Made by a program: the position numbers and the translations under genes. Source: a virus (Duplodnaviria > Heunggongvirae > Uroviricota > Caudoviricetes). From it: a stretch of DNA of 40,471 nt. The stretch is from IMG/VR virus record IMGVR_UViG_2565956717_000010, positions 1 to 40,471 of that record; one strand, written 5' to 3'. Under the pieces are notes generated by a model. The model was given only the letters and a program-made list of their open reading frames with translations. It made no database searches and was not told the origin of the DNA. Of the stretch, positions 1 to 40,471 are shown piece after piece. Numbering within the stretch: the stretch's first letter is position 1; each line of letters starts with the position of its first letter.

Positions 1-516
1 ATGAAATTTAAAAAATGTCTTCTGCCCGTGGCAATGTTAGCGTCATTCACTCTGGCAGGATGCCAGTCAAATGCTGATGATCATGCCGCCGATGTTTATC
101 AAACCGATCAACTGAATACCAAACAAGAAACTAAAACCGTTAATATTATTTCCATTCTTCCCGCAAAAGTTGCCGTAGACAACGCCCAAAATAAACGGAA
201 CGCACAAGCCTTCGGCGCGCTTATTGGCGCTGTCGCTGGCGGTGTTATCGGCCACAACGTCGGGTCTGGCAGCAATTCCGGAACGACGGCAGGTGCAGTT
301 GGCGGCGGAGCTGTAGGCGCGGCAGCGGGTTCTATGGTGAATGATAAAACCTTAGTGGAAGGTGTTTCTTTAACATATAAGGAAGGCACCAAAGTGTATA
401 CCTCCACCCAGGTGGGTAAAGAGTGCCAGTTTACGACAGGTTTAGCCGTTGTTATTACCACGACGTATAACGAAACGCGTATTCAGCCAAATACCAAATG
501 TCCTGAAAAGAGCTAA
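1..516 (+). CDS. yfgH: Host outer-membrane lipoprotein, glycine-zipper type (YfgH-like)
   Basis: Lipoprotein signal peptide with lipobox LAGC (MKFKKCLLPVAMLASFTLAGC) and a Gly/Ala-rich glycine-zipper segment; size and neighbour match my memory of E. coli yfgH-yfgI. Symbol is from memory only. Confidence 0.6.
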   Translation: MKFKKCLLPVAMLASFTLAGCQSNADDHAADVYQTDQLNTKQETKTVNIISILPAKVAVDNAQNKRNAQAFGALIGAVAGGVIGHNVGSGSNSGTTAGAVGGGAVGAAAGSMVNDKTLVEGVSLTYKEGTKVYTSTQVGKECQFTTGLAVVITTTYNETRIQPNTKCPEKS

Positions 517-531
517 TAATCAGGAGGAGTC

Positions 532-1071
532 ATGAAGAAAGTTTTTCTTTGCGCCATCTTAGCCTCCTTAAGCTATCCGGCTATCGCCTCATCATTGCAG
601 GATCAACTCTCGGCTGTCGCAGAAGCGGAACAGCAAGGTAAAAATGAAGAGCAAAGGCAGCATGACGAATGGGTCGCGGAGCGCAACAGGGAAATCCAGC
701 AAGAGAAGCAACGTCGCGCAAACGCCCAGGCCGCGGCTAATAAAAGAGCGGCAACGGCAGCAGCGAATAAGAAAGCTCGTCAGGATAAACTGGACGCCGA
801 AGCCACTGCGGACAAAAAACGCGATCAAAGTTATGAAGATGAGCTACGTAGCTTAGAGATTCAGAAACAAAAACTGGCGCTGGCGAAAGAAGAAGCCCGC
901 GTTAAGCGCGAAAACGAATTTATCGATCAGGAACTGAAGCACAAAGCTGCGCAAACCGATGTGGTGCAATCTGAAGCTGACGCAAACAGAAATATGACTG
1001 AAGGCGGTCGCGATCTGATGAAAAGCGTGGGTAAAGCAGAAGAGAATAAATCAGATAGCTGGTTTAACTAA
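532..1071 (+). CDS. yfgI: Host secreted coiled-coil protein (YfgI-like)
   Basis: AGGAGG RBS 6 nt upstream of ATG; N-terminal signal peptide; charged K/E/R/Q/A-rich body; 179 aa as I recall for E. coli YfgI. Symbol is from memory only. Confidence 0.55.
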   Translation: MKKVFLCAILASLSYPAIASSLQDQLSAVAEAEQQGKNEEQRQHDEWVAERNREIQQEKQRRANAQAAANKRAATAAANKKARQDKLDAEATADKKRDQSYEDELRSLEIQKQKLALAKEEARVKRENEFIDQELKHKAAQTDVVQSEADANRNMTEGGRDLMKSVGKAEENKSDSWFN

Positions 1072-1109
1072 ACGATGTTAGTAACTTCAAACCTATAATT
1101 CTTTAGGAT

Positions 1110-1142
1110 AAAAAACCCTCTGTAGTAACAGAGGGTTTTGTT
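1110..1142. terminator. Bidirectional intrinsic terminator at host/prophage junction
   Basis: A6 then 8-bp stem CCCTCTGT/ACAGAGGG (1116-1123 / 1128-1135) with 4-nt loop, then TTTTGTT; U-tract available on both strands. Lies downstream of yfgI (+) and of Rz (-). Confidence 0.6.
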
Positions 1143-1265
1143 CATTCATAGTGCAGGGTCAAATCATTTCCACTCAATTATTTACGATAACCATAACCAA
1201 TTGAGTGATAACATTTTTCCAAATCTCAATTTTTCCCGTACCGTTTTATATACCGTCACCGGAAA

Positions 1266-1763
1266 TCAGTGCCACGATTTTTGCTTCTTCAGTGAATCGT
1301 ATTGCTGCTCGCAGAATTCCCCTGCGATACGATACTTTTCAGCCTCAGCTGCTGTTGCGTTGTAAACTCGGTTGCTTTCTTCAAGCATGTCGGCGAGCAC
1401 ACCGATGACCTTGCTGGCTGGCGTGCCAGGGGGGAAAGATCCGGTATAGTGTTCGGCGAGCCGCCTGGTTTTGTCAAGCTCGGCGCGCATGCTGTCAGCA
1501 GCGGAATTAGCATACTCAGCATCAGCACGCGCCGCATCGATACGGGATTGTGCTTCACGTTCAATTTGTGTTTTCTCCTGCTCACGCTGTGACCTTAACT
1601 TATCATCAGCCTGTTTCTGATCTTCCTTCGCCTGCGCATACCCGGCATCGTACTGACGGATGCCGTGCACATTCCAGGCAACAACTCCTGATATGACCAG
1701 AACAGCAAGCATCGCCACGATAAGTAACTGTTTACGGTATGCTTTTACAAATGCCCAGATCAT
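1266..1763 (-). CDS. Rz-like i-spanin (lysis)
   Basis: N-terminal TM helix followed by charged coiled-coil-like region; start overlaps endolysin stop (ATGA); last gene of lysis cassette. Confidence 0.65.
1289..1537 (-). CDS. Rz1-like o-spanin lipoprotein, embedded in Rz in another frame
   Basis: ORF wholly inside Rz; translation [17 protein letters not shown] has a lipobox (LTAC) followed by a Pro-rich segment. Start codon choice uncertain and RBS weak. Confidence 0.4.
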   Translation of the reverse strand: MRRVLMLSMLIPLLTACAPSLTKPGGSPNTIPDLSPLARQPARSSVCSPTCLKKATEFTTQQQLRLKSIVSQGNSASSNTIH

Positions 1764-2389
1764 ACCGCCAGTACCTTACTTGCTGTGATGTACCGCGCAC
1801 GCCGGTCGTCGATACCGTTTCTGCCACCATTGATAATCAGAGTTACACGTGCAATATCGCCGGTATACTTCATGCATCCTTTGCTGGCGAAGAACCACGC
1901 CGCGCTACGAGCCGCATATTCGTCCTGCGCCAGCAGTTCAGGGCTCTCCAGCAGGTCAACCTTCAGACCGTTTCCGCAATCACGATAGTTATTCAAACCG
2001 GTAATCTGGATAAGTCCGCGCCCTCGGTAATTCCAGCCATCACCAGGGGCATTGTTCCCCATGCGTTTGCTGTATACCAGATTTGCGATCGCGCGCTGGC
2101 GCTCAAGTGGCAATGGTGGTTCACCAGCACGGCGCCCCAGTGCATTAGCCTGCCCCTGAGTGAGACGCCCAGCCCGAACGAAGTTAGCCAGTCCGCTGAC
2201 ACTGTAGTTGAAATTCTCCTGCAACCTGGTGAAGCCCCCAGACTCATGCCCGACTTGAGCAATAAACATTGCCTGATCTTCTGCTTTGCTGATACCAAAC
2301 TCTTTCATCGCAGAAGTTATATGCGAGAACCAGCGTGCGGCCAGTGCCTCGCTGATACCAGCAGCTCGCTGGAATTGTTTAATCTCCAT
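1760..2389 (-). CDS. Endolysin, glycoside hydrolase family 19 (chitinase-like lysozyme)
   Basis: GH19 signatures visible in translation: [11 protein letters not shown] (catalytic Glu region) and [15 protein letters not shown]; start set at internal ATG 2387-2389 (MEIKQF) with GAGG RBS. Confidence 0.8.
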
Positions 2390-2687
2390 GTTTAGACCTC
2401 GATACTTTAAAAATTTGAACGACGTTACCGCGCGTTTTAATAACCGCAGCCAGCATGACAGCGTTGATAATGACCTCAGATAAATCCACAGCCATTGGCG
2501 TACGTAACCAGATTGCATAGGCGACTCGAACAGGAATACTGGCCGCAGCAACAATCAGGAAATAAGCAAGCCATCCTCCCCACCTTCGATGTTGAGAGCC
2601 GTTACGCCGGAATGTGACAACGCGAATTGCTATGCCAGTGCAAATAACTGCATTGGTGATAAGCAAAAAAAACTCATGCGTTACCAT
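2379..2687 (-). CDS. Holin/antiholin-like small membrane protein
   Basis: 102 aa with two hydrophobic helices; GGAG RBS; sits between a holin-like gene and the endolysin. Confidence 0.5.
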
Positions 2688-3078
2688 CGTCTTTTCTCCC
2701 CGGAATTAACTCGCGTGGATTATCGGAACGGTGATAGAGCCATATACCAATACGCACAGCGACAATTGCTGACACGAATGCGCCTGCAGAGAAAACAATC
2801 CCTTTTTCAAAAGAGTCCTGCGTGATGGTAGGGATCAGGCTGGCTATGCCGATAAGAATTGATGCTGCTGGTTTGTAAAAGAGAAGGCCACAAAGAAAGC
2901 TGAGCATCGAAAGGAGCACCCGGCGACGGATGGGGTACTCTACTGCAGAGGTAACAAAAATTACCGCCCCAGCCAAAGCCCCTAAAGCAACCTCCGGAGG
3001 GACACCTGCAATAACCGCAGCAAGAGAACCAAAACTAAGCAACTGATTTAATTGCTCACTTGTTACTTGAGCAGACAT
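2674..3078 (-). CDS. Holin-like membrane protein
   Basis: 134 aa, three to four hydrophobic helices; AGGAGA RBS 6 nt upstream of ATG; first gene of lysis cassette. Confidence 0.5.
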   Translation of the reverse strand: MSAQVTSEQLNQLLSFGSLAAVIAGVPPEVALGALAGAVIFVTSAVEYPIRRRVLLSMLSFLCGLLFYKPAASILIGIASLIPTITQDSFEKGIVFSAGAFVSAIVAVRIGIWLYHRSDNPRELIPGRKDDGNA

Positions 3079-3360
3079 ACTTTCTCCTGTTTACTATCTA
3101 TAAGCCAGTCAATTATTGATGACTAACCCCCGCATAGTAAACCATATATGAATCATTATTGTTCCATATCATATATCTCAATAAAAGTACTAATGATTTT
3201 ACAGAACGAGCCAGCAGAGTGAGGGCAGTTGTACAGGAACCATAGACTTAATTTTGTATTTAATAATGCTATGGTGTAATAAACCTGAACATGTATTTAA
3301 AATACGTACTGATTCATGATAGAATTCAAGGATAACTTTTCACAAACTCCGTTTTTGATA

Positions 3361-3387
3361 CCCGCAAAATATTGCGGGCTTTTTTTT
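3361..3387 (+). terminator. Strong intrinsic terminator (plus-strand polarity) between lysis cassette and tailspike
   Basis: Stem CCCGCAA/TTGCGGG with 4-nt loop followed by T8 on the plus strand. On the minus strand the hairpin is preceded by an A-tract, so it is not a classical minus-strand terminator. Confidence 0.5.
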
Positions 3388-6300
3388 AACGTTCTTCCAG
3401 AGACTGAATCCGCTCTTTTATCTTATCCATTTCTCTGCGCTGCCATGCTGCCTCGATATAGAATAAGAGATCAGGTCTGACCCCCCATCTAGATCCTGCT
3501 GGCGTTATTTCAACGCGCTCAATGATGTCTTCCATTACCATCACTGGATTATCATCCTCATCAACAATAATGCTCCCGTCATTATCAGTCAGCGGCATTT
3601 CCCTTTGGCCAGTAATGACGTCATCATATACTGCGGGATAATCGTCATAGCAAAGAAACGCATAGCGGCATGTTGTGCTTTCTTCTTCCATGAGTCCGTG
3701 AGAAATAAGAACATCACGAAGTTGCTGCGCGATTACACCATGATGTATCCTCGCCCCTTCTTCCCCCTTTATAGCGACAGCGTTCAGCCATTTATAAGCG
3801 ATATACCTGACGTCACCCCAGGCATCCAGCAATGCTTCGTCAGGAGAGACCGGCTCTGTCTTTAATGTTCCGTCACTGGTAACCACAGGATTGGAGCCAA
3901 GATAAACTGTCGAGAACCTGTTTCCCGGACCACCAAGAGCATTTACATTATCAAGATAAGGTTTAACATCTCCGTTCTCAAAAAGATGTTCGAGTGCGTT
4001 ATATACCGCGCGACGTGGAGTACTGCTTCCGGAACCATGCAACGTTATCATTGCACCATCTGCTGAAGACGTTGTTTCACCGCCGCTAACGATTAATCTC
4101 TGAGCGGTAACATCATCAGACGGTACTTTCTTCGCAATAATGGCGTAATTACCCTCAAGTTTGACTTCCGCGCGAACTTGTCCTGATGTACCTGCATGGA
4201 CAGTCAGTGACTGGACGGCAACATCATCTGTGAAATCAACGGGTACAGGAACCGTCCTCACGCCTGACGTCGACATAAAAGTAGGAAGCGTTCTGTTAGG
4301 AGTGGCTCCGTAGACAAAATCCCTTGAAACAAATTCTTCCTGTTTAATTTTCACCCTGAAACAATACAAATCAGCCGGGTGACCATCGTGAACATAAGGA
4401 TATTTTCTGTTGTTATCCCCTATGCTCCATGGGTTTAGAAAGTCTTCCCCACCGAAAATGTAGTACAGCCAGTTGTCTTTGATACAAACTGAACCAACAC
4501 CAACCGCAGAGTTAACTATTCCGCCCTGATAAATCTGATCAGTAACATTAACCCACTCTACATTATCCAGACTCCACTCATTGACGTTAACTCTGGTCAT
4601 AAATGTTCTTGGATAATTTCCTGCATAACGGTTATCAGGTTCTCCTCCTTCCCACTCACCAAATGCGCGCTCACTGCCAAAAATAATCAGCTCATCGCCA
4701 ACTTTGGCAAAAGGAAGGTTTGAGTGATGAACATTATTTGGGAAGCGAAGAGAATTCCATGATGTACCTAAATCAGAGCTTCTGTGCAATGAACTACCGG
4801 GTTGAGTACTTAATGTCCCCCTGGTCGTCAGATACAGAATGCCATCATAATATTTTACACATGGCTCAGATGCATTCGCCTCATATTCTGCAGGTATGCG
4901 TCTGCGAACAAAGCTACCAGGAGAACCGAAAGCATCAGAGAAATAGAGTATCCCAAGCTCGCGTGGACCAATATCACCATTATGGTAGCCAACAGCAAAA
5001 CTGTTATCGCTAATCGTCGCAAAACTGTGAATCTCAGTAACAGGAGTGCTTCCGTCAACAAAAGAAGGAATAGTTCCAAGACTGGTTTTTCTCCATGGTG
5101 ACGAGTGAAATGATGTACCAAAACTCCAGTATCTACCCTCGTTATTCTGATCCACATCCTGGGTATTTTGCGTCGTAACTGTAAAAGTATTTTTATCAAT
5201 AACAGTAGTCACCGTCATATTCCCGGTAACACCTGTAACACCAGAGTTTGAGAAGTTGACAAAATCACCAGCAAATAATCCGTGATCAGTAATGCGAATA
5301 TAAGCGACTTGCTGATTTGCTGCTTTCGTTATACCACCATAAACGCGAAGGCTGCGACTCATTGGGCGATCCCACAACTCTGCAACCTGCAGTTTATTTC
5401 CGCTCACGGTCCGCGTCTCAATTACAGCAAAAAGGCGATTTCTGACAACCCCCATACTCATGCAGTGATAGTTAACTGTGGGATAGTTTTCATGTAAATC
5501 TGTAAGCCATTCCGGCGTTGTCCAGGTCTTCCCGTCATCTCCTGAGCGAACCCATGCAACATGGAGGTTATTTACACCATGGCGGTCTCCAGCCATAAAA
5601 GGCGCATAGATGACATTGTCATATACAAACGTTTTATCCTGCGTCCAGGCGTTGTACCACGGTGTATCTGTAATTTTAAATAACTCTCCCTGGATAAAAT
5701 CTTCAGAAGCATAAAAAAGAGGCTGGCCCGGTATTCTCTCAAATAAAAAACGAGCATTTTTAAATCGACTGACATCCGGAAGAGTTGATACTTTAAAAGT
5801 AAGCCCTAATCCGTCAATTCTATAACCTGGAGATGAGGCTTCAAGGCACGCGCTTATTGCAGTGGAATCGTCATTTATACCATCACCAACAGCTCCAAAA
5901 TCTTTGGGGCTAATAGCATCACGCATTTTATCCTGGAACGTTCGGTACACAGCCCCAGAACCATACTGAATAAACCAACCAAAACCACCAACAACCCCGG
6001 CGATTGCAGCATCGACATAATTACGCATTGAGCGATTATTTACAGCGTCCTGCTCAAATGATGGATCTGCAAGGTTAGAAATTTTGTTTTGCTTTGCATC
6101 GTAATATTTTGCAAGCAAAGATGGTTTCATCAATGCACGTCTGAACCACCCAAAACATTGCTGGATCAGCATCGTCAGGTAGTCAAAGGCATCTTCATGC
6201 ACTTCGGGGAAAAATTTTCCCTGATTGCGAAGGTCTGTCTCCTGCACTACATCAAGCACACGATCTATCGTAATTCGCCATCCAGTAGCAAGCGGAGACG

Positions 6301-6505
6301 GAAGAACCACAGAACCGCCACTATAAGTGCCCGCCCCAGTTACCGTATAACCGGTATCCAGAACCAATTCTGTTACGTTTCCGTTCAGGTCAGACACCTG
6401 AACAACCAGGTCTGATTTTCTGAAAATTCGAAAAGTATACGGAAACGATGTCGTAACGCCGTTACCGGTGTATTCGTTGTGGTCAACTTCGGTTGAGACC
6501 GTCAT
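3386..6505 (-). CDS. Tailspike with T7 gp17-like N-terminal adaptor, sialidase-fold (endosialidase-like) domain and C-terminal intramolecular chaperone domain
   Basis: Two Asp-box motifs (SGDDGKTW, SSDLGTSW); strong resemblance, from memory, to the K1F endosialidase catalytic region (GELFKITDTP, NYHCMSMGV); C-terminal S74-like domain with SDGTLK cleavage-type motif; N-terminus EYTGNGVTTSFPYTF resembles T7-type fibre adaptors. Confidence 0.8.
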   Translation of the reverse strand: MTVSTEVDHNEYTGNGVTTSFPYTFRIFRKSDLVVQVSDLNGNVTELVLDTGYTVTGAGTYSGGSVVLPSPLATGWRITIDRVLDVVQETDLRNQGKFFPEVHEDAFDYLTMLIQQCFGWFRRALMKPSLLAKYYDAKQNKISNLADPSFEQDAVNNRSMRNYVDAAIAGVVGGFGWFIQYGSGAVYRTFQDKMRDAISPKDFGAVGDGINDDSTAISACLEASSPGYRIDGLGLTFKVSTLPDVSRFKNARFLFERIPGQPLFYASEDFIQGELFKITDTPWYNAWTQDKTFVYDNVIYAPFMAGDRHGVNNLHVAWVRSGDDGKTWTTPEWLTDLHENYPTVNYHCMSMGVVRNRLFAVIETRTVSGNKLQVAELWDRPMSRSLRVYGGITKAANQQVAYIRITDHGLFAGDFVNFSNSGVTGVTGNMTVTTVIDKNTFTVTTQNTQDVDQNNEGRYWSFGTSFHSSPWRKTSLGTIPSFVDGSTPVTEIHSFATISDNSFAVGYHNGDIGPRELGILYFSDAFGSPGSFVRRRIPAEYEANASEPCVKYYDGILYLTTRGTLSTQPGSSLHRSSDLGTSWNSLRFPNNVHHSNLPFAKVGDELIIFGSERAFGEWEGGEPDNRYAGNYPRTFMTRVNVNEWSLDNVEWVNVTDQIYQGGIVNSAVGVGSVCIKDNWLYYIFGGEDFLNPWSIGDNNRKYPYVHDGHPADLYCFRVKIKQEEFVSRDFVYGATPNRTLPTFMSTSGVRTVPVPVDFTDDVAVQSLTVHAGTSGQVRAEVKLEGNYAIIAKKVPSDDVTAQRLIVSGGETTSSADGAMITLHGSGSSTPRRAVYNALEHLFENGDVKPYLDNVNALGGPGNRFSTVYLGSNPVVTSDGTLKTEPVSPDEALLDAWGDVRYIAYKWLNAVAIKGEEGARIHHGVIAQQLRDVLISHGLMEEESTTCRYAFLCYDDYPAVYDDVITGQREMPLTDNDGSIIVDEDDNPVMVMEDIIERVEITPAGSRWGVRPDLLFYIEAAWQRREMDKIKERIQSLEER

Positions 6506-6609
6506 GTTAAATCTCCAGATAGTCGCAGCACCCGTTGCGCCGCATATCTGGTTATTCTATTACCTGGAAAACCACATATGGATAGAAAGGCTGTAAATAC
6601 GAATAGATA

Positions 6610-6624
6610 TTACCTTTCAGGTAA
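6610..6624. promoter_or_regulatory. Operator-like palindrome TTACC-N5-GGTAA (site 1)
   Basis: Perfect inverted repeat TTACCtttcaGGTAA flanked A..T; in divergent region between tailspike start and the LexA-box gene. Confidence 0.45.
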
Positions 6625-6663
6625 TTTGCAAAACGTGCTGGATAGCAAACAAATTATTTGCTA

Positions 6664-6679
6664 CTGTATAAATATACAG
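6664..6679. promoter_or_regulatory. LexA (SOS) box
   Basis: CTGTATAAATATACAG is a perfect CTGT-N8-ACAG palindrome with AT-rich centre, 22 bp upstream of ATG 6701; overlaps -10-like TATAAA. Only such box found in the window. Confidence 0.7.
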
Positions 6680-6700
6680 TTATTGCATGGAGAAGATAAG

Positions 6701-6958
6701 ATGCAGCAGTATCACTATCCACTGGAAGACGGATTTACCGAAAGGATTCACACGCCGGGAGGCGTCAGGTCACTGGTGGAGGGATCGCACTTGATGAAAT
6801 TACTCCGGGATCTCGATAAGGATGGATTTAATGTCGATGGCCCACTTGCCGAACTGACTGCACTGATTAACTACGTCACCAGCTCACAGATGTCTATGCA
6901 GGATCTGCAAACACATCTCGACTATTGTGCCGAACAATTACGAAAGCAAACCAGATAA
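6701..6958 (+). CDS. Small protein homologous to the C-terminal domain of the adjacent antirepressor (SOS-controlled antirepressor candidate)
   Basis: 85 aa from ATG 6701 with GGAG RBS; C-terminal ~60 aa align with the C-terminus of the 7276-7926 product (GVRSLVEGSHLMKLLRDL...DLQTHLDY vs GVLGLTENSLLMNLLNQL...DIQTHAEY). Confidence 0.6.
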   Translation: MQQYHYPLEDGFTERIHTPGGVRSLVEGSHLMKLLRDLDKDGFNVDGPLAELTALINYVTSSQMSMQDLQTHLDYCAEQLRKQTR

Positions 6959-6989
6959 GGTTTGCAATTACCAAGTGGAGTGCTTATAT

Positions 6990-7004
6990 TTACCTTTGCG
7001 GTAA
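6990..7004. promoter_or_regulatory. Operator-like palindrome TTACC-N5-GGTAA (site 2)
   Basis: TTACCtttgcGGTAA, 32 bp after the stop of the small antirepressor-like gene. Confidence 0.4.
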
Positions 7005-7095
7005 ATTTACATCGCACTCCTCTTGTGCCATAGTAATCGGGCACTGGCAAAATCCAGTGCCGGGATTGGTCTCCCGGATTACTAAGTGGCGCATA

Positions 7096-7117
7096 CCACG
7101 CCAGACGTGGTTTTTTT
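7096..7117 (+). terminator. Intrinsic terminator after small antirepressor-like gene
   Basis: Stem CCACG/CGTGG with 5-nt loop followed by T7. Confidence 0.5.
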
Positions 7118-7275
7118 ATGCGTATAGCACAGTCATGCCAGAATTATGGTGGGCTGAATGGGGGTCCGAAAGGACGCCGGTACCACTTAGGCCGGTAAGA
7201 CCAACTCCGTTCAGTTCACCACCATCTGATTGGTCTCAGCGGTGGTGATGTAATTCGCTAAGTGGAGACGCCATA

Positions 7276-7926
7276 ATGAACGCTCAACTCATCCCCGTAT
7301 TCAACGGCACTATATCCAACGAAACCGCTCTTCTCGTTAATGCCCGTGATTTACACACTTTCCTCGATGTGGGTAAGCGATTTGCTTCGTGGATTGTCGA
7401 ACGAATTTCTGAATATGGTTTCGTTGAAAATCAAGACTTTATGATTATTTCCCAAGTTCGGGAAAAAATAGGCAGAGGCCGTCCTGCAAAAGACTACCAC
7501 CTCACCCTCGATACAGCCAAAGAGCTGGCGATGGTCGAGCGTAACGAAAAAGGTCGTCAGGTACGACGCTACTTCATTGAATGCGAGAAACGTTTAAGAC
7601 AACAAGAAACAAAAGTGGAGAAGGTCTTGTCAGGCTTCATGCCCGCCATTATGGAGGCGATCAAGCTGGAAGACAAAAAAGAATACAGTGCCCCACTGAA
7701 GCCCGGCTACCGTAGCCTGATTCATTCGCCGTCTGGTGTTCTCGGCCTGACGGAGAACTCACTGCTGATGAATCTGCTGAACCAGTTACAGGACGACGGG
7801 CACGACGTATCGGGCGCGGCGGCGGAGCTGACCACCATGTTCTGCTACATCGTCGGTGTGAGCAAATGCCTGCGTGATATCCAGACCCACGCGGAGTACA
7901 TCAACGACAAGGCAGGGTTCTTCTGA
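7276..7926 (+). CDS. Antirepressor, AntA-type N-terminal domain
   Basis: N-terminal LIPVFNGT...LVNARDLHTFLDVGKRFASWIVERISEYGFVENQDF matches the AntA/AntB antirepressor pattern as I remember it; GGAG RBS; C-terminal domain shared with 6701-6958. Confidence 0.7.
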   Translation: MNAQLIPVFNGTISNETALLVNARDLHTFLDVGKRFASWIVERISEYGFVENQDFMIISQVREKIGRGRPAKDYHLTLDTAKELAMVERNEKGRQVRRYFIECEKRLRQQETKVEKVLSGFMPAIMEAIKLEDKKEYSAPLKPGYRSLIHSPSGVLGLTENSLLMNLLNQLQDDGHDVSGAAAELTTMFCYIVGVSKCLRDIQTHAEYINDKAGFF

Positions 7927-7992
7927 CGGGCGGCGGCACAGGGATGTGCTTCTGACATAATCATTTGCGGTGTGATGTAGATTCACGTAAGA

Positions 7993-8007
7993 TTACCTTA
8001 AAGGTAA
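7993..8007. promoter_or_regulatory. Operator-like palindrome TTACC-N5-GGTAA (site 3)
   Basis: TTACCttaaaGGTAA, 26 bp upstream of ATG 8034; overlaps a second palindrome GTAAACC-atg-GGTTTAC (8004-8020). Confidence 0.45.
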
Positions 8008-8033
8008 ACCATGGGTTTACATGAGGAGGAGAT

Positions 8034-8243
8034 ATGGGATTTTGGTTCGCTCGTACAAAAACGAGGGATAATGCACCCAGCCCTCAGGCAAAAAATGCAG
8101 AAGTTCCGGCGTCAGCGCAGGTTAACAAGCGTGGTGGAGTATATATCTCATCACAGCAAATTTCTGAGCTTCCTGAGGTTAAGGAGATGCGTCGTCTCGC
8201 TGCTGCAATTGTTAAACAGGATCTTGCCACTGTAAGGAAATAG
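8034..8243 (+). CDS. Hypothetical small protein, first gene of cargo operon
   Basis: 69 aa; GAGGAGGAG RBS immediately upstream; stop overlaps the next start (TAGTG). A competing 74-aa ORF in another frame (8011-8235) lacks an RBS. Confidence 0.4.
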   Translation: MGFWFARTKTRDNAPSPQAKNAEVPASAQVNKRGGVYISSQQISELPEVKEMRRLAAAIVKQDLATVRK

Positions 8244-9109
8244 TGTTGTTAGCTCTTCTAATTATCCCCATTCTGGTTAGTGGTTATATTATGATAACCG
8301 CTAACCAGTATCATTATTTCCGTTTATACCGACATGAAGGCCAGCTTCTTTATATGAAAGTAGCTGCATTAGGTACATATTGCCTTGTTGCATCAGTAAT
8401 AATTGCAGCCGCTATAAAATATAAATGGCCTGATTTTCACCTAGTTCACGATATGGTGGAAACTTTTAATGTAACATCAAAACCAGAAACAGATAGAATT
8501 TACATGTGGCTGCTTCTTCTCTCAGCCACATCCATTTGCTTCTCTTTGTGTTATGTGTCTGTTGTGTGGGTGAAAGATTTTCTTCTTGGTTGTTTTTATA
8601 AACGTGATATTTACGAGCAAAAAACAGAGGCAATGAAGGCCAGAGTACTGCGAAAAACTTACTCGCAAGGTTCTTTAGACTTACTATTGCTTGATGCTAT
8701 TGAATCGGATCCTAAACGACCAATGTTGATTACTTTATCATCAAACAAAGTGTATGTTGGAATAATAAATGGTTCTGGTGAACCAACGGAAAATCAGGGT
8801 CCGCATCAGCACATATCTTTTGTTCCTTTAATGTCAGGATACAGGAACAAAGAAAACTTATCTGTCACATTCACTAATGCTTATCCAGGAGAAATACAGG
8901 TCAAGCGGACTGCAGCAATAAGAGGAATTAGCAGAAAGAAAGTGCTAGGACTTGAGATCATGGTGTCTATTGACGAAATAAGTTATATATCATGGTTTGA
9001 TTTTGAAGTATATAAAGCAACAAATAACAAAGTAGAATCCAGGGGGCACGTTATTCGTGTTACCAAAAATGGAAGAAATATATATCAAAGAAATAGCAAA
9101 AAAGAATAG
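8243..9109 (+). CDS. Hypothetical membrane protein (three N-terminal TM helices plus ~170-aa soluble domain), AT-rich cargo
   Basis: 288 aa; AAGGA RBS; three hydrophobic segments in first ~110 aa; markedly AT-rich codon usage compared with flanking structural genes; terminator directly after stop. Confidence 0.6.
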   Translation: MLLALLIIPILVSGYIMITANQYHYFRLYRHEGQLLYMKVAALGTYCLVASVIIAAAIKYKWPDFHLVHDMVETFNVTSKPETDRIYMWLLLLSATSICFSLCYVSVVWVKDFLLGCFYKRDIYEQKTEAMKARVLRKTYSQGSLDLLLLDAIESDPKRPMLITLSSNKVYVGIINGSGEPTENQGPHQHISFVPLMSGYRNKENLSVTFTNAYPGEIQVKRTAAIRGISRKKVLGLEIMVSIDEISYISWFDFEVYKATNNKVESRGHVIRVTKNGRNIYQRNSKKE

Positions 9110-9129
9110 CCCGCGCTGCGGGCTTTTTT
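9108..9129 (+). terminator. Intrinsic terminator after cargo membrane-protein gene
   Basis: Stem GCCCG/CGGGC with 5-nt loop followed by T6, starting at the stop codon. Confidence 0.55.
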
Positions 9130-9201
9130 GTGGACGAAACAAAAGTCAGTGCTACACTCATTGACGCCACATTGAGGTGGCTTATAGATGGAAATTTCAC
9201 A

Positions 9202-9363
9202 ATGAAAAAAGCATTTGCTGCACTGTTCGTTTTGTTGTCTCTGGTAGCTTCAACTCAGGCCTTTGCCGGTCGTTGTCAGCACGACAGCGATACTGCTGCT
9301 GACGGCTCCCGCTGCGGTGGGCGTTCTGCGGATTCCCGTCCGGGCGGCGGTGGCATTCGTTAA
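9202..9363 (+). CDS. Small secreted Cys/Gly-rich protein
   Basis: 53 aa from ATG 9202: signal-peptide-like MKKAFAALFVLLSLVASTQAFA followed by a short Cys-, Gly-, Asp- and Arg-rich segment. The longer ORF from 9130 is less plausible. Confidence 0.4.
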   Translation: MKKAFAALFVLLSLVASTQAFAGRCQHDSDTAADGSRCGGRSADSRPGGGGIR

Positions 9364-9386
9364 AAACAAGGCCGCGAAAGCGGCCT
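9362..9386 (-). terminator. Intrinsic terminator for minus-strand gene 9400-9858
   Basis: In minus-strand sense: stem GGCCGC/GCGGCC with 4-nt loop followed by TTGTTTTT; adjacent perfect palindrome GTGACATGTCAC (9387-9398). Confidence 0.45.
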
Positions 9387-9399
9387 GTGACATGTCACG

Positions 9400-9858
9400 C
9401 TACTTGCGAAATCTTTCTTTACCCTTCCAGCCAGTAGATGTTAGTTCAGGATGAATGGTTCCCAATATAAAGCCAACCATAGCGGAGCGAGGATCTTCTA
9501 TTTTATCCGTTAATTCTTCGGCATAACTCACAGGCAACCAAGCAACAAGATCACCAATCCTCAGCTTTGGTCCTTTGCTGTAAGATGAATCGGCAATAAC
9601 AAAAAATCCACCATCAGCTGAGCACACCTTCAGCATTGCCCTTTGTCTTCCAGAATCTAGCAAAACTGGCTGTTCCCCACTGGGACCAGGTATGATGATG
9701 GCTGGCATTGGTTTATTGGCTGAAAGGCTTGTGTCAAGATACTTACACGCATACTCAAAAGCTGAAAAGTTATCCTTAAAGATAAGAGGTTGAATTTTAT
9801 TGCTAACCTCCTTACCACCGATTAATCTGTTGATCATCTTCTTGAACATAAAGGTCAC
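9400..9858 (-). CDS. Hypothetical protein (cargo)
   Basis: 152-aa ORF with own terminator; no recognisable motif; start lies only 3 bp from a divergent gene, so start or reality is uncertain. Confidence 0.4.
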   Translation of the reverse strand: MTFMFKKMINRLIGGKEVSNKIQPLIFKDNFSAFEYACKYLDTSLSANKPMPAIIIPGPSGEQPVLLDSGRQRAMLKVCSADGGFFVIADSSYSKGPKLRIGDLVAWLPVSYAEELTDKIEDPRSAMVGFILGTIHPELTSTGWKGKERFRK

Positions 9859-9861
9859 CTA

Positions 9862-10302
9862 ATGATTAAGCCGATGCACGCTATTACAGCTACCGTTTTG
9901 TTTATCCTACCAATTTTTTCGTTTGCAAACGACATATGTTTTAAGAATTTAATAAATGAGGATATGTGTGCACATGCAAACAAAATCGCATCAGAAGCAG
10001 GAAAGTCACTTCCCATAAAATTGAATGATAATATGTCTATTGTTTCAATAAATGCAATACTAAACAAACTTTTAGTTGTAGCGCATCTTAATTACAACAA
10101 CAGCTATTTATCAAAAGTTTATAATGGTGATATAACCTTAGAAAATAAATTAAAGAGTGTGATGCGAAATTATTCAAAATCGAGCATTTGCTCCAACAGG
10201 CAAATGAAAGCATTTATTCACCTTGGCGGAGAGATTGAGTATAGGTATGTATTTAGTGATGGCAATATATTTGATACATACGCCATCACTAATTGTGAAT
10301 AG
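9862..10302 (+). CDS. Hypothetical secreted protein, strongly AT-rich (cargo)
   Basis: 146 aa; N-terminal signal peptide (ATVLFILPIFSFA); several Cys; AT-rich like 8243-9109. Confidence 0.45.
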   Translation: MIKPMHAITATVLFILPIFSFANDICFKNLINEDMCAHANKIASEAGKSLPIKLNDNMSIVSINAILNKLLVVAHLNYNNSYLSKVYNGDITLENKLKSVMRNYSKSSICSNRQMKAFIHLGGEIEYRYVFSDGNIFDTYAITNCE

Positions 10303-13300
10303 CTATTTCATCTGCTCTTCAACTTTATTTAGTAACGGTGATATCGCCCACAGGTTCTGAAAAGGTAGCATTTTACGGACCGCGTGGGTTTGCTGGCTGT
10401 CAAATTCTCCGTTAAGTACACCATTCGCAACCGTCGCGGCATCACCGCCAAGATCAAAGGTAGGACCAAGTAAAGCACCAATAGCATTACGACTCTGAAA
10501 CCTTGATACCGGAGGCGCACCAAACATCGCGCCAAGACCAAACCTACCGCCGCTTATGTTCTCAACGGTATTCAGCGGCTCAGAGAGCCAGCCAAGCATT
10601 CCGCCCCGGTCGATCCCCTCTTTCACAAGGTTATTCCAGCTGTAGTCGATATCGCGACCGCTTAACTTCTGTTTCATCATATATACCATTGAGCCAAGCG
10701 CAATCGTGCCAAGCGCACCAAGATAGAATGCAGCATCGCCCTGCTGGATACCAGATACCAGCACCCTGTTATGCTGTGCGAAGATAAACGTTTTGAACTG
10801 CGTGATCATCTTCCAGCCTTCTTTACTAAAAAACAGCGGTGTATCACCTACGCCAGGCGTTACAATCACTGAGTCTACATCTTTCAGCACTGCAGACTGG
10901 AAAATCTCTCTAGCGAAACGGTCATCCCACAGATGACTATGCCCGGTTAACAGCCCGTCCATATCCTCTCCGTGCTTCCCGAATTGCTCCCCGATTCGGC
11001 GCAGAACATCTTCATTGATGCCGACCTGTGCCATCTTCCGCATTTCACTTTTGGAGAGCGTGCCACCAGCAGAAACTTGGCGAGCCGCGTCAAGTATCCT
11101 CGACTGCACTATCATCCCGGACCATGATTTAAGTGCGCTGTTCCACTGATTCATCAGCGTCCAGTTACCGAATTTCTGCGTCATCCAGTTCAGACCTCGC
11201 TCAGCGGCGCTTCTCCGGCTATAGGGGTCAGTAAGATCCGCTATAGCCTTTGTACGCGTAGACAGGACATAATCAAGCCCAACGGCCATTTCTCGCAAAT
11301 CCCTAGTTGCAATTTTCACTGAGTCCATATTTTTAAGCATGCTTACCATTGGTCCGAGAGATTTTCTCAGGCCATGCTGCATCATCGGTCGCATCAGATC
11401 AGTTGCAGCGGAGACAGTCATTCCACCAAGCAAACGGAGGAAGTTAATATTCCTAGCAACTCGCCCGGCACGAACAAAGAAACTGCGTGGATCTTGAGGT
11501 GCGCCGTAAGTACCAAGCAGTCGATCACGCATAGCCGTAATATCCCTAATATCAGCCTCCCGTTGCTTCTCAAGAACTGCACGTCGTTTAGGTGTTTTAG
11601 CCTCTTTTATTAGCCGGGTATATTCCTCACTAACCTGACGGATTTGCTCCCCCATATCTTTACGGCCAAACTGCGCAGTCAGCTCAATTTCTGGTGCCAC
11701 CTGCCGGAGATAACTTTCCATGATGTAGTTAACATCTGATTCAAGAAAATCTTCTATACGCTCATCAGGAATAAGCAGCGTTCTGCTTTTAGTGAAACCA
11801 GCCCGACCAACGAGTCTCTCTGGGATAATATCGGCTGGTACAAGCCCGGAAGGTGCGCCTATTATTTTATTCACGATCTCGTCAGCAGCGTCCTCTGCTT
11901 CCTCTCGGGATAGAGGCTCCATCTGCTTCAGTGCTCGTTCGCGGCTTGCATTCAGCCTTGTGGTTGAATTTGCCCGTTTTTGCAGTCGGCGAAGCTCAGA
12001 ACGATATTTCCGTGGATTATCCAGCAACTCCATATGGCGCTGATAGACAGGAAGCTCACTCTTTGCCTGCGCTATATCATCAAGGCGTGTTTTAAGGTCA
12101 GAGCTTTCTTTCATCATTCTTGCCTGAAGTTTTTCTGATGAAGTCTCGGCCAACTCTTTTTCTATTCTTGTAAGACGCGCCTGTGTGTCAGTCTCCTGAG
12201 ATATAAGCTTATTTCGTTTATCCAGTTCTTCCATGAGTAGAATTTTTTTACCAGACCATTTCTCCGCTTCAGCGATTTCACTAGCGAGAGCATCAGCGCG
12301 CGGTGCCGATTCCTCTGCAGTTTTTAGCAATGAATTTATCCTTTCAATTCGCTGACCTGCTTTGTCAGCACCTTTGGCACTAATCCCTTGTATCCAGTTG
12401 GCAATTCGCCCTCTGAATTCAGTGCGGTCGGAAAGTATCTTATCGAACTTATAAATGCGGGGAAGATAACTTTTCGCCGTCACGACATCGATATCCTCAG
12501 GAAGGATCCCCAGTTCCTGCATACGGGCTTTTGTGGTCTCGAAAATGGGGCGGATTCTGGCGGCTGCTTGTGAAACCTCAGGAATATCACTCTGATCACC
12601 ACGGCGCATAGCCATGCCAACAGCTTCATTGAAATCAATAAAGTTCATCCTCTTCACGCCGCGGGCGCTAACAGATTTGCTGTACTGCTGGTAAGCATCA
12701 CGAGTGGCTTCCATCTGCTTATAAAGCATGGCGTCGTATTGCTTAATCTTAGTCTCGACTGCCGTAAACGTAGCCAACCCCTCATCATTTTTGGCGAAGA
12801 AATAGTTATTTTCGGCAAGCTGCTGGTTAATCTGACGGGAGACAAGAGATGGTGATTGAGCCAAGCGGCCAGCAGGAGTGACACTCAACGTTTTGTTAGC
12901 AAGTCCAAGTCCAGCGAGCTGTTCCTGATCGAGTGTGGTATTGAAAACCTGAGCTGCACCAATGCTTTGAGGAGAATCCATACCTCGCAAATGATTACCT
13001 ACTGAGTTAACCACTGCCTCGCGCGCGCTAGGTCCAGCAAGTAGCTGTGCACCAGCACCAAGGATCCCACCAACGAGAGCATCAACAACAACGTTCGATA
13101 CGCTCTCCATCGGTGAGCGAGCTTCCTGAGTGGCCTGTAATGCGGCTTCTGATACTCCCCCACCAGCAGCATTCGCCAGGGCAAAACGCCCTGCCGTCTC
13201 AGCAATACTTCCTCCACGCGCTACCGCCCCTACAGGGATAAACATTGCAGCCACATTAACCGGGTCTATCATTCCCATTGCTAAGCTTGAAATAGTACCA

Positions 13301-13692
13301 GCACCACCCATTTCAGATAGATATTCTCTATCTGTTCTTTGCTTATCGATTCGATGTTTAATTGCCATTGTTTCTTCATGCGAACCGGAGTTGATAAACG
13401 AATCTGCAAAATCTTCATAGCCTTTAATATCTGCTGCATCGTTATCAAATGGGTTATATCCTTCAACCCTGTCAAACTGACTGAAAGGAGCACTGGCAAT
13501 AAAGCTACCCAGCGTGTTATCTATACGAAATGCTGCTTGTCTAGACCTTTGAACGCGTTGATCACTGGTAAATGGGTTCACAGCAGAAAGCAAAGAAGGT
13601 GTTTCCATATAGAAATTACTGTCATCAGGTGCTGCTATTTGCTGAATATCCTCGCCAAGCAACTCTTTAGGATCCTGTTCATATATCGGCAT
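10303..13692 (-). CDS. Large internal virion / DNA-ejection protein (T7 gp16-like position)
   Basis: 1129 aa; long coiled-coil middle; last and largest of a translationally coupled internal-protein series upstream of the tail fibre, as in T7 gene order. Confidence 0.6.
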   Translation of the reverse strand: MPIYEQDPKELLGEDIQQIAAPDDSNFYMETPSLLSAVNPFTSDQRVQRSRQAAFRIDNTLGSFIASAPFSQFDRVEGYNPFDNDAADIKGYEDFADSFINSGSHEETMAIKHRIDKQRTDREYLSEMGGAGTISSLAMGMIDPVNVAAMFIPVGAVARGGSIAETAGRFALANAAGGGVSEAALQATQEARSPMESVSNVVVDALVGGILGAGAQLLAGPSAREAVVNSVGNHLRGMDSPQSIGAAQVFNTTLDQEQLAGLGLANKTLSVTPAGRLAQSPSLVSRQINQQLAENNYFFAKNDEGLATFTAVETKIKQYDAMLYKQMEATRDAYQQYSKSVSARGVKRMNFIDFNEAVGMAMRRGDQSDIPEVSQAAARIRPIFETTKARMQELGILPEDIDVVTAKSYLPRIYKFDKILSDRTEFRGRIANWIQGISAKGADKAGQRIERINSLLKTAEESAPRADALASEIAEAEKWSGKKILLMEELDKRNKLISQETDTQARLTRIEKELAETSSEKLQARMMKESSDLKTRLDDIAQAKSELPVYQRHMELLDNPRKYRSELRRLQKRANSTTRLNASRERALKQMEPLSREEAEDAADEIVNKIIGAPSGLVPADIIPERLVGRAGFTKSRTLLIPDERIEDFLESDVNYIMESYLRQVAPEIELTAQFGRKDMGEQIRQVSEEYTRLIKEAKTPKRRAVLEKQREADIRDITAMRDRLLGTYGAPQDPRSFFVRAGRVARNINFLRLLGGMTVSAATDLMRPMMQHGLRKSLGPMVSMLKNMDSVKIATRDLREMAVGLDYVLSTRTKAIADLTDPYSRRSAAERGLNWMTQKFGNWTLMNQWNSALKSWSGMIVQSRILDAARQVSAGGTLSKSEMRKMAQVGINEDVLRRIGEQFGKHGEDMDGLLTGHSHLWDDRFAREIFQSAVLKDVDSVIVTPGVGDTPLFFSKEGWKMITQFKTFIFAQHNRVLVSGIQQGDAAFYLGALGTIALGSMVYMMKQKLSGRDIDYSWNNLVKEGIDRGGMLGWLSEPLNTVENISGGRFGLGAMFGAPPVSRFQSRNAIGALLGPTFDLGGDAATVANGVLNGEFDSQQTHAVRKMLPFQNLWAISPLLNKVEEQMK

Positions 13693-16439
13693 TATTTGCC
13701 CCCTGCGTATATATTGCTCGGAAGGTAATTGGCTGAACCATAACCGAATGGTTTGGTCAGATCTGGAGGAGTATATCCATCTTTATTGCTGAACTGCGGC
13801 AGCGGATTGCCTTCTCTCCGCACTCTAGCCTCATCAACACGTTGTTGCTGGAACTGAATGGTTTGCCTGTACATTGGAGATGTCAGCTGATCCGGCTTGA
13901 AACGAACAGGGAGACCATTTTCTCCAATATAATTTCTCGGTTCTATCGCTCCGTTTGCGTCAGGCTGTAAAACCATAACAGCATAACTCCTATCCCTTGC
14001 CGTAAGGCCATCAGAAACAAGTATTAAGTCCGTATCACTGCGAGGACCGCCAAAGGATTTTGATTTAAGCTCGCGTTTTTCCTGCTCCCACTGCCCCTGT
14101 ATCCAGTTACCAGCACCATTATTTACTCCGTACAATGCCTCAGGTGCATACTTCATAACCTCTGCTTTGCCATTAACCGTAGAAACTCCCCAGGTGGTTC
14201 TGATCATGGCATTGGTCATTTTCTCAGCCTGTTCTGCATCGCCACCTGTCTGTACAAAGTTAGCATCGTAAATTGTCTGGTAATCTCGCTGATAGGCCGC
14301 ATTTGATTTTCCTGGATCGGTAATATCCGGAGACCACGAACCAAAGGAAGTCAGACTGCTGGCGTTATTTTGTGCAGCAGTTGCCCTCGCCGCGACATAT
14401 TTTTTGTCTCGCATGGCAGTGGAAAGCATCTGTTTCATTCGGTCATCCTGTTGGAACACCTGGCTGTAAGCCATATCAACAGCCTTATCCTCCGGCACGC
14501 CAGCGCGGGAATAATCGTAAACCTTGCCGTAAAATGCCATCGTACTTTTATCAAGTGTTGCCGCTGCCGCCGGATTATTATCGAATAACTGACCGTAGAA
14601 TTTTGCCATCGGGACAACCAGCGCAGGATCTCTTGATGTTGCTCCACTGTTAAGCATTGTTTTAACCTGAGTTGGTATCATGCCGCTTTTAGTTGTGACG
14701 GTGACCAGTGTATTGATGCTCTGCGGATCAGATATGGAAAACGAAGGCGCGATATCCTGCGCGAAATAACGGTCTACCGCTGCCTGATTGTTTTTGTCGT
14801 TCGGGTCCAGCGGGAAGTTATTTTGCATTGAAGACACGAACCTGTTTCTTCCCTGCTGAATCTCCCACTCCCTATCCATCTCTTTAAATTTGGCCTGCAT
14901 TTTCTCCCAGCGTTGCTGGTTAGCTGCAAATCCAGGAGCGTTTGGATCCTGTGGACGTAAACGTTCAAGAATGTCTTGTCGTCCTTCTGGAGTGAGGTCT
15001 TTAGCGGCACCAATGACACCTCCATATTGTATCTGCGCCTGCATATCCTTCCACTTCATAGCGCCAATGCGCGGACCATTGGCCCGGATAAAATCGTCCT
15101 CAGAAGGTAACTTCTCAGGTTTCAATCCTTCATCAAGGGCTGAATATGCATCTTTAACTACGGTGCTAAGCTGGTCCGCATACTGCTGGCGGTACTGATT
15201 TCTCAGCTCATTAGCCTGCCTCAATGCCTGTATTTGCATTTGAGGGCTCATAGCATCAAATGCCGCATTGCCCGTATAACGCTTAGGTGAATCAAGGTTA
15301 GTTAGACCAAGGGCTGCCGAGATACCAGTTTCAAGCTGTTCGGTGCTATAAGGCATACTGCCATTTTCGTGTTTAATAATCCCAGCACATAAAGCAGCTA
15401 GTGTCTTTGGGTTAGAGATATCAAGCTGATCATTCTCCCCAACACCAAGCTCACCACACAATGCCCTAATATAAGCATCCGTATTATTACCATCACTAGC
15501 CGGAGCATAGCGATTAACAATCTCGCTAACGGTGTCATAGCCTTGACGCTGGTAAGACAACATATTTTTACCCAACGCGCGGATTCCATGCTCAGGGGTA
15601 GCAAACGTTGCAAAACGTCCATCGCTACCGATCTGACCTTCCCACGGGTTAGATTTGCTCGCTTCAATATTACCAGGGTTATTATTACGTAAACCACGAG
15701 CATCCAATGAATTACCATGTGATATTGCACGACTCACACCATCAAGATCCCCTGGCTCTCCATTAACCTGAAGAAACTCGTTGTATTTTTGAGCGATATT
15801 TCCTATCCATGCTTGCTGCCCCATTTGTTCCTTGAGCTGAGTTTTCTGCTGAACACGCCACTCATCAGGAAGCCCATGCGCATCAGCGTATTGATCAATA
15901 GATTCAAATCGCTGCTTGGCTAAATCGACAAATGCTTGGTTATCGCTATATAGCCCCGCAGACTGAGTGACAGCCAATGCATTTCCTGACAAATACGTTT
16001 GATCTTGGAATTGCTGAAACTGCCCAACTTCATATCGACGTGCCTGATTGTAATAAGACTGCATAGACTGCTGGAGTTGAAAGGATAATTTATTCCTTTC
16101 CTCACTTTCAGGAATTGAGCCTAATAATGCCTGAGCCCTTTCCTGCATATTTTTCATAACAGCGTCACTCTGACCAAGAGCGTTTTTACCCTGTTTAGAA
16201 ATCAGCCCACTTTCAGGGTTGTTAATCTGGTCATCTGCAAATTGGTTAAATTGCAGTAACGCCTCCTGGGCCATAGCAACATTCGCTTTCTGCCTGGCTT
16301 CACCATATGCCACCGCATACTGATCTGCGACATTCGCCAGCACCTGACCTGCTTGAGGAACATCGAAGATCTGAAAACCACCGGTTTGCACACCACGACT
16401 TTGCACCTGGCGTCCGGATGTAGTAGGAACAACAGGCAT
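13692..16439 (-). CDS. Internal virion protein (T7 gp15-like position)
   Basis: 915 aa; start overlaps upstream stop; position in T7-like order. A segment (RNNNPGNI...GRFATFATPEHGIRA) may be a cell-wall-acting domain but I cannot assign it. Confidence 0.55.
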   Translation of the reverse strand: MPVVPTTSGRQVQSRGVQTGGFQIFDVPQAGQVLANVADQYAVAYGEARQKANVAMAQEALLQFNQFADDQINNPESGLISKQGKNALGQSDAVMKNMQERAQALLGSIPESEERNKLSFQLQQSMQSYYNQARRYEVGQFQQFQDQTYLSGNALAVTQSAGLYSDNQAFVDLAKQRFESIDQYADAHGLPDEWRVQQKTQLKEQMGQQAWIGNIAQKYNEFLQVNGEPGDLDGVSRAISHGNSLDARGLRNNNPGNIEASKSNPWEGQIGSDGRFATFATPEHGIRALGKNMLSYQRQGYDTVSEIVNRYAPASDGNNTDAYIRALCGELGVGENDQLDISNPKTLAALCAGIIKHENGSMPYSTEQLETGISAALGLTNLDSPKRYTGNAAFDAMSPQMQIQALRQANELRNQYRQQYADQLSTVVKDAYSALDEGLKPEKLPSEDDFIRANGPRIGAMKWKDMQAQIQYGGVIGAAKDLTPEGRQDILERLRPQDPNAPGFAANQQRWEKMQAKFKEMDREWEIQQGRNRFVSSMQNNFPLDPNDKNNQAAVDRYFAQDIAPSFSISDPQSINTLVTVTTKSGMIPTQVKTMLNSGATSRDPALVVPMAKFYGQLFDNNPAAAATLDKSTMAFYGKVYDYSRAGVPEDKAVDMAYSQVFQQDDRMKQMLSTAMRDKKYVAARATAAQNNASSLTSFGSWSPDITDPGKSNAAYQRDYQTIYDANFVQTGGDAEQAEKMTNAMIRTTWGVSTVNGKAEVMKYAPEALYGVNNGAGNWIQGQWEQEKRELKSKSFGGPRSDTDLILVSDGLTARDRSYAVMVLQPDANGAIEPRNYIGENGLPVRFKPDQLTSPMYRQTIQFQQQRVDEARVRREGNPLPQFSNKDGYTPPDLTKPFGYGSANYLPSNIYAGGK

Positions 16440-17014
16440 CAGTAACCTCCTATTTTGAATCGGGAGTCAGAATTCATAAAACCTGAGTTAGATAACATTG
16501 GCGTCCCACCACTAGATGTACTTCCTTTAGAGAACGGACTCCACGTCCCACCAAACATCTGGTACGCACCGTATGCCTTCAGAGGCGCAGTGAGTAAAGT
16601 TGTTGCTGCTCCCACATTCCCCTGTTTACGGGCTGAACTGGCTTCTGCTTTATAGTTGGCAGCCTGAACCTGATAACCGTAAGCCTCGCGTTGCGCGTTA
16701 TTCACCGTCGTCAGAGAATCAAGAGCGCCAAACTGGGCAGTGTCGCCAAATATATCCAGCGCGTTACCTGTAGATAAATCAGCGCCGGTAGCCCCCATTG
16801 TCGCCGCCTGTGTACCAAGCCGCTGTCGGGTCTCTCTGCGCCGTTGCTCAGCTTCAGCGTTACCTCTGTTTATTGCATCATTTGCCTGAGCTGTGGCTAT
16901 ATCTGCGTTCGCTTCTGCAACCTTCGAGGCATACTTTCCCTGTTGGTACTGGGTGTATGCCTGAATGCCACTCATGGCGAGCATTGCGCCACCAGCAATA
17001 ACCGGATCGCACAT
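16439..17014 (-). CDS. Internal virion protein (T7 gp14-like position)
   Basis: 191 aa, Ala/Gly/Gln-rich; translationally coupled (TAATG-type overlap) with neighbours. Confidence 0.45.
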   Translation of the reverse strand: MCDPVIAGGAMLAMSGIQAYTQYQQGKYASKVAEANADIATAQANDAINRGNAEAEQRRRETRQRLGTQAATMGATGADLSTGNALDIFGDTAQFGALDSLTTVNNAQREAYGYQVQAANYKAEASSARKQGNVGAATTLLTAPLKAYGAYQMFGGTWSPFSKGSTSSGGTPMLSNSGFMNSDSRFKIGGY

Positions 17015-17478
17015 TATTTTCTCTCCATGTGAAATCTGTGGAAATTAAGACCAAGAGCACCATAAGGCGCGGCTTCTTCAAGCCTGAATCCAAGCCAGTG
17101 CAGCCATGCTTTGGCAACATGGTTTCGCTCGTCGACATAGTTTTCCAGGCGCGGATAAACTGCCAGCATCTGCTGCAATACAGGGCGGCAGTGGCGAAGA
17201 AATGTCTTCTGATATTTTTCGATACGGCTGGTTCCGACCAGCCAGGGCGTACCATTGCCACCGATCATTGACGCCGGAGATACGCCAAACATGGTTACCA
17301 GTTCTCCGTTCGCAAATCCTGACCAGGCCATAGTCGCAGTACGCAGACCAACACGCAGCGCATCTTCGGTAGTCATCAGTGATACCGCATACAGTTCGTC
17401 AATATCAGCCTGACGAACATCCGGCAAAATCATCTGAAGATGCTCTTCGGTTGCGGGAATAACTTGAACATCGATCAT
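17014..17478 (-). CDS. Hypothetical virion protein (T7 gp13-like position)
   Basis: 154 aa; overlapping start/stop with neighbours (ATGA). Confidence 0.4.
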   Translation of the reverse strand: MIDVQVIPATEEHLQMILPDVRQADIDELYAVSLMTTEDALRVGLRTATMAWSGFANGELVTMFGVSPASMIGGNGTPWLVGTSRIEKYQKTFLRHCRPVLQQMLAVYPRLENYVDERNHVAKAWLHWLGFRLEEAAPYGALGLNFHRFHMERK

Positions 17479-19949
17479 CAGAATCCCCCAACAGTAAGGC
17501 GAGGAATAACGGCAAGAACAGACAGCGGCAACGGATCAAGCTGACGGATTTTTACACGTCCGTTTTTGCCCCAGTTACTGTCCAGTTTCACTTCTACTTT
17601 TCCGGTAGCATCATCAACAGGATCATCGTAGAACTCGAATTCACGCTGTGGATATTCGTACCATTTACCGCCGGGCGTAGTCGCCCAGATGCCGCGACTG
17701 GCATTCACAACCAGAGTAACGGAGGGGATCACCTGTTTTTTGTCCAGCAGCGTTTCCTGTCCGTTAATGTTGATATCCAGTGTTTCGAATTCAGCAGTTA
17801 TTGGCATGCCGATGTGCACTACAGCCCCCGGAGATTCCAGCGTGACGGCACCTCCGGAAACCACTTTCTGTGGTTCCACGTTCGCATCAGAGAGAATGTT
17901 TACGGTCTGGCCTTCAAGATGAGACAGGCCTCCAAATGTCCGGCGCGCCATCTGCCAGTTCGTGGTGGCCACATTCCTGAGGGATGGCGGGACGTTCCTG
18001 TTAGCACGAACCACTACAGCGGTATTGCTGGTTACAGAAATAATGTCGCAACGTAATTCTTTTGACACTTCATCGCCAGTATCAGGATCAGTTCCGGTAT
18101 AAGGGAACTGTAGTTGCGCGCCGACATCACTACTGGTGAAGTACGCACCACCAGAAACACTGATTGTATATTCCGCACGGTAATCCCATTCACCAGAACC
18201 ACCAGTGATGGTCATCGTTCTGTCAGACGTATTTCTTCCATCATAGCTAAGGCCAGAATCAACAAAGAAAGCATCTTCATCGCTGGTAAATAAACGGCTG
18301 GACAGTCGCTCGATGTATCTCACTGTTTGCCCGTTAACGGTTCGGTTAATGACGAAATACACCGCATCTTCATTGCCTTCGCTGATACTGCATGTGCTTT
18401 CATATTTTCCGGTACTGGACTGTGGTGCCCATGCAAAAACCTGTTGATCACGCAAATAGGTCATCACCAGTAATTTACCGTCATCACGAATGCAGAAGGC
18501 GCTGGAGTAAGGGACAATAGAGAAGCACCAGTCAACAATGCTGTGCTTCTGAAAAAGATGATTGGCAAGGATGGTCAGGTCGTTCCCCTGATAGCCGTCA
18601 ACATCGAATGAGTAGGCCAGATCACGGACAACGCTGCCTTTCTCCTGGACGAACAGAGCAATATTCGCCACGGCAATTGGCGGGACGTTGCTTGAGCCAT
18701 TTGATCCCTGAGAGCTGAATGCAAATGATGATGGGGTTAACACTTTGTTCTGGTCGCCGGTGATGACGTACTCACCTCCGGAAGTCAGCGCCACCAGAGA
18801 ACCAACATCAATCAGGTGGCGGATCTCATTAACCTGACGTCCGGCATAGGTGTAGATAATTCTGTCGTCATCCTGCGTAGGATTGCTTTTGCCAAAATCC
18901 TTATAATCCCCGGTACGGCTGGCCCAGATAGTCTGAGGAAACGCAGTCGATGCGGCGAAGTAAAGACGTTGTTGATAATAAACAACAGTGCCAGGATAAC
19001 CATTAACACTGTTCCAGGCATATTTAGCCCATTTATAGCTGGCATTATCCTCGCCCACGACCTGCGAAGGGATATAGGAAATCACCTCGGCAGTTGCAGT
19101 AGTTCCATTTGCAGCAGTGATACGGGCAATGCCAAAACCACTGTGCAGATATTCCCACTCAATGCCAGTATCATCATCACCGGATCCGCCCCAGCCATCC
19201 CATGATGTGCCTTCTGTATGCGAAGGGCGCAAAGTACCTGTTTTGCCTGCTGTAACGGCGCGATAGTAGTTACTGTCTGCACGGCGAATATCGCCAATCG
19301 ACGTACTCTTACTGGTTTCCCATACCGGCACAGAATCCACTGCAGGCTGTTCCAGATAGAACAATTTGCCTACCTGCTCCGCGCCAAAAATAGAGGCGCT
19401 TGCCGTTAGCGTAATTGTCCCGGTGCTGGCGCTGGCATAAACCGTCACTGACTCGTCAATATTGATATCTTCAAATGGCCCGTTCTTCGTTACCACATCA
19501 ACCAGTTGCCAGTTGTCATGCGCATAGCGGCGCAACTCTTTCGGCGGGTATGCCGGATGAACCAGCGTAAGCACGTCTGCGCTTTGCGTGAATTTAATTC
19601 GGAACAGATCGGTTTCAGTATATGGCGTGGAAATTTCATAAATAACATTGCTGCTGTTCAGCACCAACGCACCATCTTTGATAACGCGCATGTACTGGTG
19701 TCCGAACTCCAGAGCATAAGTCTGAACCGTCGAGAACTGGAACGGGATCAGGCGGCATTTCCGATTTGGGTATTTGGCGGCACCGACAAAACGCGTACCA
19801 GGTCGATTCTCAACTCCGCCATACTGCCGCACGATAAAGTTATCGCACTTGCGCAATGCCACCTGGTACTTCGCCATGTCGATACGACCGTACAACGACG
19901 GTCCAATCTCACCACCGGCAAAGCTGGGCTGGATCCAACTGATAGCCAT
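17478..19949 (-). CDS. Tail tubular protein B-like (T7 gp12-like)
   Basis: 823 aa, size and position as T7 gp12; immediately downstream of gp11-like gene with ATGA overlap. Homology not verified. Confidence 0.5.
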   Translation of the reverse strand: MAISWIQPSFAGGEIGPSLYGRIDMAKYQVALRKCDNFIVRQYGGVENRPGTRFVGAAKYPNRKCRLIPFQFSTVQTYALEFGHQYMRVIKDGALVLNSSNVIYEISTPYTETDLFRIKFTQSADVLTLVHPAYPPKELRRYAHDNWQLVDVVTKNGPFEDINIDESVTVYASASTGTITLTASASIFGAEQVGKLFYLEQPAVDSVPVWETSKSTSIGDIRRADSNYYRAVTAGKTGTLRPSHTEGTSWDGWGGSGDDDTGIEWEYLHSGFGIARITAANGTTATAEVISYIPSQVVGEDNASYKWAKYAWNSVNGYPGTVVYYQQRLYFAASTAFPQTIWASRTGDYKDFGKSNPTQDDDRIIYTYAGRQVNEIRHLIDVGSLVALTSGGEYVITGDQNKVLTPSSFAFSSQGSNGSSNVPPIAVANIALFVQEKGSVVRDLAYSFDVDGYQGNDLTILANHLFQKHSIVDWCFSIVPYSSAFCIRDDGKLLVMTYLRDQQVFAWAPQSSTGKYESTCSISEGNEDAVYFVINRTVNGQTVRYIERLSSRLFTSDEDAFFVDSGLSYDGRNTSDRTMTITGGSGEWDYRAEYTISVSGGAYFTSSDVGAQLQFPYTGTDPDTGDEVSKELRCDIISVTSNTAVVVRANRNVPPSLRNVATTNWQMARRTFGGLSHLEGQTVNILSDANVEPQKVVSGGAVTLESPGAVVHIGMPITAEFETLDININGQETLLDKKQVIPSVTLVVNASRGIWATTPGGKWYEYPQREFEFYDDPVDDATGKVEVKLDSNWGKNGRVKIRQLDPLPLSVLAVIPRLTVGGF

Positions 19950-20554
19950 CAGGACAACCTCGCAATGGTAAACTCGTCAACCGGTGGCAGTGGTTCCTGT
20001 GATTCATTCTGGCTATGCGAGCCAGCACTAAGAATCACGCGATTGTACATATTGAGGGCAAACGTACCGAGGTCTGCATTCCCAGTCAGCGCCATGTTAA
20101 TAGCTGCCGCAAGACGCCAGGCCAACGCCTCCATAAAAATGGCATCAAACATGTTCACATCTGAAACGCGAGAGACATACTTGAGCCATGCCTGCGGCTG
20201 GTCTGTGTAGATCAACTTTCCTGTTCCGTTGGTGTCTGCACCAACTTCGTACTGAACGCGCATTGCTGCTGTTGGATTGCGTACACCAGGAAGCATAATT
20301 TCAGTAATGCGCAGACAATCGGACGGGTACTGATACGCATATTCCCAGTCAGGCGGTGGATTGCTCGTATCTGCAAGCGCCACGCGTTTGGTAGCAAAGT
20401 TCCAGTCAAAATCAGAAAGCACAGCATCACGGCAGGCCTCAAAGTGCAGCGAACATTCCCCCGCTTCCTTGCTGGCTTCCGTCAGGCTGTTAATGCTGCG
20501 GCTATTGCCAATATTGGACAGCGCACGATTGCAGATCTCTACTACAGAGGCCAT
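19949..20554 (-). CDS. Tail tubular protein A-like (T7 gp11-like)
   Basis: 201 aa (T7 gp11 is ~196 aa); N-terminal pattern resembles gp11 by eye; position in conserved order. Confidence 0.5.
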   Translation of the reverse strand: MASVVEICNRALSNIGNSRSINSLTEASKEAGECSLHFEACRDAVLSDFDWNFATKRVALADTSNPPPDWEYAYQYPSDCLRITEIMLPGVRNPTAAMRVQYEVGADTNGTGKLIYTDQPQAWLKYVSRVSDVNMFDAIFMEALAWRLAAAINMALTGNADLGTFALNMYNRVILSAGSHSQNESQEPLPPVDEFTIARLS

Positions 20555-20877
20555 TACTCACCCCCATTGCCGTACAGGGTTTCAGCCGCTGATTTTTCTA
20601 CATCCCCGGAAACAGGAGCGATCGCCATATCAGTGATCTGCAGATCGGCGCTGCGATTAACACCATCGTCAGTTTCTCTGGCAGACAGGCCTCGAATAAC
20701 AGCTTTTGCAGTTATCATCACTTCTGTTCCGACGCCCTGAGGTTGCGCCTTCAGCTTATTCAATGTGTCGTTATTAAGAGTGATGCACAGCCCCCACGGG
20801 TATTCATCGCGAGTTCTGGTTTCTCCGCTCTCATCCTGGTAGCTGTCAGTGCCGGTTTTGAGGTTTACGAGTTCCAT
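20554..20877 (-). CDS. Hypothetical virion-associated protein
   Basis: Start set at ATG 20875-20877 with AGGAG RBS; stop overlaps next start (TAATG). Confidence 0.45.
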   Translation of the reverse strand: MELVNLKTGTDSYQDESGETRTRDEYPWGLCITLNNDTLNKLKAQPQGVGTEVMITAKAVIRGLSARETDDGVNRSADLQITDMAIAPVSGDVEKSAAETLYGNGGE

Positions 20878-20927
20878 ATACACTCCTGCAATAAAGGGGC
20901 CGAAGCCCCTTGTCGGATTCGCGAGGC

Positions 20928-21263
20928 TTACACGCCTAGTTCTTTACGCTTATCTGCGATCTTCTCGCGGAGCGTTTCGGCTTTAGCGTTATGGTGTGGC
21001 TTCTCGTTAAAGAGCAATTCGTACTCTTCACGGAGCTTATCCAGTTCACCATCATCTGACACATCGTTGATGATTTTGGTGCTGGTTGCTGCCATTGACA
21101 CCTTTCCTGCAACTTTTGCTTTTGCCTGTCTGGCTGCATCGTTAACAGGTTCCAGTGCGCTACCAGGCTCACCTTCGTATTCGATTTCTGCCCCCTCCGG
21201 CCACAGAGTGTTATGGATATGAGAGAGGCGCAGAACGCGGTATCTTGGTTTCTCACCTGACAT
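20928..21263 (-). CDS. Hypothetical head-associated protein
   Basis: Start set at ATG 21261-21263 with AAGGTG RBS; charged, Lys/Glu-rich. Confidence 0.45.
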   Translation of the reverse strand: MSGEKPRYRVLRLSHIHNTLWPEGAEIEYEGEPGSALEPVNDAARQAKAKVAGKVSMAATSTKIINDVSDDGELDKLREEYELLFNEKPHHNAKAETLREKIADKRKELGV

Positions 21264-21273
21264 CGATATCACC

Positions 21274-21711
21274 TTAACCAGTTACTTTTGAGCGGATCGG
21301 ATACGGCGTATTGGCATCAACATCAAGACTGATACCAGCAGTGAATTCGCCAGCCGTAAGTGGGCCAGTTGCGACGGAGTAGTTAACACGCAGATATCGC
21401 TGAACACCGGCAGGCACCTTTGCAGAAACAACTCGTTTACCTGCTGTCAGGGCGGTCTTTGCCAGTGCGCCACTATCATAAATAGTGGTCCATGAGCTGT
21501 TATTCTCACTCGTCTGCAACTGGATGTTTACAGTTGCATCACCGCTTGCTGCGGCGGCTGCGTTAACCAGCACCCAAAACTCAAGCGGGTAACCCACGCC
21601 GATATCACGACGTTTTCCGTCAATTGGACCGAGATCGATTACGTCAGTAGAAGCCGCGGTATCAGTTACCGCCTGTGCTTCGGAGAACATCAACAGTTTG
21701 TCGGTGATCAT
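21274..21711 (-). CDS. Hypothetical head protein (possible decoration protein)
   Basis: 145 aa directly after capsid gene; GGAG RBS. Confidence 0.45.
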   Translation of the reverse strand: MITDKLLMFSEAQAVTDTAASTDVIDLGPIDGKRRDIGVGYPLEFWVLVNAAAAASGDATVNIQLQTSENNSSWTTIYDSGALAKTALTAGKRVVSAKVPAGVQRYLRVNYSVATGPLTAGEFTAGISLDVDANTPYPIRSKVTG

Positions 21712-21762
21712 CTTCTTTCTCCATTAGTGGGTCTGTTACGACCCACAGGTTAATAACAGGCG

Positions 21763-22755
21763 TTACACCACGCGGGCTTCTGTTTCCAGAAGCGCATCAG
21801 TTTCACGGATTGGTACACCACGGAATGAAGTCCACCACTCGCCTTCTGTCTCTTTTACGCTGATAGCCAGAGATGTTTTCTCCAGAGACTGCAGATCAAG
21901 AGCCTGGCCTACAGTGCGGTTCATGTAGAACACCGGGCGGCCCATGCCACGGTTTGGAATGCGATGTAGTGCTTTAACCATCAACTTCGCAATATTTGCG
22001 GCAGAGGATGGTTCTGAAAGATTGCTGACATCGATGTTTGCAATGCGAACAACATAACGCCAGTCACGCAGAGCAAGTCCGTTATCCCATTTGTAATGGG
22101 TGCGATAGCCTTCGTACTTGCCGCCATTAGCATCTTCCAGTGTCACCTGGCCTTTATCTTCCATCTGGATGCCAGCCTTCTGCCCTTTCGGGAAGATGCC
22201 ATGCACGGTGTTTTCGCCCCACACCACTAACCAGATTGAGGTGTTATCTGTACCCGTGCCACCAGCATCAATGATGTTCTGAGCATTACCCGCAGACAGG
22301 CTGGAATAGCGGGAGGACAGTCCCATAAACTGCTGAGGATTAACGCTGGAATCACCATAAAACAGCGTCTGCGCCATCTGCTGATTCATCGCTTCAATAA
22401 ATGCGCGGTCTTCAGAAAGGCGGAATTCGGCGGTATTGCCGTTCAGATCAGCCAGTGACTTATCGACTTCCGCATAGGTTTCCAGCATGCCAACGGAATC
22501 GGTTACCTGCACTGTGGTTGATTTGCTTGGCTGTACGCCATAGTTCAGCAAACGCCAGGTAGCTGAAGGTAAACCAGAACGAATGGTGGTTCGGTGTCCG
22601 GTAGGAAGGTTCCCTTCGACAAAAGGCATATCCTGAAGGATCGGGTTAGTTTGACCGAGAAGCTCGATAATCTTATCGACTTTCCCGTTTGGATCGACGC
22701 GCTTACCCCAGTCAGCCAGCGTTAGCGCAGTTAAGCCTTTAACAGCCATTGTCAT
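21763..22755 (-). CDS. Major capsid protein
   Basis: 330 aa immediately downstream of scaffold gene in a portal-scaffold-capsid order; alternative start at 22749. Confidence 0.6.
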   Translation of the reverse strand: MTMAVKGLTALTLADWGKRVDPNGKVDKIIELLGQTNPILQDMPFVEGNLPTGHRTTIRSGLPSATWRLLNYGVQPSKSTTVQVTDSVGMLETYAEVDKSLADLNGNTAEFRLSEDRAFIEAMNQQMAQTLFYGDSSVNPQQFMGLSSRYSSLSAGNAQNIIDAGGTGTDNTSIWLVVWGENTVHGIFPKGQKAGIQMEDKGQVTLEDANGGKYEGYRTHYKWDNGLALRDWRYVVRIANIDVSNLSEPSSAANIAKLMVKALHRIPNRGMGRPVFYMNRTVGQALDLQSLEKTSLAISVKETEGEWWTSFRGVPIRETDALLETEARVV

Positions 22756-22763
22756 TTCCTCTC

Positions 22764-23465
22764 TTATTTGCCATAGAGCACTTCGGCCGCACTACGCTGG
22801 CCTTCATTACCACCGGTGACCATGCCATCTTCAGACATCGCCTTTCCGATTTTCACGAACGTTTTGACCAGATCAGGGTGATTACCCAGCCCGGTGGTGT
22901 TCAGATATTCTTTGAGCTCAGGTGTCCCGAACTGGTCAAGCGCACGCTGTGCGGCGCTAAGGTTAGAAATCAACTTGTCGCCACCGATTTCTTTGTCAGC
23001 TTTTACATCCGCAGCCCACTGCTCGGTTGTTTTCTGCCAGGCTTCTGCCTGGCGCTGCTGAACACCTGCCAGAATCTTCGGATAAGCATCAACCAGCTTT
23101 TGCGCTTGCTCGTTGGTCAGGTTAAGTTCTCGCGCCACAGGCTCGAATTCCTTCAACGCTTCTGTATCCAGCTCTACGCCTTCGGCAGCCTGAAACTCGT
23201 ACTTCTCAGGCGCACCCTCTGGTTTATCGCCGTCCTTTTTTTCATCCTGCTTATCGTTTTCAGGCTTTTTGTCATCAGCAGGTTTATCGCCATCAGCAAC
23301 AGGTTGTGGCTTATCACCTTCCGATTGTGATGGATCACCAACTGGAGCAGGGTTATCACCTGCAGGCGCTGACGGTTCTGACGCAGCCGGAGCTGCTCCA
23401 CCATCGACTGGTTGCTCATTGCAAAGACGGCGATACAGCAAACGCTCAAATAAATTCATGATCAC
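22764..23465 (-). CDS. Scaffolding protein
   Basis: 233 aa, acidic, Pro/Ala/Asp/Lys-rich low-complexity N-terminal half then helical region; lies between portal and capsid genes. Confidence 0.6.
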   Translation of the reverse strand: MIMNLFERLLYRRLCNEQPVDGGAAPAASEPSAPAGDNPAPVGDPSQSEGDKPQPVADGDKPADDKKPENDKQDEKKDGDKPEGAPEKYEFQAAEGVELDTEALKEFEPVARELNLTNEQAQKLVDAYPKILAGVQQRQAEAWQKTTEQWAADVKADKEIGGDKLISNLSAAQRALDQFGTPELKEYLNTTGLGNHPDLVKTFVKIGKAMSEDGMVTGGNEGQRSAAEVLYGK

Positions 23466-23758
23466 TCCTGTTCACTGGCCTCTTTGGCCATCTTCAAATA
23501 CTGTTCAGGGCAATGCGCCATAACGCGCTGAAACAGTTCCAGCGCCAGATTGCGTTGCCCCTCATTAAATGCCATAGCCATAGCGTCCATCGGTGAGATA
23601 GCAGAAAACACACGGCCTTTCTCCAGCACCGACCAGACAACGCGACGCCCCTGTTCACTGCTCATGACAAAGCGAATGTCATCAATTTCACGCTGTGCCA
23701 TGTCACGTTGCTTACGGGCGTTTTCTTCTTTCAGTTGATCGTCTTCGTAATCTGTCAT
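23462..23758 (-). CDS. Hypothetical head-assembly protein
   Basis: 98 aa, overlaps portal stop and scaffold start. Confidence 0.45.
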   Translation of the reverse strand: MTDYEDDQLKEENARKQRDMAQREIDDIRFVMSSEQGRRVVWSVLEKGRVFSAISPMDAMAMAFNEGQRNLALELFQRVMAHCPEQYLKMAKEASEQE

Positions 23759-25434
23759 TGTGATTGCCCACCCTGACCACTAACTGCATTCGCCATAGCT
23801 GACAAAACACTCGGATCCGAAGTTTTAGCTTCGCTTAGCGTCTTGGCACCCTGTGCCGCCGCCATCCCCATCGCCATCATTTGTTGCTGCTGTTGCTGCT
23901 GTGCCCGTTGCTGGCGAGCCTGCTCAACCTGTTCCTGCGGAACAATGACGGTTGGAGACACTCCGGACATATCAGCGAATGCATCGATTGCCTGATCAAC
24001 GTTGAGTTTGTCGAGAGCTTCTGGTTTCGCTTGCGCAAGTTGACCAATGAAGTTAACCGTGGACGCCAGACTGGACAGGCCGATAGACTTCTGCGCCTGA
24101 GCCATGACGGAAATGTATTCGACCTTCAGGGGCATACCTTCCATCGCGTCAGGCGGGGGCGGCAGCATGTTTTTACGCACCATCATCGAGAAAGCGCGGT
24201 CAATGAGAGGATTAAGACATTCGTCGTTCAGACGCTCCAGAACCGGCCCCAACATCAGAAGTTTTTCTTCTTTCATTTCGATCACCGCTTCAACAGGCAT
24301 CGAACGGGTATTGATGTTCTGCAACATCATGAACAGATCGACAAAGTAGGCACTGTTAATGATTTGACGAGTGTCCTGAATGTCTGCCACCAGATCTGCT
24401 GTACTGGGGTTAACCAGATAAGCAGGCCTGAAACCATCCTGACCAGTAATCTGATCGATATACGTGATGTCGCCAGGAAGAAGGGAGGCGCGCTGATTCT
24501 TGAGGGAAGTCGGAGCAATCATCGGCGGATTGGTGGCTTTATCAATCAACTGCGACTTGCGCTTCTGGAGAAGCTGCAATGCCTTAACAGGTCCAAGCGC
24601 CAGCATACCCGGGCATGATGATCCATAAACATCTTCGCCGTTAACTTCCCAGCGCGGAGCCATAATTGGAAACTCATCGAATCCGGACTCACGCAACAAC
24701 TTGTCGTTATCGCCACCAACCTCGTAATAAACCGATTTGAATGGCTTGTTCTTGCTATCCAGCTTCGATGTATCGCGGTCAATGTTCGGGTAAACCGAAT
24801 GCATCACTTCAATCCACTTCTCGTAGGTGCCGCTTTCCCACATGCTTTTTACGGATTCGCTGACGTTATTTAGCCCGAACTCCTGAACAAGCTGACGAAC
24901 AGTCATAGAGAACTTGCGAAAACAGGTGTCCACACTGCCACGAGGTGAGTTAGCCAGGTAGTAACTGCCTATCGGGAATGGCATTGTGCGAATGATGTCC
25001 TCGTCATCCTCCAGCACCGCCATTGCACCAGTGCTGTATGTGCCGAGGCTTCCGTATAACTGCGGAAGAGACTGGTAGAGATTCGACTTATTGAACATAT
25101 CGTTCATGCGGTTCTGAACTGCCTCAAGCCACAACTTAACAGGGCCATAGTCCATCATTTCAGGATCTGGCGTAGCCAGGCGAAACCACGGACGGGCGGG
25201 GCTTGTTATGCCTGACATCATGCCGCTGGCAAGAGTGCGCGCCGCCATAGTCCCGGTCGAATCAATAATGCGTGTATTGCGTCGATCGTTACGGTTTACC
25301 TCAGAAGTCAGAAAGCGGGAACCACGCGGGTTGATGTAATCACTCAACTCGCGCCAGTGCGGCTCGAACGACTGACGCTCGCTTTCAAGTTGTGCGAACT
25401 GTTTGTTCAATCGCTCTTTAGTTGTTTCCGCCAT
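23755..25434 (-). CDS. Portal protein
   Basis: 559 aa; GGAG RBS; follows terminase genes; Gln/Ala-rich C-terminal tail. Confidence 0.7.
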   Translation of the reverse strand: MAETTKERLNKQFAQLESERQSFEPHWRELSDYINPRGSRFLTSEVNRNDRRNTRIIDSTGTMAARTLASGMMSGITSPARPWFRLATPDPEMMDYGPVKLWLEAVQNRMNDMFNKSNLYQSLPQLYGSLGTYSTGAMAVLEDDEDIIRTMPFPIGSYYLANSPRGSVDTCFRKFSMTVRQLVQEFGLNNVSESVKSMWESGTYEKWIEVMHSVYPNIDRDTSKLDSKNKPFKSVYYEVGGDNDKLLRESGFDEFPIMAPRWEVNGEDVYGSSCPGMLALGPVKALQLLQKRKSQLIDKATNPPMIAPTSLKNQRASLLPGDITYIDQITGQDGFRPAYLVNPSTADLVADIQDTRQIINSAYFVDLFMMLQNINTRSMPVEAVIEMKEEKLLMLGPVLERLNDECLNPLIDRAFSMMVRKNMLPPPPDAMEGMPLKVEYISVMAQAQKSIGLSSLASTVNFIGQLAQAKPEALDKLNVDQAIDAFADMSGVSPTVIVPQEQVEQARQQRAQQQQQQQMMAMGMAAAQGAKTLSEAKTSDPSVLSAMANAVSGQGGQSQ

Positions 25435-25448
25435 TTCAATGACTCCGG

Positions 25449-25655
25449 TTACTGACCAAGTAGCGTTTTACCGCTGGTATTAGCGGTTGATGTGTCACCC
25501 TGAGAACCGGTAAGCAGCGTAGAACTACGACCAGCAGCAGCGCGACGGCGACGAGTTTCTTCGTCGCGGGCATCAACAACGGCGGCATCCTGCTCCTGTG
25601 GTGCTGCCTGAACTTCTGGTGTTGCAGGCACTGACGGTGAGCTACCCATGCACAT
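25449..25655 (-). CDS. Small hypothetical protein upstream of portal
   Basis: 68-aa ORF ending 14 nt before portal ATG; weak RBS; Ala/Arg-rich. May be non-coding. Confidence 0.25.
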   Translation of the reverse strand: MCMGSSPSVPATPEVQAAPQEQDAAVVDARDEETRRRRAAAGRSSTLLTGSQGDTSTANTSGKTLLGQ

Positions 25656-25745
25656 ATCAATGACTCCGTACGCAATTAAATTATTACCAATTTAACCATA
25701 TATGATTTATTTATCGTAGATAGTTGACATTTAACGCACGAATTA

Positions 25746-25760
25746 TTACCTTTCAGGTAA
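25746..25760. promoter_or_regulatory. Operator-like palindrome TTACC-N5-GGTAA (site 4)
   Basis: TTACCtttcaGGTAA, identical core to site 1; TTGACA hexamer 16 bp upstream on the plus strand (25724-25729); between portal operon and tRNA. Confidence 0.45.
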
Positions 25761-26082
25761 GCAAATAGTTCATTCAGGTTATTAACCTGACTGGCTTGTC
25801 GTTAAATTGAACAGGTGGAGTGAGCTTTTATTTTGAGCAGTACGGCGTATGGCACATGCGCCGATAGCGGTCTGGATACGCTTAAGGGGCACCCTCCCTT
25901 GCTCGGGCAAACGAACCAGGTAGCCGGAATGTGCAAGTCGAGCGGTTTTATTCCGCGCACGGGGATTCACCATCCCGGCGATTCGGTGTGACGCCTCGGA
26001 AGAGACGAGGGTACAACGATGAGAGCATTTATGGAGCCGCGACAAAGTGTGGCGCCTTAACAGGCTAAGTGCTCTCAGCGTT

Positions 26083-26159
26083 GTGGCATTAGCTCAGTTG
26101 GACAGAGCAACCGCCTTCTAAGCGGTTGGTCGCAGGTTCGAATCCTGCATGCCACGCCA
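26083..26159 (+). tRNA. tRNA-Arg (anticodon UCU)
   Basis: 77 nt, hand-folded cloverleaf: acceptor GTGGCAT/ATGCCAC, D-stem GCTC/GAGC, anticodon stem ACCGC/GCGGT with loop CTTCTAA, T-arm GCAGG-TTCGAAT-CCTGC, discriminator G, encoded CCA. Acceptor stem differs from the host argU I remember. Confidence 0.85.
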
Positions 26160-26202
26160 GAATCACGCCTAAGGACCGTGATGCCAGAAGTTCCAGGGGC
26201 TT

Positions 26203-26244
26203 GGCGGTGATGGTTTCCCTTGAAGGACTATCACCGCCCTTTTT
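26203..26244 (+). terminator. Intrinsic terminator downstream of tRNA
   Basis: Stem GGCGGTGAT/ATCACCGCC with a long loop, followed by CTTTTT. Confidence 0.45.
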
Positions 26245-26322
26245 ACAGCAGGACGCCATTGCGATGACTTCATGCTGTAAACCAGTACAGCCACGGAAGG
26301 CATAACTCATTGCTTCCAGTTC

Positions 26323-26346
26323 GCCCGGTTCGCCGGGCATTTTTTT
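26323..26346 (+). terminator. Intrinsic terminator (second, downstream of tRNA)
   Basis: Stem GCCCGG/CCGGGC with TTCG tetraloop, then T7. Confidence 0.6.
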
Positions 26347-26475
26347 AAGGTGTGAATCATGAAATACGAATTCGATGGATTTTGATGTCGTGACATGTCA
26401 CAAACAGCCAGCCGATGAGCTGGCTTTGTTTTATCCTCATCAGAGGATATCAACGACATTATCCCCACCAGCGGA

Positions 26476-27951
26476 TTAAGCATAGGGATCGTAATCTGTG
26501 ATGGCCTTGCCTTGCTGGTTCTGCTGCCCGGGAATTCGCAGACGCCTCGACACAGGGAACGCAAACGTCAGCAGTAGCGCATCGCCTTTACCCGGCGAAC
26601 GCCCAAGCCGCTCCTTGATATCCTCCTTCGGTTCGATAACGATTTTACCGTCCACGCGAACTTTGTACTCTGCCGCCGACAGGTCGTCTGCAGTTTCCTG
26701 GTCATCCAGCATGCCGCCCAGCCTCAGCCATGTCTTACATGAGTTGAACATCTCCCCACGCTTGTTAAGCATCTGCGGGTCAGTAGACGCGCCACCGAAC
26801 GGAACAAGTTGCCATGTACGACCCCAGCCGTCACCGATTGACTTCAAACCGGTTCCGTAACCGAAGTCGATGAACACCGCGTCAGCCTGATACTGGTCTT
26901 CAAAGTCAGCGATACGCTTCGCCATAATCAGATCGTCGGTAGTCTTGTTGCCAGTCCACAGCACCTTACTGTGTAGCCCCTGCCGCAGGTATATCACAGC
27001 GTCATCAACGCCGGAGTATGCCGGGTCAACGCCGATTATCACCGGAGCATGTGCAACCTGCGCAGCGGTTACCACCCGTTTCATTGCCTCGTCAGTAAGA
27101 CCGGTAGGGATAAACTGCAATTCAGATGCATCAGGGAATATGCCACGCACACGGATTTTAACGAAGTCGCTGTCTTCCCCGTAGTCATCAACCCATTTCT
27201 GCAACTGCTGTTTGTTGGTACCTTCCACCGTCCGACTGTCAATCTGCGCAGTTTTCCAGCGGTGTTTATACTTGCGGAAACATTCACGGAAACGTCCGGT
27301 ATTACGTGTAGGGTTTCCGAACGCCACCCAGATAATCTCAGTGTCTTCGTCCGTAAGCGCACCCTCAGCAACTTCCCACACCAGATCCGCAATGTTCGAC
27401 GCTTCATCAAACACCACGATGATGCGTTTGCGCTCGTTGTGTAGTCCGGCGAATGCCTCAGTGTTGTGCTCAGACCAGGGGATTGCGTCAGCTCGCCACC
27501 GCTTGTCGTGCCCAGGATCATTGCTGTACATCGCAGTAGCGGTACAGGTAAACCAGTCTTTCGTGATAGCAAGGTTCGACCACTTGATAATTTCCGGCCA
27601 GGTCTTCGTTCGTAGCTGGTTGTCGGTGTTGGCGGTCACCACGACCTTACAATCCTCGCAAGTGGACATGCCCCAGTTGATCAGCATTGAGATGAATGCG
27701 GATTTACCAATACCGTGACCAGAAGCGCGTGCCAGCATAAGCGGCTGATAGCGCGTCTCTGGATTCTGCAGGTGATCACGTATCTCTCGGAACGCATCAG
27801 CCTGCCACTGACGTGGACCGGTGGCATGTGCCAGTTCAGTACCCTCTTCCCCCCACGGGAACGCATAGAGGGCATAGCCAAGCGGATCGTGAGTGAACCC
27901 TGCAATATCCTCGATCAACTGCTCTTCAGGAGATAACGCTGTATCTGTCAC
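26476..27951 (-). CDS. Terminase large subunit
   Basis: 491 aa; Walker A-like ASGHGIGKS; GTG start overlaps small-subunit stop (GTGA). Confidence 0.8.
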   Translation of the reverse strand: MTDTALSPEEQLIEDIAGFTHDPLGYALYAFPWGEEGTELAHATGPRQWQADAFREIRDHLQNPETRYQPLMLARASGHGIGKSAFISMLINWGMSTCEDCKVVVTANTDNQLRTKTWPEIIKWSNLAITKDWFTCTATAMYSNDPGHDKRWRADAIPWSEHNTEAFAGLHNERKRIIVVFDEASNIADLVWEVAEGALTDEDTEIIWVAFGNPTRNTGRFRECFRKYKHRWKTAQIDSRTVEGTNKQQLQKWVDDYGEDSDFVKIRVRGIFPDASELQFIPTGLTDEAMKRVVTAAQVAHAPVIIGVDPAYSGVDDAVIYLRQGLHSKVLWTGNKTTDDLIMAKRIADFEDQYQADAVFIDFGYGTGLKSIGDGWGRTWQLVPFGGASTDPQMLNKRGEMFNSCKTWLRLGGMLDDQETADDLSAAEYKVRVDGKIVIEPKEDIKERLGRSPGKGDALLLTFAFPVSRRLRIPGQQNQQGKAITDYDPYA

Positions 27952-28544
27952 TGATTACCATCCTGACGTTCTTTGAGTCGCTTCCTGGCTGCTGCTATGC
28001 GATCAGCAATTGTCACATTCACATTAACATCCAGACGTTCTTTGAACGCGTTGACATCAACATGCTTACCAATCAGCTCAAGGTTCTTCACCTTGTCAGG
28101 CCATTTAATTTTTTTGAGGATTGTCTCTATCGAATCCTCGTTCATGTTCATGATGGTCGATGACAGATCAAAGCCACTAAGCGTAGTGCGCCAGATTTTC
28201 GGCCACTCGCGGATTGGCTTAAGGCTCCCATCGTCGTTGAGGATGTCGATCACGTCCATCTGGTCGATCTCCACCAGGCGCATGAGAACGTAATCAGCAC
28301 TGACGCGCATTCGTTTGTTGCGCTCCTCCATCAACTCGGCAATCCGTTTCTGAATGCGTTCATCGCGCATCATGACACTGGCTTTAACTGCCGCTGTATT
28401 TGGGGAGAATCCTGCATTAATCGCTGCCTGAGTCTGGTTTTCAGGCGTTTTGATGTATGACTGGCAATAAGCCTCCTGCATTGCTGTTAGTGGCTTAAAT
28501 TGCGTTGATTTGCGTTTATAGGTTTTAGGTTCAGCAGGCATCAT
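27948..28544 (-). CDS. Terminase small subunit
   Basis: Conserved-looking KPLTAMQEAYCQSYIKTPENQTQAAINAGFS segment; start placed at Met-27 of the ORF because the upstream 26 codons are translated from the tandem palindrome repeats. Confidence 0.6.
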   Translation of the reverse strand: MMPAEPKTYKRKSTQFKPLTAMQEAYCQSYIKTPENQTQAAINAGFSPNTAAVKASVMMRDERIQKRIAELMEERNKRMRVSADYVLMRLVEIDQMDVIDILNDDGSLKPIREWPKIWRTTLSGFDLSSTIMNMNEDSIETILKKIKWPDKVKNLELIGKHVDVNAFKERLDVNVNVTIADRIAAARKRLKERQDGNQ

Positions 28545-28558
28545 AACCACCGTGGTAA
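28544..28558. promoter_or_regulatory. Operator-like palindrome, one mismatch (TAACC-N5-GGTAA; site 9a)
   Basis: Directly abuts the terminase small-subunit start; part of a tandem pair inside direct repeats GTGGTAATAGT. Confidence 0.35.
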
Positions 28559-28561
28559 TAG

Positions 28562-28576
28562 TTACCGTTGTGGTAA
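28562..28576. promoter_or_regulatory. Operator-like palindrome TTACC-N5-GGTAA (site 9b)
   Basis: TTACCgttgtGGTAA, 18 bp upstream of the terminase small-subunit start. Confidence 0.45.
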
Positions 28577-28618
28577 TAGTACCATGCAAAATAAAGCCGC
28601 CATAGTTGGCGGCAGTAT

Positions 28619-28831
28619 TCAAAGTCCATCAAATTCATCGTAAAAACTCTCGTCAAGATACCCTTCCCATTTACCGCGAATGAAAATTACATCCTCGCCG
28701 CAAGGGTGCTGACTGTCGATAACTATATCCCTCCTGACGCAACCATACTTATGCATGAGAAATTTAACCTCTTTCGGAAAATTTGCTGAGTTATCTCTCA
28801 TATCTTCAAGGTCGTAGCGTATTTTTGGCAT
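28619..28831 (-). CDS. Hypothetical protein
   Basis: Start set at MPKIRYD with AAGGTG RBS; no recognisable motif. Confidence 0.4.
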   Translation of the reverse strand: MPKIRYDLEDMRDNSANFPKEVKFLMHKYGCVRRDIVIDSQHPCGEDVIFIRGKWEGYLDESFYDEFDGL

Positions 28832-28848
28832 AACACCTTCGTGACATG

Positions 28849-29187
28849 TCACACTATTAATTTCGTTTCATGCCAGCCTTTGGTCACCCAGCATTGCGAG
28901 TCACCATTACACGGGCATGAATTAACTGGAACTCTCTCGCCGCACTTACCGCAACGTTTTCTGCTGATCGATTTTATACGCCCGCGCACGCGTGCATCAT
29001 CCTGGCGGATCAGTAACGCTATATACTCACCAAATTCGTAAGGTGCACGCCCGGGGCGACGCGTGGCACAGTTACGCTCCAGCATTTCAATTTCCTGAGC
29101 ATCAAGCACAATTTCCAGCTTACGCACACCAGATGCAGCTTGTCTGGCTCTCTGAGCGGCTTTGCGCTCTGCTGCTGATTTAGCCAT
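28849..29187 (-). CDS. Hypothetical DNA-binding-like protein with C-terminal Cys cluster
   Basis: N-terminal basic helical region, C-terminal CGKCG...CPCNGDSQC zinc-ribbon-like cluster; AAAGGTG RBS. Confidence 0.4.
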   Translation of the reverse strand: MAKSAAERKAAQRARQAASGVRKLEIVLDAQEIEMLERNCATRRPGRAPYEFGEYIALLIRQDDARVRGRIKSISRKRCGKCGERVPVNSCPCNGDSQCWVTKGWHETKLIV

Positions 29188-29461
29188 CAATATTCACCTT
29201 TATCGCGAACACCTTTACCGGTTTATCTCCGAAGTGCGGATGTGTGATTGTCTTGATTTCATATCCGTCATACGGGACGTCAATTCTGCGGCTGGAATCG
29301 TCGCGCTTCGGATATCCCTTTGTGATAATCAGGCGGTCATACTCGCGGAACATAATTCGCTTATTCCAGTAGTCATTACACAGGCGATACTCTTCCGTTT
29401 TCTCTCCGCGAATCATGGCATCGAAGTATTCACCTTTAACGGCAAGTTGCAGGTTAGCCAC
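29180..29461 (-). CDS. Hypothetical protein
   Basis: 93-aa ORF in an overlapping gene string; no confident family assignment. Confidence 0.4.
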   Translation of the reverse strand: MANLQLAVKGEYFDAMIRGEKTEEYRLCNDYWNKRIMFREYDRLIITKGYPKRDDSSRRIDVPYDGYEIKTITHPHFGDKPVKVFAIKVNIDG

Positions 29462-29741
29462 GACCTTCCTCCTTTGGCTTGTGAATTTGTATCGTCATGC
29501 CGCTTTGAGTGGTGACTACAACGACAGAACCAGGCTGAAGACTGTTAAGATTGAATGCTTCGTAAAACGAAGCCAAGGCCAGCGCTTTTTTATTCTTTCG
29601 GTTCCACCAACGCCATCCATTGCTACAGGCTACACTGACAATCCACTGTCCACTCCTGTAAGCCATATAAAACCAGATGAGCAAAACCTGAATGAATGCT
29701 ATCCAGTCAATAATCGTATATTTCGCGAAGGAGACCATCAA
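29454..29741 (-). CDS. Hypothetical small membrane protein
   Basis: 95 aa with hydrophobic helices. Confidence 0.4.
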   Translation of the reverse strand: MMVSFAKYTIIDWIAFIQVLLIWFYMAYRSGQWIVSVACSNGWRWWNRKNKKALALASFYEAFNLNSLQPGSVVVVTTQSGMTIQIHKPKEEGRG

Positions 29742-30310
29742 TTAACCTCCTGCGGCGGTTCCGGTAGAGGCATCCAGTACAAGGCGTTCCCTAACCACGA
29801 TAAAGTGCCGTCGCTCAACTCCACGTATTCCCCTTGTACCTGTCCTGCCATATACTCGCCGTGCTTTGAATAAATTAAAATCCAATCATCTTGAGCGGGC
29901 ATTCGCTCACTACAGCTTATCCAACCATCCGGAGTTACCGGATAGTTGCCCGACAGCTCGTTCAACTTGTAAGTTTGGCTTACAGGTTCGGCTTCCAGTT
30001 CTGCAATGCGCTTCTCTGCAGCTTCCAGCTCAACGCGCAGCTTCCCTACCGTTAGCGCAATTTCCTCGTTCTCCTGGTCGCGGCGTTTGATGTATTGCTG
30101 GTTTCTTTCCCGTTCATCCAGCAGCGCCAGCACGGTTTCTGGTCCGGTCAGAAATTTGAAGGCGTTGAGCGCATCAATATCCACACCGTAATCCTTAAGT
30201 TCCTGTTCACTTAACAAATCATCATCAACTGGCAACATTAACAGGCGTTCCATTGCCGGAATTGCACGTTCTGCCGCCTCACGCAGTGCCTGATAGTTAA
30301 TTTTGGTCAT
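29738..30310 (-). CDS. Hypothetical protein with coiled coil and C-terminal Trp-rich domain (DUF551-like by memory)
   Basis: 190 aa; central coiled coil (LRVELEAAEKRIAELEA); C-terminal W/Y-rich segment common in prophage nin-region proteins. Confidence 0.45.
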   Translation of the reverse strand: MTKINYQALREAAERAIPAMERLLMLPVDDDLLSEQELKDYGVDIDALNAFKFLTGPETVLALLDERERNQQYIKRRDQENEEIALTVGKLRVELEAAEKRIAELEAEPVSQTYKLNELSGNYPVTPDGWISCSERMPAQDDWILIYSKHGEYMAGQVQGEYVELSDGTLSWLGNALYWMPLPEPPQEVN

Positions 30311-30311
30311 A

Positions 30312-30611
30312 TCACATCCCCCTGAAGCCGTTGCATTTACGTAAAAAATCGCAGATATAGCCCTTCATTTTTTCGTGCCAATCTCGATCATTCCCATTGC
30401 ACCAACCATCAGGTGGAGTCCAGTTTTCTATCAGAGCAGCCATTTTCTTTGCTTTCGCCGGAGTAGCTGTTGCGGTATCGCAGTAATGACGAGTGTCAAC
30501 CAACGTATCCATACCATCGATATCAAGTACGCAAAACCATGTGTGATTCGGCATTTCAACAGATGGTATTTGTTGCCCACGTCGACGTTTATCAATAAGA
30601 CATACAGTCAC
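30312..30611 (-). CDS. Hypothetical protein
   Basis: 99-aa ORF, overlapping stops/starts with neighbours. Confidence 0.4.
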   Translation of the reverse strand: MTVCLIDKRRRGQQIPSVEMPNHTWFCVLDIDGMDTLVDTRHYCDTATATPAKAKKMAALIENWTPPDGWCNGNDRDWHEKMKGYICDFLRKCNGFRGM

Positions 30612-31210
30612 TGGTTGCCTCCTTTGCGAAGCTGGGCAGCAAAGTCAACTAACCACTCAGTCATTTCAACCTTCCCTACCAGGTCTGAACCAGGGTGCAT
30701 ACAGCAATCACTCTGCGCCGCTTTGAAATCCTTATACTCATATTCTTGGGCCACCAGATTTTTTGCAGCTTCTATAGCAGCATCCACCCCCTGCGCCCGA
30801 ATTTCAGCCAGGAAAGCATCGGTGGCTGGCATATTTCCTGTTGCCTTCATGGCCTCCAAAATAACCAGAACGCCATCTCGCCCAACCACCTCAGCGATAA
30901 CCTCGGTGTTGTCGCCAACAACATCGCAGAATGCCTGAACTGCCTTACGAGCCAGCTCATTCTCCGCCGCCAGCACCGAAAACTTCTCGTGCGCCAACTT
31001 AACAGCCGAATCAGCCTGCTTAATTGACTCAGTCGCTCTCTGGTGGTCTTCGGCCAGCGCATTAGCACGCACCAGTTGCACTTCCAGTTGCGTTGCCAAA
31101 TCGCTGATCAGCTTTGCCACACTGCGCATATCAACGGCACCACATTCTGCTTTCAGTTCCGAAGCCATCTCATGCCCGGCGGAAACTAACCCTTTGATAT
31201 TACTTTCCAT
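30608..31210 (-). CDS. Hypothetical protein
   Basis: 200 aa, helical and acidic; no assignable motif. Confidence 0.45.
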   Translation of the reverse strand: MESNIKGLVSAGHEMASELKAECGAVDMRSVAKLISDLATQLEVQLVRANALAEDHQRATESIKQADSAVKLAHEKFSVLAAENELARKAVQAFCDVVGDNTEVIAEVVGRDGVLVILEAMKATGNMPATDAFLAEIRAQGVDAAIEAAKNLVAQEYEYKDFKAAQSDCCMHPGSDLVGKVEMTEWLVDFAAQLRKGGNQ

Positions 31211-31271
31211 CTTTACCCTCGCTTATCCACATAACTTATTGATTACATTGATAACTAAAAAGATCGTCGAT

Positions 31272-31619
31272 TCAGAACTCTTCGATGTTCCAGCCACCAC
31301 CAGCTTTCTTTGGTTTAACCGTTACCCCGATGATTCGGAACGGATACTGATCTGCGGCGACTTTGGTTTTCACCCTGGCGTCGTCGGTCCAGAATCCCCC
31401 TTTCACTTCGTGCAGTTCCATCTCTCCGGTGGCGAGCATCACAGCGAAATCTGGCGTATAGAACGTGTTGTCAGCTAACCGCAGCTTGATACCCTCAAAT
31501 CGATACCAGACGATTTCTCCTGCACGTTTACGCATCTCAAGGTGCTGACAATACGCAGATTCTGTTTTGTTCATCTGGCCTGTTTTGAGTCGACCAAGAG
31601 CCTGTATCTGTTTTCTCAT
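31272..31619 (-). CDS. Hypothetical nin-region protein
   Basis: 115 aa; AGGGG RBS overlapping palindrome site 5. Confidence 0.45.
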   Translation of the reverse strand: MRKQIQALGRLKTGQMNKTESAYCQHLEMRKRAGEIVWYRFEGIKLRLADNTFYTPDFAVMLATGEMELHEVKGGFWTDDARVKTKVAADQYPFRIIGVTVKPKKAGGGWNIEEF

Positions 31620-31622
31620 GAT

Positions 31623-31637
31623 TTACCCCTGAGGTAA
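31623..31637. promoter_or_regulatory. Operator-like palindrome TTACC-N5-GGTAA (site 5)
   Basis: TTACCcctgaGGTAA, 4 bp upstream of ATG 31619 (minus strand). Confidence 0.45.
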
Positions 31638-31684
31638 TTAAAAACCACATAAGACAAGAAATCAATAGATTTTAGAATATTTTA

Positions 31685-31699
31685 TTACCTCATAGGTAA
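31685..31699. promoter_or_regulatory. Operator-like palindrome TTACC-N5-GGTAA (site 6)
   Basis: TTACCtcataGGTAA flanked A..T; between the P-like gene stop and the next gene. Confidence 0.45.
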
Positions 31700-31736
31700 T
31701 TATTGAGACATAAAAAAATGCGCTATCGCGCTGGTA

Positions 31737-32522
31737 TTACTTGATAAATCCTGCCGCCTTTCCCCGCCTGTATTCCTCCATCAGCCACTGCGCCGGTGTT
31801 ATTCCCCCCAGGGTGGCGGCGTTAGGCATGCACCCGAAACTTCGCCCTGGCGGGTGGTAAACGTCTCTCCCTGTGTCCGGAGGTGTACTCATGGGCTCTG
31901 GCTTTGCCTGTATGCTGATCACCGGATCGGGTATCTGCTGTCCGGAAGCCACCTTTTTCGCCCAATCATCGAGCAGCCTGCGCGCGTGTTTCTCAACCTC
32001 AATCTCGCTAAGCTGGCGCTGATACATTGCACGGCGGGTATCACATACGACCCAGTACATAACCGGATGCCGCCACGGGAATCTTTCGGGACCACCAGGA
32101 TATAAACTTTTTTCCTTGCTGTACCGGTGAAACTCCGCCATCACATCGTCAATGGTGACGCCAAGAACCATCTTGCTGTCTTTACACCACTTGATAAATT
32201 GCCCTGGCGACGGCCAGAACGGAGATTCGCTGGCGCGGGCGTGGCGCATACCAGCAGAAACCTGTTCACGGGTTCGGATCCCACCTTCGGCAAACGCAGC
32301 AATCCACTGCTGTTTTGCAGCAACTTCCTGCTCTGGCGTCTTCAGGTTGGTTACCACTGCCGCCGGAAACAGTTGTTTCAGCTGTTTGAAAAGGGCATCA
32401 ACAAGCCTCTCTGCTGACATGTTCACCACGTTGTCATTGTTGGTGTACTGATGCTCATAACCTGACATGCGAGAAAGGGCTTCTCCGTCACGGTTTTGTA
32501 TCGCGGTAAAAACGTTGTTCAC
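31737..32522 (-). CDS. Replication protein P-like (helicase loader)
   Basis: EQVSAGMRHARASESPFWPSPGQFIKWCKDS closely parallels the lambda P segment I remember (EQVNAGMRVARRQNRPFLPSPGQFVAWCREE); GTG start with GGAGGA RBS overlaps O-like stop (GTGA). Confidence 0.7.
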   Translation of the reverse strand: MNNVFTAIQNRDGEALSRMSGYEHQYTNNDNVVNMSAERLVDALFKQLKQLFPAAVVTNLKTPEQEVAAKQQWIAAFAEGGIRTREQVSAGMRHARASESPFWPSPGQFIKWCKDSKMVLGVTIDDVMAEFHRYSKEKSLYPGGPERFPWRHPVMYWVVCDTRRAMYQRQLSEIEVEKHARRLLDDWAKKVASGQQIPDPVISIQAKPEPMSTPPDTGRDVYHPPGRSFGCMPNAATLGGITPAQWLMEEYRRGKAAGFIK

Positions 32523-33334
32523 AAGAAATCCTCCCATGCTTCAGGGCTGTTCCAGTGCGGAACGTTGTTATCAGGTAATGTTGATTGCTTCTGTCTGCTA
32601 ATCTGCAGCCGCCTTGCCAGCTTCTGCTCCCACTGTGCCTGATGGTATGCCTTACCCTCAGCCATCCAGTAAATTCTGAACTCTGCAAGTTCCTGTGCCG
32701 TTGGCAGACTGTCCAGGTAGATCCCCTGCAATGAGCTTTTCCGAAGAAAGTCATCTGATGGCTGCCATTGTTCATGCATGACAAATTTGCCTAATTGCCC
32801 TGGCCCACCAGGAGGAACAAAGTTATTCATCACGGCGTTGTTTGCGCCGGGGTCATGAGGCACAGAATCCCCGGTTTTTGTCCTGCTCTCCCTCTCTTGG
32901 TTAAATGACTGGTTATATGACTGGTTCTGGATCCCGTTTTTGGGATCATTCAACATCCCGTTTTTGGGATCATTCAACATCCCGTTTTTGGGTATATTCC
33001 CGCTTTCGGTAACATTACCGTTTTCGGGTTCATTGCCCCCCTCCCGGTTGCCTTTAATGTTCCCGTTTTTGGTTATATTAAGAGAGAAAACCCGCACTCT
33101 TTTTGTCGCTCCCTTTCTCTCTCCGGTATCTGAAATAAGCCCCATTTTCATGAGCGATATAAGCCCGGCCTGCACGGTTTTTTTATTCAGGCAAGTGTCT
33201 TTAACGAGGCGTTCTATGCTGGGGTAGCATAGGTTATATTCATCGGCTCTGTCAGCCATCGAGAGCAGTATGAGCTTTAATGACGAGCTACCTGGATCTG
33301 TCTCCCAGGCCCAATCTGTTGCATGTCTGCTCAT
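32519..33334 (-). CDS. Replication initiator O-like protein containing origin iterons
   Basis: N-terminal winged-helix-like domain; tandem 24-bp iterons inside the coding sequence; immediately upstream of the P-like gene. Confidence 0.7.
   Translation of the reverse strand: MSRHATDWAWETDPGSSSLKLILLSMADRADEYNLCYPSIERLVKDTCLNKKTVQAGLISLMKMGLISDTGERKGATKRVRVFSLNITKNGNIKGNREGGNEPENGNVTESGNIPKNGMLNDPKNGMLNDPKNGIQNQSYNQSFNQERESRTKTGDSVPHDPGANNAVMNNFVPPGGPGQLGKFVMHEQWQPSDDFLRKSSLQGIYLDSLPTAQELAEFRIYWMAEGKAYHQAQWEQKLARRLQISRQKQSTLPDNNVPHWNSPEAWEDFL
32931..33080. repeat. Origin-like iteron array inside O-like gene
   Basis: ATCCCGTTTTTGGGATCATTCAAC repeated perfectly twice (32931-32954, 32955-32978) then three degenerate copies; each unit has an internal TCCC..GGGA inverted repeat; flanked by TGACTGGTT x2 (32906-32926). 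Confidence 0.65.
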
Positions 33335-33349
33335 GATTAATCTCCGCTA

Positions 33350-33550
33350 TCAGCTTGAATGTTGTGGGGAGGAATTAATCATGATCTGCTTAATCTCTGC
33401 CCTGATACGACGGTTTGATTCCATGGTGCACTCAACACAGTGTCCGTTGTAAACCCAACGTTCACTGTCATGTCCGTGCTTACATGGTTTTCCGGTGTAG
33501 TAGCGTTTAAGTCCGCGCTTTGCGGCATCAATACGTGTAATGATTTCCAT
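33350..33550 (-). CDS. Small Cys/His-rich (zinc-binding-like) protein
   Basis: Start set at MEIITRID (ACAGGG RBS); motif KPCKHGHDSERWVYNGHCVEC; first gene after a tR1-like hairpin. Confidence 0.4.
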   Translation of the reverse strand: MEIITRIDAAKRGLKRYYTGKPCKHGHDSERWVYNGHCVECTMESNRRIRAEIKQIMINSSPQHSS

Positions 33551-33630
33551 GGTAAGCCCTGTTATTAGTATTGGGATTACGGTCATTTTGTGCTGACACA
33601 AAAAAAAGATCAACCAGATTTGGTTTTTTA

Positions 33631-33645
33631 TTACCTTTGAGGTGC
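33631..33645. promoter_or_regulatory. Operator-like palindrome, imperfect (TTACC-N5-GGTGC; site 7)
   Basis: TTACCtttgaGGTGC between Cro-like gene and the next gene. Confidence 0.35.
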
Positions 33646-33679
33646 GAATAGATATGAAAAGACCGCCGGGTGGCGGTCT
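33646..33679 (-). terminator. tR1-like hairpin downstream of Cro-like gene
   Basis: 8-bp stem AGACCGCC/GGCGGTCT with GGGT loop (33660-33679); on the minus strand followed by a moderately U-rich tract. Confidence 0.35.
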
Positions 33680-33700
33680 ACAGAGGGTTGTGGCTGGATA

Positions 33701-33931
33701 TCATGAGTAGAAGAAGTATGCCAGTTCTGCTTTTGAGCGCAGCCATTGTCTTGTTTTACAGGCTTTAAAAAGCCCATTCATCAATACTTTACCTGGCATT
33801 TTGCGCTTACCTGTTAAGTGAGTCTGGATATAGTGACTCGTCGTTCCGGCTTCCTGTGCGAAGGCTTCACGCTCATCCGGAGTAAGTGCAAGCCAGTGCT
33901 TTTTGAAATCGAAATGTCCGTTATCGCTCAT
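33701..33931 (-). CDS. Cro-like small regulator (first gene of rightward-type operon)
   Basis: 76 aa, divergent from the repressor candidate; promoter spacer contains palindrome site 8a between TTGTTA (-35-like) and TATTAT (-10-like). Confidence 0.45.
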   Translation of the reverse strand: MSDNGHFDFKKHWLALTPDEREAFAQEAGTTSHYIQTHLTGKRKMPGKVLMNGLFKACKTRQWLRSKAELAYFFYS

Positions 33932-33967
33932 AGCTATTGCCTGATATTTATTTCAGATAATAAATAT

Positions 33968-33982
33968 TCACCCATAAGGTAA
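33968..33982. promoter_or_regulatory. Operator-like palindrome, imperfect (TCACC-N5-GGTAA; site 8a)
   Basis: In divergent immunity region; overlaps predicted Cro-like promoter spacer. Confidence 0.45.
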
Positions 33983-33998
33983 CAAAAATCAAGGATAG

Positions 33999-34013
33999 TT
34001 ACCTATGGGGTGC
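33999..34013. promoter_or_regulatory. Operator-like palindrome, imperfect (TTACC-N5-GGTGC; site 8b)
   Basis: Middle of three sites in the divergent immunity region. Confidence 0.4.
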
Positions 34014-34015
34014 AT

Positions 34016-34030
34016 TTACCTGTTGGGTAA
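34016..34030. promoter_or_regulatory. Operator-like palindrome TTACC-N5-GGTAA (site 8c)
   Basis: TTACCtgttgGGTAA, 56 bp upstream of repressor-candidate ATG. Confidence 0.45.
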
Positions 34031-34085
34031 TATTGCTTTAAATTGAATCATCTACTGATTCATATACGAGGCGATTTTCCAGAAA

Positions 34086-34670
34086 ATGAAAAGTATCCAG
34101 GACGTCCGCAGGCAAAATCTCAACGACTTGATCGACCGTGAATTCAATGGTGTTCAGACGCGGATGGCAGAAAAACTTGGAACTCAGGCAAATCTGGTAA
34201 ACCGCTGGGCTCTTGGCAAGAAGGTTATCGGCGACCAGGTTGCGCGAAAAATTGAAGCTGCCGCCAATAAACCCCGTAACTGGCTTGATATCGATCGCTC
34301 GCTTTCTCAGGAAGGTTTTCAGCCTGTCGGCCCAAGCGACATTGGCCAGCTGGCGGCTCACAACCTGGAACGCTGGATGAGCGAAAGCCGCGACCTTTCA
34401 ACACAGGGAAAACTTCACCGCGCATCCGGCGTCGCCCAGGTGACAATCAGCCGCCTGTTAAACAATGAGGTCAGCGTTTCCATTTCCACCCTGGAGAATG
34501 TTGCATCCGCATTCGGGCGTCACGGCTATGAATTACTGATTCACCCGCACGACCCTGCGACCATCAACTATGACCGCTCGCGCTACGCATTGTTACCCGA
34601 AACCGAGAAAGCAAAGATCGAAAGTTACATTGAATTTGTCATCAACCAGAACGAAAAAAACAAACAATAA
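34086..34670 (+). CDS. Double-HTH XRE-type regulator, candidate lysogeny repressor without autocleavage domain
   Basis: Two HTH-like segments (GVQTRMAEKLGTQANLVNRWALG and GVAQVTISRLLNNEVSVSISTLENVASAF); no S24 peptidase motifs; divergent from Cro-like gene across three palindromes; own terminator. Confidence 0.55.
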   Translation: MKSIQDVRRQNLNDLIDREFNGVQTRMAEKLGTQANLVNRWALGKKVIGDQVARKIEAAANKPRNWLDIDRSLSQEGFQPVGPSDIGQLAAHNLERWMSESRDLSTQGKLHRASGVAQVTISRLLNNEVSVSISTLENVASAFGRHGYELLIHPHDPATINYDRSRYALLPETEKAKIESYIEFVINQNEKNKQ

Positions 34671-34691
34671 AATCATATTTTTCAGTAAGTA

Positions 34692-40471: not shown

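Follow-up and report, generated by a model that had tools for sequence, protein, structure and literature searches.

A counter-oriented terminator signature in the tailspike–lysis gap of a K1-type epsilon15-like prophage

Introduction

In an epsilon15/phiV10-like prophage of the K1 type, the tailspike gene and the lysis cassette are separated by an AT-rich gap without recognizable genes, which ends in a hairpin and T-run facing against all of its neighbors. In this report, we describe this gap in a window of 40,471 nucleotides (IMG/VR virus record IMGVR_UViG_2565956717_000010, analyzed over its whole length) and compare it with the corresponding interval of related phages. We consider it rather probable that this gap corresponds to the variable slot for conversion genes (morons) in this prophage type and that it holds a counter-oriented terminator, an orphan because the slot contains no gene on the opposite strand. 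The architecture is mostly that of an ordinary phage mosaic, assembled from known kinds of element and not a new system.

Results

Genomic setting and composition of the gap

The genes around the gap are arranged on the minus strand, from right to left, as tailspike, gap, 134-aa gene, 102-aa holin, endolysin and spanin-type gene, and the preliminary description of this DNA, which placed every neighboring gene on the minus strand, is correct for positions 1266–6505. The tailspike gene (3386–6505, minus strand) encodes a K1 endosialidase of 1039 aa, in which Pfam recognized the endosialidase beta-propeller, beta-barrel and tail-spike domains together with a Peptidase_S74 chaperone domain; its stop codon, TAA, is the reverse complement of 3386–3388. 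The first gene of the lysis cassette (2674–3078, minus strand) encodes a 134-aa membrane protein (Pfam Phage_holin_8) and starts at 3078, its ATG (3076–3078) and the Shine–Dalgarno sequence AGGAG (3084–3088) together occupying 3076–3088 of the minus strand. The gene of the 102-aa holin (Phage_holin_3_7) lies at 2379–2687 on the same strand, and Glyco_hydro_19 and DUF2514 are the other Pfam matches in the cassette.

The phage nearest to the gap and its flanks is Escherichia phage vB_EcoP_ZX5 of the genus Uetakevirus, at 98.7–99% identity, and two unannotated phage fragments matched as well. In the matching E. coli genomes, the sequence always lies between an annotated endosialidase or tail fiber gene and a putative holin gene. 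From the matches to ZX5 and to these endosialidase/holin loci, we therefore identify the window as an epsilon15/phiV10-like (Uetakevirus) prophage with a K1-capsule tailspike. The paper on vB_EcoP_ZX5 contains no data on the gap. The prophage is integrated beside host genes at 1–1071, and at 7041–7117 it carries isrK, a prophage-encoded Hfq-binding sRNA.

The gap itself extends over 307 bp (3079–3385), from the start codon of the first lysis gene to the stop codon of the tailspike gene. Its GC content of 0.325–0.355 (about 33%), against 0.45–0.52 in the flanks, gives it a composition unlike that of the surrounding phage genes, and no ORF of at least 30 aa was found in the 307 nt on either strand; the initial view of an AT-rich stretch of about 300 bp devoid of ORFs is thereby borne out. 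At a cutoff of at least 20 aa, the only frames are some of 21–28 aa without a Shine–Dalgarno sequence and one of 54 aa, which crosses the terminator and continues into the tailspike gene in antisense. We considered the small frames as a possible gene and rejected them, none of those of 21–28 aa being credible without a ribosome-binding site. Searches of Rfam (Rfam 15), with the whole window at gathering thresholds and with 2900–3600 at E up to 10, returned only weak, terminator-driven noise in the gap. The gap is a composite of three pieces, namely the lysis leader (3079–3152), a spacer (3153–3360) and the terminator (3361–3387).

A terminator signature without a gene on its strand

The intrinsic-terminator signature at 3361–3387 is on the plus strand and resembles Rho-independent terminators in its GC-rich stem of 7 bp (3361–3367 paired with 3372–3378; 5 G-C pairs), its 4-nt loop (3368–3371) and its T8 (3380–3387), which is separated from the stem by the single base C3379. 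The plus-strand hairpin folds with -11.2 kcal/mol (z -3.1). On the minus strand, A8 precedes the hairpin and UAUCAAAAACG comes after it, without a U-tract, and a terminator scan found the element on the plus strand only. The hairpin and T8 had been placed at the end of the gap, and this location is confirmed with one correction, that the last two T of the run overlap the tailspike stop codon (3386–3388).

Counted strictly (7 perfect pairs, 5 or more of them G-C, and 7 or more T in 8), the terminators of the 40-kb window number five, compared with 0.005 per dinucleotide shuffle. According to the ORF map, the other four, at 1116–1135 (minus), 9108–9124 (minus), 28596–28613 (minus) and 34692–34709 (plus), each close a gene block on their own strand; the element at 3361–3387 does not, and it is the sole strict terminator in the window without a gene on its strand. 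As for a transcription unit that might end there, neither a plus-strand ORF of at least 30 aa nor an Rfam RNA was found upstream, back to the host genes. The earlier reading of the hairpin and T8 as a plus-strand-only terminator lacking a plus-strand gene has held, and the signature is real and not a product of chance. Like the bidirectional terminators between convergent genes, it is situated at a junction where transcription would otherwise meet a convergent gene; unlike them, it points in one direction only and closes no transcription unit that is annotated or could be detected.

The stem is kept in 15 of 15 distinct K1-type variants, among which the loop shows an inversion polymorphism, and the element is intact in all of about 90 copies, the stem included across the loop inversion. 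An exact-pattern scan of IMG/VR for the hairpin recovered 19 contigs, all with the same K1-type context.

The tailspike–lysis slot in related phages

Relatives were gathered with the 134-aa lysis protein, yielding 36 phage records, 6 genome loci and 80 IMG/VR loci. The slot, taken as the interval from the tailspike stop to the start of the lysis cassette, is between 99 and 3126 bp long and occurs in 70 distinct versions at 94 loci. It is a position that varies among otherwise syntenic phages and is bounded by the conserved tailspike N-terminus and the lysis leader. In epsilon15, it holds an O-antigen ligase-family gene and the alpha-polymerase inhibitor (genes 21/22), and in phiV10 the O-acetyltransferase gene oac; the slots of Tyrion and PAT1 code for large acyltransferases (an O-antigen acetylase and an LPS acyltransferase, respectively). 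In these four phages, the slot genes are on the opposite strand, oppose the late genes and converge on the tailspike, and the slots of TL-2011b, phiv142-3 and EC.W1-9 hold same-strand genes. A published account of what morons are places every phage-associated neaT homologue, that of phiV10 included, at a known moron position (PMC3573123).

A GC-rich hairpin within about 15 nt of the tailspike stop is present in 16 of the 17 distinct slots with an opposite-strand gene and is rare in slots without one. Some of the slot hairpins (L033, L080, L008 and L010) have A-rich and T-rich flanks and are two-way; one slot (L084) has an A-run and a hairpin with no T-run, which is the geometry of the window, downstream of an opposite-strand ORF of 321 aa. 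No terminator was found in the empty slots of relatives (99–134 bp), and the K1 type is the only ORF-less slot with an opposite-strand-only terminator.

The gap in the window shares with the conversion slot of epsilon15 (21/22), phiV10 (oac), Tyrion and PAT1 its position, its low GC content, and the orientation of a terminator placed hard against the tailspike stop. It differs in having no ORF, in a spacer without homology to those cassettes, and in lacking both features found ahead of the conversion genes in the relatives, an operator-like palindrome and a promoter-like site on the opposite strand. A moron gene was sought in the slot of the window by ORF, by Rfam match and by homology to the slot proteins of relatives, and none was found.

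A comparison with CUS-3, a P22-like K1 prophage, bears on where the junction came from. Both prophages have the same endosialidase gene followed by a moron position, the tailspike of the window being 99% identical to CUS-3 siaK1 down to about 3415. In CUS-3, however, the moron is neuO with its heptanucleotide repeats, on the same strand as the tailspike, and nothing at that junction resembles the spacer or the terminator of the window. The last 13 codons of the tailspike gene and the sequence downstream differ from CUS-3, and therefore the spacer and terminator were not brought in with the CUS-3-type gene. A tblastn search with the last 47 aa of the tailspike found no phage with the same distinctive last 13 residues.

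A lineage-specific spacer and a possible small RNA

The spacer (3153–3360, 208 nt) is AT-rich, contains no ORF and is specific to the K1-endosialidase Uetakevirus lineage. Spacer and terminator showed no DNA-level similarity to other slots (blastn-short, 70 slots), and tblastn of all slot-encoded peptides of the relatives against the spacer gave nothing meaningful. When phages, complete E. coli genomes and plasmids were searched with blastn, only the same lineage was matched, apart from 29 nt of the bare terminator that are identical in a Pseudomonas mandelii plasmid, which we take as coincidence. Within the lineage, copies of the spacer with 97–99.7% identity were found in 72 of 5426 complete E. 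coli genomes, in 3 phage records and in 19 IMG/VR contigs, each time in the same setting. Among the genomes listed are O1:K1 and O7:K1 strains, together with isolates from humans, poultry, swine, cattle, dogs and seawater.

The right end of the gap might be taken for a protein-free moron, in which a plus-strand small RNA of about 55–60 nt would start near 3332 from a promoter-like site at 3296–3325 and end at the terminator; made by the prophage, it would act in trans on mRNAs of the host or the phage. We regard this as unlikely. The promoter-like site (TTTAAA-N18-TAGAAT, plus strand) has a TG before the -10 hexamer and stands at a suitable distance upstream of a strong terminator; the hairpin is flanked by the U-rich stretch UUUUUGAUA, with a U5 run, immediately on its 5' side and by the U8 tail after it. 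A U-rich stretch, a hairpin and a poly-U tail form the typical 3' module of Hfq-dependent sRNAs. Self-contained expression cassettes are carried by relatives at the same position, and 15 distinct variants show no change in the stem or in the -35 and -10 hexamers. The putative RNA region (3326–3388) is nevertheless richer in SNPs than 3153–3325, its 5' part is little structured, and it reached no better duplex energies with 168 translation-initiation regions of the window than shuffled sequences did. The promoter match is just 9/12 in AT-rich DNA, which is enriched for such matches; a scanned region of 1.6 kb contained 10 promoter-like sites, against 3.5 in shuffles. No Rfam family was matched, even with E up to 10, and no homologue was found outside the one lineage of 97–99.7% identity. 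Compared with the Hfq-binding sRNAs of prophages, such as isrK, the candidate is alike in its prophage location, in its short unit of promoter-like site and terminator, and in a 3' end made of a U-rich stretch, hairpin and poly-U; it differs in having neither a family match nor conservation beyond one young lineage.

A more doubtful extension of the same idea is that the K1 Uetakevirus swapped its protein-coding conversion cassette for an Hfq-type sRNA moron (about 3332–3387, plus strand) that is made in the lysogen and tunes genes of its K1 ExPEC host. If this were true, the conversion slot would also be a place for phage-carried regulatory RNAs, and an sRNA on a prophage with the genomic distribution given above (72 of 5426) could bear on virulence regulation.

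The lysis leader and late transcription

The part of the gap beside the lysis gene (3079–3152, about 75 nt) is a genus-wide leader of the lysis cassette and the sole part of the gap common to other Uetakevirus. It starts, on the minus strand, with the palindrome CATATATGG (3142–3150), which is CCATATATGG in most relatives and reads TCATATATGG in the window; this palindrome is the only stretch of the slot matched by blastn to other Uetakevirus slots, and in the blastn-short comparison with 70 other slots only the leader motif CATATATGGTTTA was matched.

Most of the leader forms a long minus-strand hairpin (3089–3142; -22.6 kcal/mol, z -5.3), in which stems of 9 bp and 10 bp are separated by a 4x4 internal loop and the upper one is closed by an 8-nt loop; the hairpin ends one base before the Shine–Dalgarno sequence and has a nearly invariant basal stem, GGUUUA...UAAAC. 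Folding gave an equivalent hairpin, typically of 20–24 bp and z -3 to -7, as the minimum-free-energy structure for 44 of 47 distinct leaders. We aligned 39 leaders (alignment A4) to a covariance model made from 13 main-group leaders. In this alignment, 91.9% of cells pair, compared with 38–56% with slid partners, 8 of 24 pairs change on both sides, and none of 500 shuffles attains the covariation score; because the model was used to fit the alignment, the pairing counts lean towards structure. The slid controls and independent single-sequence folds agree with the structure. The upper stem of the K1 lineage has an entirely different sequence, which still pairs, and a covariance model of the main-group leaders (R1) failed to detect the K1-type leader at E 0.01. 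RNAalifold on a plain MAFFT alignment missed the long hairpin because gaps were misplaced in that alignment, and it was set aside in favor of the single-sequence folds and the covariance-model alignment.

The epsilon15 record (GenBank NC_004775) has a feature at 24755..24817, upstream of gp23, which is an RNase III site predicted in silico. The K1-type hairpin has the same position and basal stem and likewise abuts the ribosome-binding site; it differs in that the upper stem is wholly replaced. In T7, the RNase III sites between early mRNAs consist of two stems split by an internal loop, and the K1-type leader resembles them in the same arrangement. The likely place of action of the leader hairpin is the mRNA of the late strand, where it could, for instance, be processed by RNase III.

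How the lysis genes themselves would be transcribed is suggested by what the late strand lacks. The phiV10 leader has a late-strand sigma-70-like promoter, TTAACC-N17-TATAAT (10/12), across the palindrome, and the positions of its hexamers read TGATTC and CGGGGG in the alignment of the window, that is, they are degenerate in the K1 lineage. The preliminary description proposed that the gap might hold the late promoter for the lysis genes; the conserved leader speaks for the idea in part, but with the phiV10-type hexamers degenerate only weak 9/12 sites remain, TTGAGA-N18-AATGAT (3181–3152, minus strand) and TTTACT-N18-AATAAT (3141–3112, minus strand). No late-strand terminator was found in the slot and, there being no late-strand U-tract, late transcription should pass from the tailspike into the lysis genes. 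Since the phiV10-type promoter is degenerate, the lysis genes of the K1 lineage are likely transcribed by read-through from the tailspike gene.

Such read-through, expected in the absence of a U-tract, also agrees with a reading in which the hairpin near the tailspike stop works on the late (minus) strand, shielding the tailspike mRNA against 3' exonucleases at its 3' end once the polycistronic late transcript has been cut at the leader hairpin, with the T8 on the other strand incidental. The minus-strand hairpin is the more stable (8 bp, -14.0 kcal/mol, z -4.2) and lies 6 nt past the tailspike stop, between the stop codon and the probable processing hairpin. We nonetheless judge this role improbable: it leaves unexplained an A8/T8 that is long and perfectly placed for plus-strand termination, a combination very rare by chance; the slot with the same hairpin geometry (L084) has a real opposite-strand gene to terminate; and the empty slots of relatives have no such hairpin.

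It had also been suggested that a plus-strand RNA could be antisense to the 5' region of the holin gene, where it would control lysis timing, a proposal that draws on the orientation of the terminator and on relatives such as Tyrion, whose leader has an embedded opposite-strand promoter-like site (TACACA-N16-TATAAT, 10/12), a sign of transcripts diverging from the holin region in the genus, but that we consider very improbable, as such an RNA must start at or before 3078, no plus-strand promoter-like site lies there or anywhere in 2400–3295, the only one in 2400–3400 (3296–3325) is downstream of the holin start and would give an RNA of about 55–60 nt with no overlap of the holin gene, and the embedded promoter of the relatives starts upstream of the holin start codon, points away from it and is degenerate in the K1 lineage.

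Discussion

Our comparison points to the gap as a moron slot whose terminator has no opposite-strand gene to close. Read in this way, the terminator could be what remains of a vanished cassette, or else an insulator kept in its own right. No remnant of a lost gene was found in the spacer at the DNA or the protein level, and we therefore infer the vestige history from position only. In either case, the element would stop counter-strand transcription before it runs in antisense into the tailspike and structural genes. This transcription could arise in the AT-rich slot itself. Alternatively, it may come from the early-left operon, passing in antisense through the lysis genes, attP and the int gene of the circular genome. 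In circular ZX5, 3 nt separate the end of the early-left operon from the stop codon of the integrase gene, which converges on it, and no other strong terminator was found on that strand between the end of this operon and the gap terminator, which would therefore be the last barrier before antisense transcription of the structural genes. Rho would probably stop untranslated antisense transcripts before they reach the gap terminator, which weakens this backstop variant, and because Rho may act earlier we hold it loosely. We also considered read-in from the host as the purpose of the terminator and rejected it, since a hairpin with flanking A and T runs (1111–1140, by eye) already follows the host genes.

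The distribution of the element qualifies both of these histories. Empty slots of relatives have no terminator, and thus an insulator is not obligatory for the genus. Its intact retention in every copy could reflect selection for a product rather than the persistence of a relic; however, the K1 lineage is young (97–99.7% identity), and retention is therefore also expected by default.

If the gap is the conversion slot, the odd strand of the terminator is explained by the modular design of epsilon15-like phages. Inserts at the tailspike–lysis junction usually oppose late transcription, and annotators should expect counter-oriented signals there. In addition, the covarying hairpin that the genus keeps next to the first ribosome-binding site of its lysis cassette offers a promising subject for experiments on lysis-gene control. 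The comparison also suggests a rule whereby phages whose slot carries a two-way or late-strand terminator retain, in the lysis leader, a promoter-like site, and the K1 lineage, with neither a late-side terminator nor a leader promoter, should express its lysis genes by read-through.

Sequence variation around the gap

In the plus-strand terminator (3361-3387), the loop (3368 and 3371) and its closing A-T pairs occur in two forms, CAAAATATTG and CAATATTTTG, each the reverse complement of the other; copies from several E. coli genomes and IMG/VR contigs that are nearly the same elsewhere include both forms. Judged from these sequences, the variation is a hairpin-loop inversion in which the stem is kept. 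A second polymorphism affects the minus-strand hairpin of the lysis leader (3089-3142), where a G/T run on the 5' side of the upper stem (3127-3128) varies in length and base among the copies of the gap in K1-endosialidase prophages (GCGGGGGUUAG, GCGGGGUUAG and GCGGGUUUAG), shifting the predicted stability of the hairpin from -22.6 to -17.1 kcal/mol.

At the tailspike side of the gap, the window gene is 99% identical to siaK1 of the P22-like K1 prophage CUS-3 as far as about 3415, and the last 13 codons differ (MDKIKERIQSLEER against IERIKARLDLIEGKH). On this comparison, position 3415 or thereabouts, inside the 3' end of the tailspike gene, is the recombination junction; because the identity stops there and the final codons are different, the exchange point lies within the C-terminal chaperone domain. 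Two copies of the K1-type prophage are damaged: in IMGVR_UViG_2740892258_000015 (L026) the early region is fused with roughly the final 100 nt of the tailspike gene; in E. coli 23CRST038 (L116) the tailspike is truncated by an IS3 element. Both have retained the gap and the terminator.

Operator palindromes and promoter-like sites

The palindrome ATTACC-N5-GGTAAT is the repressor operator according to the epsilon15 annotation. Our palindrome scan (at most two mismatches) recovered 13 occurrences in the window versus 1.3 expected, at 6609-6625, 7992-8008, 25745-25761, 28543-28577, 31622-31700, 34015-34031 and 34727-34805, and none of the 13 falls within the gap (3079-3385). Upstream of the tailspike gene, a CCATAT(A/G)TGG motif follows the operator by 30-40 nt (6568-6625), and a second such pair is present near 25.7 kb (25692-25761). 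An operator-like ATCACC-N5-GGTAAT is likewise paired with CCATATATGG ahead of the lysis leader in phiV10 (locus L003, about 4884-4945), epsilon15, Tyrion and PAT1, but this pairing is absent from the K1 lineage. The pairing of operator and CCATAT(A/G)TGG may represent a repeated regulatory module.

In phiV10 (L003, 4920-4951) and Tyrion (locus L007, 4920-4947), promoter-like sites overlap face to face, TTAACC-N17-TATAAT on the late strand and TACACA-N16-TATAAT/TAAAAT on the opposite strand, with the CCATATATGG palindrome as their common spacer. With this arrangement, the conversion gene and the lysis cassette of these two phages may be separated by a compact promoter that works in both directions.

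Other features of the prophage

The plus-strand ORF of 126 aa at 6578-6958 in the window ORF list is probably over-extended; an 85-aa product with its start at 6701 is what ZX5 has annotated and what fits the homologue epsilon15 gp19, and a Pfam search assigned it no family. The prophage also carries a plus-strand tRNA-Arg (anticodon TCT; 26083-26159), on the strand opposite to the adjacent late genes.

At the host-prophage junction (1111-1140), a hairpin CCCTCTGT...ACAGAGGG is flanked by A and T runs, and the nearest phage, ZX5, has an almost identical hairpin in its attP region (L001, 4047-4070). Given this resemblance, the phage seems to use a host terminator as its integration site and to rebuild it on integrating.

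Rfam matches above the gathering score were obtained on the plus strand for isrK (7041-7117; 67.7 bits) and C4 antisense RNA (7142-7226; 61.2 bits). Downstream of them lies an ORF of 216 aa (7276-7926), and ZX5 has an annotated anti-repressor gene in the matching region. Since the two RNA matches precede this ORF where ZX5 places its anti-repressor, this Uetakevirus prophage appears to carry a C4-RNA control module of the P1/P7 type for its anti-repressor.

Follow-up and report, generated by a model that had tools for sequence, protein, structure and literature searches.

The window (the whole stretch of 40,471 nucleotides that was analyzed) is a complete Uetakevirus-like prophage beside the host genes yfgH/yfgI. 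The modules for integrase, recombination, replication, terminase, portal, capsid, tail tube, internal virion protein and lysis functions are all present as intact ORFs, and the tail module comprises tail tube A/B-like proteins and gp13/14/15/16-like internal virion proteins. The sequence-only reading had called the tail genes upstream of the tailspike T7-like; this description fits their architecture. Taken as a whole, the phage is a temperate podovirus of the epsilon15-like rather than the T7-like kind. The tailspike gene and its immediate surroundings contain the following features:

3386..6505, minus strand: complete tailspike CDS, 1039 aa plus stop (stop codon 3386-3388), from the ORF list and translation
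6513..6516, minus strand: Shine-Dalgarno GGAG, 7 nt upstream of the tailspike ATG, read from the sequence
1266..3078, minus strand: lysis cassette (two holins, a GH19 endolysin and an Rz-like spanin) directly downstream of the tailspike, from PHROGs and synteny with APEC O1 and ZX5

According to the ORF list and translation, the tailspike is encoded by a single, uninterrupted ORF with an ATG start that spans 3386..6505 exactly, on the minus strand; the sequence-only reading had given no strand. A plus-strand reading of 3386-6505 was ruled out, its frames being full of stops. Scanning the surroundings of the gene for promoters and terminators returned only weak consensus matches, and the stem-loop past the tailspike stop codon has an orientation that fits the opposite strand. 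Past the lysis cassette, synteny with APEC O1 and ZX5 places the prophage end, followed by yfgI/yfgH at 1-1071.

Five Pfam families (PF12218, PF12217, PF12195, PF12219 and PF13884) match the tailspike in canonical order, each exceeding its curated cut-off. The endosialidase body is delimited by the first four of them, and its motifs and active-site codons were mapped by alignment to the endosialidase of phage K1F (endoNF):

5693..5893, minus strand: endosialidase N-terminal extension domain, aa 205-271 (PF12218, End_N_terminal, E 8e-32)
4343..5692, minus strand: six-bladed beta-propeller catalytic domain, aa 272-721 (PF12217, E 1.4e-233; alignment to endoNF 1v0e)
5111..5359, minus strand: beta-barrel domain inserted in the propeller, aa 383-465 (PF12195, E 3e-46)
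3878..4342, minus strand: stalk (tailspike) domain, aa 722-876 (PF12219, E 8e-78; endoNF stalk alignment)
5522..5545, minus strand: Asp box 1, SGDDGKTW, aa 321-328, aligned with SGDDGQTW of endoNF
4757..4780, minus strand: Asp box 2, SSDLGTSW, aa 576-583, aligned with SRDIGQTW of endoNF
4865..4867, minus strand: codon of Glu547, corresponding to catalytic Glu581 of endoNF
4820..4822, minus strand: codon of Arg562, corresponding to Arg596 of endoNF
4667..4669, minus strand: codon of Arg613, corresponding to Arg647 of endoNF

The likeness to the K1F endosialidase and the two Asp boxes had been pointed out from the letters alone, and both observations are borne out. All four endosialidase Pfam domains are present, among them the beta-barrel insertion and the triple-beta-helix stalk, with the PF12217 match covering the full profile (positions 1-367 of 367), and the comparison with K1F endoNF (1v0e/3gvl) gives a phmmer E of 0 (1047 bits) with 65.6% identity over aa 205-876; the phi92 endosialidase 4hiz is also matched (E 1.6e-271 in the PDB sequence search). 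Both boxes align with those of endoNF, and strict Asp boxes (S-x-D-x-G-x-[TS]-W) number two, against 0.0017 expected per shuffled protein. The endoNF residues E581, R596, R647, H350 and Y325 are all kept in the alignment, the first three being named as the active-site triad of endoNF (PMC2955717). At the Arg647 site, a mutant endoNF chain (3gvj) reads GSEAAEN, while the query and the wild type read GSERA. At the level of sequence homology, the tailspike is confirmed as a member of the bacteriophage endosialidases (endo-N-acetylneuraminidase, EC 3.2.1.129). Cleavage of alpha-2,8-polysialic acid by this protein is what we infer from its homologues endoNF and the enzyme of prophage CUS-3.

The domain order in endoNF (PDB 1v0e, 3gvl, 3gw6), a member of glycoside hydrolase family GH58 (CAZy), is that of the window tailspike, and the triad, the Asp boxes and the Ser/Lys dyad described below are kept between the two proteins. 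Relative to endoNF, the window tailspike has a 7-residue insertion (FVDGSTP, aa 481-487), and the acidic loop of its chaperone domain is longer. R837, S848 and Q853 of endoNF are stalk binding-site residues, Q853 being part of the stalk polysialic-acid binding site. A point against the assignment is that the position of Q853 is occupied by Met in the window tailspike, although the CUS-3 enzyme, which is active, has Met there too. Unlike the window phage, K1F is T7-like and lytic, and its spike has a genuine gp17 N-terminus.

The stalk is followed by the C-terminal domain, for which a chaperone with an SDGTLK cleavage-type site had been proposed:

3389..3877, minus strand: intramolecular chaperone domain, aa 877-1039, with predicted self-release (Pfam Peptidase_S74, aa 877-937; PDB 3gw6)
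3860..3877, minus strand: SDGTLK cleavage motif, aa 877-882, with Ser877 and Lys882 as the Ser/Lys dyad, aligned with ANGERK of 3gw6

This proposal is in agreement with the Peptidase_S74 match (PF13884, E 1.7e-10, aa 877-937) and with the alignment of the whole C-terminal region to 3gw6, the endoNF chaperone construct (E 1e-93 to 8.5e-95). Ser877 and Lys882, spaced as S-x4-K, align with S911 and K916 of endoNF, and the 3gw6 construct carries Ala at the Ser877 position and Lys at the Lys882 position. Self-cleavage of the window protein is expected by analogy with endoNF and CUS-3.

Upstream of the endosialidase body, the N-terminal part of the protein includes an anchor and a linker:

5996..6505, minus strand: virion anchor, aa 1 to ~170, of the epsilon15/Uetakevirus type with a predicted T7 gp17-like fold (tblastn, PHROG, PDB, Foldseek)
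5894..5995, minus strand: linker from the anchor to the endosialidase body, aa 171-204 (alignment to a Kluyvera homologue, which shares the linker)
5910..6905, minus strand: anchor-encoding 5' part of the gene and upstream region, 97.7% to phage EC.W1-9 (blastn)

As judged from sequence comparison, the close family of the anchor is the epsilon15/Uetakevirus tailspike anchor. In tblastn searches it shows 64-72% identity to Salmonella E15-like, SPC32H and phiV10-like phages and to O157 typing phage 10, the similarity ending at aa ~165-173, and its identity to EC.W1-9 reaches 97%. It also matches the PHROG tail and tailspike families and, in the PDB, the N-terminus of Dpo31/Dpo36 (E 1e-35 with the full-length query and 5.5e-33 with the N-terminus alone). 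The virion module of epsilon15 (whose tailspike is gp20) and its relatives (phiV10-like, SPC32H, EC.W1-9) is as in the window phage. In contrast, the catalytic parts of these epsilon15-type proteins are, by their annotations and Pfam PF12708, O-antigen or capsule depolymerases with a beta-helix rather than a sialidase propeller.

The earlier label of a T7 gp17-type adaptor for this region fails direct sequence tests. For the Pfam family Phage_T7_tail (PF03906), the score is 15.8 bits where the cut-off is 25.2, the match (E 0.011) being confined to aa 135-161, and the PDB sequence matches to the anchor include no T7 chain even at E <= 10. We nevertheless retain the label in a restricted sense, because PF03906 is matched weakly by 29 of 29 homologues (E <= 1; best 5.3e-7) and because a Foldseek search with the anchor model recovers T7 gp17 N-termini (7boz_a, E 2.7e-4; 9jz0_b, rmsd 2.5 Å over 83 columns). 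The same model also matches the fibre N-termini of the PhiM1, Kp7/Kp9 and P-SCSP1u tail complexes. In the AlphaFold model of aa 1-209, pLDDT exceeds 90 for aa ~8-85 only, and the linker is of low confidence. Based on the predicted structure, the anchor would be a remote homologue of the gp17 N-terminal domain at the level of fold only.

The closest relative of the catalytic part with a recorded activity is SiaK1 of CUS-3 (ABQ88383.1/CAJ29292), encoded by a P22-like Lederbergvirus prophage of E. coli K1 RS218 (Stummeyer et al. 2006, PMID 16689790); the GenBank record of siaK1 gives endo-alpha-sialidase activity with IDA evidence (PMID 16689790). The shared region is as follows:

3415..5807, minus strand: putatively exchanged catalytic, stalk and chaperone module, 2393 nt, 99.46% to CUS-3 siaK1 (gene nt 699-3091), from megablast, blastn and allele comparison

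Pairwise comparison with K1F and CUS-3 upholds the endosialidase assignment of the sequence-only reading: the catalytic Glu/Arg/Arg are kept, and over residues 234-1030 the protein departs from the CUS-3 endosialidase at only 7 positions out of 797, none of them a mapped residue. These differences from the assayed enzyme (A266V, G826R, T866I, A891T and three at the extreme C-terminus) are the ground on which one could argue that the endosialidase fold was kept while its activity was lost or altered, leaving a polysialic-acid-binding lectin spike or an enzyme for another polymer, such as O-acetylated K1, alpha-2,9-linked or mixed-linkage chains. We consider this very improbable, given that the mapped catalytic residues are all intact, that none of the substitutions falls in the triad or the dyad, and that these alleles are found in many K1 genomes as well as in ZX5, a viable phage.

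The gene itself is already known. The tail protein ORF7 of vB_EcoP_ZX5 (Uetakevirus; MW722083, QTH80017.1) is the same gene, with 99.7% nucleotide identity including the flanks and two amino acid differences, and it has been described with the three parts T7-like N-terminus, endosialidase and endosialidase chaperone (Pathogens 2022, PMC9782041). The APEC O1 protein (RefSeq WP_000218907.1, named 'endosialidase catalytic beta-propeller domain-containing protein') is one residue apart (R229K), the window tailspike having R229 where K229 stands in the known copies. The neighbors in ZX5 and APEC O1 are also the same as in the window, with the lysis cassette downstream and a small ORF and an anti-repressor upstream. 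Since almost identical copies have been sequenced, annotated and described, the gene is an ordinary one, and its significance beyond annotation is small. With it, CUS-3 is joined by a second lineage of temperate phages that bears an endosialidase. Enzymes of this class are of use as reagents and are candidates for anti-capsule therapy, but the window allele is practically the CUS-3 enzyme.

ZX5 is a free phage that is viable and lysogenizes. The window prophage is a mosaic with respect to ZX5, notably in the internal virion protein genes at 9404-16532, and matches it over 24.3 of 40.5 kb, so that its own viability is not readable from that of ZX5. The partial match to ZX5 is what could be cited in favor of the tailspike gene being a relic in a defective prophage, unused for infection and kept by hitch-hiking. 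However, the ORF is uninterrupted, only 25 sites vary among 12 alleles over 2393 nt, and the main phage modules are all present as intact ORFs; we regard such a relic as very improbable.

A host with a polysialic acid capsule had been predicted from the tailspike, and the genomes that carry the gene accord with this prediction. Of 5426 complete E. coli genomes, 72 carry the gene at full length (99.7-99.9% nucleotide identity), and the carriers include strains labeled O1:K1:H7 as well as isolates from cerebrospinal fluid. One carrier, APEC O1, has the full kps/neu cluster (kpsFEDUCS-neuSECABD-kpsTM), and neuS is present in all six cross-checked carriers (SF-468, APEC O1, APEC O18, BCE049, IHE3034 and ST95-32); neuS-positive complete genomes number ~300. 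As the host capsule locus lies outside the window, the K1 status of the source host is read from near-identical prophages in other genomes, and the best whole-prophage match in the genome collection reaches only 98.8% identity, over 91% of its first 25 kb; this host was very probably E. coli with a K1 capsule. The gene would accordingly serve as a marker of a K1-capsulated, ExPEC/APEC-type E. coli host.

Altogether, we conclude with high confidence that the product of the gene is a tailspike that binds the receptor and degrades the capsule, and that it belongs to a complete temperate podovirus of the epsilon15-like kind (Uetakevirus) integrated beside yfgI, very probably in K1 E. coli. The basis of this assignment is computed and includes (i) the domain content, (ii) the conserved residues, (iii) the near-identity to an enzyme with a recorded activity, (iv) the prophage context, and (v) the K1 genotype of the carriers. 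By analogy with endoNF and CUS-3, the tailspike would trimerize. Its N-terminal ~170 residues would attach the spike to the tail, and further binding to polysialic acid would come from the inserted beta-barrel and the stalk. The C-terminal domain is predicted to act as an intramolecular chaperone that folds the trimeric stalk and then removes itself by cleavage at Ser877 via the Ser877/Lys882 dyad. The virion would thereby tunnel through the capsule to the outer membrane.

CUS-3 and the window prophage are alike in being temperate podoviruses resident in K1 strains. The N-termini of their tailspikes are unrelated, CUS-3 having a P22-type head-binding domain and the window tailspike an epsilon15-type anchor. 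Residues 193-233 of the window protein are ~50% identical to CUS-3, and the last ~13 residues are divergent. The two prophages also differ directly downstream of the gene, where CUS-3 carries neuO, a phase-variable capsule O-acetyltransferase gene, and the window prophage its lysis cassette. The window contains no heptanucleotide repeat of the neuO type, and the CUS-3 neuO region compared with it by blastn and tblastx gave no match; modification of the capsule in the manner of CUS-3 was rejected on this ground. The earlier suggestion that the prophage may affect capsule biology did not hold up, since with neuO absent nothing in the window points to such an effect. Accessory ORFs of the early region and around the tailspike were searched with Pfam and PADLOC for defense or conversion functions, and only ordinary phage functions were found (RecT, a YqaJ exonuclease, an MT-A70 methylase, a DnaT-like protein, Ead/Ea22 and a phosphoesterase), with three of the scanned ORFs having no match in either.

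CUS-3 and ZX5-like prophages often reside together in the same K1 ExPEC chromosome, and a 2.4-kb module with >99% identity across two co-resident phage genera provides a clean natural example of tailspike module exchange. Among the 12 alleles compared, type-specific differences between CUS-3 and the ZX5-like lineage occur only at the borders of the tract, and three interior sites are polymorphic in both lineages. It is conceivable, though we put it at somewhat less than an even chance, that the module forms one allele pool that has been repeatedly exchanged by homologous recombination between CUS-3 (P22-like Lederbergvirus) and the ZX5-like Uetakevirus, beyond shared descent. If so, co-resident prophages would mutually keep their receptor-binding modules up to date, and the sharing possibly reflects ongoing gene conversion between them. 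This observation looks mildly new. In APEC O18, the two copies of the module are identical over 2.2 kb.

The tailspike gene is a minus-strand open reading frame of 1039 codons that, according to the ORF list and its translation, occupies window positions 3386-6505 exactly; it starts with ATG, with a GGAG sequence 7 nt upstream. Coding on the plus strand of this interval was ruled out by its stop-ridden translation. The translation contains all three motifs quoted in the sequence-only reading, and Pfam analysis, in which each domain exceeded its curated cut-off, identified the full endosialidase architecture in canonical order.

Domains and motifs of the tailspike
aa 205-271, End_N_terminal (Pfam, E 8.2e-32)
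aa 272-721, End_beta_propel (Pfam, E 1.4e-233)
aa 383-465, End_beta_barrel, inserted (Pfam, E 3.2e-46)
aa 722-876, End_tail_spike (Pfam, E 8.4e-78)
aa 877-937, Peptidase_S74 (Pfam, E 1.7e-10)
aa 321-328, window 5522-5545, minus strand, first Asp box, SGDDGKTW
aa 576-583, window 4757-4780, minus strand, second Asp box, SSDLGTSW
aa 877-882, window 3860-3877, minus strand, SDGTLK

The two strict Asp boxes are far above chance (0.0017 expected per shuffled protein), and both align with Asp boxes of the K1F enzyme. The top solved-structure matches were constructs of endoNF, the endosialidase of coliphage K1F (E = 0, aa 205-876), followed by the phi92 endosialidase (E 1.6e-271) and the endoNF chaperone construct 3gw6 (E 1e-93). 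In an alignment with endoNF (65.6% identity), the active-site triad Glu581/Arg596/Arg647 (PMC2955717) is kept as E547/R562/R613 of the tailspike, and endoNF His350 and Tyr325 are also conserved. Ser877 aligns with the Ala at the serine position of 3gw6 and Lys882 with its Lys five residues further on; therefore, the Ser/Lys self-cleavage dyad is kept. Both the proposed endosialidase and the C-terminal chaperone domain with its SDGTLK site are thus borne out. By homology with endoNF and CUS-3, the tailspike would assemble as a trimer, dock on the tail through its N-terminal anchor, bind and endolytically cleave the alpha-2,8-polysialic acid capsule, and mature by self-cleavage at Ser877, freeing the chaperone domain.

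A closely related characterized gene is siaK1, which encodes the endosialidase tailspike of the P22-like E. coli K1 prophage CUS-3, whose GenBank record cites direct assay evidence for endo-alpha-sialidase activity (PMID 16689790). Gene nt 699-3091 (window 3415-5807) are 99.46% identical to siaK1, and residues 234-1030 differ by seven substitutions, none at mapped functional residues. In contrast, identity falls to about half over residues 193-233, and no relationship to the CUS-3 protein remains across the first ~190 residues.

The anchor has its relatives elsewhere. Over the first ~170 residues, identity to the tailspikes of epsilon15-like phages (Salmonella E15-like phages, SPC32H, O157 typing phage 10) is 64-72%, and it reaches 97% with Escherichia phage EC.W1-9, in which the anchor leads into a different catalytic domain. 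The N-terminus had been read as a T7 gp17-type adaptor. By sequence, it scored 15.8 bits against the 25.2-bit Pfam Phage_T7_tail cut-off, and no T7 chain was among its PDB sequence-search matches, although 29 of 29 aligned homologues match Phage_T7_tail weakly (best E 5e-7). By fold, the AlphaFold model, confident at aa ~8-85, matches T7 fibre N-termini (7boz, 7ey9, 9jz0) and also those of other podoviruses, among them PhiM1, Kp7/Kp9 and P-SCSP1u. The T7 gp17 label therefore describes the fold of the anchor correctly but not its close family. Anchor homologues bear varied catalytic domains (PF12708, PF18668, PF27114, PF12218), which is the usual modular pattern. A Kluyvera cryocrescens homologue (P0010, 277 aa), 79% identical over the anchor and linker (first 209 aa), carries Pfam End_N_terminal and departs from the window protein past aa ~205; Uetakevirus-type anchors may be joined to endosialidase-like bodies beyond E. 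coli too.

The tailspike itself is not substantially new, as the gene, its domain reading and modular exchange are already known. The paper on phage vB_EcoP_ZX5 (a Uetakevirus) describes the same gene as a T7-like N-terminus, endosialidase and endosialidase chaperone (PMC9782041); in RefSeq the prophage copies, including one that is a single substitution away from the window protein, bear the name 'endosialidase catalytic beta-propeller domain-containing protein'; and domain exchange among K1 phage endosialidases has been textbook knowledge since Stummeyer et al. 2006 (reviewed in PMC5380687).

CUS-3-type and Uetakevirus-type spikes co-reside in double lysogens (IHE3034, APEC O18, EC69, F11, ST95-32, MS20659, N1 and N54). 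We compared 12 alleles over their shared 2393 nt (window 3415-5807 and loci L001-L003 and L007-L014). Only 25 sites vary, so few that recurrent mutation is a possible alternative to exchange between the lineages. However, only the borders of the tract (gene nt 729 and 3078-3084) carry type-fixed differences, three interior sites (nt 1890, 2424 and 2476) vary within both spike types, and the two co-resident APEC O18 copies show no difference between nt 797 and 2972. For these reasons, the allele sequences suggest repeated recombination between two prophage genera within the same chromosomes. In the complete genome of strain 2022E04-002 (H130; NZ_CM132301.1 1953413-1957619), an IS3-family element interrupts the CUS-3-type endosialidase gene.

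Of 5426 complete E. coli genomes, 72 carry the tailspike gene at full length with 99.8-99.9% identity, among them APEC O1, APEC O18, SF-468, strains labelled O1:K1:H7 and isolates from cerebrospinal fluid; IHE3034 carries it too. The predicted K1 host is supported, the window excluding its own host's capsule locus, because APEC O1 has a complete K1 locus (kpsFEDUCS, polysialyltransferase gene, neuC, neuB, kpsTM) and neuS, present in 329 genomes, occurs in all six cross-checked carriers. The suggested prophage effect on capsule biology gained no support: neuO, the CUS-3 capsule O-acetylation gene, was not found within the window.

The window spans the entire prophage.

Layout of the prophage
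1-1071, host genes yfgH/yfgI
then, minus strand, Rz-like spanin, GH19 endolysin, two holins and the tailspike
6578-6958, plus strand, anti-repressor-like ORF (phrog_450)
7276-7926, plus strand, anti-repressor-like ORF (phrog_450 and Ant phrog_377)
8243-9109, plus strand, ORF of unknown function
9400-9858, minus strand, ORF of unknown function
9862-10302, plus strand, ORF of unknown function
then the virion module: internal virion proteins, tail tube proteins, capsid, portal
then the early region, ending with the integrase (39215-40471)

Directly after the tailspike stop codon lies a G+C-rich stem-loop (3361-3378); since it has a T-run on the plus strand and an A-run ahead of it on the tailspike strand, it looks like a terminator for opposite-direction transcription, or a bidirectional one. 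The anti-repressor-like ORFs, upstream of the tailspike on the opposite strand, recall the immI/ant region beside the CUS-3 tailspike, although CUS-3 ant shares the spike strand. For the three ORFs that separate this block from the ejection-protein genes, the only matches were to PHROG families without an assigned function; Pfam and PADLOC gave none, and these ORFs may be moron or cargo genes.

We assigned the phage to Uetakevirus because its tailspike region matches ZX5 at 99.7%. Megablast matches to ZX5 cover only 24.3 of 40.5 kb, and none falls within 9404-16532. The two large ejection-protein genes of this segment, whose products of 915 and 1129 aa have PHROG matches of transglycosylase type, stand where ZX5 and APEC O1 have three genes (837, 600 and 824 aa); the ejection-protein module is swapped inside an otherwise similar prophage. 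The prophage also carries a tRNA-Arg gene (anticodon TCT; 26083-26159, plus strand); in the APEC O1 prophage, tRNA-Arg stands immediately ahead of the portal gene.

Follow-up and report, generated by a model that had tools for sequence, protein, structure and literature searches.

An Escherichia coli epsilon15-like prophage carries the SPC32H-type antirepressor gene ant behind a conserved LexA box, its probable SOS trigger

The temperate phage SPC32H reportedly undergoes SOS induction by antirepression and not by autocleavage of its repressor, as is said to have been demonstrated experimentally by Kim and Ryu in 2013 and by Kim et al. in 2016, and the constitutive induction of SPC32N was reportedly ascribed by Kim and Ryu in 2013 to a change in the LexA box. 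According to a review, Ant is made after LexA has cleaved itself and inhibits the repressor via protein-protein contact (PMC7380047). Two further papers state that SPC32H Ant is a tetramer that disassembles the repressor tetramer through the C-terminal domain of the repressor (PMC9638917), and that this domain is the site of both tetramerisation and Ant binding in Rep, a looping-type tetramer (PMC9986798). The SPC32H protein co-crystallised with Rep is the small Ant, of 86 aa (PDB 5D50). Other antirepressors, namely Tum (coliphage 186 and Fels-2), GfoA/GfhA (Gifsy-1/3) and AntC (N15), are similar in having a LexA box on the antirepressor promoter and a non-cleavable repressor, with induction by protein-protein inactivation (PMC3121763, PMC7380047). 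They differ from ant in that no sequence kinship was detected by Pfam scan or by placement in PHROG 450, and in the disassembly of the repressor tetramer reported for SPC32H Ant. By sequence and orthology, ant appears to share the logic of the Tum/Gifsy-type antirepressors without being a member of that group.

We have analyzed a window of 40,471 nucleotides, the whole of the IMG/VR virus record IMGVR_UViG_2565956717_000010, which is an epsilon15-like (Uetakevirus) E. coli prophage. Its LexA box and the gene behind it are the E. coli copy of the characterised SPC32H antirepressor, that is, something already known and not new. The original prediction had chosen Gifsy-type phages and Tum of phage 186 as comparators; the right one is SPC32H Ant, a distinct family, the likeness to the others being one of logic only. 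The features of the switch itself are the following.

6610-6624, no strand: palindrome resembling a repressor operator, TTACCTTTCAGGTAA, 91 nt ahead of the ant ATG
6639-6667, plus strand: candidate ant promoter placed by conserved blocks, with -35 TGGATA (6639-6644), a 17-bp spacer and -10 TACTGT (6662-6667)
6662-6681, no strand: LexA box TACTGTATAAATATACAGTT, from the sequence, the motif count and the fixed distance to the ATG in related phages
6689-6692, plus strand: Shine-Dalgarno GGAG, 8 nt before the ATG at 6701, kept in the alignment
6701-6958, plus strand: ant, 85-aa antirepressor and orthologue of SPC32H Ant, from identity, PDB 5D50_E, synteny and PHROG 450
34086-34670, plus strand: rep, 194-aa prophage repressor and presumed target of Ant, from its match to 5D50_A

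The 85-aa product is 87% identical to SPC32H Ant (SPC32H_020), matches chain E of PDB 5D50, 'Anti-repressor protein', over residues 2-84 (phmmer, E 4.1e-47) and falls in PHROG 450 (E 9e-48). In the window the gene diverges from the tailspike gene and runs opposite to the late genes, as it does in SPC32H, epsilon15, phiV10 and phiv142-3. Orthology and synteny identify it as ant, which encodes the small antirepressor of temperate phages of the epsilon15-like type (Uetakevirus). A Pfam scan of the protein gave nothing significant, with a spurious sub-threshold DUF724 as the only hit and the AntA domain (PF08346) absent, and PADLOC returned no matches for ant, the neighbouring fusion gene and the four cargo genes downstream. 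In current annotation the gene is a 'hypothetical protein' (RefSeq/PGAP) and PHROG 450 is labeled 'unknown function' by PHROGs. The gene had been described beforehand as a free-standing paralogue of the C-terminal domain of the AntA-type neighbour, with homology confined to its last ~60 residues. The homology is real (BLASTP against the 216-aa neighbour, 31/78 identities or 40%, E 7e-16), but it joins residues 2-79 to residues 135-212 and so takes in nearly the whole small protein. Besides, the proposed derivation has to be reversed: the 85-aa protein standing by itself is the canonical form, found universally, and the neighbour is an optional fusion.

The comparison with SPC32H (PDB 5D4Z, 5D50) extends beyond Ant. 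The two phages share the genus, the slot beside the tailspike gene, the distance from the box to the start codon, a homologous repressor without detected autocleavage domain, and TTACC-N5-GGTAA palindromes, one of them upstream of ant. They differ in the repressor, which is only 42% identical, in the host and tailspike (E. coli and an endosialidase in the window), and in the extra isrK/C4-controlled antirepressor gene that follows ant in the window and is missing from SPC32H.

The core of the LexA box, CTGTATAAATATACAG (CTGT-N8-ACAG), is located at 6664-6679, and the 20-mer around it, TACTGTATAAATATACAGTT (6662-6681), agrees at 18 of 20 positions with the textbook E. coli LexA consensus, TACTGTATATATATACAGTA. 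The predicted box ahead of the ORF at 6701-6958 is therefore there, with a spacing to the ATG of 21 nt by our count where 22 bp had been given. There are three CTGT-N8-ACAG sites in the window versus 0.53 expected, a number reached in none of 100 shuffles; the remaining two, at 21733 and 26275, have G+C-rich spacers and look like chance. We have followed the box over 245 loci, corresponding to 137 distinct upstream sequences, that span the Escherichia-, Salmonella- and Klebsiella-type Ant lineages and include named Citrobacter, Erwinia, Pseudocitrobacter, Scandinavium and Enterobacter loci. A scan of genome contigs had provided five loci and the first IMG/VR scan near-identical copies, and the diversity came from two scans with divergent queries. 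The eight arm positions had no mismatch in 95 of the distinct sequences, one in 36 and two in 2 (at most one mismatch in 131 of 137), and in the other four an insertion sequence interrupted the box. The inner 8 nt are free to vary across genera. Of the first 89 related loci, 86 had the box at -37 or -38 relative to the ATG. This fixed distance, together with the arms kept across loci, argues that the box is more than a chance occurrence. In Klebsiella-type relatives the left arm reads ATGT instead of CTGT, so the affinity for LexA may differ between lineages.

The box of the window aligns with that of SPC32H at an equal distance from the start codon. In the deposited sequences, SPC32N and SPC32H differ by two bases over a region of 601 bp, and one of them changes ACAG to AAAG within the box, in agreement with the published account of the constitutive induction of SPC32N. 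The equivalent base in the window is C6677, a conserved position.

Between the upstream palindrome and the box, two blocks are kept across genera, CTGGA(T/A)A and TA(C/T)(-/A)TGT, and it is this conservation that places the candidate -35 and -10, both weak matches to the consensus. A consensus promoter scan gave nothing stronger than these hexamers, nor did it pick them up. The candidate -10 (6662-6667) overlaps the left arm of the box, so that, if the hexamers are correctly placed, LexA would cover the ant promoter.

The same frame continues upstream to an ATG at 6578, giving an ORF of 126 aa that would contain the box, and gene callers often give either this version or a truncated one; protein-database clusters of 126 aa (833 members) and 127 aa exist. 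That the longer ORF is the real gene, with the box inside coding sequence, is in our opinion next to impossible, even if the open frame that the window has from 6578 onwards and those clusters speak for it. The frame is open to a 6578-type ATG in only 28 of 89 loci, the rest having a 1-nt indel or stop codons, so the start at 6701 is best taken as the real one; a GGAG stands 8 nt before it, and the crystallised SPC32H protein has 86 aa.

The putative partner of Ant is encoded at the other side of the window. Rep matches the 'Repressor' chain A of PDB 5D50 over its full length (E 4e-42), and shares 100% identity with the phiV10 and phiv142-3 repressors. Pfam detected HTH families only in Rep, and no Peptidase_S24. 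Its identity to the co-crystallised Rep is only 42%, so that binding of the E. coli repressor by the Ant of the window is presumptive. Palindromes of the operator type flank rep (33968, 34016, 34728 and 34790). Allowing up to one mismatch, TTACC-N5-GGTAA is found 12 times in the window versus 0.76 expected; SPC32H carries 18, and three of these lie in the gap that separates rep and the divergent gene. In both phages copies of the motif stand at the rep/cro-like intergenic region and at other transcription units. The site at 6610-6624 has invariant arms and a variable centre in 35 diverse upstream regions, and its equivalent in the epsilon15 GenBank record is annotated as protein_bind, 'repressor; lysogeny'.

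Within the phage collection, tblastn found the Ant-like domain in 32 records, and Rep in 36, with matching host taxa; the genomes, of Uetakevirus type and ~38-44 kb in size, are essentially one set. Whether free-standing or fused, the Ant-like domain appeared only in genomes that also encode the Rep family. A role as a generic oligomerisation module of unrelated phages was discarded, because the 32 records belong to this Rep-type set; there were many Stx-phage DNA matches, and the Ant-like domain was not involved in them. Enterobacter phage Tyrion has 78% identity in Rep, 86% in Ant and 77% in the C-domain of the fusion, and the values for a Klebsiella phage are 45, 62 and 53%. As for co-evolution of Ant and Rep, in these few comparisons, SPC32H included (Rep 42%, Ant 87%), the identities are not monotonic.

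We consider that LexA-gated ant, whose product inactivates a non-cleavable Rep, is the SOS trigger of this prophage, with a probability of about 90%. In the lysogen, host LexA would sit on the box at 6664-6679, over the ant promoter, and ant would be silent. After DNA damage RecA would become active and ant would be transcribed, because LexA cleaves itself upon RecA activation. Ant would then bind the C-terminal tetramerisation domain of the non-cleavable Rep (34086-34670) and break the DNA-binding tetramer, so that Rep would leave the TTACC-N5-GGTAA operators at the lytic promoters. In the window, the basis of this reading is the orthology, the synteny, the conservation of the box, the presence of a Rep partner and the lack of a detected autocleavage domain; LexA repression, Rep binding and tetramer disassembly are carried over, by analogy, from the work on the SPC32H orthologue. 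The proposal that induction goes by antirepression and not by autocleavage is supported by the orthologous SPC32H gene, the SPC32N box change and a Rep without detected S24 domain. Consistent with an SOS trigger, a microcin that damages DNA gave a 21- to 47-fold induction of E. coli prophages belonging to the phiV10 species of Uetakevirus (bioRxiv 10.64898/2026.05.26.727859).

Directly behind ant there is a second module, for which the features are listed below.

6990-7004, no strand: second palindrome resembling a repressor operator, TTACCTTTGCGGTAA, adjoining the -35 of the isrK promoter
7006-7034, plus strand: candidate isrK/C4 promoter, TTTACA, 17 bp, (TG)CATAGT, from the consensus scan and kept in the modules
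7041-7117, plus strand: isrK-like small RNA (Rfam RF01394, 67.7 bits, gathering score 50)
7142-7226, plus strand: C4-type antisense RNA (Rfam RF01695, 61.2 bits, gathering score 45)
7230-7265, plus strand: leader targets a2 UUGGUCU (7230-7236) and b2 CUAAGUGG (7258-7265), from complementarity and covariation
7276-7926, plus strand: 216-aa antirepressor with an AntA N-domain and an Ant-like C-domain (residues ~135-212), from Pfam, PHROG and 5D50_E
7993-8007, no strand: third repressor-operator-like palindrome TTACCTTAAAGGTAA, preceding the cargo genes at 8034-9109

The product of the last gene in this module is a modular antirepressor. Its residues 21-90 are Pfam AntA (PF08346; E 7e-28, 97.4 bits against a cutoff of 27), the protein falls in PHROG 377, 'anti-repressor Ant' (E 2.9e-65), and its C-terminus also matches PHROG 450 (E 4.6e-36) and 5D50_E (E 9.5e-14). 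In other prophages the Ant-like C-domain is near-constant and the N-domain is interchangeable, being Bro-N, AntA, P22_AR_N or ORF6N. A second Ant-like gene is absent from SPC32H, epsilon15 and 13 of the first 89 loci, where ant and its box are present, and phiV10, whose small ant is intact, has a frameshift in the Ant-like domain of its large gene. The neighbour is therefore a separate, optional second antirepressor with a paralogous Ant-like domain.

Its control, which the original prediction had overlooked, appears to be separate from that of ant. From the candidate promoter, transcription is predicted to begin near 7041, where the isrK match has its position 1. Of 175 modules, 168 have a TTACCTTTGCGGTAA-type palindrome at -51 relative to the isrK start, irrespective of the sequence ahead of the palindrome; Rep presumably binds there. 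The isrK match covers positions 1-77 of the 77 of the model, terminator hairpin included, and the RNA ends in an intrinsic terminator (stem at 7095-7111 plus a T-run). It holds one copy of each C4 target, a1 (7066-7072) and b1 (7082-7089). The fold of C4 exposes b', CCACUUAG (7183-7190), in a loop and a', AGACCAA (7198-7204), as single strand; b' is complementary to 7082-7089 and 7258-7265, and a' to 7066-7072 and 7230-7236. Over 37 distinct modules a' and b' covary three-way with both target copies, three variants of a' and four of b' changing along with both targets. Since b2 overlaps the GGAG Shine-Dalgarno (7264-7267) of the neighbour gene, translation of the latter would be held off by C4 pairing across the ribosome-binding site, as in P1 immI, and its transcription would start at the promoter abutted by the Rep-operator-like palindrome. 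A scan of the region between ant and isrK found no terminator. An ORF between C4 and the fusion gene was considered as a coupled ORF of the orf45/icd type, and rejected because neither its start nor its frame is conserved among the inspected module variants.

There are several described relatives of this arrangement. In P1/P7 immI (c4, icd, ant1/2) there is likewise a C4-family RNA, here above the Rfam threshold, whose a' and b' pair with upstream and downstream targets, the downstream pair covering the ribosome-binding site; the operon promoter has a primary-repressor operator (here putative) next to it, and the operon encodes an antirepressor (PMC8198154). In contrast to P1/P7, the window has no icd-like coupled ORF and b2 overlaps the antirepressor's own Shine-Dalgarno; the C-domain of the antirepressor is a paralogue of SPC32H Ant and not of the P1 Ant type, and the whole module is directly behind the LexA-controlled ant with no terminator found between them. 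The isrK-orf45-anrP locus of Gifsy-1 (Hershko-Shalev et al., 2016) also has an isrK-family RNA with its own terminator, followed by a complementary processed RNA and an antirepressor-like gene, and read-through of the terminator gives the mRNA, while short IsrK activates translation in trans (PMC4825925); we found no conserved equivalent of orf45 in the window-type modules. P22 immI (mnt, arc, ant, sar RNA) has a second antirepressor that is restrained by antisense RNA, is dispensable for SOS induction and acts on superinfection, as that of the module would be and do, and a P22_AR_N N-domain is found in some variants of the neighbour gene. Mnt and Arc are lacking in the window, C4 takes the place of sar, and the C-terminal domain differs.

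With both genes described, other explanations can be weighed against LexA-gated ant as the trigger. The small product had been thought to be either the inducer itself or a modulator of the full-length neighbour, and it is the first half of this statement that stands. Mixed assemblies are conceivable because the two proteins have a homologous domain in common and SPC32H Ant is tetrameric (PMC9638917); and in the related phage vB_EcoP_ZX5 overexpression of the large Bro-N-type protein (ORF4) reduced lysogeny (PMC9782041). Still, we judge a modulator very unlikely: SPC32H, epsilon15 and the 13 loci mentioned above keep ant and box without any second Ant-like gene to modulate, phiV10 has the frameshifted large gene and the intact small one, the large gene is under its own unrelated control, and it was the small protein that was crystallised together with Rep. 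We give even less credit to the idea that the LexA-like sequence is an A+T-rich promoter element by accident and that ant responds to a signal other than SOS. The overlap with the inferred -10, the two chance-like matches elsewhere in the window and the ATGT arm of the Klebsiella-type relatives would fit it, but not the invariance of the arms around a variable centre across genera, the 18/20 agreement with the consensus, the difference between SPC32H and SPC32N within a box arm or the review literature placing ant under LexA control (PMC7380047).

A further alternative refines the LexA-gated ant reading and does not exclude it. Since a Rep-operator-like palindrome is located 40 bp upstream of the box, the control of ant may go beyond LexA alone. 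It is possible, although doubtful, that ant is gated by LexA and also by Rep at 6610-6624, perhaps with looping to 6990-7004 across the gene, in which case the production of Ant would be self-reinforcing once the first Rep is removed. Most of the first 89 loci have the palindrome at -91 or -92 relative to the ATG, with the invariant arms described above in 35 diverse representatives, and copies of the motif stand at the rep/cro-like region and at other transcription units. Rep is a looping-type tetramer (PMC9986798), and the two palindromes that flank ant are 380 bp apart. However, the centre of the site is ~57 bp upstream of the inferred transcription start, outside the core promoter, and it could serve the divergent tailspike promoter instead. 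In SPC32N, one base change in the box is reportedly enough for constitutive induction, so that Rep alone would not hold ant off there.

Returning to LexA-gated ant as the trigger, we tentatively suggest, as an idea that has clearly less than an even chance, that E. coli Uetakevirus prophages have a two-tier, bipartite immunity not described as such. The first tier would be the known LexA-Ant switch and the second the optional P1-immI-like module, in which a Rep operator, isrK and C4 gate a modular antirepressor with an Ant-paralogue effector domain. If so, transcripts of ant driven by SOS should carry the isrK/a1-b1 sequence, because no terminator separates ant from isrK, and they could titrate C4 or act like the IsrK of Gifsy-1. 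Unlocking of the translation of the second antirepressor by ant transcripts would then be a feed-forward commitment step. In many E. coli members Rep is 100% identical, while C4 a'/b' and their targets form several co-varying classes; the superinfection-immunity groups may therefore depend on the C4 class and not on Rep, as is the case between P1 and P7.

The practical value of these results is one of annotation: a 'hypothetical protein' is, on the reading preferred here, the SOS trigger of a type of prophage of which at least a portion was found in 889 of 5,426 complete E. coli genomes, and which includes the Stx-converting relative TL-2011b. The LexA plus Ant route, and not repressor cleavage, would explain the response of such prophages to antibiotics and bacteriocins that damage DNA. 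Of greater biological interest is the antirepressor with a swappable head and an Ant-like tail, under a C4/isrK switch with co-varying specificity classes, which offers a tractable system to learn how two antirepressors may split SOS induction and anti-immunity.

We found the LexA box that the original prediction had placed ahead of the 85-aa ORF, here called ant, with the following layout.

6662-6681: LexA box, TACTGTATAAATATACAGTT, with its core CTGT-N8-ACAG at 6664-6679
6689-6692, + strand: Shine-Dalgarno sequence of ant, GGAG
6701-6958, + strand: ant ORF, ATG at 6701, 85 codons

The SOS-box consensus of E. coli is TACTGTATATATATACAGTA, and the window 20-mer matches it at 18 of 20 positions. 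The motif CTGT-N8-ACAG occurs three times in the window (0.53 expected), the two further sites having G+C-rich spacers. The small product had also been described as homologous, over its C-terminal part, to the C-terminus of the 216-aa protein encoded by the neighboring gene (7276-7926), which has an N-terminal AntA domain in Pfam. The homology was confirmed (40% identity to residues 135-212, E 7e-16), but it extends over 78 residues, almost the entire small protein. Gene callers give ant forms of 126/127 aa, one cluster of which has 833 members, and the record of Enterobacter phage Tyrion carries a truncated 54-aa version. The 126-aa ORF, in which the box would be coding, was discarded, since only 28 of 89 loci keep its frame open.

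The window is closest to Escherichia phage phiv142-3, phiV10 and other Uetakevirus (epsilon15-like podoviruses), and its integrase gene extends to the right end. Two other features are relevant to the comparison.

3386-6505, - strand: endosialidase tailspike gene, left of ant and divergent from it
26083-26159, + strand: tRNA-Arg(TCT) gene, between the terminase and portal genes

The tailspike contains End_N_terminal, beta-propeller, beta-barrel, tail-spike and S74 chaperone domains, i.e., it is a full endosialidase, and the phage should therefore target the polysialic-acid (K1) capsule. Among RefSeq matches having such a tailspike, a prophage of the avian strain E. coli BEN5202 ranked first (99% identity, 93% of query). 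The tRNA gene sits in the same place as the annotated tRNA-Arg of Salmonella phage SPC32H, and the slot of ant, divergent from the tailspike gene, is occupied there by a gene annotated as ant, 'anti-repressor protein', whose product is 87% identical to the window Ant. The latter also matched chain E of PDB 5D50 ('Anti-repressor protein', E 4e-47). The family is experimentally characterized, yet public resources give it no function: PGAP calls the RefSeq gene a 'hypothetical protein', and PHROG 450 is listed with 'unknown function'.

The presumed target of Ant is the 194-aa product of 34086-34670, Rep, which matched chain A of 5D50 ('Repressor') over its full length (E 4e-42); the phiV10 and phiv142-3 repressors have the same sequence (100% identity). 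Pfam detected only helix-turn-helix families in Rep and no Peptidase_S24 cleavage domain. The E. coli phage of the window and Salmonella phage SPC32H have Ant proteins that are 87% identical, but their Reps, the presumed targets, are only 42% identical; both Reps have the recognition-helix motif NLVNRW and the phages share the operator half-sites. The window contains 12 palindromes TTACC-N5-GGTAA (15 bp, up to one mismatch; 0.76 expected), at 6610, 6990, 7993, 25746, 28544, 28562, 31623, 31685, 33968, 34016, 34728 and 34790. They are often paired, 18-62 bp apart, and precede most transcription units, clustering on both sides of rep and before the replication, terminase, portal and ant units. 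SPC32H has 18 in syntenic places, and in the epsilon15 record the palindrome upstream of the ant homolog is labeled 'repressor; lysogeny'. These palindromes are very probably the Rep operators, dispersed in the way that the operators of the P1 C1 repressor are.

Kim and Ryu are said to have found in 2013 that SPC32N is constitutively induced owing to a single base change in the LexA box. The deposited SPC32H and SPC32N sequences differ at two positions over the 601-bp ant region, one of which changes the right arm from ACAG to AAAG. According to secondary literature, SPC32H Ant is produced once LexA self-cleaves and inactivates the repressor through direct contact (PMC7380047), acting via the C-terminal tetramerization domain of Rep (PMC9986798). 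The best-supported reading is that the same switch operates for the window ant: LexA would keep ant silent, DNA damage would take LexA away, Ant would take Rep apart (assuming that the window proteins form such a pair) and Rep would vacate its operators. A DNA-damaging microcin is reported to induce Uetakevirus prophages of E. coli (bioRxiv 10.64898/2026.05.26.727859). The mechanism originally proposed, SOS induction by antirepression, is supported; the box and ant are real, and they match a published and structurally solved switch of a close relative.

We gathered 245 loci encoding Ant relatives (numbered with L), with 137 distinct upstream sequences. The upstream regions of SPC32H, phiV10 and phiv142-3 align to the window with the box kept, and its position relative to the ATG is -37 or -38 in 86 of the first 89 loci. 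Over the eight arm positions, 95 of the distinct upstreams had no mismatch, 36 had one and two had two. The eight bases between the arms are variable (ATAAATAT, ATGTTTAT, ATATTTAT, ACATTTAT, ATAAACAT and others). Conserved arms around a variable center are what a protein-binding site should show, and common descent by itself would not be expected to give them. The upstreams with one mismatch form a Klebsiella-type lineage whose left arm reads ATGT; in the Klebsiella/Enterobacter-type loci (L091-L154, L171-L177, L248) the box is ATGT-N8-ACAG with a perfect TATATATA center, one base nearer to the ATG. The C-to-A change in the left arm is fixed throughout this lineage, which may therefore have a different affinity for LexA and a different basal level of ant expression. 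The other conserved upstream blocks are the TTACC-N5-GGTAA palindrome at -91, CTGGA(T/A)A, the left box arm and the Shine-Dalgarno. We infer that TGGATA (6639-6644) is the -35 and TACTGT (6662-6667), overlapping the left arm, the -10 of ant, with 17-bp spacing; a generic promoter scan did not report these hexamers.

An insertion sequence interrupts the box in four of the 137 upstreams. In the IMG/VR contigs L012/L241 (the same contig; about 2975-2990 in L012), L129 and L133 the left half-box and promoter are replaced by an identical foreign end, ...GAAGACCCAT. In L012 the interrupted box is directly preceded by genes for an ISL3-family transposase and a DUF1706 protein; an ISL3 element has therefore inserted in its A+T-rich center. 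L129 and L133 belong to Klebsiella-type lineages, and their sharing of this end suggests that the box center is an insertion hot spot. Such insertions should uncouple ant from LexA.

In related prophages the near-invariant C-terminal ~80 residues of the neighboring AntA protein are fused to Bro-N (most frequently), AntA, P22_AR_N or ORF6N. At least one such fusion gene was present in 76 of the first 89 loci, and none in SPC32H or epsilon15. Some loci have a further inverted copy 1.5-3 kb downstream (L016, L021, L025, L027, L029, L044, L047, L050, L064-L066, L069 and L088), accompanied by an inverted isrK or C4 sequence in L021, L044, L047 and L088. In phiV10 (L003, 3719-3924) the Ant-like domain of the Bro-N 'anti-immunity protein' is frameshifted into PhiV10p23 and PhiV10p22, and the small ant upstream is intact. 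The domain could be imagined as a general oligomerization module, but free-standing or fused it appears in only 32 records of the phage collection, with host taxa mirroring those of the 36 that carry Rep. This parallel argues for a Rep-directed effector part. Overexpression of the Bro-N-type version (ORF4) of vB_EcoP_ZX5 cut lysogeny about a thousand-fold, its authors not mentioning the small ant (PMC9782041).

Beyond the AntA gene, 8034-10302 contains four genes, none with an assigned function; SPC32H carries nothing in the corresponding slot.

69 aa: PHROG 5739
288 aa: PHROG 3630
151 aa, - strand: PHROG 9944
146 aa: PHROG 8772

Pfam gave no match for the 69-, 288- and 151-aa proteins, nor PADLOC for any of the four. 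The palindrome at 7993-8007 precedes the first pair (69 and 288 aa), and the four genes may be lysogen-expressed cargo.

Between ant and the AntA gene there is an RNA module.

7041-7117: isrK RNA (Rfam, 67.7 bits; gathering score 50)
7095-7111: isrK terminator, at the 3' end of the RNA
7142-7226: C4 antisense RNA (Rfam, 61.2 bits; gathering score 45)

Two copies of CUAAGUGG, one in isrK (7082-7089) and one at 7258-7265, where it overlaps the GGAG of the AntA ribosome-binding site, are complementary to the C4 hairpin loop CCACUUAG (7183-7190). Likewise, UUGGUCU at 7066-7072 and 7230-7236 is complementary to the single-stranded AGACCAA of C4 (7198-7204). The P1 immI operon has the same a'/b', a1/b1, a2/b2 design (summarized in PMC8198154). 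Among 82 modules (37 distinct), three a' and four b' variants each change together with both targets, strong comparative evidence for the predicted pairing. In 168 of 175 modules a Rep-type palindrome occupies position -51 relative to the start of isrK, and TTTACA-17-CATAGT comes after it. The layout is similar to that of the Gifsy-1 isrK-orf45-anrP locus (PMC4825925); no conserved coupled ORF like orf45 was found in the module. Some loci have an extra 0.8-1.1 kb between ant and the module, containing an opposite-strand gene in L012. Since the window has no terminator between ant and isrK, SOS-driven transcripts should include a copy of the C4 target. Rep is invariant in many E. coli members, whereas the C4 specificity elements form classes. 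The residual novelty is the tandem arrangement of ant and isrK/C4, which may act as a feed-forward commitment step or, by analogy with P1/P7, as a second immunity determinant.

Follow-up and report, generated by a model that had tools for sequence, protein, structure and literature searches.

C4-type antisense RNAs are excised from the transcript of their operon, with RNase P acting at the 5' end, and repress Ant in trans; in phage P1, the translational block causes Rho-dependent termination. The CI RNA of P4 (seqA/seqC) and the immA RNA of N15 are processed from the leader of the operon that is controlled and have targets both up- and downstream, and these two systems, which are cited in PMC4825925 and PMC4488713, act by premature transcription termination. 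Repression by P1 c4 was reportedly worked out by Citron and Schuster in 1990, Biere et al. in 1992 and Hartmann et al. in 1995. The curated P1 record gives the order Oc4, P2c4 and P1c4, a1, b1, C4 RNA, a2, b2, icd and ant. Silencing of Ant by C4 in the manner of P1, including silencing in trans, has been summarized together with the dependence of P1/P7 heteroimmunity on the sequence specificity of the a and b sites (PMC12197685).

A separate literature concerns the isrK - orf45/STnc1160 - anrP region of Gifsy-1. In the published model, IsrK is an activator that works through translation of orf45, and no C4-type repressor RNA takes part. Translation of anrP rises more than 100-fold when IsrK is supplied in trans, an effect that needs pairing of G28/G31 with C162/C159 (PMC4825925), and lysogens express both IsrK and STnc1160 at high levels (PMC7067206). 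In the APSE phages of Hamiltonella defensa, isrK, C4 and a'/b' are annotated directly upstream of a Bro-N antirepressor-type gene, and isrK was left unconnected with the a1/b1 sites by the authors (PMC7313666).

The window analyzed here is the whole stretch of 40,471 nucleotides held in IMG/VR record IMGVR_UViG_2565956717_000010, which represents a Uetakevirus (epsilon15/phiV10-like) genome. The closest phage record, phiv142-3, is 99.6% identical over 7030-7290. An 85-aa ORF and a 216-aa ORF, both encoding antirepressors, are separated by a spacer of 317 bp, and the analysis of this spacer indicates that it is very probably a P1 immI-type antisense-RNA immunity cassette placed before the second antirepressor gene.

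Features of the spacer

An Rfam scan of the whole window at gathering thresholds returned three matches: isrK and C4 RNAs in the spacer, and a tRNA elsewhere. The coordinates of the features are collected in Table 1. A preliminary description, made from the sequence of the window, had listed repeats, an inverted copy, a hairpin, a terminator and a palindrome in the spacer, and all were present on re-examination. GATTGGTCTC occurs in direct copies at 7064 and 7228, and CTAAGTGG in direct copies at 7082 and 7258; CCACTTAG at 7183 is its inverted form. The stem at 7095-7111 resembles a terminator and leads into a T run to 7117, and the palindrome TTACCTTTGCGGTAA spans 6990-7004. Most of the coordinates had been exact, the exceptions being the second CTAAGTGG, placed at 7257, and the inverted copy, placed at 7184. 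The hairpin GCACTGG-caaaat-CCAGTGC (7041-7060) had been given an 8-bp stem; it has 7 bp as quoted and 8 bp only if G7040-C7061 is counted.

The 10-mer repeat corresponds in sequence to the 7-nt a site described below plus conserved flanking bases. In 2000 dinucleotide-preserving shuffles of the 317-bp spacer, a 10-mer direct repeat arose in 83, and an 8-mer present twice in direct and once in inverted orientation arose in 13. Neither CTAAGTGG nor its complement was found outside the spacer in the 40-kb window. The Rfam matches, together with the covariation observed in relatives, are a stronger argument against chance than the shuffles.

Table 1. Features of the spacer and of its flanks in the window
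Feature	Position	Strand	Evidence or remark
TTACC-N5-GGTAA palindrome, putative repressor operator	6610-6624		Upstream of the SOS promoter; conserved in relatives including SPC32H
LexA box CTGTATAAATATACAG	6664-6679		Precedes small ant
Small antirepressor Ant, 85 aa, SPC32H type	6701-6958	+	PDB 5d50 chain E "Anti-repressor protein", E 4e-47; phrog_450
TTACC-N5-GGTAA operator-like palindrome	6990-7004		Abuts -35 of the leader promoter
Sigma-70 promoter TTTACA, 17 nt, TGcCATAGT (extended -10)	7006-7034	+	Consensus match; predicted start near 7041
IsrK-type leader RNA (= c4-a1b1 element)	7041-7117	+	Rfam isrK RF01394, 67.7 bits vs gathering 50
Leader hairpin 1	7041-7060	+	Covaries in relatives
Leader hairpin 2	7061-7076	+	a1 TTGGTCT (7066-7072) in loop
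b1 CTAAGTGG	7082-7089	+	Single-stranded in leader RNA
Intrinsic terminator	7095-7117	+	Found independently of Rfam
C4-type antisense RNA	7142-7226	+	Rfam RF01695, 61.2 bits vs gathering 45, full model length
b' CCACTTAG	7183-7190	+	C4 hairpin loop
a' AGACCAA	7198-7204	+	C4 internal (3') bulge
Alternative hairpin	7216-7248	+	C4 3' strand TCACCACC pairs with GGTGGTGA (7241-7248)
a2 TTGGTCT	7230-7236	+	Loop of alternative hairpin
b2 CTAAGTGG	7258-7265	+	Overlaps ant Shine-Dalgarno GGAG (7264-7267)
Antirepressor Ant, 216 aa	7276-7926	+	Pfam AntA N-terminal, E 7e-28; phrog_377 "anti-repressor Ant"

IsrK-type leader, promoter and putative operator

In Uetakevirus relatives the palindrome at 6990-7004 retains its half-sites, with the central 5 nt varying, and in P1 the C1 operator Oc4 occupies the analogous position. 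The pattern TTACC-N5-GGTAA occurs at 12 sites in the window versus 0.76 expected. A search of the window for the same half-sites at N7 returned no sites, the correct spacing being N5. Pairs of the palindromes flank the gene of a 194-aa HTH protein (34086-34670), which matches phage repressor families and in which no peptidase domain was detected. By analogy with Oc4 of P1, we infer that these palindromes are putative operators of the prophage repressor.

The predicted sigma-70 promoter ends 7 nt before the 5' end of isrK. Every relative has a -35/-10 pair ending at this same distance from isrK, and in the P1 record the promoter in that register is annotated as P1c4, formerly P51b. The preliminary description had rightly seen a regulatory platform before the full-length antirepressor, where two RNA genes, a promoter and pairing sites are located. 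It overlooked the two RNA genes (isrK-type and C4-type) as well as the conserved promoter with its operator. Because the spacer has this promoter and operator of its own, it is not merely a filter for read-through from the SOS promoter, as had been proposed.

Above the gathering score of the isrK covariance model, the leader RNA comprises two 5' hairpins and a Rho-independent terminator, with its own putative promoter at the first hairpin. In a permissive scan, the Rfam family c4-a1b1 (RF03163, "a1, b1 targets of C4 antisense RNA") matched 7028-7080 with 39.9 bits, below the gathering threshold of 46.7, in an interval overlapping hairpins 1 and 2 of the isrK match. The a1/b1 leader of P1 passes the c4-a1b1 model (51 bits) and is weak for isrK (35 bits), whereas the leader of the window has a strong canonical terminator and the higher isrK score given in Table 1. 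Since the window passes isrK and the P1 leader passes c4-a1b1, the two Rfam families therefore describe one element, the leader of c4-type operons.

C4-type RNA and its targets

The C4-type RNA has a minimum-free-energy fold of -41.2 kcal/mol in which b' and a' are unpaired. The fold has the architecture of the family, with a long basal stem around two hairpins, of which the second exposes b' in its loop, and with a' in the 3' bulge; 13 of its 27 pairs show compensatory changes (19-20 sequences). By analogy with the annotated P1 RNA, the mature form probably spans 7148-7223, or about 76 nt. The a' and b' segments are perfect complements of a2 (7 nt at 7230) and b2 (8 nt at 7258), the latter lying 10 nt before the ant ATG (7276) with no ORF between, and a second copy of the targets, a1 and b1, is located upstream of the C4 RNA at 7066-7072 and 7082-7089. 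Furthermore, GGTGGTGA, the pairing partner of the basal stem's 3' strand in C4, is conserved, and the inner stem flanking a2 covaries.

In the minimum-free-energy structure predicted for 7041-7290, the a1/b1 region is paired in cis with a'/b', which matches "structure A", the silent form of the transcript in Gifsy-1 (PMC4825925). Duplex energies computed with flanks gave no separation between cognate and foreign targets of the C4 loops, the flanking stems having found other partners. Exact complement matches were used instead because the duplex energies failed to discriminate.

Open reading frames within the spacer were also examined. A 107-aa ORF with a TTG start (6925-7248) had been regarded in the preliminary description as probably not coding, and rightly: among relatives, no ORF there keeps its frame or its length. 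A 37-aa ORF (7135-7248) had no match in Pfam and was rejected as a gene: it has no Shine-Dalgarno sequence, is unconserved and stops 28 nt before the ant ATG. An AUG is conserved at C4 position 5, corresponding to 7146 here, and by our own numbering it would be the first AUG of Gifsy-1 orf45. The ORF that it opens in the window is 3 codons long (MVG-stop). In relatives, the ORFs from the homologous AUG are 8-36 codons long or fused to the next gene, with no frame conserved, and an orf45-type ORF was rejected as coding here given its 3 codons and its unconserved length and frame.

Conservation of base pairing among related loci

The comparison set consisted of 19 related loci plus P1, the loci originating from E. 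coli, Enterobacter, Klebsiella, Hafnia, Yersinia and Salmonella phages, Stx phages and the APSE phages of Hamiltonella. C4 was present in all 19 relatives, and isrK lay approximately 24 nt upstream on the same strand in 18 of them; in the remaining one, SW-37, the leader falls below the isrK threshold and the a1 site is present. Every annotated relative record has an antirepressor-type gene downstream.

Each C4 was compared with its own flanks in an unbiased search for complementary stretches of 6 nt or more. All complements found map to the same two C4 segments. Every locus has the a-site heptamer once in the leader and once downstream, and most have a b segment of 7-10 nt in both places; an exact b match of at least 6 nt was absent on one or both sides in six loci. 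Six a types were recovered (TTGGTCT, TTGGCGT, TTGAGAC, TTGGAAC, TTGACCT and TTGACAG), each found in both a1 and a2 and complementary to a'. The b site comprises about a dozen types, and its copies change together wherever they are matched. In the window, an a site of the Tyrion type occurs with a b site of the HEMP4 type, and phiV10 has the a/b type TTGGCGT / CTAAAAGG. In the 16 relatives with a matching b2, a reading of the flanks places this site abutting or overlapping a purine-rich stretch or the downstream start codon.

In the 19-sequence alignment, a1 and a' were 96.2% paired, versus 24-49% in controls slid by 1-3 columns, and a' and a2 were 96.1% paired, with compensatory changes at 4 of 7 pairs in each case. 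These formal counts were limited to the a sites because the b1, b' and b2 segments are variable and were not aligned correctly by MAFFT. The concerted change of the copies and of the antisense RNA is, on this comparative reading of the sequences, selection for base pairing and not the remnant of a duplication. The duplication scar that the preliminary description had offered as one account of the repeats is at odds with P1 and the 19 relatives, which have unrelated neighbours and keep the arrangement at matching spacings while the copies change in concert.

Comparison with P1, Gifsy-1 and APSE

The P1/P7 immI region (c4 - icd - ant1/ant2) shares with the window a repressor operator, a constitutive promoter, a1, b1, a C4 RNA with a'/b', a2, b2 and a regulated gene, in addition to the C4 fold, the position of b2 over a ribosome-binding site and the antirepressor payload. 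Start-to-start spacings are 14 nt (a1-b1) and 29 nt (a2-b2) in P1, and 16 and 28 nt in the window. In P1 the targeted ribosome-binding site is that of the small, ant-coupled ORF icd, whereas b2 of the window lies directly on the Shine-Dalgarno sequence of ant. The absence here of a small coupling ORF with the target ribosome-binding site, such as P1 icd, was counted against the P1-type explanation; icd is a feature of the P1 operon and not of the RNA family. The antirepressor of the window (AntA plus SPC32H-Ant domains) is unrelated to the P1 antirepressor protein, and the window belongs to an integrating podovirus whereas P1 is a plasmid prophage.

Gifsy-1 resembles the window in having an isrK RNA with its own promoter and a leaky terminator, then a stable processed RNA followed by an antirepressor gene, with the leader complementary to the downstream RNA (PMC4825925). 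It differs in its published model, with IsrK as activator through orf45 and no C4-type repressor. By the numbering of the isrK model, in our own reading, G28/G31 and C162/C159 of Gifsy-1 would fall in a1 and a', respectively. In the APSE phages, the a and b sites covary as they do here; their a/b sequences and payload are different, and no LexA-controlled small ant lies upstream.

Proposed mechanism and alternatives

The sequence analysis establishes to which families the two RNAs belong, how they fold, where the promoter lies, that the pairing segments are complementary and covary, and that no ORF is conserved. C4 processing, the translational block and the decoy or activator role of the short leader RNA are proposed here by analogy with P1 and Gifsy-1. 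The sigma-70 promoter would start transcription near 7041, with the abutting operator serving the prophage repressor. Most transcripts would end at the terminator, giving an IsrK-type RNA of about 77 nt with a1 and b1, and read-through transcripts would carry the C4-type RNA, which by analogy with P1 would be cut from its precursor. Pairing of b' in the hairpin loop with b2, and of a' in the bulge with a2, would block translation of ant, and the untranslated ant mRNA would probably be exposed to premature termination. C4 would act in trans, so that the ant of an incoming phage with the same a/b specificity would be silenced too. The a1/b1 leader would be a target mimic: in cis it would sequester a'/b' of the unprocessed transcript, and as a free short RNA it would compete for C4, relieving repression. 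The simplest unifying view, drawn from the known systems, is that the short terminated leader RNA may act as a decoy for C4.

A possible alternative, which we nevertheless hold to be somewhat unlikely, is termination in the style of P4 and N15, whose likeness to the window is one of analogy only. C4 would pair with nascent a1/b1 (and a2/b2) and promote termination, whether Rho-dependent or at the terminator of IsrK, and Ant would be set mainly by the RNA that gets through and not by occlusion of the ribosome-binding site. The b1 site ends 5 nt before the terminator stem, and when the leader is folded by itself, G7088-C7092 is predicted to take part in a helix competing with this stem; in our own reading, C4 bound at b1 could therefore favour the terminator. 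C4 and c4-a1b1 are placed in one Rfam clan, and Hershko-Shalev et al. liken IsrK to P4 seqA and STnc1160 to CI RNA (PMC4825925). No match of a P4-specific Rfam model was reported for the spacer stretch at E up to 1. However, b2 lies on the ant Shine-Dalgarno sequence here and near the downstream gene start in most relatives, a position unneeded for pure termination. This alternative is also compatible with a translational block, and the two mechanisms are not exclusive.

The Gifsy-1 model taken literally, in which the long transcript is silent and short IsrK opens translation of orf45 that is coupled into ant, shares its RNA family and gene order with the window, is backed by genetic evidence in Salmonella (PMC4825925) and finds the conserved AUG in place at 7146. 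It is nonetheless improbable for this locus. The ORF from that AUG ends after MVG, its counterparts in relatives vary as described above, and the sole longer ORF, at 7135-7248, is in another frame, lacks a Shine-Dalgarno sequence and conservation, and stops 28 nt short of the ant ATG. With an orf45 equivalent of 3 codons, the model therefore does not transfer unchanged, and the orf45-coupling step cannot apply.

It is scarcely credible that the repeats are functionless remnants of a duplication of the antirepressor C-terminal domain: although the spacer does lie between two genes sharing a domain and about 4% of shuffles yield a 10-mer direct repeat by itself, the repeat system is found in P1, APSE, Stx and Yersinia phages without the paralogue pair, and the a/b copies stay identical to each other and complementary to the intervening RNA while their sequence changes.

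Antirepressor genes and the SOS context

The immunity cassette favoured here lies between two antirepressor genes that, as the preliminary description had it, are paralogous in part: the 85-aa protein is 40% identical to residues 135-212 of the 216-aa Ant (E 7e-16). Residues 135-211 of the latter also match PDB 5d50_E (E 9.5e-14), giving it a C-terminal domain like SPC32H Ant. The N15 payload includes AntA, the namesake of the Pfam domain in the 216-aa Ant. PADLOC and NCBIfam gave no matches for the small Ant or for the two genes downstream of ant. In the relative vB_EcoP_ZX5, overexpression of the antirepressor at this position drives lysis (PMC9782041).

The small Ant is 88% identical to the annotated ant product of SPC32H. 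The LexA box before it keeps CTGT-N8-ACAG, with a changed spacer, in phiV10, HEMP4, Tyrion, Phi05_1387B and SPC32H, and by these sequence features the 85-aa gene is recognizable as a LexA-controlled antirepressor of the SPC32H type. Kim and Ryu (J Virol 2013) reportedly found SPC32H ant to be under LexA repression and its product to inactivate Rep, a non-cleavable repressor. SPC32H resembles the window in having an operator palindrome and a LexA box before an 85-aa-type ant, but it has no isrK, C4 or second ant, and a GC-rich hairpin and a convergent gene directly follow its ant. As both the cassette and the second ant are missing from SPC32H, the cassette and its payload are therefore taken as an insertion in the E. 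coli/Klebsiella/Enterobacter branch. Absence of the repeats from a close relative with identical regulation had been named as a point that would tell against the preliminary account. SPC32H has no repeats, but it has no second ant either, and the objection is answered by the joint occurrence of the repeats and the second ant gene.

No intrinsic terminator was found on the + strand between 6958 and 7095, and SOS transcripts would on that account enter the leader; read-through from the LexA-controlled promoter is thus plausible. A speculative extension, which we consider doubtful, is that SOS-induced transcripts mostly end at 7117 and that the resulting a1/b1 decoy RNA titrates C4 and unlocks the second antirepressor. 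If true, the SOS-fed decoy would add to prophage induction a feed-forward step based on an RNA sponge. With its diverged copy (40% identity) of the Rep-binding domain, the second Ant might also be aimed at the repressor of a different, co-resident Uetakevirus.

Annotation status and implications

The module is an unannotated member of a well-known system, and its architecture is already known from the curated P1 record; Rfam has families for both RNAs, and the two are annotated side by side in APSE-7 (PMC7313666). Two local peculiarities can be read from the sequence: a coupling ORF is lacking, and the cassette follows an SOS-controlled paralogue from which no + strand terminator was found to separate it. 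Of 5426 complete E. coli genomes, 449 have the module, flanked by a tailspike gene and an antirepressor gene. The copy in IAI39 is 99.6% identical, and phiv142-3 is carried by E. coli DE142. Among the matches listed for E. coli genomes, only the ant CDS is annotated under the match, and the one RefSeq record inspected in full contains no PGAP RNA gene in the spacer. In the phiV10 record, a terminator is the sole feature marked in the spacer. Five phage records have a CDS overlapping both RNA genes, and one Klebsiella record has a CDS over C4. The vB_EcoP_ZX5 antirepressor study was not among the literature found to name both RNAs.

Recognizing the module corrects those records in which a CDS has been placed over the RNA genes. 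Furthermore, the a/b pair predicts which prophages are mutually immune to each other's antirepressors. P1 c4, known for a repressor RNA with a1/b1 and a2/b2 targets, and Gifsy-1 IsrK, known as an activator RNA, represent one architecture described in two literatures. The SOS promoter upstream of the cassette provides a testable link from DNA damage to an RNA-controlled second antirepressor.

Putative operators and adjacent genes

The palindrome TTACC-N5-GGTAA occurred 12 times in the window against 0.76 expected. Paired sites flank the gene for a 194-aa HTH repressor (34086-34670), and others precede genes of early or accessory type. These palindromes probably serve an SPC32H-type Rep as its operators, scattered in the manner of those in P1. 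The site at 7993 stands ahead of two genes of unknown function, for the products of which no Pfam or PADLOC match was found; these genes may form an accessory pair under repressor control. Elsewhere in the window, a second CTGT-N8-ACAG match, CTGTAAACCAGTACAG, lies at 26275-26290, approximately 120 nt downstream of a tRNA-Arg gene (anticodon TCT, 26083-26159).

Features of the window and of related phage loci (L-handles, extracted loci numbered in their own coordinates)
Feature	Location	Annotation
TTACC-N5-GGTAA, first half of window	6610, 6990, 7993	
TTACC-N5-GGTAA, rest of window	25746, 28544, 28562, 31623, 31685, 33968, 34016, 34728, 34790	
Gene, 69-aa product	within 7993-9109	phrog_5739
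Gene, 288-aa product	within 7993-9109	phrog_3630
SPC32H counterpart of small Ant	L022 1995-2255	
CDS over isrK and C4, Hafnia yong2		'Ash family protein'
CDS over isrK and C4, phiP27		L16
CDS over isrK and C4, 2H10		'putative antirepressor'
CDS over isrK and C4, Ayreon		'immunity region'
CDS over isrK and C4, 118970_sal3		
CDS over C4 only, Klebsiella ST512	minus strand	
CDSs overlapping RNA genes, six loci	L006 815-1012; L010 488-1171; L014 631-1290; L016 531-1076; L017 270-1106; L018 246-1388	

Origin and distribution of the cassette

The product of ORF 6701-6958 is an antirepressor of the type crystallised from SPC32H (PDB 5D50). Because SPC32H, unlike the window, is without the entire isrK-C4-ant2 cassette, the latter is an insertion in the Uetakeviruses of E. 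coli, Klebsiella and Enterobacter. Cassette-like sequences were present in 449 of 5426 complete E. coli genomes, at no more than three places per genome and nearly all chromosomal, with at least 99% identity to the cassette in 72 records. An endosialidase carrying a Peptidase_S74 chaperone domain forms the tailspike (3386-6505, minus strand), and K1-capsulated E. coli is therefore the probable target of this Uetakevirus.

In Salmonella phage SW-37 (L015, 780-862 and 1517-1559), C4 is present with isrJ further downstream, the gene order of Gifsy-1. Its leader, scoring below the isrK gathering score, has a different first hairpin and retains a1 (TTGGCGT). Five GenBank records carry a CDS overlapping both isrK and C4; these calls, and that in Klebsiella ST512, are probably over-extended or spurious.

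Repeat copies and immunity specificity

The b2/Shine-Dalgarno core, AAGTGGAG, has two extra copies in the window (6973-6980 and 7613-7620), the first forming an arm of an inverted repeat of 12 nt (6972-6983 and 7014-7025) on either side of the putative operator; both extra copies probably reflect chance. The specificity of the window (7066-7072/7082-7089) is mosaic: its a site is shared with Tyrion (L005) and Klebsiella ST512, and its b site with HEMP4 (L004). New immunity types may therefore arise by recombination within the cassette.

Follow-up and report, generated by a model that had tools for sequence, protein, structure and literature searches.

Distant T7 relatives among the tail and DNA-ejection genes of a probable epsilon15/phiV10-type prophage of Escherichia coli

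The window, that is, the whole stretch of DNA that was analyzed (40,471 nt), very probably carries an integrated and apparently complete temperate podovirus prophage of the epsilon15/phiV10 lineage, located between yfgI and the guaA 3' end in a K1-type strain of E. coli. Its tail and DNA-ejection genes are distant relatives of those of T7. The sequence-only reading had described a T7-like virion joined to lambda-type modules; the T7 kinship of the tail and ejection genes stands, but a fresh T7 x lambda join does not, the architecture being old and lineage-wide. The element itself had been read correctly and is an ordinary member of an already documented phage group.

Integration site and conserved backbone

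Comparison with known temperate podophages placed the element in the epsilon15/phiV10 group, with 97-99% DNA identity to EC.W1-9, phiV10, TL-2011b, ZX5 and PAS61 over most structural genes and in early regions. The phiV10 portal, major capsid protein (MCP), adaptor, nozzle and gp13-like protein are 99% identical to their window counterparts, and the gene order is that of phiV10 and epsilon15. Since nucleotide similarity over the whole prophage is only ~56% versus phiV10 and ~71% versus EC.W1-9, its assignment to a formal genus is tentative; the element is Uetakevirus-type. The same prophage type is carried by IHE3034, APEC O18 and ST95 genomes. The features outside the tail region are as follows.

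1-1161, plus strand: host E. coli flank, non-phage DNA with yfgH (1-516) and yfgI (532-1071)
1162-1178, minus strand: att core at the prophage-host junction, ATTGAGTGGAAATGATT
1266-3078, minus strand: lysis cassette (Pfam Phage_holin_8, Phage_holin_3_7, Glyco_hydro_19, DUF2514), with DUF2514 spanin (1266-1763), GH19 endolysin (~1760-2389), holin (2379-2687) and membrane/holin-like gene (2674-3078)
20554-25434, minus strand: head genes (Pfam Head-tail_con PF12236, GP7, Bbp19, Bbp16, Gp10-like)
20554-20883, minus strand: gp10-like staple (Pfam Gp10-like)
~20884-20927: intrinsic terminator hairpin, GGGGCTTCGGCCCCTTTATT
20928-21272, minus strand: 114-aa protein
21274-21711, minus strand: Bbp16-like protein (Pfam Bbp16)
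21763-22755, minus strand: major capsid protein (Pfam GP7; NCBIfam MCP_gp7_epsi_15 equivalog)
22764-23465, minus strand: protease/scaffold, 233 aa (PHROGs/RefSeq name "protease")
23462-23758, minus strand: Bbp19-like protein, 98 aa (Pfam Bbp19)
23755-25434, minus strand: portal (PF12236, common to T7 gp8)
26083-26159, plus strand: tRNA-Arg(TCT) (ARAGORN; Rfam tRNA, 73 bits)
26476-28622, minus strand: terminase (Pfam Terminase_2), TerL (26476-27951) and TerS (27948 to ~28541)
31737-33334, minus strand: replication module (Pfam), with lambda-P-family helicase loader (31737-32537) and HTH_36 plus DnaT-domain initiator (32519-33334)
32932-33079: five 19-nt iterons inside the initiator gene, TCCCGTTTTTGGGATCATT
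33701-34804, both strands: immunity switch (Pfam HTH_3; phrog_35; palindromes), with a Cro-like gene (33701-33931, minus) and a divergent HTH repressor (34086-34670, plus)
33968, 33999 and 34016 (OR-like), 34728 and 34790 (OL-like): putative TTACC-N5-GGTAA palindromic operators
35275-37206, plus strand: recombination module (Pfam YqaJ, RecT), YqaJ-type exonuclease (35275-36174) and RecT (36184-37206)
39215-40471, minus strand: P4-type tyrosine integrase (Pfam Arm-DNA-bind_3, Phage_int_M, Phage_integrase)

The yfgH/yfgI flank, whose genes match Pfam glycine-zipper and DUF5384, was found in 5,422 of 5,426 complete E. coli genomes. Similarity to other phages begins exactly at position 1162, and a single base separates the att core from the attP that has been published for phiV10, epsilon15 and ZX5 (PMC9782041). 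The second att junction falls beyond the window, whose end is abutted by the start of the integrase gene.

Terminase genes lie upstream of the portal, as had been noted, and are annotated likewise in phiV10, EC.W1-9 and epsilon15. By starting at 28622, the longest ORF probably extends TerS too far, because two repressor palindromes and a terminator hairpin (28544-28613) fall within it; ATG 28541 is favored, which agrees with the TerS annotation in EC.W1-9 and epsilon15. The 1-kb spacer between TerL and portal contains the tRNA-Arg(TCT), which runs antisense to the late genes; phiv142-3 and the O157 typing phages have this tRNA annotated too. An ORF is indeed present where a scaffold had been proposed, but that role is not borne out: the 233-aa product is named a protease in PHROGs and RefSeq, and Pfam and PDB support neither a protease nor a scaffold function. 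The epsilon15 record annotates a terminator at a place matching the hairpin GGGGCTTCGGCCCCTTTATT. The lysis cassette (holin, GH19 endolysin, spanin) sits at the far end past the tailspike, as first described, in the order found in phiV10 and epsilon15.

The early region is lambdoid in a loose sense only, "lambda-type" being strictly true for P and the general layout only. Of the proposed O and P genes with iterons, the P homologue and five iterons (spaced 24, 24, 36 and 45 nt) were recovered, but the "O" gene encodes an HTH_36 plus DnaT initiator outside the lambda O family. The Cro/repressor switch and the tyrosine integrase were both found as predicted; in epsilon15 the TTACC-N5-GGTAA motif carries the annotation of a "repressor" binding site, and the phiV10 annotation supports the integrase. 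A lambda-type recombination module was not confirmed, as Pfam gives YqaJ exonuclease and RecT, not lambda Red, and this stretch has no counterpart in phiV10 or EC.W1-9 DNA.

It is improbable that the element is a phage of this kind reduced to a defective, non-inducible remnant whose coupled operon no longer functions. Such a state would fit a prophage known from its sequence alone, with one att junction outside the window and an att core one base off the published attP, and inactivity has been reported for many gut prophages. However, each of the 16 structural and packaging ORFs has its full length and is free of internal stops, their products are 98-100% identical to proteins of EC.W1-9 and phiV10, both of which form plaques, and the genes for lysis, immunity, replication and the integrase are intact.

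Tail and ejection genes related to those of T7

Continuing with the apparently complete prophage, minus-strand ORFs of 201, 823, 154, 191, 915, 1129 and 1039 aa had been listed in the T7 order gp11 to gp17, and all were found in place and without internal stops. The 1039-aa tailspike is treated below; the other six are as follows.

19949-20554, minus strand: head-to-tail adaptor, gp11-type, 201 aa (PDB 8CK1_E connector, E 1.5e-26)
17478-19949, minus strand: tail nozzle, gp12-type, 823 aa (PDB 8CK1_A Carin-1 nozzle, E 2e-217)
17014-17478, minus strand: gp13-like internal virion/assembly protein, 154 aa (phrog_308, common to T7 gp13)
16439-17014, minus strand: gp14-family internal virion protein, 191 aa (Pfam PF24072 T7_gp14)
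13692-16439, minus strand: ejection protein in the gp15 position, 915 aa, in which a peptidoglycan-hydrolase domain is embedded (aa ~245-400)
10303-13692, minus strand: gp16-family ejection (internal virion) protein, 1129 aa, without the N-terminal transglycosylase domain

At six junctions in a row (20554, 19949, 17478, 17014, 16439 and 13692) the stop and start codons overlap by 1 nt (TAATG or TGATG), and a Shine-Dalgarno-like stretch rich in purines comes before each of them, so the overlap claim stands. This single run of tail and ejection genes is consistent with translational coupling, as judged from its junctions. phiV10 and epsilon15 have these overlaps too, whereas T7 lacks them and has gaps of 4-80 nt at the corresponding junctions. 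Overlaps of 4 nt occur at the TerS/TerL, portal/98-aa and 98-aa/233-aa junctions.

Profile and structure searches found the podovirus homology expected of the tubular-like proteins. The AF2 models of adaptor and nozzle (pLDDT 88 each) show T7 kinship at the level of predicted fold. Foldseek aligned the adaptor with T7 gp11 (7BOX, 6R21, 7EY7) at probability 1.0 and TM 0.55-0.62 (E 9e-7 and TM 0.57-0.62 for 7BOX) and the nozzle, over its full length, with T7 gp12 (6R21, 7EY9, 7BOY, 9JYZ) at probability 1.0, E ~1e-22 to 1e-23 and TM 0.52-0.55. By hhalign the nozzle matched T7 gp12 (E 5e-5) and the adaptor profile did not match T7 gp11; the Pfam Tube and Phage_nozzle models match T7 gp11 and gp12 but fail to detect the window proteins. 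The curated epsilon15 gp11 record cites an HHpred match to T7 tail tubular protein A. Among solved tail structures, the nearest are those of the Cobetia marina phage Carin-1 (PDB 8CK1) and the Legionella phage LME-1 (PDB 9EFK), both described as T7-like virions (PMC12407071), with nozzle TM values of 0.90 and 0.65 (identity ~44% and 16%) and adaptor TM values of 0.85 and 0.68 (32% and 20%), respectively. Their hosts and receptor-binding domains differ from those of the window phage.

Shared families, as assigned from profiles, show further kinship: portal (PF12236), gp13 (phrog_308), gp14 (PF24072) and gp16 (phrog_342, plus tblastn). The 154-aa protein is sub-threshold against Pfam Phage_T7_Gp13 (13.6 bits); the 191-aa protein scores 33.7 bits with PF24072 against a cutoff of 27, is named "virion core protein, T7 gp14 family" in RefSeq, and has a recombination breakpoint with phiV10 after codon 170 of its gene. 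The 1129-aa protein matches phrog_342 (E 3e-235, profile positions 192-1227), a PHROG also matched by T7 gp16. Its residues 645-1124 gave tblastn matches to genes annotated "internal virion protein with endolysin domain," and hhalign aligned it with the T7 gp16 C-terminus (E 7e-4). The 915-aa protein is placed as gp15 by position only, as hhalign detected no similarity to T7 gp15 (probability 1%). The proposed T7 order is backed by fold or family for gp11 to gp14 and gp16, but is positional for gp15 and sub-threshold for gp17, whose link is an N-terminal anchor match.

That the element is a new chimera, formed when a T7-like (Autographiviridae) virion cassette was recently placed on a lambdoid prophage backbone, is very unlikely and effectively refuted. 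The size order equals that of T7 gp11-gp16, the order portal - (scaffold) - capsid - adaptor - nozzle - gp13 - gp14 - gp15 - gp16 is common to both, and the portal, gp13, gp14 and gp16 families are shared. Yet adaptor and nozzle are only ~12-13% identical to those of T7 in structure-based alignments, and blastp and phmmer of window proteins versus T7 gave no sequence-level similarity. Capsid and terminase are not T7-type: the capsid is of the epsilon15 gp7 type, in another family from that of T7, and the Terminase_2-type terminase lies upstream of the portal, while that of T7 is at the genome end. The lytic phage T7 encodes an RNA polymerase of its own, whereas every window ORF of at least 400 aa is accounted for and none matches an RNA polymerase family. 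Finally, the same architecture is kept in epsilon15, phiV10, TL-2011b, Carin-1 and LME-1.

Distal ejection module and tailspike

The established epsilon15/phiV10-type lineage varies in its distal ejection genes. The 915-aa protein belongs to phrog_1044 and phrog_992 and matches the N-terminus of Gp29 (PDB 9VVP) and the endolysin 7Q47; over residues 1-496 it has 44% identity with phiV10 p18, to which its C-terminus is unrelated. The 1129-aa protein does not match phiV10 p19 or p20. In place of these two genes, phiV10 and epsilon15 have three large ones (837/600/824 aa and 842/634/918 aa), and their 600- and 824-aa proteins fall outside the T7 gp16 PHROG. The gp15/gp16 size match to T7 is therefore limited to the present variant. 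The transglycosylase of T7 is on gp16, whereas the window hydrolase is on the gp15-position protein; hydrolase-domain swapping between gp16 and gp15 has been described (PMC8954989).

EC.W1-9 (PP445227) has 97.6% DNA identity over 97% of 10303-28622 and shares the 915- plus 1129-aa module (99.8% and 97.9% protein identity). It differs in its tailspike, whose enzymatic domain is annotated "eliminase" and which shares only the first 227 aa, in the accessory region at window 7250-10302, and in its recombination module. The temperate, K1-specific Uetakevirus vB_EcoP_ZX5 (MW722083) shares the attP core at guaA, bears a tailspike with endosialidase, and has a short tail of 15 nm verified by TEM (PMC9782041), while the window prophage is known from its genes. 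ZX5 is ~98% identical over window 1162-9262 and 16533 to 28622, but the 915- and 1129-aa genes are unmatched at the DNA level, the match beginning at window 16533. The type members phiV10 and epsilon15 share the portal, capsid, adaptor, nozzle and gp13-/gp14-like genes, lysis cassette, integrase, repressor palindromes and P-type replication; they differ in their O-antigen-specific tailspikes, O-antigen-modifying genes and RecE-RecT fusion.

A 3.8-kb plus-strand accessory module, poorly conserved across relatives, separates the tailspike from the tail operon.

3386-6505, minus strand: chimeric tailspike, 1039 aa, with N-terminal virion anchor, K1 endosialidase and C-terminal S74 chaperone
6578-10302, plus strand: variable accessory module (Rfam gathering-score matches, Pfam AntA, PHROG anti-repressor)
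7041-7117: isrK-like sRNA (Rfam, gathering score)
7142-7226: C4 antisense RNA (Rfam, gathering score)
7276-7926: AntA antirepressor (Pfam AntA; PHROG anti-repressor)
8243-9109, 9400-9858 (minus strand) and 9862-10302: accessory ORFs without a named function

The tailspike matches Pfam End_N_terminal, End_beta_propel, End_tail_spike and Peptidase_S74, unlike T7, which has fibers. Its anchor (aa 1 to ~200) is homologous to the N-terminus of the Carin-1 fiber in 8CK1 (E 2e-30), as it is to that of LME-1, and its N-terminus is 68% identical to that of the phiV10 tailspike. A P22-like (Lederbergvirus/CUS-3-type) K1-specific prophage with a tail on the P22 gp4/gp10/gp26 plan is scarcely credible: although the endosialidase part is 99.5% DNA-identical to siaK1 of CUS-3, which like the window element is a temperate podophage of K1 hosts, and a 2022 review groups epsilon15 gp14 and gp16 with P22 (PMC8954989), the CUS-3 match is confined to window 3415-5807, the remaining CUS-3 virion (with its P22-type tail) and genome are unrelated, the nozzle matches P22 gp10 weakly (E 6.5e-6, TM 0.25, versus ~0.53 for T7 gp12), the portal is PF12236, the MCP is the epsilon15 equivalog, the anchor is of the epsilon15/Carin-1 type, and those tested of P22 gp4, gp10, gp26, gp7, gp20 and gp16 lack homologues in the window.

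Proposed working and meaning for the lineage

Homology shows that the virion module of this epsilon15/phiV10-type phage codes for a portal of the T7 family, a capsid of the epsilon15 type together with Bbp16- and gp10-like cement/staple proteins, an adaptor and a nozzle of the gp11 and gp12 types, and an ejection set of gp13-like, gp14-family, hydrolase-bearing 915-aa and gp16-family 1129-aa proteins; the chimeric endosialidase tailspike is encoded apart from these. The structures of T7, epsilon15, Carin-1 and LME-1 suggest that a dodecameric adaptor and hexameric nozzle dock on the portal and that six tailspike trimers attached at their junction digest the capsule of polysialic acid; ejection of the internal proteins would then form a trans-envelope conduit, in which gp14 may serve the outer membrane, the 915-aa protein may span the periplasm and cut murein, and the gp16-like protein may serve the inner membrane. 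The tail/ejection run, whose genes may be translated in a coupled way, is situated downstream of the intrinsic terminator behind the head genes. Lysogeny would involve the P4-type integrase, the CI/Cro-type switch, whose putative operators also lie upstream of late operons, and the C4-RNA/antirepressor module; the initiator probably binds the five iterons in its own gene, alongside the lambda-P-type helicase loader.

Epsilon15 is counted among podophages with syntenic gp14-16 (PMC8954989), and the T7 tail/ejection synteny of the group is already stated in the curated epsilon15 record and the 2022 review. The swapped distal ejection module, with 915- and 1129-aa genes versus three in epsilon15 and phiV10, is the one less-documented feature. 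Taken together, the T7-like gene order is that of ancient shared podovirus tail/ejectosome ancestry in an established temperate lineage.

Identity and integration site of the prophage

In megablast comparisons, the late region at 10303-28622 matched Escherichia phage EC.W1-9 at 97.6% identity over 97% of its length, and from 16533 upward the DNA was ~98% identical to phiV10, TL-2011b, vB_EcoP_ZX5, phiv142-3, PAS61 and O157 typing phages 9 and 10. The early region (28000-40471) showed 96-98% identity to the same phages, in mosaic pieces. The gene order, TerS-TerL-portal-head-adaptor-nozzle-internal proteins and, farther on, tailspike-lysis-int-early genes, is collinear with the phiV10 and epsilon15 records, and the portal, major capsid protein, adaptor and nozzle share 99% protein identity with those of phiV10. 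Phage similarity starts exactly at position 1162, and the left end reads as follows.

1-1161: host yfgH and yfgI, E. coli core genes carried by 5,422 of 5,426 complete genomes
1162-1178: att core ATTGAGTGGAAATGATT, differing at one base from the attP core published for phiV10, epsilon15 and ZX5 (PMC9782041)

Integration at the 3' end of guaA via the attP core ATTGAGTGGGAATGATT has been published (PMC9782041). Here the att core adjoins yfgI, the neighbour of guaA; the guaA-side junction lies beyond the window because the start of the integrase gene abuts its right end. Since the left end carries the yfgH/yfgI flank and the att core, the window is a prophage with its left host flank rather than a free phage genome. 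The ORFs at 1-516 and 532-1071, considered as phage morons, were ruled out as such, being yfgH and yfgI themselves. The same prophage type, with the endosialidase tailspike and the 1129-aa gene, occurs in K1 ExPEC/APEC genomes (IHE3034, APEC O18 and ST95 strains), in which RefSeq has "virion core protein, T7 gp14 family" for the 191-aa protein, "phage connector family protein" for the 201-aa protein and "phage tail protein" for the 823-aa protein.

A whole-genome comparison with temperate podophages matched the window to the epsilon15/phiV10 group in DNA; its gene content, synteny, att site and operators make it a member of the epsilon15-like group. In the genus Uetakevirus, phiV10 and epsilon15 are the classified species, and nucleotide similarity of ~70% or more to a classified member is a commonly used ICTV genus threshold. 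Local blastn put overall similarity at ~56% with phiV10, at ~71% with EC.W1-9, an unclassified phage, and well below these values with epsilon15; phiV10 and epsilon15 have a far lower mutual similarity, yet they share a genus. By a strict nucleotide threshold, formal genus and species placement is provisional. Among the relatives, the temperate Uetakevirus ZX5 is specific for K1, has an endosialidase tailspike, integrates at guaA and shows a 15-nm tail by TEM (PMC9782041); the evidence for a short tail comes from relatives.

T7 counterparts in the tail and ejection run

The sequence-only reading had described a mosaic temperate podophage in which a T7-like virion gene order is joined to lambda-type immunity, replication and recombination modules. 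The ORF table reproduced its gene sizes, namely, 201, 823, 154, 191, 915 and 1129 aa at 20554-10303 and 1039 aa at 3386-6505, all on the minus strand, and none of the seven ORFs contains an internal stop. Six consecutive junctions (20554, 19949, 17478, 17014, 16439 and 13692) read TAATG or TGATG, and a purine-rich stretch precedes every one of them; 4-nt overlaps occur at three further junctions (TerS/TerL, portal/98-aa Bbp19-like protein, and 98-aa protein/233-aa protease or scaffold candidate). Such stop/start overlaps are conserved in phiV10 and epsilon15, whereas T7 lacks them, its corresponding genes being 4-80 nt apart. The overlapping codons were thus borne out, and translational coupling of the tail and ejection run is a reasonable expectation from them. 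A canonical hairpin with a T-tract, GGGGCTTCGGCCCCTTTATT, stands between the head genes and the staple-adaptor-nozzle-ejection run, at the same place as an annotated terminator in epsilon15; it would plausibly lower transcription of the tail genes relative to the capsid genes.

Direct blastp and phmmer comparisons of the window's 16 virion proteins with T7 gp8-gp19 yielded nothing significant, so profiles and folds were used for the T7 mapping. The matches made with profiles, and the domain found at the gp15 position, are listed below.

Virion proteins with T7 counterparts, and the hydrolase domain
Portal, 559 aa: T7 gp8 counterpart; both belong to PF12236 (window E 2.5e-187, T7 E 2.8e-113)
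154 aa: gp13 counterpart; phrog_308 in common with T7 gp13, Pfam Gp13 below threshold (13.6 bits versus 25)
191 aa: gp14 counterpart; Pfam T7_gp14 at 33.7 bits (cutoff, 27 bits)
1129 aa: gp16 counterpart; phrog_342 in common with T7 gp16, profile positions 192-1227 covered
915 aa, gp15 position, aa ~245-400 (window 15240-15705): peptidoglycan-hydrolase domain matching the E1004 Gp29 N terminus (9VVP) and endolysin 7Q47

For the 201-aa adaptor, no Pfam match was obtained, and hhalign of its family against T7 gp11 was null (probability 0.07%). The protein is homologous to the "connector" 8CK1_E (E 1.5e-26) of the Cobetia marina phage Carin-1, an entry identified through Foldseek descriptions. 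Its AF2 model (pLDDT 88) matched T7 gp11 chains 7BOX, 6R21 and 7EY7 and the KP32 tail tubular protein A in Foldseek, with probability 1.0 and TM 0.55-0.62 at ~13% identity. The 823-aa nozzle matched 8CK1_A, the Carin-1 "tail nozzle," at E 2e-217; in hhalign, a profile of its 36-sequence family gave a collinear 113-column match to T7 gp12 (E 5e-5), and in Foldseek its AF2 model (pLDDT 88, pTM 0.84) matched T7 gp12 chains at E ~1e-22 to 1e-23 and TM 0.52-0.55 over ~790 residues. Against P22 gp10 (9JG6), the same model reached a TM of only 0.25, versus ~0.53 for T7 gp12; the P22 gp10-type hub and virion module of P22-like phages were not found in the window. The first homologue sets were too close (at least 54% identity for the adaptor and at least 82% for the nozzle), and the adaptor model was built on that shallow alignment, the nozzle model on a deeper one from a representative search. 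These data indicated that 19949-20554 and 17478-19949 encode T7 gp11 and gp12 folds, as had been proposed, with hhalign support for gp12. The Pfam Tube and Phage_nozzle models did not match the window's adaptor and nozzle, and the T7 likeness of both is at fold level only. NCBIfam supplied no name for any tail or ejection protein of the window.

Searches of the internal proteins against T7 families matched gp14 in Pfam and gp13 and gp16 in PHROGs and did not detect gp15. The 1129-aa protein aligned with the C terminus of T7 gp16 in hhalign (E 7e-4, with a QFKTF/QFKSF motif), and tblastn with its residues 645-1124 (E down to 2e-23) reached genes annotated as "internal virion protein with endolysin domain" in Proteus PM85/PM116 and as "putative internal virion protein" in Pelagibacter, Sphaerotilus and Mesorhizobium podophages. 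Its relatives occur commonly in prophages of Serratia, Pectobacterium, Rahnella and Salmonella. Among PDB sequences, neither its family profile nor a single-sequence phmmer search found ejectosome chains. A Pfam DUF919 match in this protein (23 bits, 46 residues, a baculovirus family) was rejected as a coiled-coil artefact. As the span of its phrog_342 cover shows, the protein lacks the N-terminal SLT domain carried by T7 gp16; where T7 has SLT on gp16, the window has a hydrolase on the 915-aa protein. Compared with T7 gp15, the 915-aa family gave an hhalign probability of 1%, and the PHROGs differ. The embedded hydrolase is the only part of the 915-aa protein that matches known structures, and Pfam found nothing on the isolated hydrolase segment or on the C-terminal half.

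The 1039-aa tailspike is chimeric, combining an epsilon15/Carin-1-type N-terminal anchor with a K1 endosialidase. In DNA, the catalytic part shares 99.5% identity with siaK1 of CUS-3, a P22-like prophage that matches the window in the endosialidase segment alone. The anchor shares 92% identity with EC.W1-9 over 227 aa and 68% with phiV10 over 166 aa. The likeness of the tailspike to T7 gp17 is confined to this anchor, where Pfam Phage_T7_tail stays below threshold (17 bits); the anchor shows clear homology to the N terminus of the Carin-1 fibre, which the authors of the study of the Legionella phage LME-1 reported as T7-like by fold (PMC12407071). After the tailspike, phiV10, TL-2011b and epsilon15 have a gene modifying O antigen or capsule, whereas the window has none.

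Taken together, folds, PHROGs, Pfam and tblastn uphold the proposed gp11-gp17 order for gp11, gp12, gp13, gp14 and gp16, and these equivalences, along with that of gp8, are supported; gp15 is equivalent by position, and the gp17 equivalence is limited to the anchor, i.e., the attachment domain.

Head, immunity and early modules

Outside this run, the virion departs from T7. The major capsid protein is of the epsilon15 gp7 type (NCBIfam MCP_gp7_epsi_15 equivalog, E 9e-124; Pfam GP7), accompanied by Bbp16-, Bbp19- and gp10-like head accessory proteins in Pfam, the last being the staple. The small terminase is of the Terminase_2 type, and both terminase genes, TerS and TerL, precede that of the portal. 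T7 (Autographiviridae), in contrast, has a gp10-type capsid and a terminase at the right genome end, neither of which is present in the window. No phage-encoded RNA polymerase was found, since every ORF of at least 400 aa has another function and none matched an RNA polymerase family. A PDB search with the 233-aa protease/scaffold candidate returned nothing. Two features lie near the terminase genes.

28622, TTG start of the longest TerS ORF: this ORF spans an intrinsic-terminator hairpin (28613-28596) as well as two repressor palindromes
25435-26475, 1-kb TerL-portal spacer: tRNA-Arg(TCT) antisense to the late genes, with several terminator-like hairpins on the strand of the tRNA

The likelier TerS start is the ATG at 28541, in agreement with the EC.W1-9 and epsilon15 annotation, whereas phiV10 has the long form annotated. 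The spacer looks like a moron insertion site because its contents differ among relatives, with different small opposite-strand ORFs in phiV10, epsilon15 and EC.W1-9.

T7 is strictly lytic, whereas the window carries an integrase and a repressor. The predicted tyrosine integrase and Cro/repressor switch were recovered as a P4-type tyrosine recombinase and as a 194-aa HTH (HTH_3) repressor divergent from a 76-aa Cro-like protein (phrog_35). Three TTACC-N5-GGTAA palindromes lie in the 154-bp repressor/cro intergenic region, and this 15-bp motif has 10 exact copies (~0.03 expected). Sites were placed at 6610, 6990, 7993, 25746, 28544, 28562, 31623, 31685, 33968, 33999, 34016, 34728 and 34790; two pairs have an exact 62-nt spacing. 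The sites fall in the cro/repressor region and 3' of the repressor gene, behind the P gene, ahead of TerS and of the portal operon, and within the antirepressor module. Their positions are conserved in phiV10 and EC.W1-9. A new regulon was rejected, as the epsilon15 record already marks the same motif, in front of TerS, the portal operon and the tailspike, as a repressor site. Late promoters appear to be direct targets of the repressor. At higher coordinates than the tailspike gene lie the following features.

7041-7117, plus strand: isrK Hfq-binding sRNA (Rfam gathering score)
7142-7226, plus strand: C4 antisense RNA (Rfam gathering score)
7276-7926, plus strand: AntA antirepressor gene, directly downstream of both RNAs
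8243-10302: ORFs of 288 aa (plus), 152 aa (minus) and 146 aa (plus), matching only the function-unknown PHROGs 3630, 9944 and 8772

The isrK, C4 and AntA elements would constitute a P1/P7 immI-style, RNA-controlled antirepressor module, and the ORF at 6925-7248, which overlaps both RNAs, is probably not a gene. The end of the 146-aa ORF falls 1 nt short of the 1129-aa gene's stop; related prophages have a YafO-family toxin in place of the 8243-10302 ORFs.

In the early region, a lambda P-family helicase loader was identified (PF06992, E 1.5e-56), and the initiator gene at 32519-33334 (HTH_36 and DnaT domains) holds five 19-nt iterons at 32932-33079. Pfam detected no lambda O-family initiator and no lambda Red (Exo/Bet) in the window; the recombination genes at 35275-37206 encode a separate YqaJ-type exonuclease and RecT, where phiV10 has a RecE-RecT fusion. 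This segment is probably another exchanged cassette, because its DNA has no match in phiV10 or EC.W1-9. Of the proposed lambda-type modules, the layout, P, the iterons and the divergent CI/Cro pair held and the O family and Red did not; the early region is lambdoid in layout, P being its only strict lambda family member.

Exchange of the distal ejection module

Within the group, the genes downstream of gp14 vary. The window has two large distal genes (915 and 1129 aa), whereas phiV10 and epsilon15 each have three (837/600/824 aa and 842/634/918 aa, respectively), and TL-2011b shows a third arrangement (905 and 1004 aa), its gp16-like protein being 36% identical to the window's. Identity to phiV10 is 95% up to codon 170 of the gp14-family gene, after which the breakpoint falls; the DNA match starts at 16533, giving 10303-16533 as the swapped region. 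phiV10 p18 is 44% identical to the first 496 residues only of the 915-aa protein. No counterpart of the 1129-aa protein was found among phiV10 proteins, p19 and p20 belonging to other PHROGs outside the T7 gp16 family. EC.W1-9 and many Serratia and Klebsiella prophages carry a single full-length T7 gp16-family protein, as does the window, where epsilon15 and phiV10 have two unrelated proteins. Judged from these gene comparisons, the cassette exchange is real. We tentatively propose that the distal ejectosome of epsilon15-like phages is an exchangeable cassette comprising the C-terminal half of the gp15-position protein and everything downstream, with the upstream breakpoint in the 3' end of the gp14-family gene (~16504-16533).

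Genomic characterization of the epsilon15/phiV10 group dates from 2007-2009 and its structural characterization from 2006. The curated epsilon15 record already names gp11 "HHpred: Tail tubular protein A {T7}," calls gp13 and gp14 internal virion proteins and gives gp15 a lytic transglycosylase match. Swanson et al. (2022) counted epsilon15 among the podophages whose gp14-gp15-gp16 operon is syntenic, noted its T7-like core stack and described hydrolase-domain swapping between gp16 and gp15 (PMC8954989). A T7-like tail is also described for LME-1, a temperate element closest to Carin-1 (PMC12407071). The mosaic T7-like virion order is thus confirmed as an observation, and its interpretation is supported with the caveats given for gp15, gp17, O and Red, but the T7 relationship of the group's adaptor and ejection genes was already known. 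We give the result little weight as a discovery because the group's genomics, structures, T7 link and K1 members are already published. The cassette exchange was not found discussed in the literature searched, and it is variation within a known kind.

The practical value lies in correct annotation of a prophage of neonatal-meningitis and avian-pathogenic K1 E. coli (IHE3034, APEC O18, ST95), which gains an adaptor, a nozzle, gp13-, gp14- and gp16-family ejection proteins, an endosialidase tailspike and a C4-RNA/antirepressor module. The distal-module swap within one lineage is a modest lead for studies of podovirus ejectosomes: if the cassettes are functionally interchangeable on an identical chassis of portal, adaptor, nozzle, gp13 and gp14, they would provide a natural experiment on rebuilding the periplasmic and inner-membrane parts of the ejectosome.

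Follow-up and report, generated by a model that had tools for sequence, protein, structure and literature searches.

A conserved structured leader RNA joined to a tRNA-Arg(UCU) gene in a Uetakevirus prophage, with relatives in unrelated temperate phages

The put RNA of phage HK022 (putL and putR) is a cis-acting, RNA-only processive antiterminator of about 70 nt that folds into two stem-loops and whose effect depends on the beta′ zinc-binding domain of RNA polymerase. In Bacillales, a leader RNA with a pseudoknot, EAR (eps-associated RNA), is tied to terminator read-through in its operon. Phages also carry tRNAs for rare codons, such as argN, argO and ileZ of Stx phages and the tRNAs of phage P1, while RNase III hairpins occur in the early region of T7 and stable RNAs in the tRNA cluster of T4. 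Antitermination through boxA and Nus factors operates in rrn leaders, at lambda nut, and at boxA upstream of CRISPR arrays (PMC7665894).

The locus compared here with these systems lies in the window, that is, the whole 40,471-nt viral sequence analysed, which is a prophage of the genus Uetakevirus (epsilon15/phiV10-like). The closest record was phage phiv142-3, with 97.7% identity across positions 25600–26480.

The plus-strand cassette between the portal and large terminase genes

A tRNA gene and its leader were located between the portal and large terminase genes, on the strand opposite to both. The features of this region, in window coordinates, are as follows.

23755–25434, minus strand: portal gene
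25449–25655, minus strand: 68-aa ORF between the portal gene and the tRNA cassette
25724–25752, plus strand: promoter-like site, TTGACA (perfect -35), 17 nt, TACCTT (weak -10)
25746–25760, no strand assigned: operator-like palindrome TTACCTTTCAGGTAA, overlapping the -10
26083–26159, plus strand: tRNA-Arg(UCU) with encoded CCA (ARAGORN; Rfam RF00005)
26203–26245, plus strand: intrinsic terminator T1, a 14-bp stem followed by CTTTTT
26323–26346, plus strand: intrinsic terminator T2, GCCCGGTTCGCCGGGC followed by T7
26347–26385, plus strand: ribosome binding site (AAGGTG) and 8-codon remnant of a cargo gene, ATG at 26359
26406–26435, plus strand: intrinsic terminator T3, closing the cassette
26476–27951, minus strand: large terminase gene

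The TTGACA hexamer that the original prediction had placed next to a palindrome was present at 25724–25729. A consensus promoter scan found no promoter, TTGACA-17-TACCTT not passing it; the same site, together with the palindrome, occurs in epsilon15, and the epsilon15 record annotates the equivalent palindrome as a repressor binding site. Palindromes of the type TTACCT-N3-AGGTAA were found in 14 copies in the window versus 0.9 expected by chance, and since these copies cluster around a helix-turn-helix (HTH) repressor-like gene near 34 kb, the palindrome behaves as a phage operator. We infer that the tRNA/leader unit is off in the lysogen and on after induction.

Three plus-strand intrinsic terminators, at 26203–26238, 26323–26338 and 26406–26425, were returned by the terminator scan (mean of 1.0 in shuffles); terminators had been predicted after the tRNA and are there, although as three and not two. 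At the position of the cargo-gene remnant, a relative (L155) carries a 135-aa gene of the Gp49/gene-66 family (Pfam PF13876, E = 3e-34), the deletion in the window amounting to about 350 bp. Relatives within Uetakevirus have a covarying terminator, GCCCGG..CCGGGC or GCCCAC..GTGGGC followed by T7, that directly abuts AAGGTGAGATT-ATG, and the cargo genes come from at least four unrelated families, one of which is that of N4 Gp49/Sf6 gene 66. No promoter was detected in these relatives between the T2-type terminator and the cargo ATG, and as the ATG follows the terminator by only 18–19 nt, there is no space for one. The description of the unit as "inserted" holds in the sense that this intergenic site is a hotspot of cargo swapping in the genus, and in no other sense. 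In epsilon15, most of the leader 5′ domain (see below), the tRNA and T1 are lacking, with the T2-RBS-cargo junction kept. Taken as a whole, the region is one operator-controlled plus-strand cassette, composed of promoter/operator, leader, tRNA-Arg(UCU), T1, T2, deleted cargo and T3.

The tRNA-Arg(UCU) is well folded and lies opposite to the late genes, as had been predicted; it was the sole tRNA reported by ARAGORN within the window (tRNA-Arg(tct)) and scored 73.3 bits against RF00005 (E = 2.5e-14; gathering score 29). Its anticodon is tct (ARAGORN), its 3′-end reads ...ATGCCACGCCA, so that CCA is encoded, and its D-loop, AGTTGGACA, has A at the ArgRS identity position, A20 being a known arginine identity element in tRNA-Arg. 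The cloverleaf, the UCU anticodon, the encoded CCA and the D-loop A of an elongator tRNA-Arg(UCU) are all present.

The tRNA would decode AGA, a codon that is about 8-fold commoner in the ORFs of the window than in a core region of the host: AGA and AGG were counted at 8.0 and 5.6 per 1000 codons in 38 window ORFs, versus 1.0 and 0.55 in 42 ORFs of a 43.6-kb host core region. A tailspike-sized ORF (3386–6505) contains 17 AGA codons and several small AT-rich ORFs exceed 20 AGA per 1000, while the capsid, portal and terminase genes have none. The suggestion that the tRNA, by reading the rare AGA codon, could support expression of AT-rich cargo genes was consistent with the AGA/AGG count, in which phage ORFs were enriched relative to host core genes, and this enrichment agrees with codon supply by the tRNA, short of proof. 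Taken alone, the tRNA is a routine, ordinary phage tRNA gene. The records of close relatives already annotate tRNA-Arg.

Conserved structure of the leader RNA

The leader upstream of the tRNA consists of a conserved 5′ domain and a long stem, designated as stem B, with the following elements.

25814–25837, plus strand: putative leftover 3′ half (GGTGGAGTGAGCTTTTATTTTGAG) of a long stem (stem A) ahead of the 5′ domain
25838–26015, plus strand: conserved structured 5′ domain of about 175 nt (covariance model R1)
25843–25863, plus strand: hairpin P1
25871–25875 with 25916–25920, plus strand: P2, closing a variable subdomain
25919–25937, plus strand: invariant junction GGTAGCCGGAATGTGCAAG (19-mer)
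About 25943–25956, plus strand: hairpin P3
25962–25965 with 25973–25976, plus strand: P4
25968–25971 (CACC) with 25985–25988 (GGTG), plus strand: pseudoknot PK2
25852–25857 (GCACAT) with 25929–25934 (ATGTGC), plus strand: possible pseudoknot PK1
25994–25998 with 26006–26010, plus strand: P5, with loop GAAGAGA
26014–26030 with 26067–26083, plus strand: 5′ arm and 3′ arm (AAGTGCTCTCAGCGTTG) of the 17-bp stem B
26031–26066, plus strand: tip of stem B, 36 nt in the window and hypervariable in relatives

The 5′ domain was aligned in 34 representatives sharing at most 93% identity; its structure was built by hand and tested by pair counting, RNAalifold having mis-paired the variable regions. Model R1 scored the domain of the window at 140.3 bits (E = 4e-37). 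In the 34 sequences, 88–90% of the cells were paired, versus 27–48% when the partners were slid by 1–3 columns; 14 pairs change on both sides, and the covariation score was attained by 0 of 500 shuffles. Pair 10–22 of hairpin P1 is G-C in 18 sequences and A-U in 16; P2 occurs as UCUGG/CCAGG, UCCGG/CCGGG, UCUGAC/GUCAGG and UCCACAGCC/GGGCUUGUGGG; three of the four pairs of P4 and five pairs of P5 change on both sides, the GAAGAG loop of the latter being conserved. PK2, formed by the loop of P4 with a downstream strand, changes from CACC/GGUG to AACC/GGUU in three sequences. The possible PK1, GCACAU/AUGUGC, is complementary in 34/34 sequences and almost invariant, so that it carries no covariation signal either way. 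Since the conserved G-U pairs (34–96, UG in 34/34; 11–21, UG in 33/34) would become A-C mismatches on the other strand, the fold is possible from the plus strand only. A further helix, closing the domain by pairing of its 5′ flank with the stretch that follows P5, was considered and discarded, the pairing proving inconsistent across subfamilies on inspection.

Tyrion and epsilon15 retain both halves of stem A, and the segment 25814–25837 of the window would be the leftover 3′ half of it, judging from the alignment and the epsilon15 sequence. Stem B ends on the tRNA, its last pair using G26083, the first base of the tRNA, and it includes a conserved A-G mismatch. The 27 distinct pairs of stem B arms collected from relatives all fold, at -15.6 to -24.9 kcal/mol; 78% of the cells are paired, and eight pairs change on both sides, with compensatory pairs such as CAACGAUGAGAGCA/UGCUCUCAGCGUUG, CAACAGGUAAGAGCA/UGCUCUUUCCGUUG, CAACACGAGAGCGCAC/GUGCGCUCCCGGUUG and CACAAUCAAAGAGCG/CGCUCUUUUUGAUUGUG. 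The tips range from about 1 to more than 100 nt in relatives and are unrelated in sequence. After stem B, copies lacking a tRNA have UGAAU and then a covarying hairpin whose loop is GGCUGA; this hairpin is RNA and not a coding start because an in-frame stop is present there in one copy (L057), and its pairing is kept through changes that would not conserve amino acids.

It had been suggested that the leader might hold a degraded second tRNA or a small RNA. The former was contradicted, as neither ARAGORN nor the Rfam scan (E ≤ 10) gave a tRNA-like match in the leader of the window, notwithstanding T-arm-like hairpins in the tips of stem B of two relatives (CTGGTTCAATTCCAG in L008 and GCGGTTCGATTCCGC in L095). 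The latter was right as to RNA and too modest in extent, the element being a conserved, covarying, pseudoknotted module of about 245 nt that occurs in unrelated phages. Hypothetical proteins are annotated over the element in some phage records, which would speak for a small protein gene; against this, 6 of 35 representatives have stops in all six frames, the lengths (152–184 nt) are not restricted to one class modulo 3 but occupy all three, and different copies are open in different frames, on which grounds coding potential was rejected. The earlier statement that the leader has no convincing ORF stands, no ORF being conserved among the representatives. The substitutions, moreover, are compensatory for pairing. 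It is extremely unlikely that a decayed tRNA, a gene for a small protein or a spacer devoid of function accounts for the leader.

About 50 nucleotides in the unpaired junctions of the 5′ domain are invariant. A complex pseudoknotted fold with invariant junctions, adjoining RNA processing sites, could be that of a ribozyme, self-cleaving or of another catalytic type; however, it matched none of the known ribozyme families, no conserved cleavage-site signature was seen, and about 175 nt is far larger than most self-cleavers, so that a ribozyme is very improbable. In Rfam 15, no family matched the leader (25700–26082) at the gathering score or at E ≤ 10. Nor did searches by keyword or by conserved strings, run largely on literature other than subscription journals, find a published description; an older account may exist. 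The leader is a family of structured RNA for which no earlier description was found, and it is this family that is new, the tRNA being already known and annotated in relatives.

Distribution and genomic contexts

The segment 25842–26085 matched unrelated temperate phages at 70% to 83% identity. These include cdtI, mEp460, 2H10, Ayreon and Stx2c-converting phages; P1, P7, D6, SJ46 and RCS47; and other Uetakeviruses (Tyrion and phiV10 among the carriers), a Klebsiella Lastavirus, and BUCT708, which was deposited as a Stenotrophomonas phage. Among the carriers are thus the classic phage P1, Stx2c-converting phages and O157 typing phages. The invariant 19-mer was found in at least 120 IMG/VR contigs and, among bacterial genomes taken at one per species, in 24 contigs, which came from Enterobacteriaceae with the exception of two metagenome bins that bear the label Bacillota. 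Prophages and phages of Enterobacteriaceae are the only carriers of the family. By BLAST, the element was present in 1840 of 5426 complete E. coli genomes, in which nothing except the adjoining tRNA is annotated over it; about one third of complete E. coli genomes therefore carry a large structured RNA without annotation.

In cdtI, cI and its terminator are followed by a strong TTGACA-16-CATAAT promoter and, about 50 nt further on, by the element, beyond which an extended untranslated leader runs up to the leftward genes; mEp460, with an SfV-like early region, has the same layout and no annotated N gene. BUCT708 has a promoter-like site, the leader, a terminator (7 G-C pairs, T7) and genes. 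In phage P1, the element lies between trnI and ban, inside the C1-controlled ban operon and 2.3 kb from the promoter. A terminator heuristic detected none after the leader in copies of the cdtI type, nor did it find any ahead of ban in phage P1, downstream of the leader. The element directly abuts a tRNA in 44 of 125 loci: tRNA-Arg(UCU) starts on the last base of stem B in 27, and in 17 loci, of the P1 type, tRNA-Ile2 ends 15 nt before the element. The cargo may be a tRNA, moron genes, the operon beside the repressor gene (SfV/cdtI-like) or ban (phage P1), and in every case the element precedes its cargo and has the same orientation. The transcript that carries it appears to be repressor-controlled in all three phage families (Uetakeviruses, SfV/cdtI-like lambdoids and P1-like phages), so the leader RNA would be made on induction or infection.

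The leader might do no more than stabilise the transcript or organise its processing, either by shielding the 5′-end from RNase E as a structural cap or by offering RNase III a scaffold. In favour of this are its high degree of structure (minimum free energy z = -2.8), the situation in phage P1, where the ban mRNA would begin with the leader once tRNA-Ile has been processed, and the epsilon15 record, in which an RNase III site is predicted close by, although on the other strand. A generic role of this kind, however, has no need of about 50 invariant bases and two pseudoknots maintained across three phage families, and a tRNA needs no 5′ stabiliser, which makes this explanation unlikely. Also improbable is a sensor, that is, a riboswitch or protein-binding leader by which early or cargo expression would be tuned to a host signal. 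The size, the pseudoknots and the invariant junction nucleotides do resemble those of large aptamers, and the element is positioned in 5′ leaders ahead of terminators; these terminators, however, lie 130–280 nt past the domain and are separated from it by a tRNA or by other modules, which makes a simple switch by alternative pairing implausible. The cargo genes share no function that would hint at a ligand, no Rfam aptamer matched, and, although the core is conserved, the layout of a riboswitch, in which aptamer and expression platform overlap and the genes that follow are related, was not found.

Possible function and comparison with known systems

Cis-acting read-through is proposed because the element lies ahead of its cargo in the same orientation, on a transcript that appears to be under repressor control, and because a strong terminator often stands between the two with no space left for a promoter. 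By analogy with described systems, the leader may be a portable cis-acting RNA that promotes read-through or processing, a reading to which we assign a probability of roughly 0.4; in functional kind, it probably belongs to the known cis-acting leader RNAs. It would act on its own transcript or on the transcribing polymerase, making elongation resist the intrinsic terminators between leader and cargo and also countering Rho on long untranslated stretches, in a manner analogous to that of HK022 put RNA or of boxA/Nus-type antitermination. The leader would be separated from the tRNA by an RNase P cut 5′ of G26083, possibly helped by RNase III cutting in the long stem; an RNase III processing hairpin has a mostly regular duplex of about 20 bp, and stem B has 17 bp with the A-G mismatch. 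Such an element would constitute a portable "read-through licence" in Uetakevirus, SfV-like lambdoids and P1-like phages, placed before tRNAs, moron genes and early operons.

A link to boxA was also considered. In three divergent copies (L084, L041 and L028), the rrn boxA 12-mer GCTCTTTAACAA occurs with 0–1 mismatch 123–130 nt after the start of the invariant 19-mer, only about six matches that good being present in 1.44 Mb of loci; a near-exact boxA directly after the 5′ domain points toward read-through. In the window, the 3′ arm of stem B begins with TGCTCT, and a boxA-like sequence, TGCTCTCAGCGT (26070–26081), is paired within the stem. Downstream of the element, the 9-mer core of boxA was matched at 8/9 or better in 4 of 97 loci, no better than in controls, and a loose boxA motif was equally frequent on the opposite strand (65 versus 67 of 97 loci), a symmetry that follows from the palindromic stem. 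The resemblance of TGCTCT in the stem to boxA may be incidental.

Besides this symmetry and the lack of similarity to put (see below), several observations weigh against read-through. No terminator was detected by the heuristic after the leader of cdtI-type copies or ahead of ban in phage P1; the element of phage P1 is 2.3 kb away from its promoter and not adjoining it; the cassette of the window ends in T3, which a fully processive antiterminator would also override; and epsilon15 keeps the terminator-RBS-cargo arrangement without most of the 5′ domain. As that domain is mostly lost and the junction kept, either the epsilon15 cargo is silent or the 5′ domain is dispensable.

The main rival to cis-acting read-through is a trans-acting RNA. 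The 5′ domain would then be a stable early non-coding RNA that binds a conserved host factor or defence component and is cut out of the primary transcript, RNase P acting where the tRNA begins and RNase III or RNase E acting at the flanking long stems. Its exact abutment on a tRNA in 44 of the 125 loci, the long stems on both sides of the domain in Tyrion and epsilon15, and the roughly 50 invariant unpaired nucleotides, which suggest a conserved binding partner, are in keeping with such an RNA; T1 is strong, so that most transcripts in the window would consist of leader and tRNA only, and the T4 tRNA cluster, which also makes stable RNAs of obscure role, offers a precedent. On the other hand, none of about 100 non-redundant loci has a stand-alone copy with a terminator directly after the 5′ domain, the element always keeps its sense orientation upstream of cargo, and no conserved partner gene is common to the three phage families. 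A trans-acting RNA is regarded as doubtful. Somewhat tentatively, the 5′ domain may represent a mechanism of a new kind, either an RNA-only processive antiterminator unrelated to put or an early RNA that disables a conserved host factor.

If terminator read-through by the leader is true, it would be a second, independent RNA solution to the problem that HK022 solves by put. It would explain how the leftward early operon is expressed in SfV/cdtI-like lambdoids in which no N gene is seen, and why the leader-terminator-RBS-cargo cassette is conserved where moron genes are exchanged. The leader is a small portable part and is directly testable in reporter constructs.

As in T7, an early transcript is interrupted by long imperfect hairpins, and as in T4, an RNA other than a tRNA shares its transcript with one; the T7 hairpins and T4 stable RNAs share no homology with the leader, and processing is here predicted only. 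The occurrence of tRNA-Arg(UCU) in an AGA-rich phage, and the pairing of the leader with tRNA-Ile2 in phage P1, resemble the rare-codon tRNAs of other phages, whereas a leader joined exactly to the first base of a tRNA was seen in none of the annotated phage records compared. EAR and the leader are both pseudoknotted, but they are unrelated in sequence and host clade, and the leader has no Rfam match.

Like boxA/Nus sites, the leader precedes untranslated RNA (a tRNA or long leaders), and the TGCTCT of the stem 3′ arm followed by a hairpin recalls the boxA-spacer-boxB arrangement. Unlike boxA, the boxA-like stretch is paired in the stem and off consensus in most copies, and nothing in nut or rrn leaders corresponds to the conserved 175-nt domain. 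Neither a second nut-like site nor a copy of the hairpin was found in the rightward part of mEp460; a standard N/nut system was rejected, there being no rightward counterpart of the hairpin and no N-like ORF among the first downstream ORFs.

Model R1 gave no match in the whole HK022 genome (best E = 1.6), so the likeness to put is one of analogy only. As with put, a structured RNA is positioned in a lambdoid phage just after an early repressor-controlled promoter, with terminators beyond; this position was seen in cdtI, BUCT708, and the window and its relatives, phage P1 excepted. Also as in HK022, an N gene is absent from the annotation and was not seen among the first ORFs that follow the element. 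Unlike put, the leader has a domain of about 175 nt with PK2 and a possible PK1, to which a long stem is added, and it may stand far from the promoter, as in phage P1, and ahead of a tRNA.

Modular composition of the leaders

Judged by their sequences, the leaders, that is, the conserved structured RNA upstream of tRNA-Arg in the window and of varied cargo in relatives, are mosaics composed of small RNA units. One small module consisted of a hairpin and an exact copy of the rrn boxA 12-mer, GCTCTTTAACAA, with a T before it, which rrn boxA also has, and TCTGGATA after it. It was located in three relatives (L084, at about nt 3350–3375, L041, and L028) as well as in L141, 742 nt upstream of the element of that locus. 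This module occurred in two settings, directly after the 5′ domain of the leader and on its own, which suggests that rrn-style Nus antitermination is used by some of these phage operons. In epsilon15 (L004), no more than the first ~85 nt of the element were kept (nt 2546–2630, 33.8 bits), a deletion having fused the middle of helix P2 to the region after T1, the first terminator following the tRNA, with loss of the tRNA.

Further short conserved modules, e.g., CCCAGACGATATCTGAGTGGCT and GGGAGCCGGTGGAATCCCGGC, recurred in varying order downstream of the 5′ domain (L009, L031, and L128). Within the variable tips of stem B, the 17-bp stem between 5′ domain and tRNA, T-arm-like hairpins (CTGGTTCAATTCCAG, TCCGTTCAATTCGGA, and GCGGTTCGATTCCGC) were observed in L008 and L095, which may be tRNA remnants or tRNA-like minihelices; no T-arm-like hairpin was present in the stem B tip of the window.

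Cargo junction downstream of the tRNA

Compared with the close relative L155, the window and phiv142-3 lacked about 350 bp between terminators T2 and T3 (window nt 26,347-26,405 versus L155 nt 28,560-28,975). The missing stretch encoded a 135-aa protein of the Gp49/gene-66 family in L155, of which nothing but eight codons and the ribosome-binding site is left in the window. A junction consisting of a terminator hairpin, T7, AAGGTGAGATT, and ATG was conserved ahead of at least four unrelated cargo genes, lying about 45 nt upstream of every cargo ATG (L155, L008, L029, L070, L076, L096, and L119). This junction looks like a fixed docking point for the exchange of moron genes.

Annotation and host assignment

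The tRNA-Arg of phiv142-3 (L001, MN187550), annotated on the complementary strand at nt 4490–4558 (69 nt), appears to be a mis-annotation, since both ARAGORN and Rfam placed the homologous gene, of 77 nt, on the opposite strand. The 19-mer that is invariant in the enterobacterial element was also present in L137 and L149, contigs from metagenome bins labelled Oscillospiraceae and Bacillota; L149 possessed a full-length copy (159.5 bits), and L137 gave no model match to the element at E ≤ 0.01. These two are probably binning contaminants that do not indicate true hosts.

Comparison with P1-type phages

A side-by-side pair of small RNAs was predicted in the window:
nt 7041–7226, plus strand, adjoining IsrK (67.7 bits) and C4 antisense RNA (61.2 bits)

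The pair, flanked by operator palindromes at nt 6610, 6990, and 7993, had the same arrangement as in the immI antirepressor control region of P1/P7-type phages. Besides AGA, ATA (Ile) codons were enriched across all ORFs of the window (10.5 versus 3.4 per 1000), despite which this phage carried no tRNA-Ile2; in P1-type phages, tRNA-Ile2 is paired with the same leader as that of the window.

Follow-up and report, generated by a model that had tools for sequence, protein, structure and literature searches.

A block of short repeats lies within a coding sequence of a temperate phage genome, and the question raised by this locus is whether these repeats form the replication origin of the phage, serve as binding sites for regulation or simply encode a repetitive linker peptide. 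The analysed window comprises the whole stretch of 40,471 bp and is 97-99% identical to phiV10-type phages.

The repeat array and its genomic context

The gene order around the repeats, which is the same in phiV10, consists of a repressor gene on the plus strand, a divergent cro-like gene, a terminator-like site, a small ORF, the initiator gene and a homolog of lambda P (Table 1). The initiator gene is placed in the cro-side early operon with the helicase-loader gene next to it, which is the arrangement of a lambda-type origin. Translation of the loader can start at ATG 32537 or at GTG 32522; the latter, which follows the annotation of relatives, creates a 4-nt overlap with the stop codon of the initiator gene. 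The initiator protein begins with a winged-helix domain (HTH_36, residues 18-67, with the wing extending to about residue 85), continues with a linker encoded by the repeats (residues 87-147) and ends with a DnaT-like single-stranded DNA-binding domain (residues 184-252) that matched the DnaT structures 9zbt, 6aep, 4ou6 and 2ru8 with E-values of about 1e-21. HTH_36 and DnaT were the only Pfam matches, and the protein matched PHROG 1032 ('replication initiation protein') with an E-value of 1.3e-108. An AlphaFold2 prediction from the single sequence was uninformative (mean pLDDT 38), and since the homologs retrieved were all near-identical E. coli proteins, folding could not draw on a diverse alignment.

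An earlier note on this DNA had described 24-bp tandem repeats within the region 32906-33080. A repeat search recovered these repeats as five 24-nt copies starting at 32931, 32955, 32979, 33015 and 33060, with identities of 100, 100, 75, 71 and 67%. All five copies are real, but the array consists of seven units in the frame of the gene, of which six are well formed and one (33035-33050) is very degenerate; the unit at 32997-33012 had been missed. Similarly, repeats of 24 bp are present, including a perfect array of ATCCCGTTTTTGGGATCATTCAAC (2.6 copies, 32931-32992, TRF score 124), but this array overlaps another with a period of 18 bp (32982-33034), the start-to-start spacings of the seven units are 25, 20, 18, 18, 24 and 24 nt, and the functional unit is best described as the 16-bp dyad WTMCCRAAAACGGKAW, of which ATCCCAAAAACGGGAT, TTACCGAAAGCGGGAA and similar sites on the coding strand are examples. 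The inverted repeat that had been noticed inside the units is present, the sites being dyads in which an A-tract is enclosed by TCCC...GGGA arms. The array covers nucleotides 260-404 of the gene on the minus strand, directly behind the winged-helix domain (aa 18-85), and is translated as PKNGMLND repeats, as the note had recognized. Seven matches to the core CCRAAAACGGK, with up to one mismatch, are present in the 40,471-bp window, and six of them fall within 140 bp (32933-33072), a clustering that is not attributable to chance.

Two of the units deserve comment. The degenerate unit S2 has positions with numerous minor alleles and is hypervariable among close relatives; this variability and its G-rich centre make it probably a non-working site. 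The A-to-G change in the core of S4 is private to the window, a singleton among 50 alleles, and relatives carry ACCGAAAACGGG at this site. Relatives that are more than 90% identical contain from 5 to about 11 sites, the number changing in steps of 18, 24 and 12 nt, and the length of the repeat-encoded linker varies freely. The peptide itself (..ENGNVT.., PKNGMLND, NQSY) is considered mainly a tolerated flexible linker. Two terminator-like matches on the plus strand (32941-32960 and 32965-32984) were not counted as features, since they arise as by-products of neighbouring iteron arms followed by the T-run, their stems are weak and they run antisense to the gene.

Table 1. Features of the putative origin region and the surrounding early operon
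Feature	Position	Strand	Sequence	Basis or remark
Lambda-P-type helicase-loader gene	31737-32537	-		Pfam Phage_lambda_P, E 1.5e-56; PHROG 109 'P-like helicase loader'
Initiator gene, 271 aa	32519-33334	-		ORF; Pfam HTH_36 1.8e-10, DnaT 1.1e-15
Purine-rich run	32868-32896	-	GAGAGGGAGAGCAGGACAAAAACCGGGGA (coding strand)	Purine fraction 0.64, gene 0.58
Possible extra half-site	32871-32880	-	CAAAAACCGG	Inside purine-rich run; repeat family D2
Three tandem 12-mers	32893-32928	-	AGAACCAGTCAT / ATAACCAGTCAT / TTAACCAAGAGA	TRF; TGACTGGTT is the plus strand
Iteron S7, 24-bp unit, last site	32931-32946	-	ATCCCAAAAACGGGAT	TRF, repeat and core search
Iteron S6, 24-bp unit	32955-32970	-	ATCCCAAAAACGGGAT	TRF, repeat and core search
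Iteron S5	32979-32994	-	TACCCAAAAACGGGAT	TRF, repeat and core search
Iteron S4	32997-33012	-	TTACCGAAAGCGGGAA	Core search, 1 mismatch
Iteron S3	33015-33030	-	AACCCGAAAACGGTAA	Repeat and core search, comparison of 50 alleles
Degenerate unit S2	33035-33050	-	CAACCGGGAGGGGGGC	Keeps CC...GG; G-rich centre
Iteron S1	33060-33075	-	TAACCAAAAACGGGAA (coding strand)	Repeat and core search; core invariant in 50 alleles
Early-operon context upstream of initiator	33660-33985	-		Consensus matches only
Terminator-like hairpin	33679-33660	-		Consensus match; annotated phiV10 terminator at equivalent relative place
Cro-like ORF	33931-33701	-		Consensus match only
Promoter-like site	33985-33957	-		Consensus match only
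Divergent repressor gene, two HTH motifs	34086-34670	+		Domain and profile matches, comparison with phiV10

Selective constraint on the site DNA

The sites were analyzed for constraint beyond the encoded peptide. In a set of 198 unique sites drawn from many genera, the first codon of the motif is NCC in 93% of the cases, while C-ending codons account for 20% elsewhere for the same amino acids in the same ORFs (Fisher's test, p about 3e-103, a value inflated by the non-independence of sites in one gene and across related loci). The encoded amino acids do vary, with P, T, S or A at the first position and KN, KI, EN, NN, NF or VN at the centre. Covariation was detected in the dyad outside of the core, with complementary bases at pair 6-19 for 122 of 185 sites (87 expected, z 6.9) and at pair 5-20 for 106 of 185 (58 expected, z 8.4), the latter with GC, CG and AT pairs present; these z-scores are inflated for the same reason. 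Comparison of 50 alleles revealed variable positions at 1/60 in the site cores, 1/36 in the 12-mers described below and 13/90 in the non-core part of the array, next to 20/255 in the N-domain and 27/273 in the C-domain; third codon positions varied at 0/18 in the cores and at 35/176 in the two domains, with modest significance for these population tests (p 0.005-0.05). Across 72 diverse homologous loci, the core occurs 7.95 times per kb in the linker versus 0.13 times per kb elsewhere. A large Acinetobacter subgroup contains few strict-core sites and variants such as CCCAACGTTGGG are found instead. These comparisons indicate that the site DNA is selected as DNA, beyond what coding needs.

Association of the array with the N-terminal domain

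The array is carried by 422 of 5,426 complete E. coli genomes, and homologous arrays are present in prophages of Acinetobacter, Vibrio, Pseudoalteromonas, Providencia, Edwardsiella and others. Edwardsiella phage GF-2, Vibrio phage H20, Acinetobacter phage AP22 and PPompW have only the N-domain in common (35-52% identity), and all of them contain an array of the same kind at the same place. The C-terminal half of the GF-2 protein is instead 62% identical to that of lambda O, with the similarity starting just after the origin. Among 72 homologs of the N-domain, the C-domain was assigned to DnaT in seven, to Phg_2220_C in five and to DnaA_N in two cases, with others in the rest; array and N-domain are thus joined to at least four different C-domains, one of which is of the lambda-O type (Phg_2220_C). 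Conversely, SPN1S and Tyrion share the DnaT-like C-domain, have other N-domains and lack the array, and a search of their initiator genes for other iteron arrays identified only weak two-copy repeats. This distribution indicates that the array is inherited with the N-domain, independently of the C-domain and of neighbouring genes.

A candidate unwinding region next to the last iteron

Two copies of TGACTGGTT (32906-32914 and 32918-32926) had been thought to flank the array. This is not the case, as both are located on the gene-downstream, promoter-distal side, where they are part of a 12-bp tandem that TRF reported at 32898-32926 (2.4 copies). The resulting 12-mers are candidate repeats of a DNA-unwinding element. 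They are conserved throughout the family directly after the last iteron with a spacing of 13/12 nt, so that copies do not share a single reading frame; the adjacent 12/13-mer of relatives recurs in two frames, which encode QNQS and EPVI. The purine-rich run beyond them has a counterpart in lambda, where the purine fraction at the equivalent relative place is 0.63 compared to 0.57. The least stable 30-mer of the gene lies at the upstream edge of the array and the second least stable at the 12-mer block on the downstream side (z 2.0), so that the two enclose the array. The AT content near the array reaches at most 70% (z 2.0-2.6), whereas lambda reaches 80% (z 3.3), and no lambda-like block with 80% AT was found beside the array. 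GC skew was also considered as an origin marker, and the cumulative minimum near 33.1-33.4 kb proved uninformative as it coincides with the point where the gene orientation switches.

Proposed function and alternative explanations

The array is very probably the vegetative origin of a phiV10/epsilon15-like (Uetakevirus) temperate phage of E. coli, located, as in lambda, within the coding sequence of the phage's own initiator. The lambda-style reading already proposed in the earlier note is favoured by gene order, position, the form of the sites, their conservation and their co-inheritance with the N-domain. Judged from these sequence features, the origin is built like that of lambda but belongs with an initiator of another family, which is poorly annotated. 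The initiator and the P-like loader would be expressed from the cro-side early promoter, dimers of the N-domain would bind each dyad site, and the A-tract-containing array would be folded into a bent, O-some-like complex. The promoter-distal segment with the 12-mers and the purine-rich run would then melt, the clustered DnaT-like C-domains could bind and stabilize the single strand and/or dock the P-like protein, and host DnaB would be delivered by the latter.

If the repeats were only a low-complexity, slippage-prone linker rich in Asn, Gly, Pro and Lys, conserved as a preferred peptide and without function at the DNA level, the free shifts in copy number between relatives of more than 90% identity and the family-wide recurrence of the peptide motif xPKNGx would be readily accommodated. 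This explanation is nevertheless very improbable, as the synonymous position stays fixed although dissimilar amino acids replace one another (for example N to I, F or Y and P to T, S or A), coding does not account for the palindromic covariation, the 12/13-mer recurs in relatives in two reading frames and the site cores vary less than the synonymous sites of the flanking domains. The dyads could alternatively be genuine protein-binding sites that act in regulation, with the true origin elsewhere; possible roles include autoregulation, a transcriptional roadblock in the early operon, copy-number control or handcuffing and binding of another dimeric regulator of phage or host. Dyads of 16 bp are indeed typical of operators and a strong AT-rich block does not adjoin the sites, but the N-domain of the initiator is the one element that always accompanies the array in phages whose repressors, neighbours and C-domains differ, and the lambda origin, which has been defined by experiment, has a corresponding arrangement and motif. 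No DnaA boxes were detected near the array, and although a consensus box 1.7 kb away (31223-31231) might point to an origin elsewhere, a single box is within chance expectation. A purely regulatory role is therefore considered unlikely.

A further explanation concerns the 12/13-mers and part of the array conservation, which might reflect junction sequences that favour recombination between N- and C-modules rather than an unwinding element. The module junction does lie just downstream, at least four types of C-domain have been joined there and the identity between GF-2 and lambda begins right after the origin. Conservation of the segment, however, spans genera whose flanking DNA cannot be aligned, recombination would not need tandem repeats at a fixed spacing of 12-13 nt, and the segment is strongly constrained in the population (1/36 positions variable), which makes this explanation quite unlikely.

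Within the favoured origin reading, a more specific and rather doubtful proposal is that the initiator combines two mechanisms, lambda-O-like iteron binding by its N-domain and a DnaT-type filament on single-stranded DNA formed by its C-domain. Iteron-bound N-domains may concentrate the DnaT-like C-domains beside the conserved 12/13-mers, and these C-domains may assemble into a filament along one melted strand, marking where P-DnaB is loaded, a scheme that may resemble the DnaA/DnaT-like logic lately proposed for replication restart. The 12/13-mers may accordingly represent a sequence-specific single-strand element and not a generic AT-rich region. If this proposal were true, both the DnaT C-domain architecture and the domesticated DopC/DopE pair discussed below would derive from these phage genes.

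Implications for annotation

That an initiator gene can contain the origin is a textbook principle known since lambda, and the element is of an ordinary kind, with details for which the searched literature gave no description. The correct label for the gene would be an initiator with an internal origin, with the consensus site AGTCCC-AAAAAC-GGGACT plus 12/13-mers. Such an annotation would provide a handle for replicon typing of prophages, help to predict cross-inhibition by ectopic iterons and aid the construction of phage-derived replicons. The family also offers natural domain swaps for analyzing how DnaT-like, lambda-type and DnaA_N C-modules couple one origin-binding module to helicase loading.

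Comparison with known replication systems

Literature searches for phiV10/epsilon15 iterons and for the site sequence did not yield a description, and no binding or replication experiment for this phage initiator family was found in the searchable literature. The matches obtained for ACCGAAAACGGT are papillomavirus E2 sites and represent a coincidence of sequence.

A close parallel is lambda, where the origin also lies inside the initiator gene immediately behind the winged-helix N-domain, and where the N-module plus origin is likewise exchangeable against C-modules (PMC7466680, PMC5043065). Four lambda iterons ATCCCTCAAAACGAGGGA occupy nucleotides 349-433 of gene O behind the Phage_rep_O domain (aa 22-115), gene O also contains an AT-rich region, and P loads DnaB. 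Both systems consist of dyad sites in which TCCC...GGGA arms enclose an A-tract, oriented alike with respect to the gene, and both have a P homolog as the next gene and a cro-side operon context. A less stable segment rich in purines is found on the promoter-distal side in both, although in the window the least stable 30-mer is at the opposite edge of the array. They differ in that the window contains six to seven sites of 16 bp with spacings of 18-25 bp whereas the four lambda sites measure 18-19 bp, that the AT block is much weaker and an additional class of 12/13-mer repeats is present, and that the C-domain is DnaT-like and not of the lambda type. A distant relatedness of the two initiators is suggested only by the PHROG profiles 678 and 345, which are matched by the N-domains of both proteins. 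In Pfam, the window protein belongs to HTH_36 and had no match to Phage_rep_O (PF04492) above the gathering score while lambda O scores 5.7e-36. Direct comparison of the window initiator with lambda O by BLASTP revealed no pairwise similarity (E 0.075), and hhalign of a five-sequence N-domain alignment with the lambda O N-terminus aligned the HTH and wing without reaching significance (probability 7.6%). The lambda O N-terminus has been assigned to HTH_36 by HHpred (PMC5509034). As in the window, the related initiators encoded by gene 18 of P22 and of phage L each carry their own, distinct iterons inside the coding region (PMC8022706), but the phage L repeats differ (e.g. TGTCCAACGGA) and the partner in P22 and L is the DnaB-type helicase gp12 instead of a P-type loader.

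Iteron plasmids (F RepE, R6K pi, and RK2 TrfA with its DUE 13-mers) share with the window an array of initiator sites beside a repeat-containing unwinding element. Their winged-helix initiators also bind one strand of the DUE. Plasmid iterons are, however, monomer-bound and helix-phased direct repeats outside of the rep gene, while the window sites are dyads inside the gene; the window array does not conform to the Rep_3/RepE type with non-palindromic direct repeats of 19-22 bp, as its sites are dyads with compensated changes in the arms.

The C-terminal 85 residues of the window protein are about 50% identical to the single-stranded DNA-binding domain of E. coli DnaT (primosomal protein I), a domain that forms filaments on single-stranded DNA and marks the helicase-loading site (PMC13377028). 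Public records name the initiator gene 'primosomal protein', 'primosomal protein I', 'DnaT', 'DnaT-like' or 'HTH domain protein' and leave the origin unannotated. The names 'primosomal protein I' and 'DnaT' are misleading, since the DnaT N-domain is absent and the protein reached 85 bits against a cut-off of 201 for the NCBIfam DnaT equivalog NF002770, aligning with profile positions 86-169 only. An identical two-gene architecture, in which a protein with an HTH_36 N-domain and a DnaT C-terminal motif is followed by a P-family protein, is found in DopC/DopE of Cellvibrionales and Oceanospirillales, a domesticated lambda O/P-like pair (Brezellec et al. 2017, PMC5509034). DopC is a resident chromosomal protein for which its authors did not find iteron-like sequences (PMC5509034), whereas the gene in the window is the phage form with iterons.

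Anatomy of the repeat array

The repeats lie inside the minus-strand ORF of the replication initiator gene, whose product has 271 amino acids. On the coding strand they resolve into seven units (S1 to S7 in gene direction) that have a 16-bp dyad, WTMCCRAAAACGGKAW, as their common part and start-to-start spacings of 25, 20, 18, 18, 24 and 24 nt. TRF reported a perfect 24-bp array of 2.6 copies, an overlapping array with an 18-bp period and a 12-bp tandem. The core CCRAAAACGGK, with at most one mismatch, matched seven times in the whole window, six of them within the 140 bp of the array. An earlier note had counted five 24-bp copies; these were recovered by a repeat search of the window, but the count has to be revised to seven dyad units with spacings of 18-25 nt. 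The two copies of TGACTGGTT do not flank the array, as had been claimed, but both lie gene-downstream of it, as part of three tandem 12-mers (AGAACCAGTCAT, ATAACCAGTCAT and TTAACCAAGAGA). A-tract spacers favour pre-bent dyad sites. S3 and its relatives carry the variant ACCGAAAACGGT, which equals the papillomavirus E2 consensus ACCG-N4-CGGT with an A-tract spacer. A literature search with this variant returned E2 papers alone, and the match is a sequence coincidence.

Positions of the array and of other features in the window
Feature	Position	Strand	Description
Initiator ORF	32519-33334	minus	271 aa
S1	33075-33060	minus	16-bp dyad unit
S2	33050-33035	minus	degenerate, centre G-rich
S3	33030-33015	minus	16-bp dyad unit
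S4	33012-32997	minus	16-bp dyad unit; core 32999-33009
S5	32994-32979	minus	16-bp dyad unit
S6	32970-32955	minus	16-bp dyad unit
S7	32946-32931	minus	16-bp dyad unit
24-bp array	32931-32992		TRF
18-bp-period array	32982-33034		TRF
12-bp tandem	32898-32926		TRF
TGACTGGTT copies	32906-32914, 32918-32926		within the 12-mers
12-mer block	32928-32893		candidate unwinding element
P-like gene start	32522 or 32537		GTG within GTGA, or ATG
Gene overlap	32519-32537		initiator end/P-like start
DnaA box	31223-31231	plus	TTATCCACA
ORFs beside DnaA box	30608-31210, 31272-31619		
tRNA-Arg	26083-26159	plus	anticodon TCT
C4 antisense RNA	7142-7226	plus	61.2 bits
isrK	7041-7117	plus	67.7 bits

Variation among close relatives

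E. coli phages of the phiV10 type (Uetakevirus: EC.W1-9, phiv142-3, PAS61, phiV10) match the window at 97-99% identity. The array segment was present in 422 of 5,426 complete E. coli genomes; the matches ranged from 327 to 405 bp for a query of 351 bp, a spread that indicates changes in array copy number. Nine fetched relatives and 80 IMG/VR contigs carried five to nine strong sites per array (mode six), and copy number changed in steps of 18 nt (..ENGNVT..), 24 nt (PKNGMLND) or 12 nt (NQSY); one database protein contains eight 24-nt units.

Among 50 unique alleles, all of the same length, variable positions amounted to 1/60 in the site cores, 1/36 in the 12-mers, 13/90 in the non-core array, 20/255 in the N-domain and 27/273 in the C-domain. 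Third codon positions varied at 0/18 in the cores and at 35/176 in the N- and C-domains, and the contrasts between these regions gave Fisher p values of 0.005-0.05. The sole variant in any site core is an A-to-G change in S4 (CCGAAAGCGG, Asn to Ser), a singleton among the 50 alleles that occurs in 0/9 fetched relatives and may weaken the predicted site. While the cores of its neighbours are invariant, S2 (peptide GNREGGN) is hypervariable in near-identical relatives (REGG, REGS, LEGC, REGD, REWS, REVG, LDGC and others) and looks like a decayed site.

A 138-kb Vequintavirus-classified record (PP488543.1, 'Escherichia phage BP9') also has a complete immunity and replication module of the phiV10 type at its end (131.9-138.3 kb), and the module is contained in the 115-kb record PP350014.1 ('phage PH444') as well. 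In both cases it looks like the result of chimeric assembly or of contamination with prophage DNA and not like a real part of the phage.

Constraint on DNA or on peptide

Conservation of the sites could reflect either the DNA or the encoded peptide. Codon use was analyzed in 198 unique in-frame sites from homologous loci, which are phylogenetically non-independent so that the statistics are inflated: the first motif codon (P, T, S or A) was NCC in 93% of sites, and the same amino acids elsewhere in these ORFs used C-ending codons in 20%. The central amino acids vary non-conservatively (KN, KI, EN, NN, NF, VN, KY) over a constant CC-RWWWWY-GG. The family consensus, AGTCCC AAAAAC GGGACT, is a palindrome, which cannot arise from peptide constraint. 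Outside the fixed core, pair 6-19 was complementary in 122/185 sites (87 expected) and pair 5-20 in 106/185 (58 expected), with GC, CG and AT all used, and the strict core was 61 times as frequent in the linker as in the remainder of the loci. Despite the inflation, the direction toward DNA-level constraint is unambiguous. The repeat-encoded peptide would be a length-tolerant linker between the two domains.

Co-inheritance with the N-domain

Phages sharing only the N-domain (35-52% identity, tblastn) are Edwardsiella GF-2, Vibrio H20 and relatives, Acinetobacter AP22 and relatives, and PPompW. Their C-domains and neighbouring genes differ, and every one of them has an array of this kind at this position, mostly with a 24-nt period (GF-2, AATGATCCCAAAATTGGGATTTTG three times; H20, CCGAAAACGGTACTTTGAATAGGC five times; AP22, CCCAAAAACGGA, CCCATATACGGG and CCCAAATTTGGG). 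Residues 137-280 of the GF-2 protein share 62% identity with lambda O 156-299, beginning just past the origin in both, and in AP22 the gene after the initiator encodes a DnaB-type helicase. Scanning one genome per species added 80 loci with N-domain identities of 40-87%. HTH_36 was found in 72/72 full-length products, with DnaT (7), Phg_2220_C (5) or DnaA_N (2) as C-domain and no Pfam match in the C-terminal part of the rest. In the Uetakeviruses SPN1S and Tyrion, the DnaT-like C-domain is joined to other N-domains and the array is missing. Together these comparisons mark the array as a property of the N-domain module, which is how origin specificity is classically distributed among lambdoid phages.

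Opposite-orientation sites (CCCGTTTTT...) are mixed with forward ones within single genes of some distant homologues (L106, and L148 and L161 past their last in-frame site), a sign that the wider family does not hold strictly to one site polarity. In a large Acinetobacter subgroup (L117-L163), canonical sites are few, perfectly palindromic variants such as CCCAACGTTGGG are used, and GAATCT 12/13-mers lead into long A-rich tracts (TCTAAAAATAAAAA); the subgroup may form a specificity class of its own.

A candidate unwinding element

Throughout the family, the last site is immediately followed by a 12/13-nt unit, AGAAYCWNYCAW, in two or three copies, and in many Vibrio, Pseudoalteromonas and Acinetobacter loci an A-rich tract comes next. 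Spacings in unique loci were 13 then 12 nt (10 loci), 12 then 13 (6) or 12 then 12 (4), so that copies of one DNA unit fall into different reading frames; two successive copies of AGAACCAGTCAT in H20 are translated as QNQS and EPVI. By their sequence, the 12/13-mers are a DNA-level repeat. In the window, the 12-mer block ranks second among the least stable 30-mers of the gene (z 2.0), after one at the upstream edge of the array (z 2.6). The block is the least stable segment in GF-2, as is an AT-rich region at the same relative position in lambda (z 3.3). The purine fraction of the coding strand downstream of the array is 0.64 (lambda, 0.63), and strand asymmetry is described for the lambda origin (PMC5043065). 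The 12-mers are read as the likely unwinding element; AT-richness is modest (at most 70%).

Initiator gene and surroundings

Pfam places HTH_36 at residues 18-67 and a DnaT DNA-binding domain at 184-252, and among the PHROG families the protein matches 1032, 'replication initiation protein'. Over its last 85 residues it shares about 50% identity with the solved DnaT C-domain; at 85 bits against a cut-off of 201 it is below the DnaT equivalog level, and the public names 'primosomal protein I/DnaT' are misleading. The next gene encodes a lambda-P homologue (E 1.5e-56). Its two possible starts both lie within the end of the initiator gene, and the GTG is the one annotated in relatives, where the gene overlaps the initiator stop codon; either start points to translational coupling of the kind seen in lambda O/P. 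The region upstream is laid out like the early-right operon of lambda, with a small ORF, a terminator-like hairpin, a cro-like ORF that has a promoter-like site, and a repressor gene in divergent orientation. The phiV10 record has no origin feature annotated.

A perfect DnaA box lies in a short gap between ORFs, 1.7 kb from the iterons, and as a single box is within chance expectation. Elsewhere, a tRNA-Arg gene (ARAGORN and Rfam) lies inside the phage-like region, and the Hfq-binding sRNA isrK adjoins a C4 antisense RNA, both above the Rfam gathering score, an arrangement that points to a region for antisense immunity or antirepressor control of the P1/P7 type.

Proposed mechanism and comparison with known systems

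The earlier reading of the array as lambda-type origin iterons within the initiator gene is supported, subject to changes in the number of sites, the placement of the supposed flanking copies and the protein family. The sequences show the anatomy of the sites, constraint on them as DNA and inheritance of the array together with the N-domain. In the mechanism judged most likely, N-domain dimers would occupy the six good sites in a bent complex, and the adjoining 12-mer and purine-rich DNA would melt, probably aided by operon transcription as in lambda. Clustered DnaT-like C-domains would then attach to the exposed strand or act as a dock for the P-like protein, or do both, and the P-like protein would deliver host DnaB. 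In the restart preprimosome, the DnaT C-domain forms an ssDNA filament that marks the helicase-loading site (PMC13377028).

The family assignment of the 'O-like' initiator is corrected to Pfam HTH_36 plus DnaT. Pairwise comparison found no protein similarity between the initiator and lambda O, and a small-profile comparison of the N-domains gave no significant match, but both N-domains match PHROG 678 and 345 at overlapping positions. HHpred does assign HTH_36 to the lambda O N-terminus (Brezellec et al., PMC5509034). The annotated lambda iterons (ATCCCTCAAAACGAGGGA and variants, four copies, spacing 20-24) start two codons past the Phage_rep_O domain, as the window array directly follows HTH_36 and its wing. 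Both sets have TCCC...GGGA arms around an A-tract and the same polarity relative to the gene; in lambda they are bound by O dimers and intrinsically bent (PMC5043065, PMC7466680). P22 and L have further initiator-specific iterons inside the gene (PMC8022706). The domesticated pair DopC/DopE (HTH_36 with a DnaT C-motif, then a P-like protein; Brezellec et al., PMC5509034) has exactly the architecture of the window's initiator and P-like gene but lacks iterons.

The searchable literature yielded no description of these iterons. The consensus site shared across the family, the 12/13-mers with their independence of reading frame, the range of C-domain partners and the connection to DopC/DopE seem undescribed. 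An origin inside the initiator gene is a textbook principle, and all findings fit this known kind of system.
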